Assembly (NCBI GenBank): GCA_021847065.1
Contig: JAJZVR010000001.1
Coordinates: 1-41,402 of the forward strand
Direction: 5' to 3'
Source of the DNA: Planctomycetota bacterium
GTDB lineage: Bacteria > Planctomycetota > Phycisphaerae > WQYP01
DNA length: 41,402 nucleotides
Shown piece after piece: positions 1-41,402 of the stretch. The notes below the pieces were generated by a model. The model did not search any database. It was not told where the DNA came from and was given only the letters and a program-made list of their open reading frames with translations. The translations under genes and the position numbers were made by a program. Every line of letters starts with the position of its first letter. The stretch's first letter is position 1.

Positions 1-199
1 CCGCGTTAATGGCGTTCATTTCCTGCCGGATAATGGAATTGATTTTCTGCATGGATCGCCAACCCAGCGGAAGCCAGTCGTAAACGCCCGCACTGATGCG
101 GCGAATCAGCCCTGCGCGGATCATGAGTTTATGGGAGAGAATATCCGCGTCCGTTGGCGCTTCGCGGCTGGTAGGAATTAAGGTGCGGGACCAATACAT
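1..199 (-). CDS. proS: prolyl-tRNA synthetase, N-terminal fragment (gene runs off the left edge)
   Basis: Hand translation of the minus strand from ATG 199-197 gives MYWSRTLIPTSREAPTDADILSHKLMIRAGLIRRISAGVYDWLPLGWRSMQKINSIIRQEMNAINA, open to position 1. This resembles the conserved ProRS N-terminus (E. coli ...[35 protein letters not shown]...). It is absent from the ORF track because there is no stop codon in the window. Confidence 0.8.
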   Translation of the reverse strand, partial: MYWSRTLIPTSREAPTDADILSHKLMIRAGLIRRISAGVYDWLPLGWRSMQKINSIIRQEMNAINA

Positions 200-334
200 C
201 AGGGAACACTCCAAAAACGTCCAAAGAGCCGGAAATGGCCTGCAGGTACCGCCCGCCGCCATTTATGGCCGCATCAGTTTGTATAAGCACCGGGGGATAT
301 TTGCAAGCGATCCGGCGGCGAGCCAATGGCTGAA

Positions 335-1429
335 CTACATGGTTTCCACCGCGCGCGGAAAGCTCCCCAGAATGGCCAGATGCAGGCAATGAGAGCGTAC
401 TTCTTCCAATGCCTTTTTCAATGCCGGGTCTTCACTGTGCCCGACCAGATCAGTAAAGAAGTAATATTCAAAATTACGCTTCTGGCTGGGGCGCGTATCA
501 ATATTGGTGAGATTAATGCCATGCTTGCGGAACACATCGAGTACATCCACCAATGCCCCGGATTTATGAGCTGTGGTGAAAATAATAGACGTTTTGTCAT
601 CGCCGCTGCGGCGCGGCGGTTGCCGGCCAATAACCAGAAATCGCGTGACATTATTGGGATTGTCTTCAATATTGGCGAAAAGTGTTTTTAGCAAATAAAG
701 CTCGGCAGCCAGGGACGATCCGATGGCGGCGGCATGGGGTTCCGCGGCTGCGAGTTCCGCCGCCTTGCTGCTCGATGCCACTGGTAACCGCTGCACATCC
801 GGCATGGTGGCATTGAGCCAGCGCCGACACTGATTCAGCACTTCCGGTTTGCTGTAAACTTTTTTCACTTCTCCCGGCTCACACAATGCCAGCAGATGAT
901 GATGCACGATGATCTGCATTTCCGCCACAATGGTAACGTGCGGATATTCAATAAACGCGTCCATCGTTTCCACAATGCCACCAATGGTCGAATTCTCAAT
1001 GGGGGCCAGGCCCATATCCGCATGGCCGCGCGCCACTTCATCAAATACACTGGCGATATCAGCCACCGGCTCGTGATCCACGGATGAACCAAATTTTTTA
1101 ACGGATGCCAGATGGGAGAAACTTCCCTTAGGCCCCAGATAAGCGATGCGCAGGGGCTTTTCCAAAGCGAAACTGCCGGACATCAATTCGCGGTAAATGG
1201 CCTCCAGGCACGCATCGGGTAATGGTCCGCCGACACTTTTATTGGCATTGCGAATGCGCTCAAGAACGATCTTTTCCCGGTCCGGCGCGTAGATTGGCGC
1301 ATTGGATTGCTGTTTAATTTTACCTATTTCCACGACTATGCGTGCCCGCGCGTTAAGTAATTCGACAATATTGTGATCAAGTTGATCAATGCGTTGCCTT
1401 AGCGATTCCAATGGATCTGATTGTGTCAT
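335..1429 (-). CDS. pheA: bifunctional chorismate mutase / prephenate dehydratase (P-protein)
   Basis: N-terminal chorismate-mutase helix (LRQRIDQLDHNIVELLNARARIVVEIGKIK). Prephenate dehydratase core (RIAYLGPKGSFSH, PIENSTIGGIVETMD). C-terminal ACT domain (KTSIIFTTAHKSGALVDVLDVFRKHGINLTNIDTRPS). Start moved from ORF-track 1489 to the MTQSD ATG at 1429. Confidence 0.9.
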   Translation of the reverse strand: MTQSDPLESLRQRIDQLDHNIVELLNARARIVVEIGKIKQQSNAPIYAPDREKIVLERIRNANKSVGGPLPDACLEAIYRELMSGSFALEKPLRIAYLGPKGSFSHLASVKKFGSSVDHEPVADIASVFDEVARGHADMGLAPIENSTIGGIVETMDAFIEYPHVTIVAEMQIIVHHHLLALCEPGEVKKVYSKPEVLNQCRRWLNATMPDVQRLPVASSSKAAELAAAEPHAAAIGSSLAAELYLLKTLFANIEDNPNNVTRFLVIGRQPPRRSGDDKTSIIFTTAHKSGALVDVLDVFRKHGINLTNIDTRPSQKRNFEYYFFTDLVGHSEDPALKKALEEVRSHCLHLAILGSFPRAVETM

Positions 1430-1632
1430 AATTCCCGTGCCTCTGCTTTTCGAGTCATTTCGGCTGCGGTCCGCCGTGGCGAACCGCATTGTCTTATGGG
1501 AATCCTAATCGCCGGTATCCCGATGAGCAACGCCACGGGGCGTAAAACCGCAACCATGGCCTCTTAAACATCCGCTGGCCAGGAAAATATCCGGGCAACG
1601 CAATAGCCATTTGTACAGCCCTCGTGCTACAA

Positions 1633-2742
1633 CTATGCGTTGTCAAATAAATTATGCGCCGGGCAGAAGCCGCGCTGGGAAAAATAAGCCATGGCTTCAT
1701 CCACGGTTGTAAAGAGTCTGGTCGCGGTCTGCGTGACAAACGGGCTGGGAGCGGTTTTTGGCCGCCATATTACATATACTTCCCGCGCATGATCATAGGC
1801 GTGCTGGAGTTCTCGTTCCACTCCGCTGGATAAGCCGGGACGGCCATCGGAGAGTTCTGGAATATAAGATACGATCATGTCACTTTGCCGCACCATCATG
1901 AAATCACGGGCGTAAATCTGACCATTGATGTCGCCACCGATGGATAATATTTCCGGCACACGCAACTGCACAGATCCGCCGGACGCTTCGACGTTTAATG
2001 TCTGGCGTCCCTCCTCAACGGCGGATACCGCGGCGTCATACAGCATTTTTTCGTCCACATCGCCGGGGTCGAAGGTGATAAATTTATCAGCCATCGATCT
2101 GCGAAAGGCGTTGATGTCATGGAGTATATCCGGCATATTCATGACATGGCTCATGGGAAAACTGGGATACACTTTCCGCATACCGGGCCGCATGAGCAGC
2201 CGAAACAACGTCAATGCGGTGCTGGCGTGCCTACCGCGCGCCAGAACATAAAAGGCCCCCGGATGCTGCGCGTTGGCCCGGGCCATGAGTTCTGTGGCCA
2301 GAATTTCTTCTTCCCGCCAGACCATTAAATCCTTGAGACTGTGATCCACATTGTGATCCCGCAGCAATCTTTGGTGCACCGATTCCACATTGTCCAGCAA
2401 CGTGACATAAATATCCGCCTGAAGCTGCGCCAGTTGATCGAAATCAAACGCTGCGAAAAGACCATGTTTCCAGCGAAATGTCGCATGGGAATTAATCACC
2501 ACATGGGGATGATTGGGCAGATCGGCCAGAATATCCCGAAACACCGCGCGGCGCAGGCTCGTTAAGCGCGAAAGCGGCAAATCCAGAATACGCCCGGGTT
2601 TTACATCTGGTGCTTCGCGGTACATCATGTCCCCGACATGAAATACCTTCAGCGGCTCGCCATGTGAACGGGCGATTGATTCCACCTGATTCAGATAGGC
2701 CTGCCGATCCAGTCCCACTTGTCCGGTTAATAACATTCTCAT
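1633..2742 (-). CDS. hypothetical protein (degenerate P-loop-kinase-like N-terminus, nucleoside 2-deoxyribosyltransferase-like C-terminus)
   Basis: Long ORF. ATG 2742 is preceded by GAAGGAGA. The N-terminus LLTGQVGLD sits where a Walker A would be but lacks GK[ST]. The C-terminal DMIVSYIPE...SSGVERELQHAYDHAREVYVIW resembles NDT-like Rossmann proteins. Function is not assignable from sequence alone. Confidence 0.6.
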   Translation of the reverse strand: MRMLLTGQVGLDRQAYLNQVESIARSHGEPLKVFHVGDMMYREAPDVKPGRILDLPLSRLTSLRRAVFRDILADLPNHPHVVINSHATFRWKHGLFAAFDFDQLAQLQADIYVTLLDNVESVHQRLLRDHNVDHSLKDLMVWREEEILATELMARANAQHPGAFYVLARGRHASTALTLFRLLMRPGMRKVYPSFPMSHVMNMPDILHDINAFRRSMADKFITFDPGDVDEKMLYDAAVSAVEEGRQTLNVEASGGSVQLRVPEILSIGGDINGQIYARDFMMVRQSDMIVSYIPELSDGRPGLSSGVERELQHAYDHAREVYVIWRPKTAPSPFVTQTATRLFTTVDEAMAYFSQRGFCPAHNLFDNA

Positions 2743-2830
2743 TGTAAAGCGTTCTCCTTCAAGCGGGGCATTATAGCCGAAGGGTGCTTCGAGCTTGGGC
2801 TTCCGCAATTTTGGCTGCACAGAGTCGGTA

Positions 2831-4135
2831 TTATCTGAATTTTCGGAGAATCAGCGTATCATTCTGACCGCCGAACCCGAAACTGTTGGACATGGCCACA
2901 TCCACCTTAATTTTCCGGGCGTGATTGGGGACATAATCCAAATCACACTCCGGATCAGGCACGCTGTAATTGGCGGTGGGGGGAATAATCTGATCCCGGA
3001 TACACAGCACGCAGGTAATGGCCTCTACGGCCCCGGCGGCGGCGATAAGATGTCCCATCATGCTCTTGATACTGCTGATGGGGACCTGCTTGGCATGTTC
3101 TTTAAATACGCCTTTGATGGCAAATGTTTCAGTGGAGTCATTCTCTTTGGTGCCGGTGCCATGGGCGTTGATGTAATCAATATCCGTGGTTTGCATTTCC
3201 GCGTCGCGCAGAGCCGATTCAATGGCCACAATGGCCCCTCGACCTTCGGGATGCTGGTCAGTCACGCGATAGGCATCGGCACTGCTGCCATAACCGACCA
3301 CCTCCGCCAGAATTTTCGCGCCCCGGGCTTGCGCATGGGAGAGGCTCTCTAAAATTAACACGCCGGCACCTTCCCCGATGACAAAACCGCTGCGCGTGGC
3401 GTCAAAAGGACGGCATGAACGTTTGGGATTTTCATTAAATGTGGACAGGGCTGTCAATCGGTTAAAGCCGGTTACGCCGAAGGGATGGATCATGGAATGG
3501 GCACCACCGGAGATAATAACTTCCGCATCACCTCGGCGGATCAGCTCCGCCGCTTCACCAAGAGCCTGTGTGGAAGCGGCGCACGCGGTGAGGCAATTGA
3601 TGGCTGGACCGCGCGCGTCAAATTCCATGCTTAAATGCGAGATGGGCATGGCGGGTTCCTGCTCGATTTCCCGCAGGGCATTAAACGAATGCAATGCCCG
3701 CTGACCCCATTGGGCCATATTCATGCCGCGTGCTTCCTGGTTCCATGACCCCAATGCGGCCTGCGTGAAATTATCAAAATCCAGCGCCGCATCACCGGTG
3801 CCCATATACACCGCAACGGAATACGGATCCACTGTCGAAGACTCTTTTGATCCGGGCATTGGCAGGCCCGCCATGCGCCAGGCCTGATGCGCGGCATCCA
3901 GGGCAAACCCGGTGGCCCGGCTGATTTCCTCATGCTTGCCGGAAGATCTGAGATTTTCCGGAAGCTGGTAATTTTTTACCTCTGCCGCGAACTGCGTGGG
4001 GAAAAACCGCGCATCGAACAATGTCGTTGGCGCAATACCGCTTTCACCTGCCAGCAGTTTCGCCCAAACTTCATCAATCGTTCGGCCAAGGGGCGTAACC
4101 CATCCGATTCCCGTTATCACCACACGATTTCTCAT
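2831..4135 (-). CDS. fabF: beta-ketoacyl-ACP synthase (KAS I/II family), catalytically complete
   Basis: VVITGIGWVTPLG N-terminus, active-site TACAAS (Cys186), both catalytic His motifs (YINAHGTGT and SMMGHLIAAAG), and C-terminal NSFGFGGQN. Confidence 0.9.
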   Translation of the reverse strand: MRNRVVITGIGWVTPLGRTIDEVWAKLLAGESGIAPTTLFDARFFPTQFAAEVKNYQLPENLRSSGKHEEISRATGFALDAAHQAWRMAGLPMPGSKESSTVDPYSVAVYMGTGDAALDFDNFTQAALGSWNQEARGMNMAQWGQRALHSFNALREIEQEPAMPISHLSMEFDARGPAINCLTACAASTQALGEAAELIRRGDAEVIISGGAHSMIHPFGVTGFNRLTALSTFNENPKRSCRPFDATRSGFVIGEGAGVLILESLSHAQARGAKILAEVVGYGSSADAYRVTDQHPEGRGAIVAIESALRDAEMQTTDIDYINAHGTGTKENDSTETFAIKGVFKEHAKQVPISSIKSMMGHLIAAAGAVEAITCVLCIRDQIIPPTANYSVPDPECDLDYVPNHARKIKVDVAMSNSFGFGGQNDTLILRKFR

Positions 4136-4189
4136 TATTGCTCCAGTAGAATCAGGTTTACACCTGATAAATTGATTCTGTTTTGTGAT

Positions 4190-5533
4190 TTAAGCATAGC
4201 GTCGTAAAACCACGGCGGAATTTTGCCCCGCGATGGAACCCGTGCTTACCAGCACATGCTGCAATGCCGCCGTATGAGTCTGTTGGGGCACATGAAGTCC
4301 GCCAATGGGATTGGTGCAATTCACGGCGCCGGGCACTGTCTGATGATGCAGGGCCATCGCCGCCGCCGCCAGATCCAGTGCCTGTGCCCCGGCCCCGGCA
4401 TCACCGAGACCGCCCCGGATCGCCACGACCTGTGGACGCAAAGAACCAAATACATGATTGATCGCCGATGCCTCGGCCCGATCATGGCTGGCGATGGCGT
4501 AGCCGCTGGGGATAACCATCTGAACCTCGGCCGGATTTGTGCCCGCGTCCTTCATGGATTTCTGTATGGCCACCGCCATCGCTTCTCCCGCCGGATCAGG
4601 TCCGGCAATTCCCCGGGCGCTGGAGGAGGCACCAAGGCCGGCAACTTCGGCATAAATTTTTCCACCGCGCGCCAATGCATGCTGAAGTTCCTCAATAATC
4701 AATACACTGCCACCCTCGGCAATGACCGTTCCGCTGGCGGCCTGATCCATGGGCCGACATGCCATTTCCGGATGCTGATTTCCCTGGGTTGTCAGTCGAT
4801 TTAATAATGTCCAGCGCATCAGCCCCATGGGGTGTACCATGGATTCGCACCCGCCGACCAGGGCAATATCCGCATGACCGCGTTGAATGGTCCGACAGGC
4901 CTCGGCCAAAGCCAATCCGGCCGAAGCCTGTTGGCACGTAATGGTATTGGAAGGCCCCTGCGTGTCATGAATAATGCTGACATGGCATGCCAGCATGTTA
5001 GGCAGATATTTCAGCAGCCACAACGGCGTCAGCAGATCCATGCCGCTGGGTTTGGTCGGATCATCTGATTTTCCCCATTTTTGCAAACTCAGTCTGCCAT
5101 CATCCCCCTTGGCCGGTGCCATGGCCGCCGCCAACTCGTTGAGATCGGCACAAATTAAACCCGCACCGATATTGCAGCCGATTCGCCGTGAGTCCACTTC
5201 AAACCAGCTCTCGTCGGGCTTTTTTCCGCCAAATGTTTCCATAACTCCGCGCGTGACCAAATGCGCGTCACGGACGGCACCATCGGCCGCCAATACGGCC
5301 AGTTCAATATCACGGGCCATAATTTTCGTGGCCTTGCGATAACTTTTCGGTACATAGTCCATGGTTTTAAAAGCGGGTACCTGCCCGGCAATCCGGCTGG
5401 GAAATGCGACCGGATCAAACGCCGACAGCGGAGCAATGGCCGATCGCATTTCAGTCAGGCCCTTCCACAAATCCCCGCTGGTTAAACCATGCGGGCAAAC
5501 CGCTCCAATTCCAGTAATGACAACGCGCCGCAT
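4190..5533 (-). CDS. ketosynthase-fold protein lacking the Cys-His-His triad (chain-length-factor / KS-beta-like)
   Basis: Thiolase-fold ends (RRVVITGIGAVCPHG ... GSIAGQNSAVVL). A gap-free alignment of GPSNTITCQQASAGLALAEACRTIQRG to the neighbour's GPAINCLTACAASTQALGEAAELIRRG puts Gln202 (CAG 4928-4930) opposite Cys186. Both His motifs are replaced (SGYAIASHD and RGGLGDAGAG). Confidence 0.85.
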   Translation of the reverse strand: MRRVVITGIGAVCPHGLTSGDLWKGLTEMRSAIAPLSAFDPVAFPSRIAGQVPAFKTMDYVPKSYRKATKIMARDIELAVLAADGAVRDAHLVTRGVMETFGGKKPDESWFEVDSRRIGCNIGAGLICADLNELAAAMAPAKGDDGRLSLQKWGKSDDPTKPSGMDLLTPLWLLKYLPNMLACHVSIIHDTQGPSNTITCQQASAGLALAEACRTIQRGHADIALVGGCESMVHPMGLMRWTLLNRLTTQGNQHPEMACRPMDQAASGTVIAEGGSVLIIEELQHALARGGKIYAEVAGLGASSSARGIAGPDPAGEAMAVAIQKSMKDAGTNPAEVQMVIPSGYAIASHDRAEASAINHVFGSLRPQVVAIRGGLGDAGAGAQALDLAAAAMALHHQTVPGAVNCTNPIGGLHVPQQTHTAALQHVLVSTGSIAGQNSAVVLRRYA

Positions 5534-5794
5534 GAAGTCTCCGCATCAAGTTAAAATCTGCCGCATCAGATATCCTGTTGGCTTCTGAACCGTCAGAATA
5601 GGAATTCTATGGCGTAATGGCCGCAATTCCAACCCCTCCGAGCCTGTCCGTGTAATGGCCGCGATTGCACCCCGGCGATTCCGTGGAGTGTCTCCGGGGG
5701 GCCGTAAAGCCTCCGCTGGCAGGCTTCACCGCTGTACGTTATGCTTTTGCCGATGATTCAATGTCCTGAACATAACAATGCTATAGACAACGGC

Positions 5795-6757
5795 ATGGGC
5801 CGCAAAAGGGGCCAATTTCGCGCAACCGTTCTTGCCAATACGAATATATGCCGCGAACATTTTCTTTTGAAATTACGCGTGCCCGATTTTCCAGCCAGTG
5901 AACCGGGGCAATTTGTTCAGGTGTTGTGCCCGCCCTTGGACGGTTCTGCAGAAAAGCCGGCAGGGGAGAGCGAATCACAATATCATGAAGTAGTTTGGGA
6001 ACTTGGAACTCTACCGCCGCAGCTTCATGATCCAGATTTTCTTGGATCAGAACCGTATCTCCGTCGGCCATTTTCCATAGCGGGGCGGCGGGATGATCCA
6101 GCAAATACCTGCAGCGACATAGATTTAATTTATCGGGTTATCGGCAAGGCCACCGGGCGCATGGCGACGTTGGCTATGGGCGATTCGATCTCCATCCTTG
6201 GGCCGTTGGGCAATGCCTTTCCGATGCCGAAAGCGATGCGTTCGGCGCTGCTGGCGGGTGGGGGGGTAGGGATACCACCGATGATTTACCTGGCGGAAAA
6301 ATTCCAACGTGCGGGGATTAGGGCGATCGCTTTTATTGGTGCGCAAAAAGCGGATCTTATTCCATTGCATATTACCGGAGCCGTTGGAACGCAGCCCACG
6401 TCCAACGTGCGGGAATTCGCGGCGTTTAATACCCAAACAGTTGTAGCAACTGACGATGGATCACTGGGCAACAAGGGTTTTGTGACGCAGAGTCTGGAAA
6501 GATTCTGCGAAACATCTCCGGATGCCGGAGCTGTGGTATTCTGCTGTGGACCAACGCCGATGATGCGGGCCACCGCGCTGGTTGCCGCCAAGCTCAAACT
6601 GCCATGTTACGCATCTTTGGAGCAGCCGATGGCCTGCGGTATGGGTACATGTCAAAGCTGCGTCATTAAATACCGGCCCGATGGTGTCGAAGATTGGGTA
6701 TATAAACTTACATGCAAAGACGGCCCGGTATTTAACACAACGGATATAATGTGGTGA
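5795..6757 (+). CDS. PyrK-like FAD/NAD(P)-binding electron-transfer subunit with C-terminal 2Fe-2S site
   Basis: Ferredoxin-reductase-type motifs (RRPFSIAG, GGGVGIPPM) and a C-terminal cysteine cluster CGMGTCQSCV...CKDGPVF, as in dihydroorotate dehydrogenase B electron-transfer subunits. Start is uncertain (ORF-track 5741 or ATG 5795). Confidence 0.75.
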   Translation: MGRKRGQFRATVLANTNICREHFLLKLRVPDFPASEPGQFVQVLCPPLDGSAEKPAGESESQYHEVVWELGTLPPQLHDPDFLGSEPYLRRPFSIAGRRDDPANTCSDIDLIYRVIGKATGRMATLAMGDSISILGPLGNAFPMPKAMRSALLAGGGVGIPPMIYLAEKFQRAGIRAIAFIGAQKADLIPLHITGAVGTQPTSNVREFAAFNTQTVVATDDGSLGNKGFVTQSLERFCETSPDAGAVVFCCGPTPMMRATALVAAKLKLPCYASLEQPMACGMGTCQSCVIKYRPDGVEDWVYKLTCKDGPVFNTTDIMW

Positions 6758-6845
6758 CGTTCGGGCATTGGTGGTGGAAGAGTCCGGCCAGCAAACCCGG
6801 GGTATTTTCGCCGCGCACGGCCCGCAAAACATGGAGTATGGGTGA

Positions 6846-7988
6846 TTGAATAACATTGTACATCTGGTTGATCCCACCAGTGGAATGGACGTATTGGATA
6901 CGATTGCCCTGGCGGTAAACTGCGTGCCGGGCAAGCACCATGTTTTGATTTTTGGGCATAATGGCTGGCTCGGTGCGGCCATTGAGGCGGGAATTCCGAA
7001 AAAATCCATTACCTGGAGCCGAACCTTGGCGCGGTGGGATCCCACCATGGGCCGCGCGTTAACACAATGGGTAAAAAAAAATAATCCCACGCATATTCAT
7101 GCGTGGGGATATTGGAGTATCGCCGCCGCCAGCCGCCTGCGTGGCTTTTCCGGCGCACGGATCGCGTTTATTCAATCGCCTCCGACAGCAACGCAATTCC
7201 GACAATTGCAACGGAATATGACACGAGTGGTCTGGTTGCTTATTACGCCCTGGCGATGCGTTCAGACGGCACTGCTCGCCGGCGGGATGCCTCATAATAA
7301 CGTTGTGCGCATCAGTCCGGCGGGTTGGCTGGCACCGGTGGCGAAGGCGTTGCCGCAAAACTTACGGCGATCTCTGGGAATGCAGGCTCGGGAGGGGCCA
7401 GTGGTGTTTCTCGGTGGTTGGTCGGAGGAATCGATCCGGCATGATATGGGAATTTGGGCGGTGGGCATTGTGGCGGAATCCAATGCAGATCTTTGGGCGT
7501 TGATCCGAAATGATGACGTGCCGCGGAAAGAGGCGGTTAATCCGTATGCCGGTTACCAGTCCTTTGCGCGAACGCTCAAAGACCCGCAACTCGTGACGAT
7601 TGCTCCGGCTCGGTATACCTGGGGCCAATTGGCGGGCGTTGCGGATTTTTTCCTCTTTGCACCGAAGCGGGAGGCAGGGGTAAGCAGTCTGTTAGCGGCC
7701 ATGGCACTGGGAAAGCCGATTATCAGCGCCAAGACGGATCAGGTTTGTGAATTATTGGAAAATGGAACCAGCGCTCTTTTAGCTCCGCCAGACGATCCGC
7801 GCGAATTGGCCGCAAGACTCAATGCGCTAATTGAAAACAAAACATTGGCCGTCAAAATCGGCTTGGGTGCCAAGGCCGCATACGATGACCTGGCCCGCCC
7901 GGAATTATTCAGTAGTCAGTTGGATTCCATTCATGGGCAACTCACGGGCGATCCGGGTCTGAAAGAACCCATCCAAATGCCGTCTTAA
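6846..7988 (+). CDS. glycosyltransferase (GT-B fold, GT4-like)
   Basis: C-terminal GT1/GT4-type signature FLFAPKREAGVSSLLAAMALGKPIISAKTDQVCELLENGTSALLAPPDD. Start is uncertain (TTG 6846 or ATG 6885). Contains an A9 tract at 7073-7081. Confidence 0.75.
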   Translation: MNNIVHLVDPTSGMDVLDTIALAVNCVPGKHHVLIFGHNGWLGAAIEAGIPKKSITWSRTLARWDPTMGRALTQWVKKNNPTHIHAWGYWSIAAASRLRGFSGARIAFIQSPPTATQFRQLQRNMTRVVWLLITPWRCVQTALLAGGMPHNNVVRISPAGWLAPVAKALPQNLRRSLGMQAREGPVVFLGGWSEESIRHDMGIWAVGIVAESNADLWALIRNDDVPRKEAVNPYAGYQSFARTLKDPQLVTIAPARYTWGQLAGVADFFLFAPKREAGVSSLLAAMALGKPIISAKTDQVCELLENGTSALLAPPDDPRELAARLNALIENKTLAVKIGLGAKAAYDDLARPELFSSQLDSIHGQLTGDPGLKEPIQMPS

Positions 7989-8051
7989 CAATCGGATTTG
8001 GCAAAACCGGCCCGTCAATGGTAGTCTCATATTGCTGAATTTCAGTATGAT

Positions 8052-10217
8052 GTGAAGAAAGCTGCGGATTCTGATATGACCCCCATCACCGAAAACACCC
8101 CGGCCAACCCGCGAGCACTTACGGGAGGACAGCCAGATATTCACTTTTTCAACCGGGATTTGAGCTGGCTGGATTTTAACGCGCGCGTGCTGCATGAAGC
8201 GGCCGACCCGCGAAATCCATTATTGGAGCGATTAAAATTTCTGGCGATTTTTGCCAGCAACACCGATGAATTTTTCATGAAGCGCATCGGCCTTCTGAAA
8301 CGGTGGATTATTAACAAACCCAATGAAACCGGCCCCGATGGCCTGACCCATCGCCGACAGCTTGAATTAGTGCGGCAACGTCTTGCGGATATGGGGGCGC
8401 GGCAGCATGACATCTGGAGCCGGGAACTTCGGCCCCTGCTGGCGGAAGCGGGCATTACGTTGCGTCGATATGAGCAACTCACCGAAGGGCAGCAGGCGCA
8501 TGCGGCAGAATATTTTACGCGCTATATTTTTCCCGTGCTGACGCCTCTGGCGGTGGATCCGGGGCATCCATTTCCATTTATCAGCAATTTAAGTATTTCC
8601 ATCGGGGTGCTTCTGCGGCAACCGGCCCTGCCGGAGGCGCTATTTGCCCGGGTGAAAGTGCCGCGGTTGTTTCCACGCTGGTTTAAGCTTGAAGAGCTGT
8701 CGGGCACTATTTTTGTGCCTCTGGAAAGCCTGATTCAGGGGCAGCTTGAAATGCTCTTTCCGGGAATGCACGTTTTAGAATCACAGATTTTCCGGGTTAC
8801 ACGCAGTGCGGAAGTGGAAGCTGCGGAAGATATTGAGGATTCTGAAGATCTGCTGGAAGAAGTGCAGGAGGAATTGCGGGCTAGGCGATTTGCGGAAACG
8901 GTGCGGGTACAGATTTCCGCGGGCATGTCCGAAGAAATGCGGCATTATTTAACCGACGGCTTGGAATTGCACACGGAAGATTTGGAGGAAGAGCCGGAGC
9001 CATTGGGGTTGGCGGACATGATGAGCCTGGCGACATTGGATATTCCCGCATTGCGGATGCCGACGTGGACGCCTGTTTGCGCTCCCGCATTGGCTGATGC
9101 GGATGCCAGTATTTTTGCCATCATCCGGCAAAGCGACATTCTGGTGCATCATCCGTACGAAAGTTTTAACAGTTCCGTTGAACGCTTTATTCTTTCAGCC
9201 GTTAATGATCCGCAGGTATTGGCCATTAAAATGACCCTTTACCGAACCAGCGGCGATTCGCCATTTGTACCGGCGTTGGCGCGAGCGGCGGAAATGGGTA
9301 AGCAGGTGGCCGTGCTGGTGGAACTCAAGGCACGGTTTGATGAAGAAAGTAATATTCAATGGGCGCAGGCGCTGGAAAGTGCCGGAGCACATGTCGTATA
9401 TGGTATTCTGGGGTTAAAAACCCATACCAAAATAGCCCTGGTGGTGCGGCGGGAAGATAACGCCGTGAAATCTTACGCCCATATTTCCACAGGAAATTAC
9501 AATTCACGAACCGCCGAGGTTTACACCGATCTAGGGCTGTTTACCTGCCGCGAGGATATTTGTGAAGATGTGGTGAATCTCTTTTCATTTCTCACGGGCC
9601 GGTCCCTGAAAAGTGATTATCATAAATTGCTGGTGGCACCGGTGACGATGCGGCAGCGATTCCGGGAAATGATTCAGCGCGAAGCGGTTCATGCACAGGC
9701 TGGCCGTCCGGCGAGAATTATAGCGAAAATGAATGCCCTTGAGGATACGGAAATTATTGAAGCGCTCTACCGGGCTTCACAGGCGGGTGTAAAAATAGAC
9801 TTAATTGTGCGCGGATTCTGTTGCTTGCGTCCGGGAGTTGCGGGTTTAAGCGAAAATATTCGCATTATCAGCATTGTGGGCAGATTTCTTGAACACTCCC
9901 GTATTTTTTGGTTCCATAACAACGGACAGGACGAAATATACATGGGGTCGGCAGACTGGATGAGCCGAAATTTAAGCCACCGCGTGGAAGCGGCCACCCC
10001 CATTGAAAATCCGTTGCTTTCCCAGCGGATGCGTGAGATTCTGGATATTATGCTCGCGGATAATCGACAGGCTTGGGAACTTGGTTCAGATGGTGCCTGG
10101 ACCCAACGGCACCCCGCCGCGGAAGAGCCGGAACGTAGCAGCCAGACGCGGCTGCTGCAATTAGCCATTGAACGGCAACACGCCATTGCCAAAGCTGTAA
10201 ACAACGCGTTGCGGTAA
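8052..10217 (+). CDS. ppk1: polyphosphate kinase 1
   Basis: PPK1 hallmark N-terminus FFNRDLSWLDFNARVLHEA, phospho-His region GLKTHTKIALVVRRE, and C-terminal PLD-like domains (GRFLEHSRIFWF, GSADWMSRNL). Start is GTG 8052 or ATG 8076. Confidence 0.93.
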   Translation: MKKAADSDMTPITENTPANPRALTGGQPDIHFFNRDLSWLDFNARVLHEAADPRNPLLERLKFLAIFASNTDEFFMKRIGLLKRWIINKPNETGPDGLTHRRQLELVRQRLADMGARQHDIWSRELRPLLAEAGITLRRYEQLTEGQQAHAAEYFTRYIFPVLTPLAVDPGHPFPFISNLSISIGVLLRQPALPEALFARVKVPRLFPRWFKLEELSGTIFVPLESLIQGQLEMLFPGMHVLESQIFRVTRSAEVEAAEDIEDSEDLLEEVQEELRARRFAETVRVQISAGMSEEMRHYLTDGLELHTEDLEEEPEPLGLADMMSLATLDIPALRMPTWTPVCAPALADADASIFAIIRQSDILVHHPYESFNSSVERFILSAVNDPQVLAIKMTLYRTSGDSPFVPALARAAEMGKQVAVLVELKARFDEESNIQWAQALESAGAHVVYGILGLKTHTKIALVVRREDNAVKSYAHISTGNYNSRTAEVYTDLGLFTCREDICEDVVNLFSFLTGRSLKSDYHKLLVAPVTMRQRFREMIQREAVHAQAGRPARIIAKMNALEDTEIIEALYRASQAGVKIDLIVRGFCCLRPGVAGLSENIRIISIVGRFLEHSRIFWFHNNGQDEIYMGSADWMSRNLSHRVEAATPIENPLLSQRMREILDIMLADNRQAWELGSDGAWTQRHPAAEEPERSSQTRLLQLAIERQHAIAKAVNNALR

Positions 10218-10322
10218 GTTAAGTGCCCGATGCGGCGGCCACCGGTAAATAAGGCTCACCGCAAATTTGACGTAAAGTGCGTTAAAGTATACTCTTAATA
10301 ATCTTCGCTTCGGCGAACCCTT

Positions 10323-10409
10323 GGAGAGATGTCCGAGTGGCTTAAGGAGCACGATTGGAAGTCGTGTGTGGGGGTAACCTCACCGTGGGTTCGAATCCCA
10401 CTCTCTCCG
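10323..10409 (+). tRNA. tRNA-Ser (anticodon GGA), class II with long variable arm
   Basis: Folded by hand. Acceptor GGAGAGA/TCTCTCC, D-arm TCC-GAGTGGCTTAA-GGA, anticodon stem CACGA/TCGTG with loop TTGGAAG (GGA). An 18-nt variable arm, T-arm GTGGG-TTCGAAT-CCCAC, discriminator G. No encoded CCA. Confidence 0.93.
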
Positions 10410-11921
10410 CTTTAAGGAGTTTTGGTCGAGTTCACCGGCCAGAAGCGCCGCGTCGCAGGACGCGGCGCTTTGCTGACGGGCAAGACGGCCAATAGCGACA
10501 ACGGTTTTCCACGCCCCGCGTGGCTCCCAATCCACTTCCCGATGCGCCACTTTTGGGTTCGAGACGATTTTTCTGAAAAAATCACACTGTTCTGTTAGGT
10601 TGTCGGAATCCGCGAGGAAACCCGCTGTTTTGGCGTCTTTTACGACAGTGATGACCGGTTCGAGAGCACTGGAGCGGTCACGCTCCAGTGTGGCGAGTCG
10701 CTCGCCGCAGTCGTGCTTTTTGAGCACGAGGGTATTCTTGGTTGTCCGGTATTCCGCCAGCGACAGTCCTTCGTCGAGGTAGGCAGCCATGAGCCGGTCG
10801 AGTTTGCGGTCATAGTCGACCAGTTCGTCACGGAGTGACTGGAGTTGCTCTGTAGCAGCGGCGGTATCGGTTGCCTGTTCGCGTTCGAGTTCTCCGAGCA
10901 TCCAGTCGGCCCAGTCGGCCGGCAGGGAAATTTTGTGAAGTATACCGACGATCTGTTTAGTGATGGCTTCTTCGCGGACATACGGTTGCGAACAGGCAGT
11001 CCACTTGGTGCAGCGTAGATAGTTGTGACCCTTTTGGGTCTCCGTAGTGATGGTTCGTCCGCACTCGCCGCAGCGAAACAATCCTCGATAGAGGTAAGGT
11101 TTGAGAGTGCGGCCTTTGGGTTTTGAGCGACGGCGCATGGCCGCCTGGGCGGCATCGAAAAGTTCTTTCGTAATGATCGGCTCATGGCTGCCGGGGTAGA
11201 GTTCTCCATGATAGCGGATGATACCGAAGTAAATCGGGTTCTGAAGCAGGTACTGGTAATTGGAGACCGAGAGCAACCGACCACGCCGGGCGGTCAGCCC
11301 CAGGGCGTTGACCGCGTCATGCACTTGGGCGAAGGTGTAGCGTCCGGTGGCGTAGAGTTCGAACGCTTTGCGGATATACGGTGAACGCTCCGGATCGGGC
11401 ACGATGGTCTTAGTGACGCGGTCGTTGAGGTAGCCCAAGGGAGCGAACTGCGGCCAGACGCCTCGCTTGAGTTTCTGACGGATACCGCGATTGATATTTT
11501 CCGAAAGACTATCGACATAATACTTGCTCTGGCCGAAGGCGATGGAGAGCATGAATTTGCCCTGCGGCGTGGCGTCGAAACGGTACGTCGGCGACTTGAT
11601 GTCCCGGATTCCACCGGTGTCCACCAGGTAGATGATGCGGCCACCGTCGAGTGAATTGCGGGCCAGCCGGTCGGGTGCCCAGACCAGTAACCCTGAGGCT
11701 TCGCCCGATTCCAAGCGAGCCAACATATCATTGAACACGGGGCGACCGGGTGCCTTGGCGGTACGGCTTTCGACGAACGTTTCGACAACGGGAAGATGTT
11801 CCTTGGCCGCCAGTTCGCGCAGCTCGGCAAGCTGGTCGCCGATGCTCCGGGCCTGGCGATCTTCGCTCTCGGTCGATTTACGTGCATAGATGAAATACGT
11901 GATGGGTGCGTCGGTGTTCAT
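10380..11921 (-). CDS. large serine recombinase (resolvase domain + recombinase domain + zinc ribbon + coiled coil)
   Basis: N-terminal serine-recombinase catalytic region YFIYARKSTESEDRQARSIGDQ...LLVWAPDRLARN. Zinc ribbon FRCGECGRTITTETQKGHNYLRCTKW. Long helical C-terminus. ATG 11921 is preceded by GAGGG. The last ~55 codons are encoded by IR1-L plus the antisense of the tRNA T-arm (stop at 10380-10382). Confidence 0.9.
   Translation of the reverse strand: MNTDAPITYFIYARKSTESEDRQARSIGDQLAELRELAAKEHLPVVETFVESRTAKAPGRPVFNDMLARLESGEASGLLVWAPDRLARNSLDGGRIIYLVDTGGIRDIKSPTYRFDATPQGKFMLSIAFGQSKYYVDSLSENINRGIRQKLKRGVWPQFAPLGYLNDRVTKTIVPDPERSPYIRKAFELYATGRYTFAQVHDAVNALGLTARRGRLLSVSNYQYLLQNPIYFGIIRYHGELYPGSHEPIITKELFDAAQAAMRRRSKPKGRTLKPYLYRGLFRCGECGRTITTETQKGHNYLRCTKWTACSQPYVREEAITKQIVGILHKISLPADWADWMLGELEREQATDTAAATEQLQSLRDELVDYDRKLDRLMAAYLDEGLSLAEYRTTKNTLVLKKHDCGERLATLERDRSSALEPVITVVKDAKTAGFLADSDNLTEQCDFFRKIVSNPKVAHREVDWEPRGAWKTVVAIGRLARQQSAASCDAALLAGELDQNSLKRREWDSNPR
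10405..10548. repeat. IR1-L: left copy of a perfect 144-bp inverted repeat
   Basis: Base-by-base comparison shows 10405-10548 is the exact reverse complement of 12721-12864. It starts with CTCCGC (tRNA-Ser 3' end) and contains the 12-bp GC hairpin. Confidence 0.95.
10443..10470 (+). terminator. GC-rich hairpin downstream of tRNA-Ser (weak intrinsic terminator candidate), part of IR1
   Basis: AAGCGCCGCGTC-GCAG-GACGCGGCGCTT forms a perfect 12-bp stem, followed only by TGCTG, so the U-tract is poor. An identical copy lies in IR1-R (about 12799-12826). Confidence 0.4.
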
Positions 11922-12036
11922 ATATGGTTACCCTCTTGGCGGCGGTCAATGACCGCCAGTGTGATTATGGGGATAGCATAGCGCGCAGGGAGCGGCGCGC
12001 CAAGAGAAAAATGTGTCGAATTGCCAACGATGTATT

Positions 12037-12576
12037 TTATGTCGAGGTTGCGTTGCTCTTCGGAGCGAATTGTTCCGCCGTAGCCAGAAAAGATTTCATG
12101 TTCTCCGGACTTGCCTTCCATACTCGATTGTCGATATCCATAACTCCAATGTAATCCAATTTTTGCCAGTCGAAATCGAGCGCTACCGACATGACCAATT
12201 CTTCTTTTTCACCGAGCATTCTTGGAAGCTCTGGGGAAAACGTATAGTTGGGCCTATTTAAATGATTCGTTACCGTCTGATTGGATAGTCCAGCCTGATC
12301 CGGTTCAGAGCTACTCCAGCACCATGCTTTGATATGGTAGGGTCGTCGGGACTTGTTGAGTGCTATAATCTGAGCCAATTGTTGGTGACCATTCCTCGTC
12401 GGATTTACCTTTACGTCTACATTCGGATTCTCTGCCTCACATTGCTCTTGCTGAATCCGGTACGAATCTCTGGAGAGCTTGACGGTATAAATTGCGGCAA
12501 TCGTCGCAATCATACCGGAAATTGCGGACACTGCCGCGCAAGCTACTGTAATCATTTCTGCCATCTGAGCATCCAT
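12037..12576 (-). CDS. hypothetical membrane-anchored protein (single N-terminal TM helix)
   Basis: ORF upstream of and co-directional with the recombinase. Hydrophobic MITVACAAVSAISGMIATIAAIYTV is followed by a soluble ~150-aa region with no motif I recognise. Start is ambiguous (TTG 12600, ATG 12576/12564/12555). Confidence 0.5.
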   Translation of the reverse strand: MDAQMAEMITVACAAVSAISGMIATIAAIYTVKLSRDSYRIQQEQCEAENPNVDVKVNPTRNGHQQLAQIIALNKSRRPYHIKAWCWSSSEPDQAGLSNQTVTNHLNRPNYTFSPELPRMLGEKEELVMSVALDFDWQKLDYIGVMDIDNRVWKASPENMKSFLATAEQFAPKSNATST

Positions 12577-12720
12577 GACGAATAGTATAGGTGAAGGCAA
12601 TAAAACTGGAAACCATCATTTGATACCCGGCGATATGAATATCATGCCTGCAGCACCAGGAGGATATATATAGTATGTATTATTTATCATATGTGAATAA
12701 TTTATTATTGTTTTCAAATA

Positions 12721-12864
12721 GGCGCATCGGGAAGTGGATTGGGAGCCACGCGGGGCGTGGAAAACCGTTGTCGCTATTGGCCGTCTTGCCCGTCAGCAAA
12801 GCGCCGCGTCCTGCGACGCGGCGCTTCTGGCCGGTGAACTCGACCAAAACTCCTTAAAGCGGAG
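12721..12864. repeat. IR1-R: right copy of the perfect 144-bp inverted repeat
   Basis: Exact reverse complement of 10405-10548. This explains ORF-track 12734..12925, which repeats the recombinase tail DWEPRGAWKTVVAIGRLARQQSAASCDAALLAGELDQNSLKR. Confidence 0.95.
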
Positions 12865-12937
12865 TGCTTTGGTCAAGCTTCGAACGGCCGTCGCTCAGGA
12901 GCATCATACACCAAAATGTCCTTGAGAATTTCTGGCA

Positions 12938-13140
12938 TTTAACCCTTCCCCTCACCCTTCCCCCTGGGGGGAAGGGCACCATTTCCGTTTAGTCCTTGTG
13001 TTACAACGGTTTATCGTATTTTTCGAGCGTGGCGCCTTGTCAGAAAGCGGCCTCTCTCCCTCACGGGAGAGAGGCCTTCGGCTCGCTCACGCTCGCCTCG
13101 GCGGCTCACGCCGTCCGCAGGTGGGGTGGGGGCAGAAAAA
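12938..13140. repeat. IR2-L: left copy of a ~203-bp hairpin-rich inverted repeat
   Basis: Reverse complement of 39175-39378 with about 3 substitutions and 1 indel by eye. Contains palindromes at 12955-12976 (CCCTTCCCCC..GGGGGAAGGG) and 13049-13076 (GGCCTCTCTCCC-TCAC-GGGAGAGAGGCC). Confidence 0.9.
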
Positions 13141-13200
13141 TATTTGCATATCTACTCATATATATGCACATGGTAATGTGCGCGCTGATAATGTGCATTA

Positions 13201-14538
13201 TCAGCGTTTCTTTTTGTGTTGCGTGCGTGGACGCAGTTTTCTTTTCTTCGGAATGGTTTGTTTCGGTTCTCCCATCCATCGTCGAATACGAGATTCAATA
13301 ACTTCACGCTTCGTGGAGAAGCGTTCGCGTGAGCGAGCGATGACTATGTGTCGGCGCCCGCTGCGGATCATGAGTGGTCGCATCGTGCTGACACGAAACG
13401 GGGTTTCGTACCCGTAGATCGTCAGCGGCTTGATGAGAGCCTGGTAGTTGGCAAGGCTGGTGAAAGCCGATGATTGGATGTCTTCACCGAATTGCCGGGC
13501 CAGTAAGGTTGCGTCGGATTCCCCCACACGGAAACTCATGATCGTACCGACATTGCCAAAGACCGCATTGGTGATCTCCGGTCGTGTCTGGCTGGTGTAC
13601 TGGGATGCCAGCGTCAGGGACAGGCCGTACTTTCTTGCTTCCGAGAGAATGGATGCAAACGAGTCGGTAGCAAAGTTGTGGTATTCATCCACGTAGAGGT
13701 GGAACGGCGTCCGTTGTGCCGGTGGGATGTCGGCTCGACTCAAGGCTGCAAGCTGGAACTGGGTGACCAAGAGTGATCCCAACAGGTTGGCCTTATCTTC
13801 CCCGACCTTGCCCTTGGCGAGGTTCGCGATGAGGATACGTGAGCGGTCCATCAGAAACCGGATATCAATGCTACTTGCGACTTGGCCAAGTATGTGACGG
13901 ATGGGTGGCGCCATCACCAATTGCCCGATCTTGTTCTGCACCGGGGCGATGACTTCCGTTAAAAATCGCCGGTCATAGCCGGCGAATTCTCCTGTCCAAA
14001 AGGCCCGTATCATCGGGTCCCTGACTTGCCGGACGACCCAGGTACGGTAGACCGGATCAATGAGCATCCGCTGCACGCCGAGAATCGTTACGTTCTCGCA
14101 TTCCAGCAGTGCGGCAATGCTGGTATACAGAATGTATTCCATCCGTGGCCCCCAGGAATCCCGCCAGATACTTTTCAGTGCGCCAACGATGGATGAAGCG
14201 ATGAGGTGGGGCACGTGGTTGGTGCCGGGACGCAACACGTTGAGACCGACCGGAAACTCATGGTCGGCGGGGTTGAGATATGCAACATGGTCGGTACGGT
14301 GCGGAGGGATGCAATCGAGAATGTCCTCGGCCAGATCACCGTGGGGATCGATCAGACCGACCCCATGACCTTTTTCAATGTCTTGGATGATCAGGTTGCG
14401 GATGAGGGTGGACTTGCCGGTACCGGTCTGACCGATGATGAAAAGGTGCTGCGCTCGGGCATCGGGTGATATACCGAAAAGCTGCTGGCCGCCCCAGACG
14501 TCGCGTTCGCCAATGTATGAAAGAGCATCGTCCCACAT
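13201..14538 (-). CDS. TraD/VirD4/HerA-like P-loop ATPase (soluble coupling-protein-like), copy 1
   Basis: Walker A FIIGQTGTGKSTL, Walker B FHLYVDEYHNF, followed by LSEARKYGLSLTLASQ (a TraG-D_C-like region). Basic C-terminal tail KKRKLRPRTQHKKKR. No TM segment. Confidence 0.85.
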   Translation of the reverse strand: MWDDALSYIGERDVWGGQQLFGISPDARAQHLFIIGQTGTGKSTLIRNLIIQDIEKGHGVGLIDPHGDLAEDILDCIPPHRTDHVAYLNPADHEFPVGLNVLRPGTNHVPHLIASSIVGALKSIWRDSWGPRMEYILYTSIAALLECENVTILGVQRMLIDPVYRTWVVRQVRDPMIRAFWTGEFAGYDRRFLTEVIAPVQNKIGQLVMAPPIRHILGQVASSIDIRFLMDRSRILIANLAKGKVGEDKANLLGSLLVTQFQLAALSRADIPPAQRTPFHLYVDEYHNFATDSFASILSEARKYGLSLTLASQYTSQTRPEITNAVFGNVGTIMSFRVGESDATLLARQFGEDIQSSAFTSLANYQALIKPLTIYGYETPFRVSTMRPLMIRSGRRHIVIARSRERFSTKREVIESRIRRWMGEPKQTIPKKRKLRPRTQHKKKR

Positions 14539-14780
14539 CCGACAGAGCCGCCATTCCAGAAAAAGAACAGCCCTCTGTGAAAGAGGGTCAAGGTGTGGTC
14601 CGCACCATGCGGGGCTTGCGGTCCGCCGGTACCGCTCGACATACGCAGTTGTTGGCGAGCCGAGTGGGTAATGGAAGCTCAGTCCGGGGTCCGAACGCAG
14701 TTCAGGCCCGAGGATATTGTAACGTATTCGATGCGTTGTGGGGTGTGGATATCATAAGTCATCCGTGACATAATTAAGTG

Positions 14781-15161
14781 ATGCAGTGGTGGACAAACAA
14801 TCAAGATAAAATATTGCGTAAGTTGGACGTTCAATTTCACCCAGAAGTTGACGCTATCGTCAGAGATGGATCCCTTGGCACATACGAAGATCTCATGCTT
14901 ACCGCGCTCGCTGCCAAAACTTGTGACGTCGCAGCACTTTTCGATGTTGGCTTGCGTGCTTTACCTACGAATGAAAATCGTCCCAGCGAGGCGTTGGCCA
15001 GCTACTTTTTCATTCTATCAACGATTAAGGGCTTGCCCCGCGAGCTTCAAGACCTTGCCACGAATACCATGGTCTATTGCAAAAACGATATGAACACACC
15101 GACAGGATCCCTGTCTCGCCTACGCAGCGATTATGAGTCTCTCCGCAGTCTGCTTAAGTAA
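14781..15161 (+). CDS. hypothetical protein
   Basis: 126-codon ORF with ATG at 14781 (GTG 14778 in the track). No recognisable motif. Confidence 0.45.
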   Translation: MQWWTNNQDKILRKLDVQFHPEVDAIVRDGSLGTYEDLMLTALAAKTCDVAALFDVGLRALPTNENRPSEALASYFFILSTIKGLPRELQDLATNTMVYCKNDMNTPTGSLSRLRSDYESLRSLLK

Positions 15162-15185
15162 ACTTTCGCCGCCGCCGCCGCCGGG

Positions 15186-15395
15186 TTATTTCTTATGCCC
15201 GTGGAAGCTGTGCCCGCTCTTCGTGCCATCGAGTTTCTCACGGATCATTGAATGGGAGTGATTTTCTTTGTCTCCACGTCCCACGCGATCTTCCGTGCGG
15301 AGAAAGTGCGTGTCCTTCGCGCCGTCCGAGTGCTTTTCAACCTTTTCCTTTACTTCGCCACCGGACGAATCCTTGAACCAATTTGACCAGCCCAT
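15186..15395 (-). CDS. small hydrophilic His/Lys-rich hypothetical protein
   Basis: 69-aa ORF convergent with 14781..15161 (MGWSNWFKDSSGGEVKEK...HSFHGHKK). No homolog recognised. Confidence 0.4.
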   Translation of the reverse strand: MGWSNWFKDSSGGEVKEKVEKHSDGAKDTHFLRTEDRVGRGDKENHSHSMIREKLDGTKSGHSFHGHKK

Positions 15396-15712
15396 GCGAC
15401 ACCAACCTTTCTGGTACGACTCACCATAAGTTCATTGTAGCAACCCGCGGCAGACCATTCAAAACAAATTTTCGTAGGTTCCTGATTGTTAGACCCGCCC
15501 AGACGTTGGCGAGGCCGTCACGCCGACAAATATTCCCGCGTAAGATATGCACACGATATATAAAACTTCTCTGTATACACGTAATGATCTTGCTCTCGCC
15601 CTACTTTCCATGCTTTACTTCTTCCCGGACCTGTTCATTTCAAAACCGCAACACCGTTCCGTGCTCGTTGCACGGCGACTGATGCTGCGCACATATCGAA
15701 AGGAGTTATTCA

Positions 15713-15979
15713 GTGGCCACATTTCCACCGGGACAGATTGTCATTACCCGCAACGCCCTCAATTCCCTCGAACAGACTGATGTCGATGCCGGCCTCGCCC
15801 GGCACCTGCGCGGCGACTGGGGCGACGTGGATGAAGAAGACCGGCGGACGAACGACCAGTCGCTCAAACACGGCGCTCGTCTTTTGTCCGTCTACCACGC
15901 CGCCAATGGTACCAAGTTCTGGATCATCACCGAAGCGGATCGCTCCGCCACGACCATCCTACTTCCCAGCGACTATTGA
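15713..15979 (+). CDS. conserved small plasmid/ICE-associated protein (GDWGD...EADRS family)
   Basis: GTG 15713 is preceded by AAAGGAG. The sequence HLRGDWGDVDEEDRRTNDQSLKHGARLLSVYHAANGTKFWIITEADRSATTILLPSDY matches a small-protein family I recall from plasmids and ICEs. This is a recollection, not a search result. Confidence 0.7.
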   Translation: MATFPPGQIVITRNALNSLEQTDVDAGLARHLRGDWGDVDEEDRRTNDQSLKHGARLLSVYHAANGTKFWIITEADRSATTILLPSDY

Positions 15980-15990
15980 AAGGAGTCACC

Positions 15991-16224
15991 ATGGAAGAAA
16001 ACTTCAAGGACACGGCAGACAGAGAACTCCAGCGTCTCGGTCTGGCCTTCCACGGCATCCATCTTGAATGCAGAACCTGCGACTGCGAAGTCTTCGCCAC
16101 TTCGCTTGCACTGCCCGAATCGTTCGGCTGGTCTGACATACAGCAAGTCAAGGGTGCCGAATACCACGGCATCTGTATGGCGTGTATCGGTTCGTCACCT
16201 CACAAGAAAGGAACATCATCATGA
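15991..16224 (+). CDS. small Cys-containing (zinc-ribbon-like) hypothetical protein
   Basis: ATG 15991 is preceded by AAAGGAG. Contains CRTCDC ... CMAC cysteine pairs. Its stop overlaps the next start (ATGA at 16221-16224). Confidence 0.6.
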   Translation: MEENFKDTADRELQRLGLAFHGIHLECRTCDCEVFATSLALPESFGWSDIQQVKGAEYHGICMACIGSSPHKKGTSS

Positions 16225-16550
16225 ATGACCACATTGATGTGGGTGCAACGCCTCCGATGGAGGACTGCGCCCAAGTCGGTACTGCCGACTACTTCGAACG
16301 TGCTCGTCGAGAGTGCCGAGTCTACATCAGCCTTCTACGCCGTGCCCTCGGCCCGGAGCCGACAGGTGCAACACTCCAGATCAAATCAAATCCCCACGAT
16401 TTCGGCACCTATCTGTCCGTGGTCTGTTACTACGATGTCTGTAATGAAGACGCACGCAACTACGCCTTCCGCTGCGAATCGGAAGGGCCGGACGAGTGGG
16501 ATGCTATTGCCCGACGAGAACTCAATCAGAAAGGAGTACACCATGAGTGA
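16221..16550 (+). CDS. hypothetical protein, mobile-element associated
   Basis: ATG 16221 is preceded by AAAGGAA. Begins MNDHIDVGATPPMEDCAQVGTADYFERARRECRVYISLLRR...HDFGTYLSVVCYYD. Overlaps the primase start by 8 nt. Confidence 0.65.
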   Translation: MNDHIDVGATPPMEDCAQVGTADYFERARRECRVYISLLRRALGPEPTGATLQIKSNPHDFGTYLSVVCYYDVCNEDARNYAFRCESEGPDEWDAIARRELNQKGVHHE

Positions 16551-17637
16551 TTGGATCAATTTTCGGGACGTCCGGAAGAATCTGTCATTTGAAGCAGTGT
16601 TGACGCACTACGGCGTTACGATCAAGAAACAGGCTGGCAACCGTCACGTCGGTCGCTGTCCCTTGCCGATGCACATTGGTAAGGGAAAAACCCCCTCATT
16701 TTCAGCAAAACTCGATATCGGGGTATTTCAGTGTTTCAGTTGCAAAGCGCATGGCACCGTCCTTCACTTTGCAGCACTTATGGAAGGCTTGAATCCGGAT
16801 GATCCACAGGACCTCCGGACGGTGGCATTGAAACTGCGGGATGTGTTTCTTACTACAGCAACGGCATCACCGAAGAAAAAGCTGGTGAGAAAGGAATCAT
16901 CTACATCGCCTCCTGCCGGAACCACTAGATCAAACCTTCCGGTACTGGTTAATCCACCCTTGGACTTCGAACTCAAGGACTTGGATGACGACCATCCGTA
17001 CCTAAAGGGCCGGGGATTTAATCCGCAGACCATCCGCCACTTCGGACTGGGTGTCTGTAGCCGTGGCCTCATGAAAGGACGAGTAGTGATTCCCCTGCAC
17101 AATGCCACTGGACGCTTGGTTGGATACGCTGGTCGTGTCGTTGATGACACTACGATCAGCGATGACAATCCACGATACCGTTTGCCTGGCCGCCGTGAGC
17201 GAGAAGGCAGGATTATCGAGTTCAAAAAGTCCCTCCTCCTGTACAACCACCACCGCCTGAAGCAGCCGGTCAACGACCTCATCGTCGTTGAGGGGTTTAC
17301 CTCGGTCCGGTGGCTGACTCAGTGGGGATATTCCTCGGTAGTGGCGATGTTCGGGTCGGATTGCTCCGAAGAGCAGGCTCGCCTGATCGTCCACGCGACG
17401 GCTCCGGACGGCCGGGTGTGGATATTCCCGGACACCGATGCCGCCGGTGAAAAAGGTGTGATGGTGATGCTTTCTCGCATATCACCATATCGCTGGACAC
17501 GGTGGATACAGACCCAGCAAGAACAGCCCACCGATTGCACGCCTGCCGATCTGGAAAAACTTCTGCCCGGCCTTGGTACCGAACGAAAGGAGGTGCTGCA
17601 TGACAACGGCAGTTTGTGGGCGGATACACCGGTATGA
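16543..17637 (+). CDS. DNA primase (CHC2 zinc finger + Toprim, DnaG/TraC-like)
   Basis: ATG 16543 is preceded by AAGGAG. CHC2 finger CPLPMHIGKGKTPSFSAKLDIGVFQCFSCKAHG. Toprim residues LIVVEGFTSV and IFPDTDAAGEKG. The ORF-track N-terminal extension from 16225 overlaps the upstream gene and is discounted. Confidence 0.88.
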   Translation: MSDWINFRDVRKNLSFEAVLTHYGVTIKKQAGNRHVGRCPLPMHIGKGKTPSFSAKLDIGVFQCFSCKAHGTVLHFAALMEGLNPDDPQDLRTVALKLRDVFLTTATASPKKKLVRKESSTSPPAGTTRSNLPVLVNPPLDFELKDLDDDHPYLKGRGFNPQTIRHFGLGVCSRGLMKGRVVIPLHNATGRLVGYAGRVVDDTTISDDNPRYRLPGRREREGRIIEFKKSLLLYNHHRLKQPVNDLIVVEGFTSVRWLTQWGYSSVVAMFGSDCSEEQARLIVHATAPDGRVWIFPDTDAAGEKGVMVMLSRISPYRWTRWIQTQQEQPTDCTPADLEKLLPGLGTERKEVLHDNGSLWADTPV

Positions 17638-18007
17638 GTTCATGGGATTCCATGGCTGCCGGTCTCGGTGCGCCCTGGAGATACTCCGGTTGCGTGATGG
17701 CCGCACTGTGGTCATTGCCACGGAAGTGGCGGACAATCCGGGCACCAGCGTGACCAATGCCTTTGAGCTATTGGCTACCGATGTATGCACCCGGTTCGCC
17801 ATTGATCCCCGGCGGCTGGCCTGGATTGAACACTACGGCTACCCTGCCGCAGCGTGTCCAACCGAAGCACGGGGCTTCGATATGGTGCGGTTTACGATTG
17901 CACCGGCTAAGGACGGCACATGCTTTTCAGATGTGTCCTGGCGGCCGATGCGTGACGCGGACTGGCGGGCACTGGGCCTGCTGCCGCGTCTGGCGGTTCG
18001 TTATTGA
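17600..18007 (+). CDS. hypothetical protein (last gene of primase operon)
   Basis: ATG 17600 is preceded by AAGGAGG. 135 aa. Followed by a strong terminator at 18028. Confidence 0.6.
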   Translation: MTTAVCGRIHRYEFMGFHGCRSRCALEILRLRDGRTVVIATEVADNPGTSVTNAFELLATDVCTRFAIDPRRLAWIEHYGYPAAACPTEARGFDMVRFTIAPAKDGTCFSDVSWRPMRDADWRALGLLPRLAVRY

Positions 18008-18027
18008 ATCGGTTCTGTTCTTTCCCT

Positions 18028-18058
18028 GGGCGACTCTGCGGAGTCGCCCTTTTTATTT
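18028..18058 (+). terminator. rho-independent terminator of the primase operon
   Basis: GGGCGACTC-TGCG-GAGTCGCCC followed by TTTTTATTT. Confidence 0.75.
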
Positions 18059-18420
18059 GCTCGGACCTACTAACGGTTTGTCCTACTGTACCAATAGCAT
18101 ACTGTCATCGGGCTTGGATTAAAAAAATACCAGACAAAGTGAGGATTTTTCTATCCGAACAGCAGCGTCGCAATGGGCTGGTGGAATAAAGTTGGAAGCG
18201 GCCACATCAAATCATTAGAGATTCCGGCAGAATTCCGTCAAGGTATCATAAACTGGGTCTGGCAATTTTTGAGCTTGATCCCTCAATGATTACTGATAAA
18301 CAGCAGAGGACGCAGGAAAATATAGAAAAACCAAAGGAAGAGTTTGCCAGTTTATTCGAGGCTGTAGTAAAAGTTCTTTCTGCCTATTGATTCTGTATTT
18401 CTATGTCAACAATTACCAAT

Positions 18421-18459
18421 AAAAAAAGCGTCTAAGAATCAAAGTGATTCAGAGACGCT
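18421..18459 (-). terminator. rho-independent terminator after the 316-aa PEP-CTERM gene
   Basis: Minus strand reads AGCGTCT-CT-GAATCA-CTT-TGATTC-TT-AGACGC followed by TTTTTTT. Confidence 0.6.
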
Positions 18460-18485
18460 TGAGCGTGTCTTTAAAAAAAACAGAA

Positions 18486-19436
18486 TTAGGCTACTGCTCG
18501 TCGCTTCTTCTTGAGAGAGACAAGGCCGACAATCGCTAAGCCACCGACTCCCTCGAGGAGTCCTGCCGCCGATGAGGGGGTAGGCACCGCAGAGGATGAG
18601 GATGAGGATAACTTGAAATAGAACAGCCCGTTGTTGGAGTTGTTGCCGAAATTGTAGGCAACAAGTCCCATACTGGTCAATTCAGTGCTCGTTGGCTGAG
18701 CCGCACCAACAGCAATTCCATTAAGGAAATATTGCGTGGTGGTACCCTGCTCTGTGCTGGTTGTGGTGAATCCAATTTGGTTGAATTCACCTGTATTAGC
18801 ATCACCAAGCTTGAGCCACTGAAGACCATTCCCAAGACTACCCGTAGCAGTATAGAATCCAGGGCCCTGGTATCCGGTATAAAGATAACCGGAGTTATCT
18901 GTCAAGTTTGACAGATAAAATATTCCAGCGTCAATGGGGGTGAGGTACAGCGGTATAGTACCGTTGGTAGAACTTCCCGCGTAACCGATATTTCCACTCA
19001 GGCCGACGATGACCGGAGGAGCGCTGAAATTTGCCCAATTATCGACGTACAACCCCACTGATACGGTTTGAACTGGTGTACTTGGGATGTCGTAATTCAT
19101 CCCTTGCCAATTATTACTTCCGCCAATAAAATTATTTTGAGTGGAAGGAACGACAGGATTGGCAATTTCCATTTCCAGGACATTGTTGGAGGAGCCAGAA
19201 GAAACCATCTCAAACACCAAAGGGGTGTAGTCATTTCCATACCAGGCGCCAGGAGTAGGGGTTTGGTATGCCGCTTGGTCATTGTTGAAATCAGTAGTAT
19301 CAGTACTACTGGTGACATTGGAATAGGGGGTTGCGGGAATATTTGGCGAAATTGCCAAATTACCCTTCGCCACCCCAGCTATTCCGACGACTGCTCCTAA
19401 CACAAGCAATGTCGTGGAACCATTTAGATACTTCAT
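18486..19436 (-). CDS. PEP-CTERM-anchored secreted protein (lectin / jelly-roll-like)
   Basis: Signal peptide MKYLNGSTTLLVLGAVVGIAGVAKG. C-terminal sorting signal VPTPSSAAGLLEGVGGLAIVGLVSLKKKRR (PEP-like motif, TM helix, basic tail). Confidence 0.85.
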   Translation of the reverse strand: MKYLNGSTTLLVLGAVVGIAGVAKGNLAISPNIPATPYSNVTSSTDTTDFNNDQAAYQTPTPGAWYGNDYTPLVFEMVSSGSSNNVLEMEIANPVVPSTQNNFIGGSNNWQGMNYDIPSTPVQTVSVGLYVDNWANFSAPPVIVGLSGNIGYAGSSTNGTIPLYLTPIDAGIFYLSNLTDNSGYLYTGYQGPGFYTATGSLGNGLQWLKLGDANTGEFNQIGFTTTSTEQGTTTQYFLNGIAVGAAQPTSTELTSMGLVAYNFGNNSNNGLFYFKLSSSSSSAVPTPSSAAGLLEGVGGLAIVGLVSLKKKRRAVA

Positions 19437-19574
19437 GAGAGTCTCCCTAAAAAAACAAAGAACTTAATCGTCGTTCCAGAACATCTGGAACGTAATCGAT
19501 TTATATTGCGACAAACACAATGATAGCCTGTTATCCATTCGGTAACAAGTGTCATCGGCGCGATATTGATAAGC

Positions 19575-19820
19575 ATGGCAAAAGCCCAACATGCACCACG
19601 ATACCGCTCACTGCCAGCGCTCCTGCGTGCAATGCGACAGGAGGCCCAGTTTACGCAACGAGAACTTGCTGCAAAATTGTGCGTTTCGCATGTGTTTGTT
19701 CATAAAAGCGAAATCGGTGAACGACGAGTGGATGTCACCGAGTTCATGGATTGGTGTCTGGCCTGCGGTAAAGACCCAGACCATGAATTTCGCCGGCTAC
19801 GGAAGTTACGCCGCGTGTGA
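19575..19820 (+). CDS. XRE-family helix-turn-helix transcriptional regulator
   Basis: QFTQRELAAKLCVSHVFVHKSEIGERRVDVTEFMDW is a typical XRE/Cro HTH. Lies immediately upstream of the HAF-lipase gene. Confidence 0.75.
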   Translation: MAKAQHAPRYRSLPALLRAMRQEAQFTQRELAAKLCVSHVFVHKSEIGERRVDVTEFMDWCLACGKDPDHEFRRLRKLRRV

Positions 19821-19951
19821 CCCTGACTGCCTACATTCACTGCCGCATTTCCTTGCGTCCGCTGTGGGATTTAGCTATGCTATCTTCTTGTTCACTGTCG
19901 ATATGTGGCCCCAGATGGTGGGCGCTAGTTTTTACCTGAAGGGAGAATACC

Positions 19952-22747
19952 ATGGCAAAGGGACAGACGTGGTGGCAGACGATGTTTGAAGCGCGGTACG
20001 TGGGAAGACAACAGAAACAGTCAGCAGAATATCTGCATTGGACAGCGCCGCCGCGTGATAAGGGAGTTCGATCTGGACAAATTGCTCTCACAATAGCTGT
20101 CACCGCATCACTGGGGCTAACACATGTGTCCAATGCCGCCCCACAATACTCTGTAACCGATCTAGGAACACTAAATGGATATTCGCAGAGCTACGCTGCA
20201 GGCGTTAATGATTATGGTCAGGTAGTTGGCGAATCCGAAAACAGCGTCAATTCTTCCCACGCTTTTCTTTACAGCAACGGTAGTATAACTGACCTTGGAG
20301 TGTTACCTGGCTATGCCACAAGCTATGCAACAGGCATAAATAATGCAGGCCAAGTTGTTGGTTGGGATAATCCCGCCAACTTCGAGGAGAACAGTCTTAC
20401 GGCTGCATATTTTTCAGCTAATTCCGTCACTGAAATGTGCTTTGGCGGCCCTTCAGCGGGGATGTCTCAAGCCTTTATCTACCATAACGGATCTGTGTCA
20501 AGTTTGGGAAATCTGCCGGGAGGTACGGGCAGCGTGGCTTTCAGTATCAACAAAAGTGGCGCTGTTGCTGGCGTTGCAGGTACGGCATCCACTTATTCGA
20601 CTGATGCTTATCTTTACAATGGCGGCACTATGACTAATTTGGGTACTCCAATTGGTTATCCATACACGAGCTATGCGGTTGCCAATAATAACGGTGAAGT
20701 TGCCGGATCGGCTATAGGATTTAGTTACGACAGTAATGGAGTTCCGACAGGAACGAATAAACATTCATTTGTTTATAATACTGGATCAATAACTGACATG
20801 GGAACTTTATCAAACTCTTCCTCAAGCTACGCCACTGGTATTAATGACAGTGGTAAGGTGGTTGGCTACGCGGACGGAATAAACTCGCATGCGTTCCTTT
20901 ACAGTAATGGCGATATGATTGGGATTGGAATCCCCGCTGGAGAAAGCTGGAGCCAAGCCAACGGCATAAACAATGAAAATCAAATCGTCGGAGTAGCTGG
21001 CAATAGTAGCGGCACTACCCATGCTTTCCTATACCAGAATGGTTCAACAGTGGACCTCAATACTCTAACGAGCGGTTCAGGTTGGACGCTACAAGAGGCG
21101 ACCGCTATAAACGCGAACGGACAAATAGTTGGCAGTGGGATAAATCCGAGAGGCCAAACACACGCGTTTCTGTTGACGCCGACGATACCAACAGTGCAGG
21201 CAACAACGACGCCGTCGGCACCGGAAACAGCACACCCCGTTTCCGGTCAATTGGTAGTCTTTGATGCGAACCCGAAAGATGCATCCTACGGGACATTTGT
21301 CGCAGCAAGCAATACGCCTGGTACAATCGGATACGTCGATCCCAATAACCCGACTGATATTCTTACGCACGGCTACGCTAGTAGCGACGCACTTTGGGCG
21401 GGCTCAGCCGGGTTTGCGGAGGCCCTTGCGAAGCAACAACCGACTACCAATATTGTGGCGTGGAACTGGTCCGGTGAAGCCAAGTGGGATGGCAACTGGG
21501 TCGATTGGATTCCGGACTTAACTGCCGCTGATCTAGCAACTCAAAATCAGGGCCAAGACCTTGCATCATCCTTACTGTCTCTCCTAGGCACGAATTACAG
21601 TGGTTCCCTGCATTTTGTTGGTCACAGCTTGGGAACAATGGTCAACGCGAAGGCCATCGACACGATCACCCAGGCGGACCATTCAGTGACCGTCCAGGAT
21701 ACTCTTTTTGATGATGGAGAGTTAGCCAATCCTATCACCACAGCCATTACGTCCATAGACCAACTTCGCCTTTATGTCGCCAGATTCAGTTCCATGCCGC
21801 AAGACACATCTAATATTTCCATCGACAATTACCTCTCTGCGTTTGGCGGCGTGCATCAGGGGGCTGTTAATGTTGTCTTACAGCAAGCCATAGCAGAGTT
21901 TCCGGATATTGTTGCAATGCATGGTTATCCGGTGCAATGGTACCAGAGCACCATGGGGCTTAACAATGTAACGACACCGCAGCTTCAGGGTATGGGCTTT
22001 CAGTTTGACGGCGCGCAGGCGCAACCCGGCGTGTATCCATTCAATTTTCTTCAGACGGTTGCGCCTGGCGATCGGTATTCCCTCACGCCGATGACATACG
22101 ATGAGGCCTCGCACTACGGCGGGATAAAGACGATTCCGTCCGAGTCGTATAATTATCTTACGTCTGTGACGATCGCCGACATCACGGGCGCAGCTCAAGT
22201 TGCTGGTGGCGCGTTGGTCAACGTGGTTAATTTCCTTCCACCGGATTCATTAAATAATGACACCCCAGCCTTAGGCCCGCAGTTTATTCTCCCAAAGTTC
22301 GCAAGCACTTCGGAAGGTCCGCTTACCGCCAACACAGCAGCCGTAGCCGCTACGAGTAACAACACCACGGCTGCTATGTCGTACGTATTTGTCCCAATCA
22401 AGGTTCCAACTGGCGCGCAGATGATGACCCTCGACTACGTTATGCATGGACTGAGTGCGACAGACCTTCTGAGTGTTGGGATTAACGATACGCCCTTGTT
22501 CGCGTTAGAAAGCCAATTTGTAACGCCGGACAGTATAACCAACACAGGATATCTGGATGTGTCGCAATGGGCAGGCACGGATGTTCAGTTATTCATCGGG
22601 CTCATTCCTGGCGATAACCAGAACTTGGGTGGCACTATTACGGTCGATAATATAGCGTTCGAAGCGGTTCCTGAGCCAAGCACTTACCTGCTTATGCTTG
22701 GCACATTAGCGATTCTAGCTGCAAGACGACGAAGAGTATTAGATTGA
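19952..22747 (+). CDS. PEP-CTERM exoprotein: HAF-family repeats + alpha/beta-hydrolase (lipase-like) domain
   Basis: About 7 HAF repeats (SHAFLYSNGSITDLGVLPG, SQAFIYHNGSVSSLGNLPG, THAFLYQNGSTVDL, THAFLL...). Nucleophile elbow HFVGHSLGT (Ser codon 21626-21628) with upstream ILTHGY. C-terminal VPEPSTYLLMLGTLAILAARRRR. Confidence 0.9.
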   Translation: MAKGQTWWQTMFEARYVGRQQKQSAEYLHWTAPPRDKGVRSGQIALTIAVTASLGLTHVSNAAPQYSVTDLGTLNGYSQSYAAGVNDYGQVVGESENSVNSSHAFLYSNGSITDLGVLPGYATSYATGINNAGQVVGWDNPANFEENSLTAAYFSANSVTEMCFGGPSAGMSQAFIYHNGSVSSLGNLPGGTGSVAFSINKSGAVAGVAGTASTYSTDAYLYNGGTMTNLGTPIGYPYTSYAVANNNGEVAGSAIGFSYDSNGVPTGTNKHSFVYNTGSITDMGTLSNSSSSYATGINDSGKVVGYADGINSHAFLYSNGDMIGIGIPAGESWSQANGINNENQIVGVAGNSSGTTHAFLYQNGSTVDLNTLTSGSGWTLQEATAINANGQIVGSGINPRGQTHAFLLTPTIPTVQATTTPSAPETAHPVSGQLVVFDANPKDASYGTFVAASNTPGTIGYVDPNNPTDILTHGYASSDALWAGSAGFAEALAKQQPTTNIVAWNWSGEAKWDGNWVDWIPDLTAADLATQNQGQDLASSLLSLLGTNYSGSLHFVGHSLGTMVNAKAIDTITQADHSVTVQDTLFDDGELANPITTAITSIDQLRLYVARFSSMPQDTSNISIDNYLSAFGGVHQGAVNVVLQQAIAEFPDIVAMHGYPVQWYQSTMGLNNVTTPQLQGMGFQFDGAQAQPGVYPFNFLQTVAPGDRYSLTPMTYDEASHYGGIKTIPSESYNYLTSVTIADITGAAQVAGGALVNVVNFLPPDSLNNDTPALGPQFILPKFASTSEGPLTANTAAVAATSNNTTAAMSYVFVPIKVPTGAQMMTLDYVMHGLSATDLLSVGINDTPLFALESQFVTPDSITNTGYLDVSQWAGTDVQLFIGLIPGDNQNLGGTITVDNIAFEAVPEPSTYLLMLGTLAILAARRRRVLD

Positions 22748-22772
22748 AGCGTTATTATGAACTAAAAATTAG

Positions 22773-23090
22773 CTAGGGGGTCATTAAGAGGGCGATGAAG
22801 AAAAGGAGAAAAGCCAGAGATAAAGAAAATGCCGAAATGATGATTGATGTGATTGCCCTAATAACGGTGTAGCGTGCTTTCTCTCGTGAGAAAGAGAGGC
22901 TCGCGAGAGTGATTGATGAAACTGGTGCTAAAAGATAAAATATTATCAACAACACCAATCCGTGAAAGTCATATGCATCGACAAAACTCAAATGACTGAG
23001 TGGCCCCGCGATATATATTCCAACAAGAGGGCAGAGTGAGAGAATGAGCGCCGTCACACTCATCCACTTGTGATGTCCTTCCGCATTCAT
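22773..23090 (-). CDS. small integral membrane protein (3-4 TM)
   Basis: 105-aa ORF that is almost entirely hydrophobic helices. AT-richer than its neighbours. Confidence 0.5.
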   Translation of the reverse strand: MNAEGHHKWMSVTALILSLCPLVGIYIAGPLSHLSFVDAYDFHGLVLLIIFYLLAPVSSITLASLSFSREKARYTVIRAITSIIISAFSLSLAFLLFFIALLMTP

Positions 23091-23196
23091 ATGCTATATT
23101 CTAGCATGTGTATAGTGGATGAATGGCATGGATGAGCGACAGTTGGGGATAACTGCGGCGTATTTACCAATACGCTCCATCATCTGAAGACGATCA

Positions 23197-24189
23197 TCAT
23201 CCCAGAAGAGAAGATTTATTTCCTCGACTCTCCACCGCCGCATCCCTTTCCGTCTGCCGCCGATACCGCCCCAGGTTGCGTACTGTCACGTCATGTCCAC
23301 TGCCGGCAATAGCGTTCATAAAATCAGCTGGCCGCATCCAAATCGGCCCCAGCGGGTCGACAAGTATCTCCGGCATCGTGGTCAACCACACCATCGTCTT
23401 GATGGGCGGGTCAACTAATAACAATCGTTCAGCGGCGTTGTTCCGGCGCTCCGCCGTTGGAAAGATCGCCAGCACCCGGAAGGGGTAATCCGCAAATTGA
23501 TCACGGCTGCCGCCCCTTGATTCGGCAAAGCCGCCACTGCGGTAATGGGTGCGGTAGCAAGCGACCCGGTCAGCCAACACCGCCTGACTCTCCGTTCTCC
23601 GATCCACTTCAATGAAGCAATGGTGCTCGGCAATGCCGTCAGCATCCTTTTCATGCAGACATAGATACCCGTCAGGTTTGACGATGACCGAAGCACCGCC
23701 ATAGCCGCTAGTGTGTGGCTTGTGGGTGCGGAACTGTGACAGTAGCGGCCACGTAGTCGAGGTAATGACGCGAATATTTGTACGTTTGGATAGAGCGGCC
23801 AACAGCGCCGCTTTGACGCCGACAACCGCAAGTTCGTGCCGTAGCGTCAAGCGGCTAACGTGCGAACGCACGTCGAATTGGGCATCGGAGAGCACCGGGT
23901 AGCCGTCAAGACGGCCCTGTCGCTTCAGGAGGTGGAATCCCTTCTTGGTCAACAGCAGTGTCAAGGGTTCATGCGCCTGGCGGGCCCGGTCACGGATCAA
24001 TCCCGCTCGCCGGAGTTTCTGTAGCCGCTTCTTGGCCGTTTCAATATTGCTTTCAAAATAGAGGGTGGCGGCATGGCTGACAGTCATTGTCCGGCTTTCA
24101 TACAGCCCGCGCAATACGGCAAAGTCCCGCTCTTGCGGGATGATGCGGCGTTCAGTTGTCCCGTCCATGTGCATCAAATAGTCTACCAC
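23197..24189 (-). CDS. replication-relaxation family protein (putative relaxase-like DNA-processing protein)
   Basis: N-terminal winged-helix pattern typical of Replic_Relax proteins (QERDFAVLRGLYESRTMTVSHAATLYFESNIETAKKRLQKLRRAGLI). Located directly downstream of a coupling-protein-like ATPase. Confidence 0.78.
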   Translation of the reverse strand: MVDYLMHMDGTTERRIIPQERDFAVLRGLYESRTMTVSHAATLYFESNIETAKKRLQKLRRAGLIRDRARQAHEPLTLLLTKKGFHLLKRQGRLDGYPVLSDAQFDVRSHVSRLTLRHELAVVGVKAALLAALSKRTNIRVITSTTWPLLSQFRTHKPHTSGYGGASVIVKPDGYLCLHEKDADGIAEHHCFIEVDRRTESQAVLADRVACYRTHYRSGGFAESRGGSRDQFADYPFRVLAIFPTAERRNNAAERLLLVDPPIKTMVWLTTMPEILVDPLGPIWMRPADFMNAIAGSGHDVTVRNLGRYRRQTERDAAVESRGNKSSLLG

Positions 24190-24194
24190 GCCGG

Positions 24195-25070
24195 TTATGC
24201 GGTTTCGTCCAAATCTTTGATCCGGGCTTCCAACTTGCCCATCTCAACGTCGATTTCATCCCGGTCAGTCCCTTGGGCGGCCAGCGTCCGCTCCACTTTC
24301 CGTTTAGCTTTGGCGACCGTTTGGGTGCGCTTGATGAACTCCTGGGTCGTCGTATCCACCGCCTGTTTGAACTGGTCGGCACTCGGTGCTGCAGTGCCGT
24401 CGGGTATGACGATTTCAAACGAACAATCGGTCTCGTCCCTGGGACGGCCCGCCTGATTGACCACAAACGAAAGGACATACCGGCCCGTCGGCAATCGCGT
24501 GGAGTATTGACCAGCATTTGCCCAGCCGCTAAACATGACGGTGCCGTCTCGTCGGCCAATGACTTGGGGAACCGATTGGTCGGCGATATGCACTCTCCAT
24601 GAGACGATCACGCCGGTCTGGCCGACCAGGGCGATGACGTGCAAAAACTTTCCAGTATGAGAGTGCATGCTGCTGGCCTTGCCCACGATATCGTCGGTCT
24701 GCTGCGGTGTCGGGCAGTTGATGATGCTGCTCCACGGCGCCAGCGACTGTGTAGCCTTGTGTTGCTCGGCCTCAAGACGCTCGCGGGCGGCCTCCTCCTC
24801 CTTTGCCGCCGCCAGGAGTTTCTGTTCTTTTTCTTTCAGCATTTGTTCAGCCAACCGCCGCTGCGCCGCTTCAGTCTCCAGACGTTGCTGTTCCTCGATC
24901 GCTCTGACCGCGTTCAGGTGGGCACGCCATCGTTTGACCCCGATGACGATAAGCCAGCAGACGCCCACCGCCGCTGCAATTACTAGAAGGACGGTACCGG
25001 CTGCGGCGATGATCATCACAATGAAGATGAGAACCACGATGCCGACTGAGAGCTTGACTATGTCTTCCAT
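24195..25070 (-). CDS. membrane-anchored coiled-coil protein
   Basis: True start is MEDIV (ATG 25070), 4 nt after the upstream stop. Two TM helices (LSVGIVVLIFIVMIIAAAGTVLLVIAAAVGVCWLIVIGV), then the coiled coil EEQQRLETEAAQRRLAEQMLKEKEQKLLAAAKEEEAARERLEAEQ, then a beta-rich domain. Confidence 0.75.
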   Translation of the reverse strand: MEDIVKLSVGIVVLIFIVMIIAAAGTVLLVIAAAVGVCWLIVIGVKRWRAHLNAVRAIEEQQRLETEAAQRRLAEQMLKEKEQKLLAAAKEEEAARERLEAEQHKATQSLAPWSSIINCPTPQQTDDIVGKASSMHSHTGKFLHVIALVGQTGVIVSWRVHIADQSVPQVIGRRDGTVMFSGWANAGQYSTRLPTGRYVLSFVVNQAGRPRDETDCSFEIVIPDGTAAPSADQFKQAVDTTTQEFIKRTQTVAKAKRKVERTLAAQGTDRDEIDVEMGKLEARIKDLDETA

Positions 25071-25074
25071 ACGC

Positions 25075-27291
25075 TTACTCCTTGATTCTCCGCACGATAT
25101 TCGTCGGCTCGCCGGTGCCAGCCGGGCCGAGGTACGTGGTCTCAAATTGTTTCCGGCGTGCCGCCAGGCGGCGGTCGGCTTCGACCACCGGCAGAGCGAA
25201 GGGAAGCTTTTTGCGCCGTACGTTCGTCCAGGCCCGTGCTCCCTTGGCGGATATCTTCGCCGGTGCAACCGTCGGCGTCGTGATCGGCACTGGCGGGTCG
25301 ATGCCGATACGCACCACCGCATGGCGGTCTGGTTGGGCCGACAGAAACTGGGAATACCGGAACAACTGCTCCTCTGGCGACCGAAACTGCGGCGGTAGTG
25401 CCTCCTTGCCCACCATGGGCACGAGCATGGGCGCACTGGTCACCCCTTCCGAGGTGGACTGTGACGTGGTGTGCCCGCCGCCGTATGTTTCCGCGTTACC
25501 CGTCGTGGAGCTTTCGCTCGTGGTGCGACTCTCGCCGCGTTGCAACGACACTGAATCGCTTTCACCGTCACTGGCCGATTCGCTCATACCGCTCGAGTGC
25601 GATTCACTGCGAGCATGTGCATCTTGCTCCGCCCGGGCGGAACTTGTCGAGCGGGTGGCTGCCACACCGGTCGATTCGGATTCACTGTCGCTTGTACCGG
25701 TCGCTGCCGATGTCCCCATACTGCGATTCAGCGTCGGAAACTCGCCTTCTTCATCACGGTACGCGGCATCGAACGTGTGCGTCGGTTCCGCTCCGACGAT
25801 TTTCAGCATGGCCTCGGAATCGCCGGCAAGCTGACGGTTCTCGCTCGTGCTATCGCTCCGCTGGTGGGCATGGCCGGCGGCACGGCTCACCGTGGTTCCC
25901 GCGGCTTCACTCTGGGCGGTGCTTTCGGCATGGCTCTGACTGTGCCCGTGAGACAGTCCTGCGTTCGTGCCGATTGAGCGATTCCGCTGGCTGCTGTGCG
26001 ACACGCCCACCGATTCGGTCTGGCCGTGACTGACGCCGGAGGTAGTACCGCTGGACTCCGTGGTGCTCCAGTTCTCGGTGTCGGCAACGCCTTGGCTCGT
26101 GCTGTGACTGGTGCTGTCGTGGTATTCCAGCCTGTAGCCGAGCACTTTTGTAGTGTAATGCTGGTGCTTTACCTGATCCACGTCCACATTGTTGCGGAAC
26201 AGCCAGGGGGTCATGAGGTCCAGGTCGGCCGGGTGGCCGGTCTGAAATAGCACCTGGGTGGTGGTATTGCTGATGGCGGCGTTGAGGACTTGGCGACCGC
26301 CCGGCCCCAGGTCAAGGAGTTGCTGCGGACTTTGATGGGCCATGATGAACCCAACATTCATGCCCCGCAGTTGTGCCAGTGATTGGGCGATGACCGGCGA
26401 GATATATTCCTGAAACTCGTCGATGGCAACGATGAAGCGCCGGTGCATTCGGTCGCCTGAACGTTTACCCCGGTGCTTGGCGGCACTCCAGACTTCATTG
26501 ACCAAGAGACTGCCGACCACAGCGGCGTCTTCTTCGGCGATTTTTGATCCTTCGGTAGACAGCGCCGCCAGGACGATGTGACCTTGTGCCAAGGCCGAGC
26601 GCATATCAAGCGACACGTCACTCTGGCTGAAGGCAAGGCGTAATGCTTGCGTGGAAAGAAATCGTCCCAGCCGATTCATGGTTGATTCCAGTTCTTCCTG
26701 GAACGCCGCCTCGGTCAGTTTACTTGCGACGATCCACACACTCTTGGCCATGGCATCTTCCACCCGGAGCGCCAACGCGGAACGGATTTCCCGACTGCGG
26801 ATGATGTCGAGCGCTTCCAACAGCGTGCACTGGGAACTATACAGCGTTGCCAGGAGCGTCGTGAGCCACTTTGTCAGACGCGGTGTGTCGGTGGCATCAG
26901 CTTGCTTCCAGCCGTGCAAGATGGCGCGGACGGCGGCATGAATCAAGGGTGCCGGATCATCTTCCGGCTGGGGCCGCAGGATATGGAGCGAGCAAATCCA
27001 GTCGCTACGGAGGTCAAGGGGAATCACCGGGAAATTGTCAAAACCGCTGGCCGCCATCCAGGAGACGAGCGACTCATACAGTTCGGCATGAGGATCAATG
27101 AGGAGTAATCCTTCCCGTGTCCAGGGCCAGCGGCGGATCAACTCCCGCAGCGTGTGCTCCAGCAGTTTTGACTTGCCGCTGCCGCTTTTGCCGCAGATAT
27201 ATGTGTGACGGTTGAGTTGGTCGAGCGGTAGGCCGACGGGATTGCCACTGGTGTGATATCCAAGAACAATGTCATTAGAAATACTGTTCAC
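25075..27291 (-). CDS. TraD/VirD4-like P-loop ATPase, copy 2, with ~230-aa low-complexity insert
   Basis: Walker A YICGKSGSGKSKLLE. Walker B RRFIVAIDEFQEY. MNVGFIMAHQSPQQL. Residues ~391-620 are Ser/Thr/Gly/His/Glu-rich low complexity. Structured basic C-terminal tail. Confidence 0.88.
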   Translation of the reverse strand: MNSISNDIVLGYHTSGNPVGLPLDQLNRHTYICGKSGSGKSKLLEHTLRELIRRWPWTREGLLLIDPHAELYESLVSWMAASGFDNFPVIPLDLRSDWICSLHILRPQPEDDPAPLIHAAVRAILHGWKQADATDTPRLTKWLTTLLATLYSSQCTLLEALDIIRSREIRSALALRVEDAMAKSVWIVASKLTEAAFQEELESTMNRLGRFLSTQALRLAFSQSDVSLDMRSALAQGHIVLAALSTEGSKIAEEDAAVVGSLLVNEVWSAAKHRGKRSGDRMHRRFIVAIDEFQEYISPVIAQSLAQLRGMNVGFIMAHQSPQQLLDLGPGGRQVLNAAISNTTTQVLFQTGHPADLDLMTPWLFRNNVDVDQVKHQHYTTKVLGYRLEYHDSTSHSTSQGVADTENWSTTESSGTTSGVSHGQTESVGVSHSSQRNRSIGTNAGLSHGHSQSHAESTAQSEAAGTTVSRAAGHAHQRSDSTSENRQLAGDSEAMLKIVGAEPTHTFDAAYRDEEGEFPTLNRSMGTSAATGTSDSESESTGVAATRSTSSARAEQDAHARSESHSSGMSESASDGESDSVSLQRGESRTTSESSTTGNAETYGGGHTTSQSTSEGVTSAPMLVPMVGKEALPPQFRSPEEQLFRYSQFLSAQPDRHAVVRIGIDPPVPITTPTVAPAKISAKGARAWTNVRRKKLPFALPVVEADRRLAARRKQFETTYLGPAGTGEPTNIVRRIKE

Positions 27292-27342
27292 GTTGATTCT
27301 CCATGGCTACGGTTAGGTGCAAGACCGATACCTCTCCATGAT

Positions 27343-27585
27343 TCATAATGTTTTAGCCGCTAATCCATTGGTCATCTTTTCAATAAGTTCGGCTCGCCGG
27401 TCTTCCGCCGCTACCTCTCGGCTATAACTCTCTTCCCCTCGGTCGGCCCACATTGTGCACCGATGTGCATGTCGTCTCGTGATTGTGGTAACTATTTCGC
27501 GACCACGTCGCGTGAACCAATACCACGGGCACTTCTGCGGCTTTCCTTTTAGATATCGTAAAAAGGTGGTACTTTTTCGATTCAT
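27343..27585 (-). CDS. small basic hypothetical protein
   Basis: 80-aa ORF from MNRKSTTFLRYLKGKPQKCPWYW, lying between the NYN gene and ATPase copy 2. The longer track ORF (to 27699) would overlap the NYN 3' end. Confidence 0.4.
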   Translation of the reverse strand: MNRKSTTFLRYLKGKPQKCPWYWFTRRGREIVTTITRRHAHRCTMWADRGEESYSREVAAEDRRAELIEKMTNGLAAKTL

Positions 27586-27661
27586 AATGCACCTCTGGTC
27601 GTTCGGCACCATGTTTCCTGGCTTACTCCATATGCCTCTCGAGGTATAGCAATATCCTTGC

Positions 27662-28357
27662 CTACGCAGCAGGAATATCTCCAGCGTGCGGGCGGCCATA
27701 TATTTTGTCCGCGATCTGCGGTTGCGCTTGATTGGTGGCGGAACGGCTGAAAATGCCTTCCAGCGAAGGGTCGGGATGATGGTCTAAATTGTTGATTAGT
27801 GAAGCCATGTGCAGGCTATATGTCACCGCGTCACGAACATCGCGTGACGTATGGGTGATGTGCCACTTTCCGGCAGCATCGGTATATGCAAAATCCCAGC
27901 CGAGAAGCAGTATTCTCACGCCGGCGGCAGTGCATTTGCGTACGAGTGAAATATGATCGGTATCGCCGGCATACAGGGCGATCACGTCGACCTTATTGTT
28001 CATAACTAATTCGAAAGCTTCGAGAGCTAGCAAAGAGTCAATGCCTTTTTCTTTGCCGTCCACGAGCGGCAGATAATGGGTGGCTATATCAGTCTTGATG
28101 AGGGCATTATCTAATTCCCACTCCGCGGCAACATCGGTATGCGGGTACATCAAGCGGCCACGAAAATAATGACCTTGAACCATGAGGCAGTTCATCTCGG
28201 CTACATGTTCACGCGCAGCAACTTGTTTCCGGACGAAATTTTTCAGACCGGAAAAATGCAGCGGCGACCGTCGCGGATGCACTTCGGTGTAGAACTGGTT
28301 AACCTTTGCGTCATAGCCGCCATCGATAAACAGGCTGATTCGGATATGGTTCTTCAT
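27662..28357 (-). CDS. NYN/LabA-like (PIN-related) domain protein
   Basis: ISLFIDGGY, EKGIDSLLALEAFE and VDVIALYAGDTDHISLV match the acidic-residue layout of LabA-type NYN domains. ATG 28357 is preceded by GGAGGTG. Confidence 0.78.
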   Translation of the reverse strand: MKNHIRISLFIDGGYDAKVNQFYTEVHPRRSPLHFSGLKNFVRKQVAAREHVAEMNCLMVQGHYFRGRLMYPHTDVAAEWELDNALIKTDIATHYLPLVDGKEKGIDSLLALEAFELVMNNKVDVIALYAGDTDHISLVRKCTAAGVRILLLGWDFAYTDAAGKWHITHTSRDVRDAVTYSLHMASLINNLDHHPDPSLEGIFSRSATNQAQPQIADKIYGRPHAGDIPAA

Positions 28358-28360
28358 GTG

Positions 28361-28388
28361 ACACCTCCAAAAACTTTCACGGAGGTGT
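28361..28388 (-). promoter_or_regulatory. SD-sequestering hairpin in the NYN gene leader
   Basis: The mRNA reads ACACCUCC-GUGAAAGUUUUU-GGAGGUGU-CAC-AUG, an 8-bp perfect stem that buries the Shine-Dalgarno sequence. A third complementary segment CGGAGGU lies upstream (forward 28490-28496). Confidence 0.4.
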
Positions 28389-28504
28389 ATCGGTCGACGC
28401 CCATGGAAACCTTGCGCCGCGACCTAACCCATGTTAGGGTATGGCCGGGCCGCAGTGTACGAACTGCGATCCAAGGGGTCGGAGTTACTACCTCCGATTT
28501 CCAA

Positions 28505-28534
28505 CGCCGTCGGGATAATCCCGGCGGCGTTTTT
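28505..28534 (+). terminator. intrinsic terminator on the plus strand inside the NYN / HTH intergenic region
   Basis: CGCCGTCGGGA-TAA-TCCCGGCGGCG (11-bp stem including one G-U) followed by TTTTT. No annotated plus-strand gene lies upstream of it. Confidence 0.55.
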
Positions 28535-28668
28535 AAATGCCGCTGACTATGTTTGACGACAAAGGTATAGTACGTAAAGTAGGTAGATTGAAATTTGCCA
28601 GAGAGAGCAAAAACATTGTTTGAGAACGCAATATTTGAAGCTAGATTGTTCGCTTCTGACCGGCTATT

Positions 28669-29739
28669 GTGTTTGTCATGTATAGCGGATTTCCAATTGG
28701 AGTGACGGCCGTGGGTAGCCAGCGACAATATGAGCCAGCGATCATTCCCACCATGGTGCGGGTGGCGAGAGAGTTTAACGCCTGGCGACATGAGAAATGG
28801 CGAGATCGTACATTTCAGAAGGTCGCGGAAATGACCAAACCAATCGGATCAAAACTCTATCCGCGCGAATTGGAAACGGAGAAGCCAAAACATATCAGTG
28901 CCTCCCGCCTGTGCCGTCTCGCTGCCTGGGCAAATCCTCACGATCAAGACCGAGACCGCGCCGTGATGCCGCAACGGCATGAATTGCCCATTCTCGCTGA
29001 AGTTATGGGGACAACATTCGAAAAACTTACCCAGTTACCGAGTCCCTCTGTAGTAATTAAGCCCGACACATCCGCTGATATAGAACTTCAAGTGACATTT
29101 CGCACCCTGTTGTCAAAACATCTTGCAAATAGTTCCGAATTATTGGGGTGGGCTGAATTCCTGCCGTGTTCCCTGGAAACACCGGATTTCATGCGGCAGC
29201 ATCATCAGTCAATATTTACGCCCTTGTATGACGGCGACCGAGAAGGTCTACAGAAGGTATTGAAAGAATACGACGAATTGGGCGATATACGGCGCGCGGA
29301 ACTACAGAATGCCGGCTCTACTCGGCCATGGAAATTTTCAAATTTGCTATTCAAATCAGACTTTTTGCAGGTCGTGCAATCGCCCAGAACAGCATCGCAA
29401 TACCGCTACTGCACCAAATCAATACGCCGGGCATGTTTAGATCAACTGGCCAGTTTTGTTGGCAATCCAACGTGGAAAGTGACGCTTGCAACCGTTCTGG
29501 ATGCGAAGGCTTCGAGACTGAAAGCTCGCCTGCGGGATTATGATTCATTGGTTATTGTCATCGGACACAACGGAGAAGCAACGTTTGGCTGGAAACGTAA
29601 CCACCGCGGCGAGCTTTGGTTTACTGAACGGCCAGTGGAACTCAAGAAAGACCAGCAACTGCTTGAGACATTACGGCGACGAGCCACAGTCTACACCGCA
29701 GCAAACCTTCAGCAGATGAAGAAGCGTTTGACACGATAG
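28669..29739 (+). CDS. HTH regulator with DUF5753/Scr1-like C-terminal domain (tentative)
   Basis: N-terminal XRE-like HTH segments (TFQKVAEMT ... HISASRLCRLAAWA). The central AEFLPCSLETPDFMRQ resembles the IPGLLQTxxYA motif of DUF5753 regulators. Start is uncertain (GTG 28669, ATG 28678, ATG 28753). Confidence 0.6.
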   Translation: MFVMYSGFPIGVTAVGSQRQYEPAIIPTMVRVAREFNAWRHEKWRDRTFQKVAEMTKPIGSKLYPRELETEKPKHISASRLCRLAAWANPHDQDRDRAVMPQRHELPILAEVMGTTFEKLTQLPSPSVVIKPDTSADIELQVTFRTLLSKHLANSSELLGWAEFLPCSLETPDFMRQHHQSIFTPLYDGDREGLQKVLKEYDELGDIRRAELQNAGSTRPWKFSNLLFKSDFLQVVQSPRTASQYRYCTKSIRRACLDQLASFVGNPTWKVTLATVLDAKASRLKARLRDYDSLVIVIGHNGEATFGWKRNHRGELWFTERPVELKKDQQLLETLRRRATVYTAANLQQMKKRLTR

Positions 29740-30102
29740 CGATAATTCACTGGGACAATAGCAGACACTGACAGCAACATGTACAGCTTGCCGTTAAAAA
29801 TGCTTGTCGTATCATTATCGTTTTAAATTCTCGGGGTGAGGAATTTAATATGCTGTGCAGCCTCGTGCGCGTGAGTACGTCCACCAACTCTGCGCAACGG
29901 CGGATAGTTGTCGGCTGAAAGTGAGCGCAGTAAAATATAATGAATCGCCGAGGGAATGACTGAATGTGGCAACTGAAGACGATTGAGTGTAAAGCCGAAT
30001 GCGGCTTTAGGCGTCAGTAAAGGCCAGGCGGAACTATGTCTCCCCCGGAACGACGCTCAACGGATCGGTTGCGGTGCCACCCGCTTTGTTCATCGAATCG
30101 GC

Positions 30103-30876
30103 ATGGAGGAAAAGTTGAGTACGCCGATCCCTCAACTCTCCTCCCTCTTACTGAAAACCAAGGGCCTTCCCGCCATTGGTCCTACGGTTTCGTTATGGCT
30201 TAACCTTGTCGAGTCGGAGACAGAGTTTTTGGCGCTGTGTACCGCGCTGCGCGGGATTCCGGCGAACTGGGTGGACTGGGCAGAAGACATTGTCAACCAG
30301 AGGATCGCTCGCGGCGTAATCGTGTTGAAACCATTGCCTTATCGGTTGGCTATATTGCGGAATGGTATGGTCAACCTCCAAGAATGCAAGTACCTTGTGG
30401 ATGCGATGGAGAATGCTCTGCGAGTGGAGGCTCTTGAGCACGCGCGAAAGGTGAGGATTGAGCTAGGTGATATCACGCATCGCCTGCCCGACTTTTCCAA
30501 ATACAACCCAGCTCCTACCACACTTCCAGCATGGATCGCATCAAGCACATTCTCTCATCTGACCGAATTGTTTACTCGGAATTGGACCTATGTATGGATA
30601 TCTTTCGTGCCGGGCAAGGTGAGAGTTCCGGGCTTTTGGCAGGTATTTCAAGATAATAAGCACTGTCGTGACGTTAATCAATTTCGAAGGGCAATGGCCT
30701 CCGCAAGACGCTACCGTAATGACATTGCGCATACGAGAAGGCTGTTTACATTCACAGAAATTCAGCATCTGTACAATGATATGTCTAACTGGTTTGAAGC
30801 AATGCACTTGGATATTGGCTCGCGGGTAAAGAACTATCGAAGTGTGCGACCGAAGTTTCTTGATGGCCTCATGTAG
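30103..30876 (+). CDS. HEPN-domain protein (Swt1/DUF4145-like, Rx4H motif)
   Basis: C-terminal ARRYRNDIAHTRRLF contains R-N-x-x-A-H (Arg codon 30715-30717, His codon 30730-30732), the Rx4H signature of HEPN RNases. Start is ATG 30103 or TTG 29983. Confidence 0.7.
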   Translation: MEEKLSTPIPQLSSLLLKTKGLPAIGPTVSLWLNLVESETEFLALCTALRGIPANWVDWAEDIVNQRIARGVIVLKPLPYRLAILRNGMVNLQECKYLVDAMENALRVEALEHARKVRIELGDITHRLPDFSKYNPAPTTLPAWIASSTFSHLTELFTRNWTYVWISFVPGKVRVPGFWQVFQDNKHCRDVNQFRRAMASARRYRNDIAHTRRLFTFTEIQHLYNDMSNWFEAMHLDIGSRVKNYRSVRPKFLDGLM

Positions 30877-31049
30877 CAGAACATCGTAATCACCCGTCCA
30901 GACCATGACGGTAAACGCTTGACAGGTAATTTGCAAACCTGACAATATTCAGTCGGTGCGCAAGTCAAAGCGAGGCCGATGACACTGATGACGCCGCTGG
31001 ATTTATATATGAGAAGTTCATAAATTAGCAAAAAAGGGTTATTCACGCC

Positions 31050-31802
31050 ATGAACAACAAATCAGGTAGAGATTCCCGATTAAATGGTCTTGAGATAGTA
31101 CTCGCGGGCGGGTCTGGCGGTCTCGGTTCCGAGGCAGCGAAGTTGCTGGCTCGCGATGGGGCGAGGCTATTCGTGAGCTATTGTCATAACAAAGGCCGTG
31201 CTGTGGAACTTGAGCGGGAGATCTCTTCCACCCCTAACGCTGAAATCAAGATCATCCGGGCAGACATCACGAAGCCCGCAGATCGGACCCGTTTGCTTGA
31301 TTCAGCACCGAACTTGTATGGCTTGGTCGTGCTTACAGGCATACCCGCACGAGGGGCCGAAGACTGGGAACAGTCACTAAGTGTCAATTACAGCGGTCCC
31401 ATTCGGCTCGCACGCGAGGCCGCCGAGAGGATGCGAATCAAAAAGACAAAAGGGTCGATCATCTTGATGGGAACCTTGCAAGCTGTTCGGGGCTATCCGG
31501 GAATTCCGAACATGGCATACGCAGGTGCGAAGGCCGCGTTAATCCACGCTGGGCGGATTCTGGCGAAGGAGTTTCGCAGCCCAGACGAAATACGAATCAA
31601 CACTATTAGCCCTGGTGCAATAAGGGCGGGAATGGCAAAGAGTAGCATCAATAGCGGTAAGTACAATTTCTGTTTAGTGGAGAACCTGATAGCGCGATTT
31701 GGCGAAGCGAACGATGTCGCGCAAGCTATACGGTTTTTCCTAGAGCCCGAAAACTATATCACCGGCCAAAACATTCTAATTGACGGTGGATTAGGTCTCT
31801 AA
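31050..31802 (+). CDS. short-chain dehydrogenase/reductase (SDR) family oxidoreductase
   Basis: Cofactor motif LAGGSGGLGSEAA, catalytic YAGAKAAL (YxxxK), and C-terminal ITGQNILIDGG. Confidence 0.9.
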   Translation: MNNKSGRDSRLNGLEIVLAGGSGGLGSEAAKLLARDGARLFVSYCHNKGRAVELEREISSTPNAEIKIIRADITKPADRTRLLDSAPNLYGLVVLTGIPARGAEDWEQSLSVNYSGPIRLAREAAERMRIKKTKGSIILMGTLQAVRGYPGIPNMAYAGAKAALIHAGRILAKEFRSPDEIRINTISPGAIRAGMAKSSINSGKYNFCLVENLIARFGEANDVAQAIRFFLEPENYITGQNILIDGGLGL

Positions 31803-31828
31803 TCTTGGTGATCGGAAAGGCTCTATTT

Positions 31829-33040
31829 TCACCAAACATCCACGCGCGGACACTGCCAGTTTTTGATTAACTCCCGCCATGCTTCAGGCGAGTGATCCTT
31901 CATGAATTGACTGGCAGCCCATGCAGCGTAAATGAGGGCGGCATTCTTGTCAGTTTCCTTAAGTGGCTTGTTCGCCCAGTTAAGGCCTGCACTCACGCGT
32001 GCCAGCAAGAACTGGGCCTCAACGGCCCCCTTCAGACTTAATGTATCGGTTTTGTTTGTCCACTTTTCAACTTCTGTCCTGAGACCGCGAATACAGCTAA
32101 GAAGGCAACTGTCCTTTGGACAAACCTCCTGTGAGTCTGTCTCCAAGGCAACAAGCAGGTTGTAAAGGCGTTCCCGCTCAACGAACCGTTCCGGTTCATT
32201 GAGCAGAAGAGACATCTCCAAATACGCGTGATCGTACAGGAGGAATCCCTTGCGTGCCTGCGCGAAATCAATTAGCCAAAAATCTTCTGTGCCGGGCTTC
32301 CTTGGTACCATAATATTGCGCAAATGTAGGTCGCAATGAAGCATTCCTCGAATCGGGTGCAACGGATATACACTCTTGCCCGCGTCTGTATCGCAAAATC
32401 TGAGTGGATTTATCAAGGGCCGCTCAAAAAAACAAAAGACTTGTTTTCTACCCGTGATGCTACCGGCTGTAGCCCTAAGGTTCGCCCCCTGTAGTCGGTG
32501 TCCTGACCATTGCTGTATGAAATCGCGTGCCATTTGCGGCTCGCCTTCATGTGGTGGAGGGTTCCACTCTTCAAGCAGCGATCGCGAGACCGCTCGAACG
32601 CAAGATTCGAGATTGCCAGCATCTTTGGTCTCCGCGGATTCAATCCCTTTCATCGCGTGGCCAGCAATCTCATACAGGAGGGCCACTGTCCTACCCACCG
32701 TTCGGGGCGGTTTTTTAAGAGCTGGCATGTGTTTCTTGGCAAATGCAGAATTCCATTTCCGGGCTTCCTCGTGGTGGTCAGCTTCTGTGGTTTGCTCATA
32801 CTCGGACTGGGAGTCGAGTTTCAGCACAAATTCCCCATGGAGGATTTCTTCTCCCTGTCGGTTACCATTTTCTCCCCCATTACGAGCTACAGAACGTTTC
32901 GCTAGACCGATGGGTAGCACTAGCGCTCCAGTGAATCCCTTCGTAAAACGCTCTCCCAGAAAGTATGCATTCCCCGCGAACCAAGTTTTTTCAAGGTCCT
33001 TAAACAATGGCTTAAATCGTTTTGGAATCGTACTGTTCAA
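31829..33040 (-). CDS. protein-kinase-fold / aminoglycoside-phosphotransferase-like protein
   Basis: Gly-rich loop GFTGALVL, VLKLD lysine, catalytic loop HCDLHLRNIMV (HxDxxxxN), and metal-binding LIDFAQA (DFG-like). The only start is TTG 33040, overlapping the stop of an upstream 51-aa ORF. Confidence 0.85.
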   Translation of the reverse strand: MNSTIPKRFKPLFKDLEKTWFAGNAYFLGERFTKGFTGALVLPIGLAKRSVARNGGENGNRQGEEILHGEFVLKLDSQSEYEQTTEADHHEEARKWNSAFAKKHMPALKKPPRTVGRTVALLYEIAGHAMKGIESAETKDAGNLESCVRAVSRSLLEEWNPPPHEGEPQMARDFIQQWSGHRLQGANLRATAGSITGRKQVFCFFERPLINPLRFCDTDAGKSVYPLHPIRGMLHCDLHLRNIMVPRKPGTEDFWLIDFAQARKGFLLYDHAYLEMSLLLNEPERFVERERLYNLLVALETDSQEVCPKDSCLLSCIRGLRTEVEKWTNKTDTLSLKGAVEAQFLLARVSAGLNWANKPLKETDKNAALIYAAWAASQFMKDHSPEAWRELIKNWQCPRVDVW

Positions 33041-33192
33041 TTCCAGCCTCTTTGCCGTAAAAGGGCTTGTCTCACGATCCGCTGAAAATGGAGAGCAGCA
33101 CTGGTAAACGATAGGTTAGCCAATTTGATGCGTTCTTTACGCACATCGTCTTTTGCAAAGAGTTTAGCAAACAACCGTTGTTGGTTTACCAT
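33037..33192 (-). CDS. 51-aa basic helical ORF translationally coupled to the kinase-fold gene
   Basis: Hand-translated as MVNQQRLFAKLFAKDDVRKERIKLANLSFTSAALHFQRIVRQALLRQRGWN. ATG 33192 is preceded by AAAGGAG at 9 nt. Its TGA overlaps the kinase TTG (TTGA). Too short for the ORF track. Confidence 0.35.
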   Translation of the reverse strand: MVNQQRLFAKLFAKDDVRKERIKLANLSFTSAALHFQRIVRQALLRQRGWN

Positions 33193-33550
33193 GGATAATT
33201 ACTCCTTTGTACCCTCTACAGATCGACCACGACATAACCCATTCTTGACCCTTTGGCATCGCCCAAACAGATAAAATTGACTTACAATGCATGATATCGC
33301 TCTGGACTTCTCGTGTCAAAAAATTCTTTCGGCTGTCTTATACGTTATACGCGAAGTCAACCACCGGTAATAGGCCAAGGCAGTCAATTGCCCTTGCGGC
33401 TTGACGAGCCGGTACAATCAAGGATGCGGTAGCGGATTACCCGTAGTCCTGTTCTGGTTACATTCCATCTGGTTTGCTCCCAGAGGCGATGTGCAATTGG
33501 AACGCATGCGGCCTGCCGGGAAGACCGTGCCGCTGCTTTCTCCGGCACTG

Positions 33551-34132
33551 CTACCGTTCCCACCTCCGGCAGTACTGCCGGTGGTAGTCGCGGATGAACC
33601 GATCGTACTCCCCGGGCGTGTCCTGTTTCTTGACCAGCAACTTGGCCAAACTCTCGGATACCTGGATCATCAGCCGTTTCATCTCCTCATCAGAGATACG
33701 CCCGTCGGCATGGATATCTTCGATGAAGCCATTGCGGAAGGCGTAGGCACACAGTGCGTTCGCCTCGTCGCGCAGCGTGAACGCCACTGGCATAGCCACC
33801 GCCTCTAACGGCGATGGCAAGTCTACACCAAGCAGGTCCTTGACCTTCGCCGCTCGCCGGTAGATTTCGTCCATTCGTACACCGAACGCAGATTCAAGTT
33901 CTCGGTTCAGTATACCGGGAACGCCTACGCCGCGGCTACCTACCGCATAGACAATGCCCCCGGCCCATCCTGCCGGCTTCTTTACCAATACATCTTTTGC
34001 CTGTTTGTGGGCCAGCAACAAATCCAAGGCTCTCAACGCGCGTTCCTGCAACGCCTCATCGGGGTGGGCGTCAAAGAATCGGTTCAAATGTTCACGGATC
34101 GCTATATCGCGATTCTGGTTGGTCGTATTCAT
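33551..34132 (-). CDS. hypothetical protein
   Basis: 193 aa from MNTTNQNRD. KPAGWAGGIVYAVG resembles a motif of an uncharacterised DUF family; this is an unverified recollection. Confidence 0.6.
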   Translation of the reverse strand: MNTTNQNRDIAIREHLNRFFDAHPDEALQERALRALDLLLAHKQAKDVLVKKPAGWAGGIVYAVGSRGVGVPGILNRELESAFGVRMDEIYRRAAKVKDLLGVDLPSPLEAVAMPVAFTLRDEANALCAYAFRNGFIEDIHADGRISDEEMKRLMIQVSESLAKLLVKKQDTPGEYDRFIRDYHRQYCRRWER

Positions 34133-34224
34133 AATCACCGCTCCGGTTACGATTGTACTGGATAGCCATCTATCGGTCGGTGGCTTGATTTTTACCACCA
34201 TTAATCAAGGCCAGTCCAACATTG

Positions 34225-35178
34225 CTACGTGATGCCAAGACAATGCAGGGCGGCGGCAGTCGCCACGCCGACGCCAACCTGATTGGCGACTTGCCAAACC
34301 CATGTTCCCGCCTTGGCTAAATACTGGAAGGCGGCGGGACCATCGCCGCGCTTGGCCGAATTCTCCGCCGCAGCGATCGCTCCGAGCGCAATATCGTGAT
34401 CCGCGTCAACAGCCCTTGACTTCAACGTGGCACGAAGCTTTTCTAGTTCATGCGTGAGTGCGTTCAAATCGATACTACCGGATGATTGACTCCAGATTTG
34501 ATTGAATGAAATATTCTCTGCGTGTGCGCCTCGACCAACTGCGGCTGCCTGACCCACCATGTAATTGTCGCCCATGATCATGACCGGTGCCGATGGCCTG
34601 CTCTTTCTCCGACCAGATTGAGCACTGAGTTCTTCCGCCATGGCTTCAAGGCAGTTGGCTATGTCCTCGGCCACCTCTTTCGGATCGCGGTATTTCCCGA
34701 AGTTCTGGTGCCACTGCGTGAAGTAGTCACAACCGATCTGAAACTCATCAAGCAACGTCCGCAATGTATTTCCACGCTCCCGCACCGTCGGTCGTGGATG
34801 TTTCCGCGCAAGCTCGGCTGTTTCATATAGCGCCTTCTGGATGTCGAGAAATCTCGGCGTCATCCGTCGGTACGATTCGGTCAATTCCTCATCCGGCTGT
34901 GCAAAGTGATCGCATTCTTCTTCCGCGACATATGCGAACGCTTTGCCGTTCCTGTTCGCATAATTCAGGCGATCTTCATGCTGATACACCCATACTGTGT
35001 CATTTGCAATCGTCACATAGCAGCAGTTTCCATATTTCTTCGCGGTTTCCTCAAGGAATGCCAGCCACAGCGGACATACATTTCGGAAATTACCGGGAAG
35101 TGATTTCAGCGCCTTCGCCAATGCAAGTTCGACGTTAGGAAACGCACCATTGGTTGATGACGTGGACATATTCAACAC
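34225..35178 (-). CDS. hypothetical protein (317 aa)
   Basis: Long ORF (GTG 35178 or ATG 35169). Cys-containing N-terminal domain, then a Gly/Ala-rich segment GDNYMVGQAAAVGRGAHAENISF and a helical amphipathic C-terminus. No family recognised. Confidence 0.65.
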   Translation of the reverse strand: MLNMSTSSTNGAFPNVELALAKALKSLPGNFRNVCPLWLAFLEETAKKYGNCCYVTIANDTVWVYQHEDRLNYANRNGKAFAYVAEEECDHFAQPDEELTESYRRMTPRFLDIQKALYETAELARKHPRPTVRERGNTLRTLLDEFQIGCDYFTQWHQNFGKYRDPKEVAEDIANCLEAMAEELSAQSGRRKSRPSAPVMIMGDNYMVGQAAAVGRGAHAENISFNQIWSQSSGSIDLNALTHELEKLRATLKSRAVDADHDIALGAIAAAENSAKRGDGPAAFQYLAKAGTWVWQVANQVGVGVATAAALHCLGIT

Positions 35179-35474
35179 CGTCTATCTCGGGCACCTTACC
35201 GCTGAGGGTAGGTAACAGGCCCGGAAAAGTTGAATTATAAACCAGCGGGAAGGCGTGGCCAATCGTACGGTCTGCGGCGGTAAGAAATCATGAGATTTTG
35301 AGACTGACACGAGTAACTCTTTAATACATCGCCACTTTAGGGTGGGGCTCTAAAATGGTCTCAAATACCATGACACTGTGGTGCGCCAAGCAGACTACTG
35401 CGATATATCCTCCAGCGGCGCATGTTTTAACGATTCCACGCCATTGCTGTTTATGCCATCAGGATTTTTGACGA

Positions 35475-35684
35475 CTACTTTGTATCGCCACCGGCAGCGG
35501 TGTCACTATTGAGCGCCGTAGTATCATTATGTGGCACGGTAGTGCTCGCGTCCGCATTCGTGGTCGTGACGGGCGCGTCTATTAATAGTGTTTCCAATGG
35601 GACCGGCGGTGTAGTAGTTTGTGCAGATCGCTGCTCATAGTCGGTCCCAGTGAGGACTTTCTGAATGTAACTTGAATTCGTCAT
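35475..35684 (-). CDS. small acidic Thr-rich protein, paralog B
   Basis: ATG 35684 is preceded by AAAGGAG and overlaps the upstream stop (ATGA). Shares T[DE]YxQxSAxTxxPxVPL[DE]xLL with the upstream ORF. Confidence 0.55.
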   Translation of the reverse strand: MTNSSYIQKVLTGTDYEQRSAQTTTPPVPLETLLIDAPVTTTNADASTTVPHNDTTALNSDTAAGGDTK

Positions 35685-35914
35685 AGTTGGCTCCTTTCGT
35701 CATTTTTCTTGTCGGTAGACACCGAAGCTTTTCTGATCATATCTGGTTGCGCTGATTGATGCGTTTCATTCAGTGTTATTGGTACTTCCGATGCAGCTCT
35801 GAGGAGGTCGTCCAATGGAACCTCTGGCATTGCTGTGCGCGCACTAAACTGAAGGTATTCAGTTTTATTAATCTCACTCGTTCGATCGGTTCGTTCGTCA
35901 TTTGGTTCGGTCAT
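35681..35914 (-). CDS. small acidic protein, paralog A
   Basis: ATG 35914 is preceded by GGAG. MTEPNDERTDRTSEINKTEYLQFSARTAMPEVPLDDLL... is paralogous to the next ORF. Confidence 0.55.
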   Translation of the reverse strand: MTEPNDERTDRTSEINKTEYLQFSARTAMPEVPLDDLLRAASEVPITLNETHQSAQPDMIRKASVSTDKKNDERSQL

Positions 35915-36434
35915 ATGAAATACTCCATGAAAAAGATGATGAAGGTGCTGCGTTCTGATGTGGCGAAAGATTGAGCACGCCAAACACGAGCATGCAAATG
36001 ACCCCAAGAAAAAGGCATATCATCGCTGCCCAGTTAAGATAGTCTATCCAAGGATTCAATTTTGGGTCGCCGAGTCTGTCCTCGTTATATTTTTGGGTGA
36101 AGTCTGTTTTGTGTTCCTTGATAAGTCTGTCAGCCCGTTCGATTTCCTCAGTATTTGCTCGATACGTTGTGCGAAGGTTAAATAAAACACATGCTGCTGC
36201 CGAAGCGAGAAAAAACCACGAAAATAACAAAAATTGTGGGCATACTGGGGACTTCCCAAAGACACTCAAAAGCGTCAGCGAAAGAACCAATGCCCCACCT
36301 GCTCCTGCGAGTGTGTATTTGTCAAAAAGTCCTACTGACTTTCGCCGTGCAACTTCCCACTGAATGCGGATTTCGGAATACTGCTTATGACTTGCCCGGA
36401 TAGCATCCTGCAACTGCTGTTTATCTGCTTCCAT
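35898..36434 (-). CDS. 3-TM membrane protein with N-terminal cytoplasmic helix
   Basis: Helix MEADKQQLQDAIRASHKQYSEIRIQWEVARRK. TM pair LAGAGGALVLSLTLLSVF and FLLFSWFFLASAAACVLF. Helical linker, then a third TM AAMICLFLGVICMLVFGVL. Confidence 0.7.
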   Translation of the reverse strand: MEADKQQLQDAIRASHKQYSEIRIQWEVARRKSVGLFDKYTLAGAGGALVLSLTLLSVFGKSPVCPQFLLFSWFFLASAAACVLFNLRTTYRANTEEIERADRLIKEHKTDFTQKYNEDRLGDPKLNPWIDYLNWAAMICLFLGVICMLVFGVLNLSPHQNAAPSSSFSWSISYDRTK

Positions 36435-36899
36435 TCTCAGAGTCCGTTCACGAAAGCCGTCAATGACTTAACCTATTGTATCAAGACGTGGGATGTGTCT
36501 CCAGTAATCCAGAATTTCCATGAGATTGCCTTGCACCGGGCCAGTTTAGCGTTGCTATGGTGACTGTCCGTCACACTATTTATTTGACCAATACGGAATA
36601 GTGACTTCCATTTATCAAACATTCTATTGAGGACGTATTCTTGTGAGCGGACACCTACCACTCGTCTAATTTATGACATAGCAAGATAGCGTATGGTATT
36701 ATTAAAATATCATCAAATTTATTAGCATAAGCACCCTCGTAAGATGCAATACGTAAAATCTTCTATAACCATTACAATTGCGTGTATGGTCATCGTCACA
36801 GTCTTTTATCTTGGTATTGAATATGAGAAGGTATTCAATGAGAATCCAACCCTTATAGCCAATTGCATTTCGACAATACCAAACGTATCACAATAACAA

Positions 36900-38855
36900 T
36901 CATGCGCTACCACGAATACGAACTAGAAAACGTGGGCGAGTTAAAACAAAACAGAAAAGAACAACATATATCACTGTCGATGTGGAGGGTTCAGGCACGG
37001 CAGTTCCCCCCAAGTCGAGAGTAAAATCGGTTGTTGCCCCGCTCCAAAAATTGTCTGCTGTGGGCACGCTCGGGCCGCCACCAAGGATCTGGGCATCTTC
37101 GGGAAATCCGTTTCCTGAAGCGGTCACGATTCCAGCCAGCGCGGTGCTCACATCTGACGCGAAAGTTGGAAAGTCCAACTGGTCGTGCGGGGATAGCGTA
37201 TCGAGCACCTGCTCGACAGCTATTGAGAGTTGCGATTGGCCCAAGTTGGAATAATACGACTCATACTTCTCGTTGGCGGCGGCGATGATGGCACTATGAT
37301 CCAGTCCTGCAAGGTATAGCGGACCTTTTGAACCTGGGCCCGCCCACATGCCGCCAGCGTAGCATGAGTCAATTATAAAAAGCTTGTTAACCCCAGTCCA
37401 TTCTGAGTTACCAAATAATTTGGCGAATGTTGGCGCGTCAATAGCATCCTCTGGAGGAGCTGATAACAAGCCGCTTTTGGAAACGACTCCTTGTAGCGCT
37501 AATTCGGTGGGAACCGAGGTTGTAGTGTATTGGTTGGGCCCAATTTGGCGTTGAATAGAAGCTTCCGTATTAGAATCATTCGGATCATAAGTGCCGTGAG
37601 TATTGATATAAATAATGGCGAGATCGTTCGGGTGTAGTTTAGCACCCATAGCGGAGATTGCTGAATCCAATGCGCTCACGTTACTCGTAGCCGAAATACC
37701 CGCAGCAGCTATACTCGTGTTATCCACGATACCACCAAGGTGTGCACCAAATGCCTGAGATACCTGGAAAGCATTAATACCTCCCAATAAGCCAGGGCTG
37801 AGATCGCTTGGCCCATTTGGTGGCCATGTTACTCCAAAAGATAGAATATGAACCGGTGGTAATCGTGCCGTCGCAATGGCCACTGGCACTTTATTAACCG
37901 TCCCCGCACTCCCATTTGAGACGCTGTAATACAGCCAGTTGCCATCCGTCGTCATGCTGGTCACGTTGCCAGCGGCAATTGTTGTGAGCGGTATGGATTT
38001 GGCTGCCGAGACTGAATACTGTTCAATCGTGTTCCCGTTGGTATAGAAAACATTTCCGTTTGTTGCAGTATATCCCGTGACGCTACCAGAAATAAGTGCC
38101 GTTGGCGTTCCACCGGTCTGTGCCACACTATCAATGCCGCCACCGCCAATGTTGAGATACAGAGAGCCGGAATCTGTGGCAAAGGGGGACGCATTTTGCG
38201 GCCCAGTCAGCGTTGATACCGACTGTGTGCCGTAGCTGAACTTCAAAATATCTTGCGACCAATAATCTTGAAAATACGCGCCGGTAGTGTCCGTCGTCAT
38301 ACCACGCACCCATACACCGCTGGCGACTGTCGTCGATGAGCCGCCCGTAGTGAGGACGGCATTGATGTCACGAAAGTTGCTTGAGTAGTAGACGTTGCCG
38401 TCTGACTGCCCCATGTATACCCCGCCATACGATGACGCAAGCGTCTGTGTCGTCCCAGTGGCAGGGTTCCCAGCGAACATGGTGGTGTTATCGTAATCAC
38501 CGTAGCCGCCAAACACTCCAGTGGAGCCAACCGAATAGTTGCCGATGCCGCTATACCCTCCAATGTCCGGTTCATAATTTGCTAGGCCAGAGAAAAGCAC
38601 GTTGGATGTTCCACCACCAGTGGAAACATTTGCGAGCGTATCGTTTGGATGAGTCGATGTGTCGACAAAATACAGGTTCCCGCCATACATTTGGAGGTCG
38701 TTGGGGTTATCCAAGCCGCTGACGACAGTTATCGCATCTGCCGCAACTCGTCCCGCCACACCTACGGCGAGCGATAGCGCCGCCGCCCATATATACGCGG
38801 CACCACGTCGGCTGACATTTCCACGACGGCACGTATTGAAGGTATTCCTTCCCAT
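36900..38855 (-). CDS. PEP-CTERM exoprotein: beta-propeller-like repeats + caspase/metacaspase-like (C14-like) domain
   Basis: Signal peptide AAYIWAAALSLAVGVAGRVAA. Repeated G-x-(L/V/F)-Y-(Y/F) blades (GNLYFVD, GNVYYSS, GSLYLNI, GNVFYTN, NWLYYSV). His-Cys dyad context AIIYINTHGTYD and KLFIIDSCYAGG. C-terminal VPEPSTSTVIYVVLFCFVLTRPR. Confidence 0.85.
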   Translation of the reverse strand: MGRNTFNTCRRGNVSRRGAAYIWAAALSLAVGVAGRVAADAITVVSGLDNPNDLQMYGGNLYFVDTSTHPNDTLANVSTGGGTSNVLFSGLANYEPDIGGYSGIGNYSVGSTGVFGGYGDYDNTTMFAGNPATGTTQTLASSYGGVYMGQSDGNVYYSSNFRDINAVLTTGGSSTTVASGVWVRGMTTDTTGAYFQDYWSQDILKFSYGTQSVSTLTGPQNASPFATDSGSLYLNIGGGGIDSVAQTGGTPTALISGSVTGYTATNGNVFYTNGNTIEQYSVSAAKSIPLTTIAAGNVTSMTTDGNWLYYSVSNGSAGTVNKVPVAIATARLPPVHILSFGVTWPPNGPSDLSPGLLGGINAFQVSQAFGAHLGGIVDNTSIAAAGISATSNVSALDSAISAMGAKLHPNDLAIIYINTHGTYDPNDSNTEASIQRQIGPNQYTTTSVPTELALQGVVSKSGLLSAPPEDAIDAPTFAKLFGNSEWTGVNKLFIIDSCYAGGMWAGPGSKGPLYLAGLDHSAIIAAANEKYESYYSNLGQSQLSIAVEQVLDTLSPHDQLDFPTFASDVSTALAGIVTASGNGFPEDAQILGGGPSVPTADNFWSGATTDFTLDLGGTAVPEPSTSTVIYVVLFCFVLTRPRFLVRIRGSA

Positions 38856-39174
38856 TGTTTTATCCCTTTCTTCTCATGCACCACATTCGATGACCCACGA
38901 TACCGAGAATTGGTGGTGCGATTACTCTCAATCCGTTCACTGTACGATCTGAACGGTACGAACATTCTGTTTGCCTGGCACAATTGAATAGTAATTATCA
39001 CGACCGATAACTACTGTGTCAATGTATCTGGGTGTAGATTATTCGATTTTTCTTTTCTTCTTAACCAGTTTTGTTCGCTTCCGCCGCCTGCGCGGTGGGG
39101 TGGTCGTGAGACTACCCTTGTTGTTTTTGTTTTTCATGTCCATTCCCTAAAGGACATCTTAAGGACATTTCCTG

Positions 39175-39378
39175 TTTTTCTGCCCCCACCCTACCTGCGG
39201 ACGGCGTGAGCCGCCGAGGCGAGCGTGAGCGAGCCGAAGGCCTCTCTCCCGTGAGGGAGAGAGGGCCGCTTTCTGACGAGGCGCCACGCTCGAAAAATAC
39301 GATAAACCGTTGTAACACAAGGACTAAACGGAAATGGTGCCCTTCCCCCCTGGGGGAAGGGTGAGGGGAAGGGTTAAA
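39175..39378. repeat. IR2-R: right copy of the ~203-bp hairpin-rich inverted repeat
   Basis: Reverse complement of 12938-13140. The differences seen are the palindrome-centre base, T/C at the GCGCCTTG/GCGCCTCG site, one extra C before CTCTCTCCC, and G/A in GGTGGGG/GGTAGGG. Confidence 0.9.
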
Positions 39379-39486
39379 AAGCGGTATAATCGGGGTTGTC
39401 TTTTATAAATAATTGGATTGCTGAGAGCAGACGTTCAGGTGTTCTAACATCGTTCTGCTCACACCGTTAAAAACAATTGTGCGTTC

Positions 39487-39513
39487 AAAAACCCTTGTCT
39501 AACAAGGGTTTTT
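39487..39513. terminator. bidirectional intrinsic terminator-like hairpin
   Basis: AAAAACCCTTG-TCTAA-CAAGGGTTTTT is symmetric, with A/T runs on both sides. It lies about 330 nt downstream of the rsmE stop. Confidence 0.55.
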
Positions 39514-39839
39514 GCGTTTCGATCTGTCTGCACCAATAGTCGCTGTCCCAAAACTGTCCCAATCCGCCGCTGGCGGTCATCGCCCCGATACCGTCGCCCC
39601 GTGGAGTGTTTGTGCACCGAAATGCGGACCGCACCTCACCATCACAATTAATTAAACGTCAGTTCGGGATAAGGAATTGAAATAAAAGGCCTCCTGGCAC
39701 GTAGAAACTATTGGTGGTGTGTGTGAAGCATACCTGTTTTTTACGGCAAGGAGGCCAAACATGGATAGCGACATTGCCTTTGAATAGAGGGGGCCTGGCA
39801 GGATTTGCCACCACCAGTTGGGCATTAAGAATGAACCTG

Positions 39840-40604
39840 TCATTGCGAGGGGGTGCTACCTGCCAATCGTAACGCCGCCTGGGCGATTGCCGTGGCGGCG
39901 GCGGCGGCCGTTTCAATGCGCAAAATGTTATTTCCCAGACGCACGGGGGCGGCTACCTGCCTGAGCATTTCCTGTTCCGGCTGACTCCATCCACCCTCCG
40001 GCCCAATCATGATCGTAATAACCGAGCTTTCCGCGCGTGGCACTTGTGCGGTGTTTTGCCGTTGCCACTCGATGAGGCGTTGAAACAAATCATCCGTGGC
40101 ATCAACATGTGTCCATATAAGTGTTCCCAGGCCCGCGTTCGCCAGAAGTTGCCGGGGCGTTTGTGGCTCTTTAATTGCCAGTATGCGGGACCTTCCGCAC
40201 TGCCTGGCGGATTCAATGGCCAGACGCACCCACTTCTCCATTTTTCCGGCTTCAGCACTGGGGTGTACCACGCTGTAGCGGCAGTCCAGCCAGATCAGGG
40301 CAGTGGCGCCGAGTTGGCTGATCTGCTCCAGCAACTGATGCGAACGATCCGCTTTAGGTACGGCGGTGGCTATGTTCAGGCTGTACGGCGGGGCGGGATC
40401 AACGGTAATCGGGCCGGATAATTCATAATGGGCGTGCTTTTTTTCCATGATTATGCGGGCCGGGGCTGATTGCCCGGCACCGTCAAAAATAATTACGCTT
40501 TGACCATTATCCAGGCGTAACACATCACGGGCGTGATGCGCTTGATCATCCGGCAGTTCGCCCGCAGCGACCAGGGGTGAAACATAAAACCGCGGCATGC
40601 TCAT
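39840..40604 (-). CDS. rsmE: 16S rRNA (uracil1498-N3)-methyltransferase
   Basis: N-terminal MPRFYVSP motif. HHARDVLRLDNGQSVIIFDGAG. C-terminal SPOUT knot IGPEGGWSQPEQE...VRLGNNILRIETAA. Confidence 0.88.
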   Translation of the reverse strand: MSMPRFYVSPLVAAGELPDDQAHHARDVLRLDNGQSVIIFDGAGQSAPARIIMEKKHAHYELSGPITVDPAPPYSLNIATAVPKADRSHQLLEQISQLGATALIWLDCRYSVVHPSAEAGKMEKWVRLAIESARQCGRSRILAIKEPQTPRQLLANAGLGTLIWTHVDATDDLFQRLIEWQRQNTAQVPRAESSVITIMIGPEGGWSQPEQEMLRQVAAPVRLGNNILRIETAAAAATAIAQAALRLAGSTPSQ

Positions 40605-40613
40605 AAGCGTGAC

Positions 40614-41354
40614 TCATTGAAAAACCACTTTGGGTACGGTTGTGGATTTATTGATTCGGCTCAGGATAAGTAAATCCGCATCGGAATTGACGCCCGATGC
40701 ACCAGTCCATTTAAGCATGGAATTCGTGATTCGAAAACCGCGTTCCACCGCGACGGGCGGAAAATCGGCGGCACTGTTTCTCTGCGGATCGCTGATCCAT
40801 ACCACGCCCCGCGGTGCCAGAAGATGATCAATGGCATCAAGAAGAATTGGATGCAGCCGCCGTTCATAAAGCACATCAGATGCGATAATCCAATCAAATG
40901 TTTCGTTGATTGGTTCGCGCCAATCCATGTGGCGGGCGTGAACCAGATGGGCGGGAATGTTGTTGCAATTGGCATTAAAGGCGGCAAAATCGACCGCCTC
41001 GGGATCATAATCGGTGAACGTAACATGCCAGCCGCGCATGGTGGCCGCGATACCGGCAATGCCCAGGCCACATCCCAGTTCAATAGCCCGCCCCGGCTCT
41101 GTGCCAGGGTGGTGCGGCAAGCTTGGCGGTGAATCCTGGTCGTTTAAAATATGTTCCGCCAACATGAGGCTGCTGGGCCAGATCACTGGCCAGTAAGGCA
41201 GGTAGTTATCTTTTTTATACCGTGCTTCCACGGTTGGATCATCCAGCAGCGAATCGGGATCAGCGGGGGCGAATATTTCCAGCCGGTGCGCACCAGCCAT
41301 CAATTCATGAAGTCGGATCGGATAACGGGATTGCAATGGCGGGCGCTGCGTCAT
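40614..41354 (-). CDS. class I SAM-dependent methyltransferase (Methyltransf_16 / PrmA-like)
   Basis: YWPVIWPSSLMLAEHI, SAM motif I AIELGCGLGIAGIAA, acidic loop VTFTDYDPEAV, and IIASDVLYE. Its position upstream of rsmE parallels prmA-rsmE synteny in other bacteria. Confidence 0.82.
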   Translation of the reverse strand: MTQRPPLQSRYPIRLHELMAGAHRLEIFAPADPDSLLDDPTVEARYKKDNYLPYWPVIWPSSLMLAEHILNDQDSPPSLPHHPGTEPGRAIELGCGLGIAGIAATMRGWHVTFTDYDPEAVDFAAFNANCNNIPAHLVHARHMDWREPINETFDWIIASDVLYERRLHPILLDAIDHLLAPRGVVWISDPQRNSAADFPPVAVERGFRITNSMLKWTGASGVNSDADLLILSRINKSTTVPKVVFQ

Positions 41355-41402
41355 CGGTGCTTTTCCGATCCAGATATTACTGGTGCTGTGGCGGGGGAAG
41401 TC

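Follow-up and report, generated by a model that had tools for sequence, protein, structure and literature searches.

A large serine recombinase island at tRNA-Ser whose adjacent inverted repeat pairs suggest one split and one spare attP

Serine integrases are the textbook one-site, one-way integration machines and are important tools of genome engineering. Those of phiC31, Bxb1, A118/LI, SPbeta, Tn4451 (TnpX) and SCCmec (Ccr) are compared here with an element that shares with them a large serine recombinase (LSR) with Resolvase, Recombinase and zinc-ribbon domains, short att sites with a shared core, a pseudo-palindromic attP and a ZD motif placed 5 bp further out in attP. Unlike these systems, the element targets a tRNA 3' end, its integrase open reading frame runs across attP, so that integration alters its C-terminus, and a second, complete, inverted attP is present in a repeat of several hundred base pairs that forms two adjacent inverted pairs. 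The combination of a tRNA 3' target and an inverted second attP was found in none of the named systems in the literature searched, and we know of no named serine integrase system with a second inverted attP.

The yeast 2-micron plasmid carries Flp/FRT inside 599-bp perfect inverted repeats, and the class E genome of herpes simplex virus is arranged as ab-UL-b'a'c'-US-ca. Both have a recombination or cleavage site within a long repeat that is present twice, inverted, with two unique segments, and either plan, opened at one copy, gives two adjacent inverted-repeat pairs and a short direct terminal repeat. By analogy, the layout described here may be read as a 2-micron or herpes simplex plan (the b'a'c' junction) opened at one copy, although the opening would be by chromosomal integration and the enzyme is a serine integrase rather than a tyrosine recombinase or terminase. 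Segment inversion, the hallmark of the 2-micron and herpes simplex genomes, was not seen among integrated relatives of the element. The Hin, Gin and Cin segments also have a serine recombinase gene between inverted repeats, but these are small serine invertases with 26-34 bp sites and populations in both orientations, whereas the elements studied here have an LSR, arms of 120-200 nt that include an attP half, and a single orientation in integrated copies. In mycobacteriophages BPs and Brujita, attP is inside the repressor gene and a tyrosine integrase truncates that gene on integration. The present element is similar in that a gene crosses attP and the C-terminus of its product changes on integration; it differs in that the LSR's own gene is affected and that a spare 3' end with attP is located upstream. 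Tycheposons and other tRNA-targeting islands are likewise site-specific at tRNA genes and variable in cargo, but tycheposon-type islands use mainly tyrosine recombinases, carry a fragment that restores the tRNA and are flanked by direct repeats. In one study a minority of tycheposons and cryptic elements carried an LSR, and an internal inverted attP was not described there.

The DNA analysed, referred to as the window, is a 41,402-nt stretch of a Phycisphaerae contig from a metagenome-assembled genome (MAG). The tRNA-Ser(GGA) gene predicted by ARAGORN at 10323-10410 (forward strand) is the integration target and the B arm of attB. The first-pass annotation reported that the 144 nt at 10405-10548 and 12721-12864 are exact reverse complements, and the repeat search and the raw sequence confirmed this; the pair (IR1) extends to 149 nt at 99% identity (10405-10553 and 12716-12864). 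A 144-bp repeat in 41 kb cannot have a chance origin. The left arm (Rb, 10405-10548) begins with CTCCGC, which is indeed the last 6 nt of the tRNA gene, and the cassette adjoins and overlaps the tRNA 3' end (tRNA to 10410, arm from 10405). The core common to the tRNA-Ser 3' end and the attP of the element is the last 6-8 nt of the tRNA, CTCTCCGC. The joining of the tRNA-Ser 3' end to Rb at CTCCGC is that of an attL, with Rb as the predicted P' side of a split, attP-bearing repeat; the right arm (rcRb, 12721-12864) would be the P' half of an intact internal repeat, R'.

Both IR1 arms contain a 12-bp GC hairpin (10443-10470 and 12799-12826; repeat search), and its position is kept among relatives with compensatory changes. 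A role as terminator or insulator, as in the first-pass annotation, would be tentative: the hairpin has no T-run and the scan did not call it terminator-like. The left arm encodes 48 C-terminal codons of the recombinase (about 45 had been estimated), corresponding to LSR residues ~458-505, and holds a PRGAW-coding hairpin in addition to the GC hairpin. Neither the attL/attR of an LSR nor the direct repeats of tyrosine integrases account for a 144-bp inverted repeat, in agreement with the first-pass annotation. A displaced tRNA-Ser 3' fragment, the end of a tyrosine-type island, was absent from the window at up to 3 mismatches, and no extra copy of the cassette was found elsewhere in the window.

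The recombinase encoded between the arms is a 513-aa protein (10380-11921, minus strand) with matches to PF00239 (Resolvase, 2e-20), PF07508 (Recombinase, 2e-15) and PF13408 (Zn_ribbon_recom, 6e-08). Its YxRxST..Q motif and downstream D/R residues were invariant in a 25-sequence alignment, and the protein has the resolvase catalytic domain with the Ser nucleophile motif, the recombinase domain and the zinc ribbon by which LSRs are recognized. The best NCBIfam matches, CcrB and XisF, fell well short of their cut-offs, which makes the protein an equivalog of neither. It is P0130 in our protein collection, within the P0001 cluster. The LSR gene runs outward through attL, and its stop codon and the 8 codons before it are antisense inside tRNA-Ser; the tail REWDSNPR is therefore antisense tRNA. 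Tails of the form '..RRxxDSNPR' occur family-wide. No candidate was identified for a directionality factor (RDF) for excision.

Upstream of the LSR gene, the membrane-anchored open reading frame of about 180 aa noted earlier was confirmed as ORF187 (12037-12600, minus strand), whose N-terminal hydrophobic helix is read from the translation. ORF187 had no matches in Pfam, NCBIfam or PADLOC; it belongs to the cargo of the LSR module and probably shares a transcript with the LSR gene. A 193-aa homologue occupies the same position in a relative with another chromosomal context (L091). The AT-rich patch was also present in the raw sequence (about 12620-12720) and belongs to a region just inside the right arm (12601-12720, minus strand) with promoter-like hexamers. 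Judged by the promoter scan, this patch is the likely promoter of ORF187 and the LSR gene, its minus-strand promoter-like sites (12697-12670 and 12612-12584) showing no enrichment over shuffles.

The first-pass annotation overlooked a second, adjacent inverted pair, which begins 73 bp past the right arm of IR1. This pair, IR2, comprises a near arm at 12938-13143 (rcRa, which has two GC-rich hairpins and forms the outer portion of R') and a far arm at 39173-39378 (Ra), about 206 nt each at 98-99% identity, both detected by repeat search of the window. IR2 brackets 26 kb of conjugation-type cargo (module U2, 13144-39172; domain searches), in which were found a TraD/VirD4-like coupling protein (13201-14538), a DnaG-type primase (16225-17637), a Replic_Relax protein (23197-24189), a VirB4/HerA-like ATPase (25075-27291) and NYN, SDR and PEP-CTERM proteins among other genes.

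The generality of this layout was assessed in 81 loci, the window and 80 relatives whose LSRs are 47-58% identical in amino acid sequence. The relatives belong to Patescibacteria, Planctomycetota, Gammaproteobacteria, Bdellovibrionales, Elusimicrobiota, Verrucomicrobiota and other taxa. Sixty-seven of the 81 loci, the window among them, show an inverted repeat of which one arm falls within the 3' end of the LSR gene and its partner upstream of that gene; in these loci the arms of this first pair have a median length of 120 nt and a median identity of 99.2%. Both pairs are present in 19 measured loci. The layout in relatives is tRNA, Rb – LSR – (rcRb·core·rcRa) – cargo – Ra, and in 17 of the 19 loci the near arms of the two pairs overlap by a 4-11 bp core that forms a direct repeat around the entire element. 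The target was a tRNA-Ser 3' end in 30 of 40 relatives scanned and tRNA-Gln in two. Three loci with complete flanks (L003, L073 and L077) are without the repeat, so an element can do without the duplication. Replication genes are missing from minimal members, and a small XRE-type HTH gene kept beside R' in Patescibacteria members is absent from the window. A viral collection contained just five weak relatives, so the family is not typically phage-borne.

The survey bears on whether the repeats are an assembly artefact or a one-off rearrangement scar of the window contig. Three facts could point that way: the window comes from a MAG, many related contigs end at or close to the repeats, and the far island border has a deletion scar. 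The comparable unit that the first-pass annotation called for was, however, found in 66 relatives, whose independent assemblies from several assemblers show the same architecture and exclude an artefactual second copy. L091 carries the same repeat at 97.3% identity, and 18 of the 67 loci with the repeat have arms that are less than 95% identical, which is not expected of an artefact and indicates that the arms are physically separate copies. With the architecture conserved across phyla and a scar present at the far border instead, an artefactual or accidental origin of IR1 is barely credible.

The same arrangement speaks to the proposal that the 2.46-kb cassette moves as an IS/Tn-like unit, its 144-bp arms being terminal inverted repeats and its LSR a transposase that targets tRNA 3' ends. 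Long inverted repeats do bracket the LSR gene and one end does coincide with a tRNA 3' end, but the outer end of the right arm runs into the core, a P half-site and the second repeat instead of target DNA, and in 17 of the 19 measured relatives the direct-repeat core encloses the LSR and cargo modules together. The cassette was never found alone: the window has no further copies, and a metagenome scan with a 30-nt arm pattern returned one contig, a two-module relative that shows the upstream arm to be present in the L001/L090 lineage. An IS/Tn-like unit is thus very improbable, and the 2.46-kb cassette is not the mobile unit.

The 73 bp between the near arms of IR1 and IR2 are an LSR attP half-site, and the core GCGGAG with this P half-site forms part of the internal inverted attP (12859-12937, forward strand; raw sequence and open reading frame list). 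In the window, TTCGAA and the repeat end are separated by 9 nt towards the tRNA and by 14 nt at the internal site; in relatives, the spacing between TTCGAA and the core is 11 nt (41 loci) and 16 nt (37 loci), respectively. The internal spacing exceeded that on the tRNA side by 5 nt (+5) in 38 of the 45 loci that could be scored, the window among them. In LSR attP half-sites the ZD motif is 5 bp further from the crossover than in attB (PMC3783163), and the +5 shift of TTCGAA equals this published difference, indicating that the geometry of the internal site is attP-type. The crossover core is at the outer end of each IR1 arm, not inside it. At one arm the terminus is an attL and at the other an attP, and recombination between these two site types is not known for LSRs (PMC3783163).

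Reading from the arm into the P half-site gives an alternative in-frame LSR tail, SALVKLRTAVAQEHHTPKCP (open reading frame 12734-12925), and P0123 carries a homologous alternative tail, RALVELRTAIAQEYHTPKCP. Both tail types, tRNA-encoded and P-arm-encoded, occur within clusters of LSRs at least 90% identical. These tails are relevant to the suggestion, first made as an invertible cassette, that the repeat serves an active switch in which the LSR cassette flips between the arms, through the LSR or homologous recombination, and so toggles between the two tails or alters expression. The structure permits such inversion: the LSR open reading frame is complete in either orientation, the IR1 arms are perfectly identical, and the alternative tail peptide '..LLEVRTFFAENP..' is conserved and found in LSRs at least 90% identical to tRNA-tailed ones. 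Routine flip-flop is not borne out. In consensus-assembly data the LSR reads into the tRNA in ~46 of 46 integrated relatives with a scorable junction, no flipped integrated isomer occurred among the 80 genomes, and flipping is therefore not at equilibrium. The contigs with the alternative tail are unsplit (L082, L083) or ambiguous (L084, L090), none being a flipped integrated copy; recombination of two identical attP-type sites is not known for LSRs (PMC3783163); and the overlap of the tail with the P half-site offers a DNA-level explanation for its conservation as well. We consider an active switch unlikely. The alternative-tail protein P0174 was discarded as evidence of flipping, since its locus has two tandem LSRs at tRNA-Gln and no inverted repeats.

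Individual relatives display the two states of the repeat. L091 has the same LSR module with the ORF187 homologue at tRNA-Ser(GGA) and is a sister element of that in the window. L090 and L001 share 3083 nt at 99.9% identity and part directly after GCGGAGAG; past this point one continues into the P arm and Ra and the other into a tRNA-Ser fragment. Positions 2938-3258 of L090, collinear downstream of its LSR gene, correspond to window positions 12721-13041 at 92% identity. L082 and L083 represent the unsplit state: their LSR module has attP-type flanks on both sides with no tRNA, and the two attP-type copies have diverged in their outer parts. The unsplit-state contig also encodes ParB and a coupling protein, the latter sharing 57% identity with its counterpart in the window; of this 41.8-kb contig (L082), one end was examined. 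The L084 contig ends inside repeats at both ends and its state is ambiguous.

We regard it as probable that a repeat, R, is present twice in inverted orientation in the free element, with one copy split at tRNA-Ser and the other intact inside the island. R would be about 420 bp here, ordered Ra – P half-site – core – P' half-site/Rb, and would carry the attP of the element together with the 3' portion of the LSR gene; the 144-bp repeat is one half of it. In a free form that we infer to be circular, the two inverted copies would divide the element into the LSR module (U1) and the cargo module (U2). The LSR would have recombined one R copy with the tRNA-Ser 3' end, leaving that copy in two pieces, Rb in attL (10405-10548) and Ra at the opposite end of the island (39173-39378), and the second copy would persist within the element (12721-13143) as an inverted, unrecombined attP. 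On integration, the native C-terminal tail of the LSR, encoded by the P arm, would be replaced by residues encoded antisense by the tRNA. Gene conversion or homologous exchange probably keeps the arms identical; alternatively, the insertion may simply be recent. The second attP may serve autoregulation of the LSR from an upstream site, a reserve attP for other tRNA-Ser sites, or isomerisation.

Direct support for the split-and-spare arrangement comes from the architecture and its conservation, the short core repeated directly around the element, an internal site with attP-type geometry, two tail states in near-identical LSRs and one unsplit element. Several observations count against it. Among the relatives, no circle that bears R twice was recovered; equivalent attP copies predict both LSR orientations, yet ~46 of 46 read into the tRNA; the far junction of the window copy (39379) fits only with a secondary deletion, for which the remnant of a SASA-domain gene gives indirect support; and the repeat is absent from L003, L073 and L077. 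A folded single-stranded transfer form that makes attP, by analogy with CTX phage, was rejected, as cutting the stem would give hairpin-capped chromosome ends and not the duplex layout.

The right border of the window copy (39379-39839) consists of unrelated sequence and 66 nt (39766-39831) of a SASA-domain gene that encodes 965 aa downstream of rsmE in close relatives, two of which are 95.6% identical to window positions 39842-41402 (L093 and L094). Past 39378 in the window, the 73-bp P arm and core of an attR are absent, whereas Ra in relatives is followed by the P half-site, the core and the flank. On this sequence evidence the border is read as a deletion scar, and the window copy looks like a family member that lost attR. 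Its attL, LSR gene and internal attP are intact, but precise excision is probably no longer able to occur because attR is lost and the right border deleted. An empty ppk–tRNA-Ser–rsmE site was sought in relatives, in which rsmE is not beside ppk and has the SASA gene as its neighbour; with that gene mostly deleted in the window, the original attB flank is not reconstructable.

No published description of the split and spare attP architecture was found in the literature searched, and a tRNA-Ser-targeting LSR element family with a doubled, inverted attP is apparently undescribed. We propose tentatively, at somewhat less than even confidence, that the window element belongs to a tRNA-Ser-targeting LSR family of many phyla in which each integrated copy retains a live, inverted attP just upstream of the LSR gene, the integrase changes its tail when it integrates, and the spare attP has a selected function. 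Such a family would have thousands of members, from 3.4-kb cassettes in Patescibacteria to the ~29-kb conjugative-type island of this Phycisphaerae MAG, and candidate functions are integrase autoregulation, capture of a second tRNA-Ser, and module isomerisation or exchange. Capture of a second tRNA-Ser would mean cointegration, chromosome mobilisation or rearrangement.

If the proposal is true, a new architecture would be added to the catalogue of mobile elements, and the question is raised of how an LSR avoids or exploits a resident attP beside attL. The two tail types suggest a built-in switch by which the integrase has one C-terminus in the free element and another after integration. The family would also offer many natural attP/attB pairs for a universally conserved target, the acceptor and T-arm of tRNA-Ser. 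The repeats account for the frequent breaks of MAG contigs beside these integrases and give a precise rule for delimiting tRNA-Ser LSR islands.

The two arms of the inverted repeat that bracket the gene for a large serine recombinase (LSR), 10405-10548 and 12721-12864, were identical in the raw sequence over 144 bp, as the first-pass annotation had claimed, and a repeat search of the window extended them to 149 nt at 99% identity (10405-10553 and 12716-12864). The window has a single tRNA by ARAGORN, tRNA-Ser(GGA) (10323-10410), whose last 6 nt are thus shared with the left arm. The LSR open reading frame (513 aa; 10380-11921, minus strand) has Resolvase, Recombinase and Zn_ribbon_recom domains. 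Its C-terminus had been placed within the left arm, which does hold its final 48 in-arm codons, and its tail, REWDSNPR (8 codons), and the stop lie antisense inside the tRNA. On the plus strand, the right arm encodes the LSR C-terminal stretch again, followed by SALVKLRTAVAQEHHTPKCP (ORF 12734-12925). The interior also contains ORF187 (12037-12600, minus strand), which has a hydrophobic helix at its N-terminus and no family matches, and the previously noted AT-rich patch, located just interior to the right arm and containing promoter-like hexamers.

The unit is a ~29-kb island at tRNA-Ser and not the 2.46-kb cassette described at first pass, since a second inverted pair brackets 26 kb and core genes flank the whole region. 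The second pair (12938-13143 and 39173-39378; ~206 nt, 98-99% identity) was detected in a whole-window scan and starts just 73 bp beyond the right arm of the first. The cargo between its arms includes a TraD/VirD4-like coupling protein, a DnaG-type primase, a Replic_Relax protein and a VirB4/HerA-like ATPase, and further assorted genes make up the remainder. The island is flanked by ppk on the left and by rsmE and a PrmA-like methyltransferase on the right, within a complete NCBI contig (41,402 bp) of a Phycisphaerae metagenome-assembled genome (MAG). A 931-aa DUF3466/PEP-CTERM protein is encoded in the cargo (19952-22747), and L082, a distantly related element, has a DUF3466 protein among its own cargo (11206-12416).

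Among 8,000 candidates scored, at least 6,812 were LSR homologues at E≤1e-20, and the majority had an ORF end of the form '..RRxxDSNPR..', the tRNA acceptor/T-arm translated antisense. An integrase gene at the element edge that reads across attL is therefore a trait of the LSR family. The survey set consisted of 80 loci on one-genome-per-species contigs, with LSRs 47-58% identical to that of the window. Patescibacteria predominated among the hosts, which also included Planctomycetota, Gammaproteobacteria, Bdellovibrionales, Elusimicrobiota, Verrucomicrobiota, Omnitrophota and Bacteroidota. In self-comparisons, 67 of 81 loci, including the window, had an inverted repeat whose arms lie, respectively, in the LSR 3' end and upstream of the LSR gene; the repeat-less loci mostly had no flanking DNA. 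Arms had a median length of 120 nt (range 54-198) and a median identity of 99.2% (100% in 26 loci, below 95% in 18). A second pair of 160-380 nt, its near arm adjoining the upstream arm of the first, was present in ~25 loci with sufficient upstream sequence. In 17 of the 19 two-pair loci measured, the near arms overlapped by 4-11 bp (e.g., TTGGCGG), and this short core recurred as a direct repeat around the whole element, at the tRNA end and the far end. Of 40 loci scanned, 30 had the 3' end of a tRNA-Ser (any isoacceptor) as the target and two had tRNA-Gln.

Several features of individual members were also observed. In Patescibacteria members (L016, L024, L025, L038, L048, L062, L074, L081 and others), the LSR-proximal end of the cargo holds a conserved small gene of the XRE-type HTH class (65-73 aa), directly interior to the second pair's near arm and oriented away from the LSR; no counterpart was detected in the window. 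Their other cargo is very variable, with methyltransferases, ATPases, RadC-like and nucleotidyltransferase-like proteins. In L004 (11686-11773), L024 (11670-11757) and L025 (4857-4942), ARAGORN called a 'tRNA-Ser' whose anticodon, ACT, is unusual. In L004 and L024 this gene is divergent and ~100 nt away from the occupied tRNA-Ser; a pseudo-tRNA or a second att-like site is a possible explanation. The Taylorbacteria locus L097/L098 (10001-21008) encodes two same-orientation family LSRs (472 and 538 aa), with a restriction-modification system and a Rep gene between them, and ends at tRNA-Gln; long inverted repeats are absent there, which points to a tandem or decayed arrangement. Many MAG contigs (L010, L013, L015, L017, L019, L028, L031, L036, L037 and others) stop at the repeats, either directly after the LSR or within 20-300 bp on its upstream side, and elements of this family look like a systematic source of contig breaks beside tRNA-Ser genes.

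Motif spacing around the core suggested the identity of the internal junction. On the tRNA side a TTCGAA-like motif, there the T-loop, lay 11 nt beyond the shared core in 41 loci; on the internal side it lay 16 nt beyond the core in 37 loci. In 38 of 45 scorable loci the internal distance was longer than the tRNA-side distance by exactly 5, the attP-type value when compared with the 5-bp attB/attP shift of the ZD motif in LSRs (PMC3783163), and the window agreed (14 vs. 9 nt). By this criterion the internal junction reads as an attP, and the 73-bp 'spacer' at 12865-12937 as its P half-site. The half-site and the end of the right arm form an imperfect palindrome, ..GGTGAACTCGACCAAAA..GCGG..TTTGGTCAAGCTTCGAAC...

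Related loci revealed two states of the LSR tail. One study yielded L090 and L001 from two samples; the loci share 99.9% identity across 3083 nt and part ways directly after AAAGCGGAGAG. Beyond that point L090, with the LSR tail RALVELRTAIAQEYHTPKCP, continues into a P arm and the far-arm sequence Ra, a stretch that aligns collinearly with 12721-13041 of the window at 92%; L001 continues into a tRNA-Ser(GCT) 3' fragment. The window's LSR cluster at ≥90% identity contains tails derived from tRNA-Ser(GGA), tRNA-Ser(GCT), other tRNAs and the P arm, and both tail classes are mixed in seven further clusters. The sister element L091 shares the window's LSR module, down to a homologue of ORF187, and its repeat measures 149 nt (97.3%); it lies at a tRNA-Ser(GGA) in a chromosomal context unrelated to that of the window. 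In L092, from a related species, the syntenic ppk–tRNA-Ser site holds a related LSR. L102 belongs to the L001/L090 lineage and has its upstream arm 2.3 kb upstream, which shows that the LSR module can hold extra genes. In L082 and L083 the LSR module has attP-type flanks on both sides, with TTCGAA 13-14 nt out, and a tRNA is absent; these loci appear to be the unsplit state. Their contig, 41.8 kb long, also encodes ParB and a coupling protein that shares 57% identity with that of the window. No circle carrying two copies of the attP-bearing repeat R was recovered. The two attP-type copies of L082 (1-103 and 2366-2470) share only their 98-nt Rb portion, the counterpart of the window's 144-bp arm, and their P half-sites are unlike (CTACGAGACGACCTTCGAATG vs. 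TGGTTAGATGAAGTTCGAACC), so two target specificities, or one dead copy, are possible.

In the model we propose, the free element would carry R (Ra–P–core–P'/Rb) twice, inverted, with the two copies parting the LSR module from the cargo module. Integration via one copy would give tRNA|Rb–LSR module–[rcRb·core·rcRa]–cargo–Ra|flank, where rc marks inverted copies; the 144-bp repeat would be the Rb pair, and the native P-arm-encoded LSR tail would be exchanged for a tRNA-encoded one. Formally, the yeast 2-micron plasmid has this layout when opened at one repeat, as does the HSV class E genome. An invertible cassette, also proposed at first pass, is possible, but inversion as a routine process is unsupported, since the LSR reads into the tRNA in all ~46 integrated relatives. 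This single orientation implies that either the two attP copies are used unequally or flipping is rare.

The Rb arm was 97-98% identical between the window and L001, L091 and L092, vs. 80-88% for the remaining LSR gene, and two hairpins are conserved by position in Rb arms. The GC-rich hairpin (10443-10470 and 12799-12826 in the window) lies 35-50 nt from the core in nearly every member (~30 related loci), with differing sequences and compensatory changes. The second, CCACGCGGxGCGTGG, at the inner end of the arm, codes for a conserved PRGAW motif; neither has a T-run. This conservation suggests that Rb is constrained at the DNA level or exchanged between elements.

At the right border, where the window copy is atypical, Ra ends at 39378 and the P arm and core are absent. 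In close relatives (95.6% identity) the neighbor of rsmE is a gene for a 965-aa SASA-domain protein, of which 66 nt are left in the window (39766-39831), and 39379-39839 appears to be a right-border scar. The scar flank opens with AAAGCGG, which matches the 7 nt of the arm/core junction in inverted orientation. The attR of this copy was probably lost by deletion, so precise excision of the island is unlikely; its LSR, attL and internal attP look intact.

Full-text searches outside subscription journals, on serine integrases, tRNA-Ser islands and inverted attP sites, recovered no account of this layout; the tycheposon paper mentions rare LSRs and not a duplicated, inverted attP architecture. 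We regard the window element as an LSR integrative element whose attP is duplicated in inverted orientation. In Patescibacteria members the spare attP lies 40-150 bp upstream of the LSR start beside the divergent XRE-type HTH gene, a position that would fit an operator role, and the spare attP could also capture other tRNA-Ser sites.

What the first reader, a model, noticed from the sequence alone, without database searches (positions are those of the whole stretch)
12938..39378. 26.4-kb cargo segment bounded by ~203-bp, ~98% identical hairpin-rich inverted repeats
12938-13140 and 39175-39378 are reverse complements with only ~3 substitutions and 1 indel. Both copies have the TTTAACCC end facing outward. 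Each copy holds two strong palindromes, a 10-bp C/G-rich stem and a 12-bp GGCCTCTCTCCC/GGGAGAGAGGCC stem. All mobility and cargo genes except the recombinase cassette lie between them. I see three possibilities: (a) terminal inverted repeats of a very large transposon-like or formerly linear element; (b) substrates for inversion of the whole 26-kb block; (c) two oppositely oriented copies of a genome-wide REP/MITE-like repeat that merely coincide with the island ends. I found no target-site duplication flanking them (left flank ...TCTGGCA, right flank AAGCGGT...), which weakens (a).
Basis: partly seen in the sequence, partly recalled or inferred. Interest (0 to 1): 0.65.

Follow-up and report, generated by a model that had tools for sequence, protein, structure and literature searches.

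The report
Repeats beside integrase sites, not transposon ends
The two 203-bp inverted repeats are real, but they lie just inside a 29-kb mobile island that a serine integrase inserted into a tRNA-Ser gene; they are conserved modules next to the integrase's recombination sites, not the ends of a giant transposon or a genome-wide repeat.

Summary
Windows 12938-13140 and 39175-39378 are reverse complements, with 200 of 204 aligned positions identical.

The interpretation mostly fails. An unoccupied site found in the same metagenomes shows that the mobile unit is window 10410-39466 (29,057 bp). It sits in the 3' end of tRNA-Ser(GGA), carries a CCG core at both junctions, and includes the large serine recombinase (LSR) cassette. 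The repeats lie 85 nt inside the right junction and 2.5 kb inside the left one.

I found no transposase, no target duplication and no dispersed copies.

Each repeat is the inner part of an att-proximal module: a conserved core, then a 75- or 85-nt adaptor, then an LSR half-site. One module ends at the right junction. The other ends at an intact attP-like site that sits inverted beside the LSR cassette. A second, overlooked inverted repeat of 149 nt lies there too; it is a copy of the recombinase gene's 3' end.

Both module positions recur in relatives, down to 68-73% repeat identity. They share invariant motifs and two hairpins whose stems differ in sequence.

Best reading: the excised circle carries two oppositely oriented attP regions around the LSR cassette. 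This part is inferred. Inversion within a population could not be tested.

It is a new variant of a known kind, of moderate interest.

The parts
10323..10410 (+). tRNA-Ser(GGA). Its 3' end is the left arm (B) of the chromosomal attachment site.
   Evidence: ARAGORN; Rfam tRNA, 53.3 bits.
10407..10409 (.). Left junction (attL-like, B|P') core CCG. The island begins at 10410.
   Evidence: Comparison of the empty-site contig with the sequence; coordinates checked.
10405..10553 (+). Repeat arm S: the P' half-site plus the last ~50 codons of the recombinase gene.
   Evidence: pair I1; 147/149 identical to the other arm. Its depth is about twice that of the unique recombinase sequence in run X1.
10380..11921 (-). 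Large serine recombinase (513 aa as read). The ORF runs across the junction into the antisense strand of the tRNA.
   Evidence: Pfam Resolvase, Recombinase and Zn_ribbon_recom, all above their cutoffs. Weak similarity to CcrB and XisF.
12037..12600 (-). orf187, unknown function, inside the recombinase cassette. It is a candidate accessory or directionality factor, by position only.
   Evidence: No hit in Pfam, PHROGs or NCBIfam.
12716..12864 (-). Repeat arm S': an inverted copy of the P' half-site plus the recombinase 3' end. It is followed inward by AT-rich sequence.
   Evidence: The same inner boundary appears in variant elements in runs X1, X3 and X6. An equivalent 159-nt pair (94%) is present in distant relative L008.
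12830..12895 (.). Internal intact attP-like site (P'|P, core CGG at 12860-12862). It is an imperfect palindrome: GACCAAAGCACTCC...GGAGTTTTGGTC.
   Evidence: P|B' is seen in L004 at the same chromosomal locus, B|P' is in the window, and B|B' is seen in X1 and X6. P|P' is the fourth member of that set. Sequence.
12863..12937 (-). 75-nt adaptor carrying the P half-site, between the internal site and the left repeat.
   Evidence: 97% identical in L004, 91% in L007 and 89% in L141-L144, always adjoining the repeat.
12938..13140 (+). Left 203-bp repeat, outer end at 12938.
   Evidence: Copies at the same position occur after the ATPase gene in L141-L144 (90%) and L008 (73% over the core).
13201..14538 (-). 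Coupling-protein-like (TraD/VirD4/FtsK-HerA class) ATPase. It reads outward toward the left repeat.
   Evidence: Pfam TrwB_AAD_bind, DUF87 and TraG-D_C. NCBIfam TraD-like hits below cutoff. More than 7,900 homologues.
14600..39096 (.). Body of the island. It holds a DnaG-type primase (16225-17637), a Replic_Relax protein (23197-24189), a second VirB4/coupling-like ATPase (25075-27291), a NYN protein, and cargo: a 931-aa PEP-CTERM protein, a short-chain dehydrogenase/reductase, and a kinase with a TCAD9 domain.
39097..39174 (-). 'Rint': conserved inner flank of the right repeat. It has a terminator-like hairpin (39097-39118) and two direct GATGTCCTTTA-type motifs (39148-39169).
   Evidence: Conserved next to the repeat in L007, L066 and L139.
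39175..39378 (-). Right 204-bp repeat, outer end at 39378.
39379..39463 (+). 85-nt adaptor carrying the X half-site, a diverged counterpart of P.
   Evidence: Last 31 nt are 14/31 identical to P; only 71 of 10,000 shuffles do as well. X is also found joined to recombinase-side arms of other lineages in runs X3, X4, X5, X17 and X21.
39464..39466 (.). Right junction (X|B') core CCG. The island ends at 39466.
   Evidence: Empty-site contigs begin matching the window here, preceded by the tRNA-Ser 3' end.
39484..39513 (+). Probable terminator hairpin of tRNA-Ser, displaced 29 kb by the insertion.
   Evidence: Sequence AAAAACCCTTGTCTAACAAGGGTTTTT. It lies directly downstream of the tRNA in the empty-site contigs.

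Best explanation
The window holds a 29,057-bp integrative element of the conjugative or mobilisable type. A large serine recombinase (LSR) inserted it into the 3' end of tRNA-Ser(GGA). The 203-bp repeats are not its ends. Each repeat is the inner, highly conserved part of an 'att-proximal module'. Reading outward, a module has: a conserved core with two 8-mers (GCTCACGC), GTCAGAAAGC, GGTGGGGTGGG and an inner hairpin; a variable stretch; an outer hairpin followed by TTTCCGTTT; a 75- or 85-nt adaptor; and an LSR half-site (P or X).

Shown: the right module ends in the right junction X|B'. The left module ends in an intact attP-like site, P|P', which lies inverted on the far side of the recombinase cassette. 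A 149-nt inverted copy of the recombinase gene's 3' end lies there too.

Inferred: after excision (left junction x right junction) the circle would carry the 2.2-kb recombinase core flanked by a composite inverted repeat of about 430-440 bp. That repeat consists of the 203-bp repeat, an adaptor with P or X, and P' plus 149 nt. The circle would thus have two oppositely oriented attP regions, X|P' and P|P', either of which can recombine with a tRNA attB. Integration through X|P' gives the arrangement in the window.

Inferred: the two repeat blocks stay near-identical (98-99%) through recombination or gene conversion between the inverted copies. The adaptors between the blocks are free to diverge or be swapped.

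Most likely role of the repeat core (low confidence): a cis-acting DNA site combined with back-to-back terminator-like hairpins. These would insulate the att/recombinase region from the body. The 8-mer pair would be a protein-binding site, possibly for the transfer or replication machinery encoded next to it.
For: Boundaries:
- Contigs in X1 (three, depth ~13 against ~18 for the occupied form) and in X6 read TGGGTTCGAATCCCACTCTCT followed by window 39464 onward. This is the tRNA-Ser 3' end seen at 10390-10409.
- The LSR domains are present.
- The half-sites reassort as expected for site-specific recombination: B|P' in the window; P|B' in L004 at the same rsmE locus, and in L007 and L066; P|P' in the window, L001 and L142; X|B' in the window; X joined to other recombinase-side arms in five runs.
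- One such arm (CTTTTTATAAATGTGG) is also found joined to P in L141 and L144.

Conservation of both positions:
- ATPase-repeat-adaptor-P|P' occurs in L141-L144 (repeat 90%) and in L008, an 847-kb contig (core 73%). L008 also has a 159-nt, 94% inverted pair around its LSR and is inserted in tRNA-Ala.
- Rint-repeat-adaptor-P|B' occurs in L007 (92%) and in L066/L034 (68%). L139 begins inside the repeat and continues into Rint.
- Invariant motif blocks are shared, and the hairpin stems differ in sequence between lineages.

Concerted evolution:
- Copies within the element are 98% (repeat) and 99% (149-nt pair) identical, against about 90% and about 71% to copies at the same position in other elements.
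- In X1 the 149-nt block has twice the depth of the unique recombinase sequence.
Against: - No single relative has been shown to carry both repeat copies. The far ends of the L008, L139 and L141 elements could not be reached.
- The circular junction X|P' with this element's own P' was not found. So the two-attP circle is inferred, not seen.
- Known LSRs need only about 50-bp sites and no flanking module, so a role for the repeat in recombination has no precedent.
- L141 and L144 carry only a 3' fragment of a different LSR beside P, with no second repeat arm within 10 kb. The dual-site model does not predict this.
- P and P' are not symmetric about the CCG core as a textbook attP would be.
- Short-read assemblers cannot phase the orientation of segments bracketed by 149- and 203-nt inverted repeats. 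The orientation drawn in the window may therefore be one of several isomers.
- The terminator and binding-site roles rest on sequence pattern only. The simple terminator scan did not call the two hairpins.
Confidence: 0.55

Rival explanations
1. The repeats mainly serve as substrates for flip-flop inversion of the 26-kb body, by homologous recombination between 98%-identical inverted repeats. The element would exist as orientation isomers, as with the 2-micron plasmid or plastid inverted repeats.
For: - The P-type arm is linked through the repeat to the ATPase end in the window, L141 and L008, but to the Rint end in L007 and L066. An exchange inside the repeats must have happened at least once.
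- The copies are homogenised: 98% to each other, about 90% to copies at the same position in other elements.
Against: - No within-sample heterogeneity could be examined. Only 31-mer unitigs were available, and they cannot span 203 nt.
- The strongly conserved sequence motifs and hairpins go beyond what a mere homology substrate needs.
- No phenotype or gene fusion would change on flipping.
Confidence: 0.3
2. The conserved core of each repeat is an origin-type site, duplicated on opposite strands. It could be an origin of transfer, a recognition site for the neighbouring FtsK/TraD-like ATPase, or a priming signal for the element's primase. Its closeness to the att sites would be incidental.
For: - The element encodes a Replic_Relax protein, two conjugation-type ATPases and a DnaG-type primase.
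- The core has two or three direct GCTCACGC 8-mers that are invariant across relatives, and hairpins with a strong single-strand fold (z = -5.85).
- The ATPase gene ends 61 nt from the left repeat, and 69 nt from the repeat-like core in L008.
Against: - There is no similarity to any described origin or Rfam family, and no nick-site evidence.
- The module keeps a fixed position next to the LSR half-site in every relative (75 to about 220 nt). An incidental location does not explain this.
- The 8-mer is not enriched elsewhere in the element.
Confidence: 0.25
3. The repeats are the terminal inverted repeats of a 26.4-kb transposon or former linear replicon, which inserted into a small recombinase-only element between the 75-nt and 85-nt adaptors.
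For: The outer boundaries at TTTAACCC are sharp. The adaptors on the two sides are unrelated in most of their length.
Against: - No target duplication.
- No transposase, protein-primed polymerase, terminal protein or protelomerase candidate in three libraries.
- The repeat-adaptor junction is conserved in relatives at 68-92% identity, so the repeat is never seen in an unrelated context.
- The empty site lacks the body and the cassette together.
Confidence: 0.05
4. The repeats are two chance copies of a dispersed REP/MITE-like repeat of the host genome.
For: In runs X3 and X6 the inner core reaches depths of about 100-166, against 0-8 for this element's unique sequence. So the core is far more abundant there than this particular element.
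Against: - The excess depth is explained by co-occurring related elements. Variant adaptors, variant cassettes and variant inner flanks appear in the same runs.
- There was one match in 185,579 species genomes, itself in the same att-proximal context. There were none in 2.9 million viral contigs, the plasmid collection or E. coli.
- Every recovered copy lies beside an LSR half-site.
Confidence: 0.04

Closest known systems
Large-serine-recombinase integrative elements and prophages (phiC31, Bxb1, SPbeta SprA, Tn5397 TndX, SCCmec Ccr, fdxN XisF)
   Same: The recombinase has the Resolvase, Recombinase and zinc-ribbon domains. Insertion is precise, with only a few bases of shared core and no target duplication. 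Half-sites reassort as attB, attP, attL and attR.
   Different: Described systems have one short attP and no need for flanking DNA (established knowledge; e.g. PMC1470463 and PMC4111918). Here an intact attP-like site stays inside the integrated element in inverted orientation. It comes with a 149-nt inverted copy of the recombinase 3' end and a 203-bp conserved module beside each element-side half-site. The recombinase ORF also crosses the att site.
Engineered cassette-exchange landing pads with two inverted attP sites (e.g. MiMIC for phiC31)
   Same: Two attP sites in inverted orientation bracket a cassette (papers listed, e.g. PMC4379497).
   Different: Those are artificial constructs. I found no natural counterpart in the literature searches. 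Here the bracketed cassette is the recombinase gene itself, and exchange of the cassette is only suggested: near-identical bodies carry different recombinase-side arms (L142 against L141/L144).
Integrative conjugative or mobilisable elements, including actinomycete AICEs that use FtsK-like translocases
   Same: Insertion in a tRNA gene, a Replic_Relax protein, coupling-protein/FtsK-HerA-class ATPases, a primase and variable cargo. A NUDIX gene is present in relative L009.
   Different: No type IV secretion membrane components were recognised. The hits to the TraD, VirB4 and CedD models are far below curated cutoffs. The transfer route is unknown. The host is probably a Planctomycetota bacterium, judged only from the label of L007.
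Inverted-repeat flip-flop systems (2-micron plasmid, plastid inverted repeats) and Hin/Gin-type invertible segments
   Same: A large unique segment is bracketed by near-identical inverted repeats that evolve in concert.
   Different: This comparison rests on my own knowledge. No population heterogeneity was demonstrated here. The element's recombinase acts at sites outside the repeats, and nothing suggests a gene-expression switch.

Membership tests
Large-serine-recombinase integrative element | Encodes a recombinase with serine-catalytic, recombinase and zinc-ribbon domains. | tested here: met
   PF00239 (73.7 bits), PF07508 (57.2 bits) and PF13408 (33.4 bits), all above cutoffs.
Large-serine-recombinase integrative element | Precise insertion relative to an empty site, with a very short shared core and no target duplication. 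| tested here: met
   Empty-site contigs in X1 and X6. CCG core at 10407-10409 and 39464-39466.
Large-serine-recombinase integrative element | Element-side arms of the two junctions join to form attP in an excised circle. | tested here: inconclusive
   P|P' exists, but inside the integrated island. X joined to this element's own P' was not found. X joined to the P' of other lineages was found.
Large-serine-recombinase integrative element | A recombination directionality factor controls excision. | not tested
   orf187 is a positional candidate only, with no family hit.
Transposon with terminal inverted repeats (DDE or Tn7-like, casposon, linear replicon) | The inverted repeats are the exact ends of the mobile unit. 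| tested here: not met
   The ends defined by the empty site lie 85 nt and 2,528 nt outside the repeats.
Transposon with terminal inverted repeats (DDE or Tn7-like, casposon, linear replicon) | Target-site duplication. | tested here: not met
   The flanks are ...TTTCTGGCA and AAGCGGTAT....
Transposon with terminal inverted repeats (DDE or Tn7-like, casposon, linear replicon) | A transposase, protein-primed polymerase or telomere enzyme is encoded inside. | tested here: not met
   None found among the 22 ORFs of 99 aa or more between the repeats that I scanned against Pfam; ten of them were also scanned against PHROGs or NCBIfam. Several ORFs have no hit at all, so a very divergent enzyme is not excluded.
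REP/MITE-like dispersed repeat | Many copies scattered through a genome, independent of context. | tested here: not met
   One hit in the genome collection, in the same context. None in the viral, plasmid or E. coli collections. Caveat: the host's own complete genome was not available.
Programmed invertible segment | Both orientations coexist in one population. | not testable with these tools
   All runs holding the sequence are kept only as short unitigs. No raw or long reads were available.
Programmed invertible segment | The recombinase acts at the inverted repeats. | tested here: not met
   The junction breakpoints shared with L004, L007, L066 and the empty site lie at the CCG cores, outside the repeats.
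Integrative conjugative or mobilisable element | A relaxase and a coupling protein; for self-transfer, a mating-pore system. | tested here: inconclusive
   Replic_Relax is above cutoff (66.3 bits). The coupling-protein-like ATPase matches PF10412 (35.2 bits). The NCBIfam conjugation models all score far below cutoff. No pore components were recognised.

The most novel reading that the evidence does not exclude
This element family naturally carries two oppositely oriented, functional attP regions around its serine-integrase cassette. Each attP would be coupled to a conserved ~200-bp module. The element could then integrate in either orientation, and the integrase cassette could be exchanged between element bodies: a natural counterpart of recombinase-mediated cassette exchange. 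The inverted copy of the integrase 3' end would be kept identical for a reason, for example as an antisense regulator or as the second P' arm.
Probability: 0.3. Interest if true: 0.7.

Novelty: new variant of a known kind. Interest (0 to 1): 0.45.

Why it matters
If the two-attP architecture is functional, it is an undescribed way for a serine-integrase element to organise its attachment region. The element would keep a spare, intact attP inside the integrated copy and would bracket the integrase gene with exchangeable arms. That bears on how integrase modules are shuffled between mobile elements. It also bears on how island boundaries should be called: here the obvious inverted repeats are not the boundaries. 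It may also interest those mining serine integrases and their sites as genome-engineering tools.

The coupling-protein-like ATPase has thousands of homologues in environmental metagenomes, and the few that sources label come from Planctomycetota, Verrucomicrobiota, Acidobacteriota and Acidimicrobiaceae genomes. Mobile elements in such uncultured bacteria are poorly described, so a conserved cis-acting module there is a useful handle.

If instead the repeats are only homogenised duplicates, the finding is an ordinary genomic island with unusual internal repeats.

Tried and rejected
- BLAST of the repeat region against E. coli genomes and of the 203-bp repeat unit against plasmids found nothing. 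Exact terminal 27-mer: no viral contig, one genome contig. Exact 31-mer of the core in metagenome contigs: nothing.
- A looser two-block pattern returned 120 loci. Only two (L034 and L066) were real relatives. The rest were an unrelated, mostly gut-metagenome sequence, so the pattern was too permissive.
- Rfam gave only the tRNA.
- The promoter and terminator scans gave nothing inside the repeats.
- Exact look-ups of Ppk, the 338-aa oxidoreductase and the recombinase found no record. A long empty-site contig could therefore not be fetched.
- Relatives P0013 (L015/L016) and P0005 (L009-L014) have other gene orders and no repeat in the stretch held.
- The ATPase search against plasmids gave at best 41% identity. 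The viral-contig searches with the ATPase and the recombinase gave only distant or uninformative loci.
- The second-ATPase search did not include the 847-kb L008 contig, so L008's far end stayed out of reach.
- Metatranscriptomes of the same study hold none of the sequence.
- I considered a CTX-phage-like folded single-strand attP. I rejected it on mechanism: a serine recombinase cutting both strands of a hairpin stem would leave the chromosome broken with hairpin-capped ends.
- I considered reading P as an attB-type half-site, because the TTCGAA motif sits 5 nt closer to the core in the tRNA arm than in P and X. I left this open as unproven.

Full report
**1. Observation**

The repeat is real and matches the description. 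The repeat finder reports it as two abutting pairs split by a 1-nt indel. A global alignment of 12938-13140 with the reverse complement of 39175-39378 gives 200 identical columns of 204: three substitutions and one inserted C.

Identity begins abruptly at TTTAACCC on the outer side. It stops at CAGAAAAA on the inner side.

Both palindromes are there. The unit folds far better than shuffled sequence (-53.3 against -33.2 +/- 3.4 kcal/mol, z = -5.85). No target duplication flanks it.

An independent assembly from another sample (ERZ27237470 k141_678625) reproduces the left repeat, its flank and the start of the next repeat exactly.

It brackets the recombinase cassette.

**2. What the island is**

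- tRNA-Ser(GGA) ends at 10409/10410.
- Next to it, reading toward the tRNA, is a large serine recombinase (LSR) with all three signature domains.
- Between the repeats lie a coupling-protein-like ATPase, a DnaG-type primase, a Replic_Relax protein, a second VirB4/coupling-like ATPase, a NYN protein and cargo.
- No transposase, protein-primed polymerase, telomere enzyme or phage structural gene was recognised in Pfam, PHROGs or NCBIfam.
- The sequence comes from mine-drainage metagenomes.
- The only hit in the genome collection is a Planctomycetota genome assembled from a metagenome.

**3. True boundaries**

I laid the contigs of four runs on the right junction. X1 (three contigs) and X6 contain TGGGTTCGAATCCCACTCTCT followed directly by window 39464 onward (CCGTTAAAAACAATTG...). 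That is the 3' end of the tRNA-Ser gene joined straight to a terminator hairpin, which in the window lies 29 kb away.

The insertion is therefore 10410-39466 (29,057 bp), with a CCG core at 10407-10409 and 39464-39466. The recombinase cassette belongs to the same inserted unit.

The right repeat ends 85 nt inside the right junction. The left repeat starts 2,528 nt inside the left one. This rules out the repeats as termini of the mobile unit.

**4. The recombination sites**

Name the arms as follows:
- B: the tRNA end.
- B': the terminator side.
- P': the start of the 149-nt repeat.
- P: window 12863-12895, read on the minus strand.
- X: window 39433-39463.

The window has B|P' at 10409, P|P' at 12860-12862 (inverted), and X|B' at 39464.

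A related strain (L004, same rsmE locus, 96% identical flank) has P|B', followed by the 75-nt adaptor and the repeat. So do L007 and the much more distant L066, each next to a terminator.

With B|B', the set B|B', B|P', P|B', P|P' is the classic attB/attL/attR/attP quartet. The internal site in the window therefore has the sequence of an attP. It is an imperfect palindrome (GACCAAAGCACTCC ... GGAGTTTTGGTC).

X is a diverged counterpart of P: 14 of the last 31 nt are identical, and only 71 of 10,000 shuffles do as well.

X is also found joined to other recombinase-side arms in five runs. One of these arms (CTTTTTATAAATGTGG) is found joined to P in L141 and L144. These loci share an identical ATPase, repeat and adaptor with L142, which instead carries the window's P' arm. 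The arms therefore reassort in nature at exactly this point.

**5. Conservation of the modules**

The arrangement 'ATPase - repeat - adaptor - P|P'' recurs in two sets of relatives:
- L141-L144: repeat 90% identical, ATPase DNA 85.6% identical.
- L008: an 847-kb contig, ATPase 69% identical. Its LSR is again bracketed by an inverted pair (159 nt, 94%) made of the recombinase 3' end. The element sits in tRNA-Ala, and the internal site carries a fragment resembling a tRNA-Ser 3' end.

The arrangement 'Rint - repeat - adaptor - P|B'' recurs in L007 (92%) and L066/L034 (68%). The 24.2-kb contig L139 starts inside the repeat and runs into Rint.

Several features are shared across all of these:
- The blocks TGTCAGAAA(G/C)C, TCGCTCACGCTC, GCGGCTCACGCCG and GGTGGGGTGG, which are invariant or differ by a single base.
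- TTTCCGTTT, which is conserved in most (TTTTCATTT in L007).
- Two hairpins that keep their positions while their stems differ in sequence.

Each hairpin is followed by a T-rich tract on opposite strands (TTTCCGTTT inward, CTTTCTGAC outward). That is why I read them as back-to-back terminator-like elements. The simple terminator scan did not call them.

**6. Concerted evolution**

Within the window the repeat copies are 98% identical and the 149-nt copies 99%. Copies at the same position in other elements are about 90% and about 71% identical. In L008 the pair is 94% identical.

Both positions of the repeat are found in distant relatives, so the pair is probably old and kept uniform by exchange between the copies.

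The adaptors between the two homogenised blocks are only about 50% alike. Each adaptor is bounded on one side by the site-specific core and on the other by the start of the repeat. That pattern is expected if adaptors are swapped by one site-specific and one homologous exchange.

The P arm is linked to the ATPase end in the window, L141 and L008, but to the Rint end in L007 and L066. At least one exchange inside the repeats must therefore have inverted the body relative to the arms.

**7. Copy number**

- In X1 the outer part of the repeat has about two to three times the depth of the unique neighbouring sequence, consistent with roughly two copies per element given co-occurring variants.
- In X1 the 149-nt block has twice the depth of the unique recombinase sequence.
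- In X3 and X6 the inner core is up to about 30 times deeper than this element's unique sequence. The same runs hold variant adaptors, cassettes and inner flanks. The excess therefore reflects a family of related elements, not a dispersed repeat.
- Collection scans gave one genome hit and no viral, plasmid or E. coli hit.

**8. Mechanism proposed**

Shown: the LSR island, its junctions, the internal attP-like site, the two repeat pairs and their conservation.

Inferred:
- Excision would give a circle in which the 2.2-kb recombinase core is flanked by a composite inverted repeat: the 203-bp repeat, an adaptor with X or P, and P' plus 149 nt. The circle would thus have two inverted attP regions.
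- Integration through X|P' yields the window.
- Integration through P|P' would yield the opposite orientation.
- The recombinase ORF crosses the att site, so its C-terminal tail depends on the partner arm. As I read the sequence, the tail beyond the core arginine codon is 7 residues through the tRNA, 20 through P and 31 through X, with the last stop being the TAA of TTTAACCC.

The function of the conserved core remains open. The candidates are an insulator or terminator pair plus a protein-binding site, an origin-type site, or a mere homology block.

**9. What is not settled**

- No relative was shown to carry both repeat copies on one contig.
- The circular junction was not seen.
- L141 and L144 have only a 3' fragment of another LSR beside P, with no partner repeat within 10 kb.
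- The orientation of segments bracketed by the inverted repeats cannot be phased from short-read assemblies.
- Population-level inversion could not be tested, because only unitigs are available.
- Literature searches found no natural system with two inverted attP sites. They found only engineered cassette-exchange pads. This is absence of evidence within one text library.

**10. Verdict**

The transposon-end and REP/MITE readings are rejected. The inversion reading is only indirectly supported.

The locus is an LSR-integrated tRNA island with an unusual, conserved pair of att-proximal modules and an internal inverted attP. It is a new variant of a known kind, of moderate interest.

Noticed in passing
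window 10405-10553 and 12716-12864: A second inverted repeat (149 nt, 147/149 identical) brackets the recombinase cassette. It consists of the recombinase-side half-site plus the last ~50 codons of the recombinase gene. An equivalent 159-nt pair exists in the distant relative L008.
   Followed up: yes
window 10380-10410; also 12734-12925 and 39379-39466: The recombinase ORF reads across the attachment site. In the integrated state it ends in the antisense strand of tRNA-Ser (...KR-REWDSNPR). Across P it would end ...KR-SALVKLRTAVAQEHHTPKCP. Across X it would run 31 residues on, to the TAA of the repeat's TTTAACCC end. The C-terminal tail therefore depends on the recombination state.
   Followed up: partly
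window 39148-39169 (minus strand) and 12915-12925: Two direct GATGTCCTTTA-type motifs sit just inside the right repeat. They are conserved in L007, L066 and L139. A related AATGTCCTTGA lies in the 75-nt adaptor in the same reading direction. They may be protein-binding sites flanking the repeat.
   Followed up: partly
window 39384-39389: A perfect TATAAT hexamer in the 85-nt adaptor faces outward, toward the attachment site. In a circle it would point antisense into the recombinase 3' end. No good -35 element was seen.
   Followed up: no
L008 11690-11830: Between the repeat-like core and the internal site, L008 carries a fragment resembling a tRNA-Ser 3' end (GGTTCGAATCTCGTTCTCTCCG) and a second T-arm-like piece (GGTTCGAGTCC). 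Yet the element is inserted in tRNA-Ala. These may be relics of earlier attachment sites.
   Followed up: partly
L141 11613-12034 and L144 2883-3304: Elements with an ATPase, repeat and adaptor identical to those of L142 carry, beside the P arm, only the C-terminal ~113 codons of a different recombinase lineage (36% amino-acid identity). An MFS transporter gene follows. This may be a swapped or decayed cassette.
   Followed up: partly
window 13201-14538: The coupling-protein-like ATPase has more than 7,900 homologues at around 60% identity in metagenomes. The few that carry a source label come from Verrucomicrobiota, Acidobacteriota and Acidimicrobiaceae genomes. Many sit on contigs of 24-32 kb, which may be whole elements.
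   Followed up: partly
window 27662-33040: The cargo includes a NYN-domain protein, a kinase-like protein with a TCAD9 (ternary-complex-associated) domain and a short-chain dehydrogenase. This may be a conflict or defence module. Relatives carry restriction-modification-like genes (L139) or thymidylate-synthase/hydroxymethyl-dUMP-kinase-like genes (L141) at comparable places.
   Followed up: no
window 19952-22747: A 931-aa protein with a C-terminal PEP-CTERM sorting signal lies inside the island. L066 has PEP-CTERM and giant repeat proteins next to its copy of the module.
   Followed up: no
L010 13430-13471: In the 89%-identical ATPase relatives L009 and L010, the ATPase is followed by a 672-750-aa protein with an RNase_H_2-type domain. 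After it comes a 42-nt match to the window's right inner flank (39051-39090). The contig ends before any repeat.
   Followed up: no
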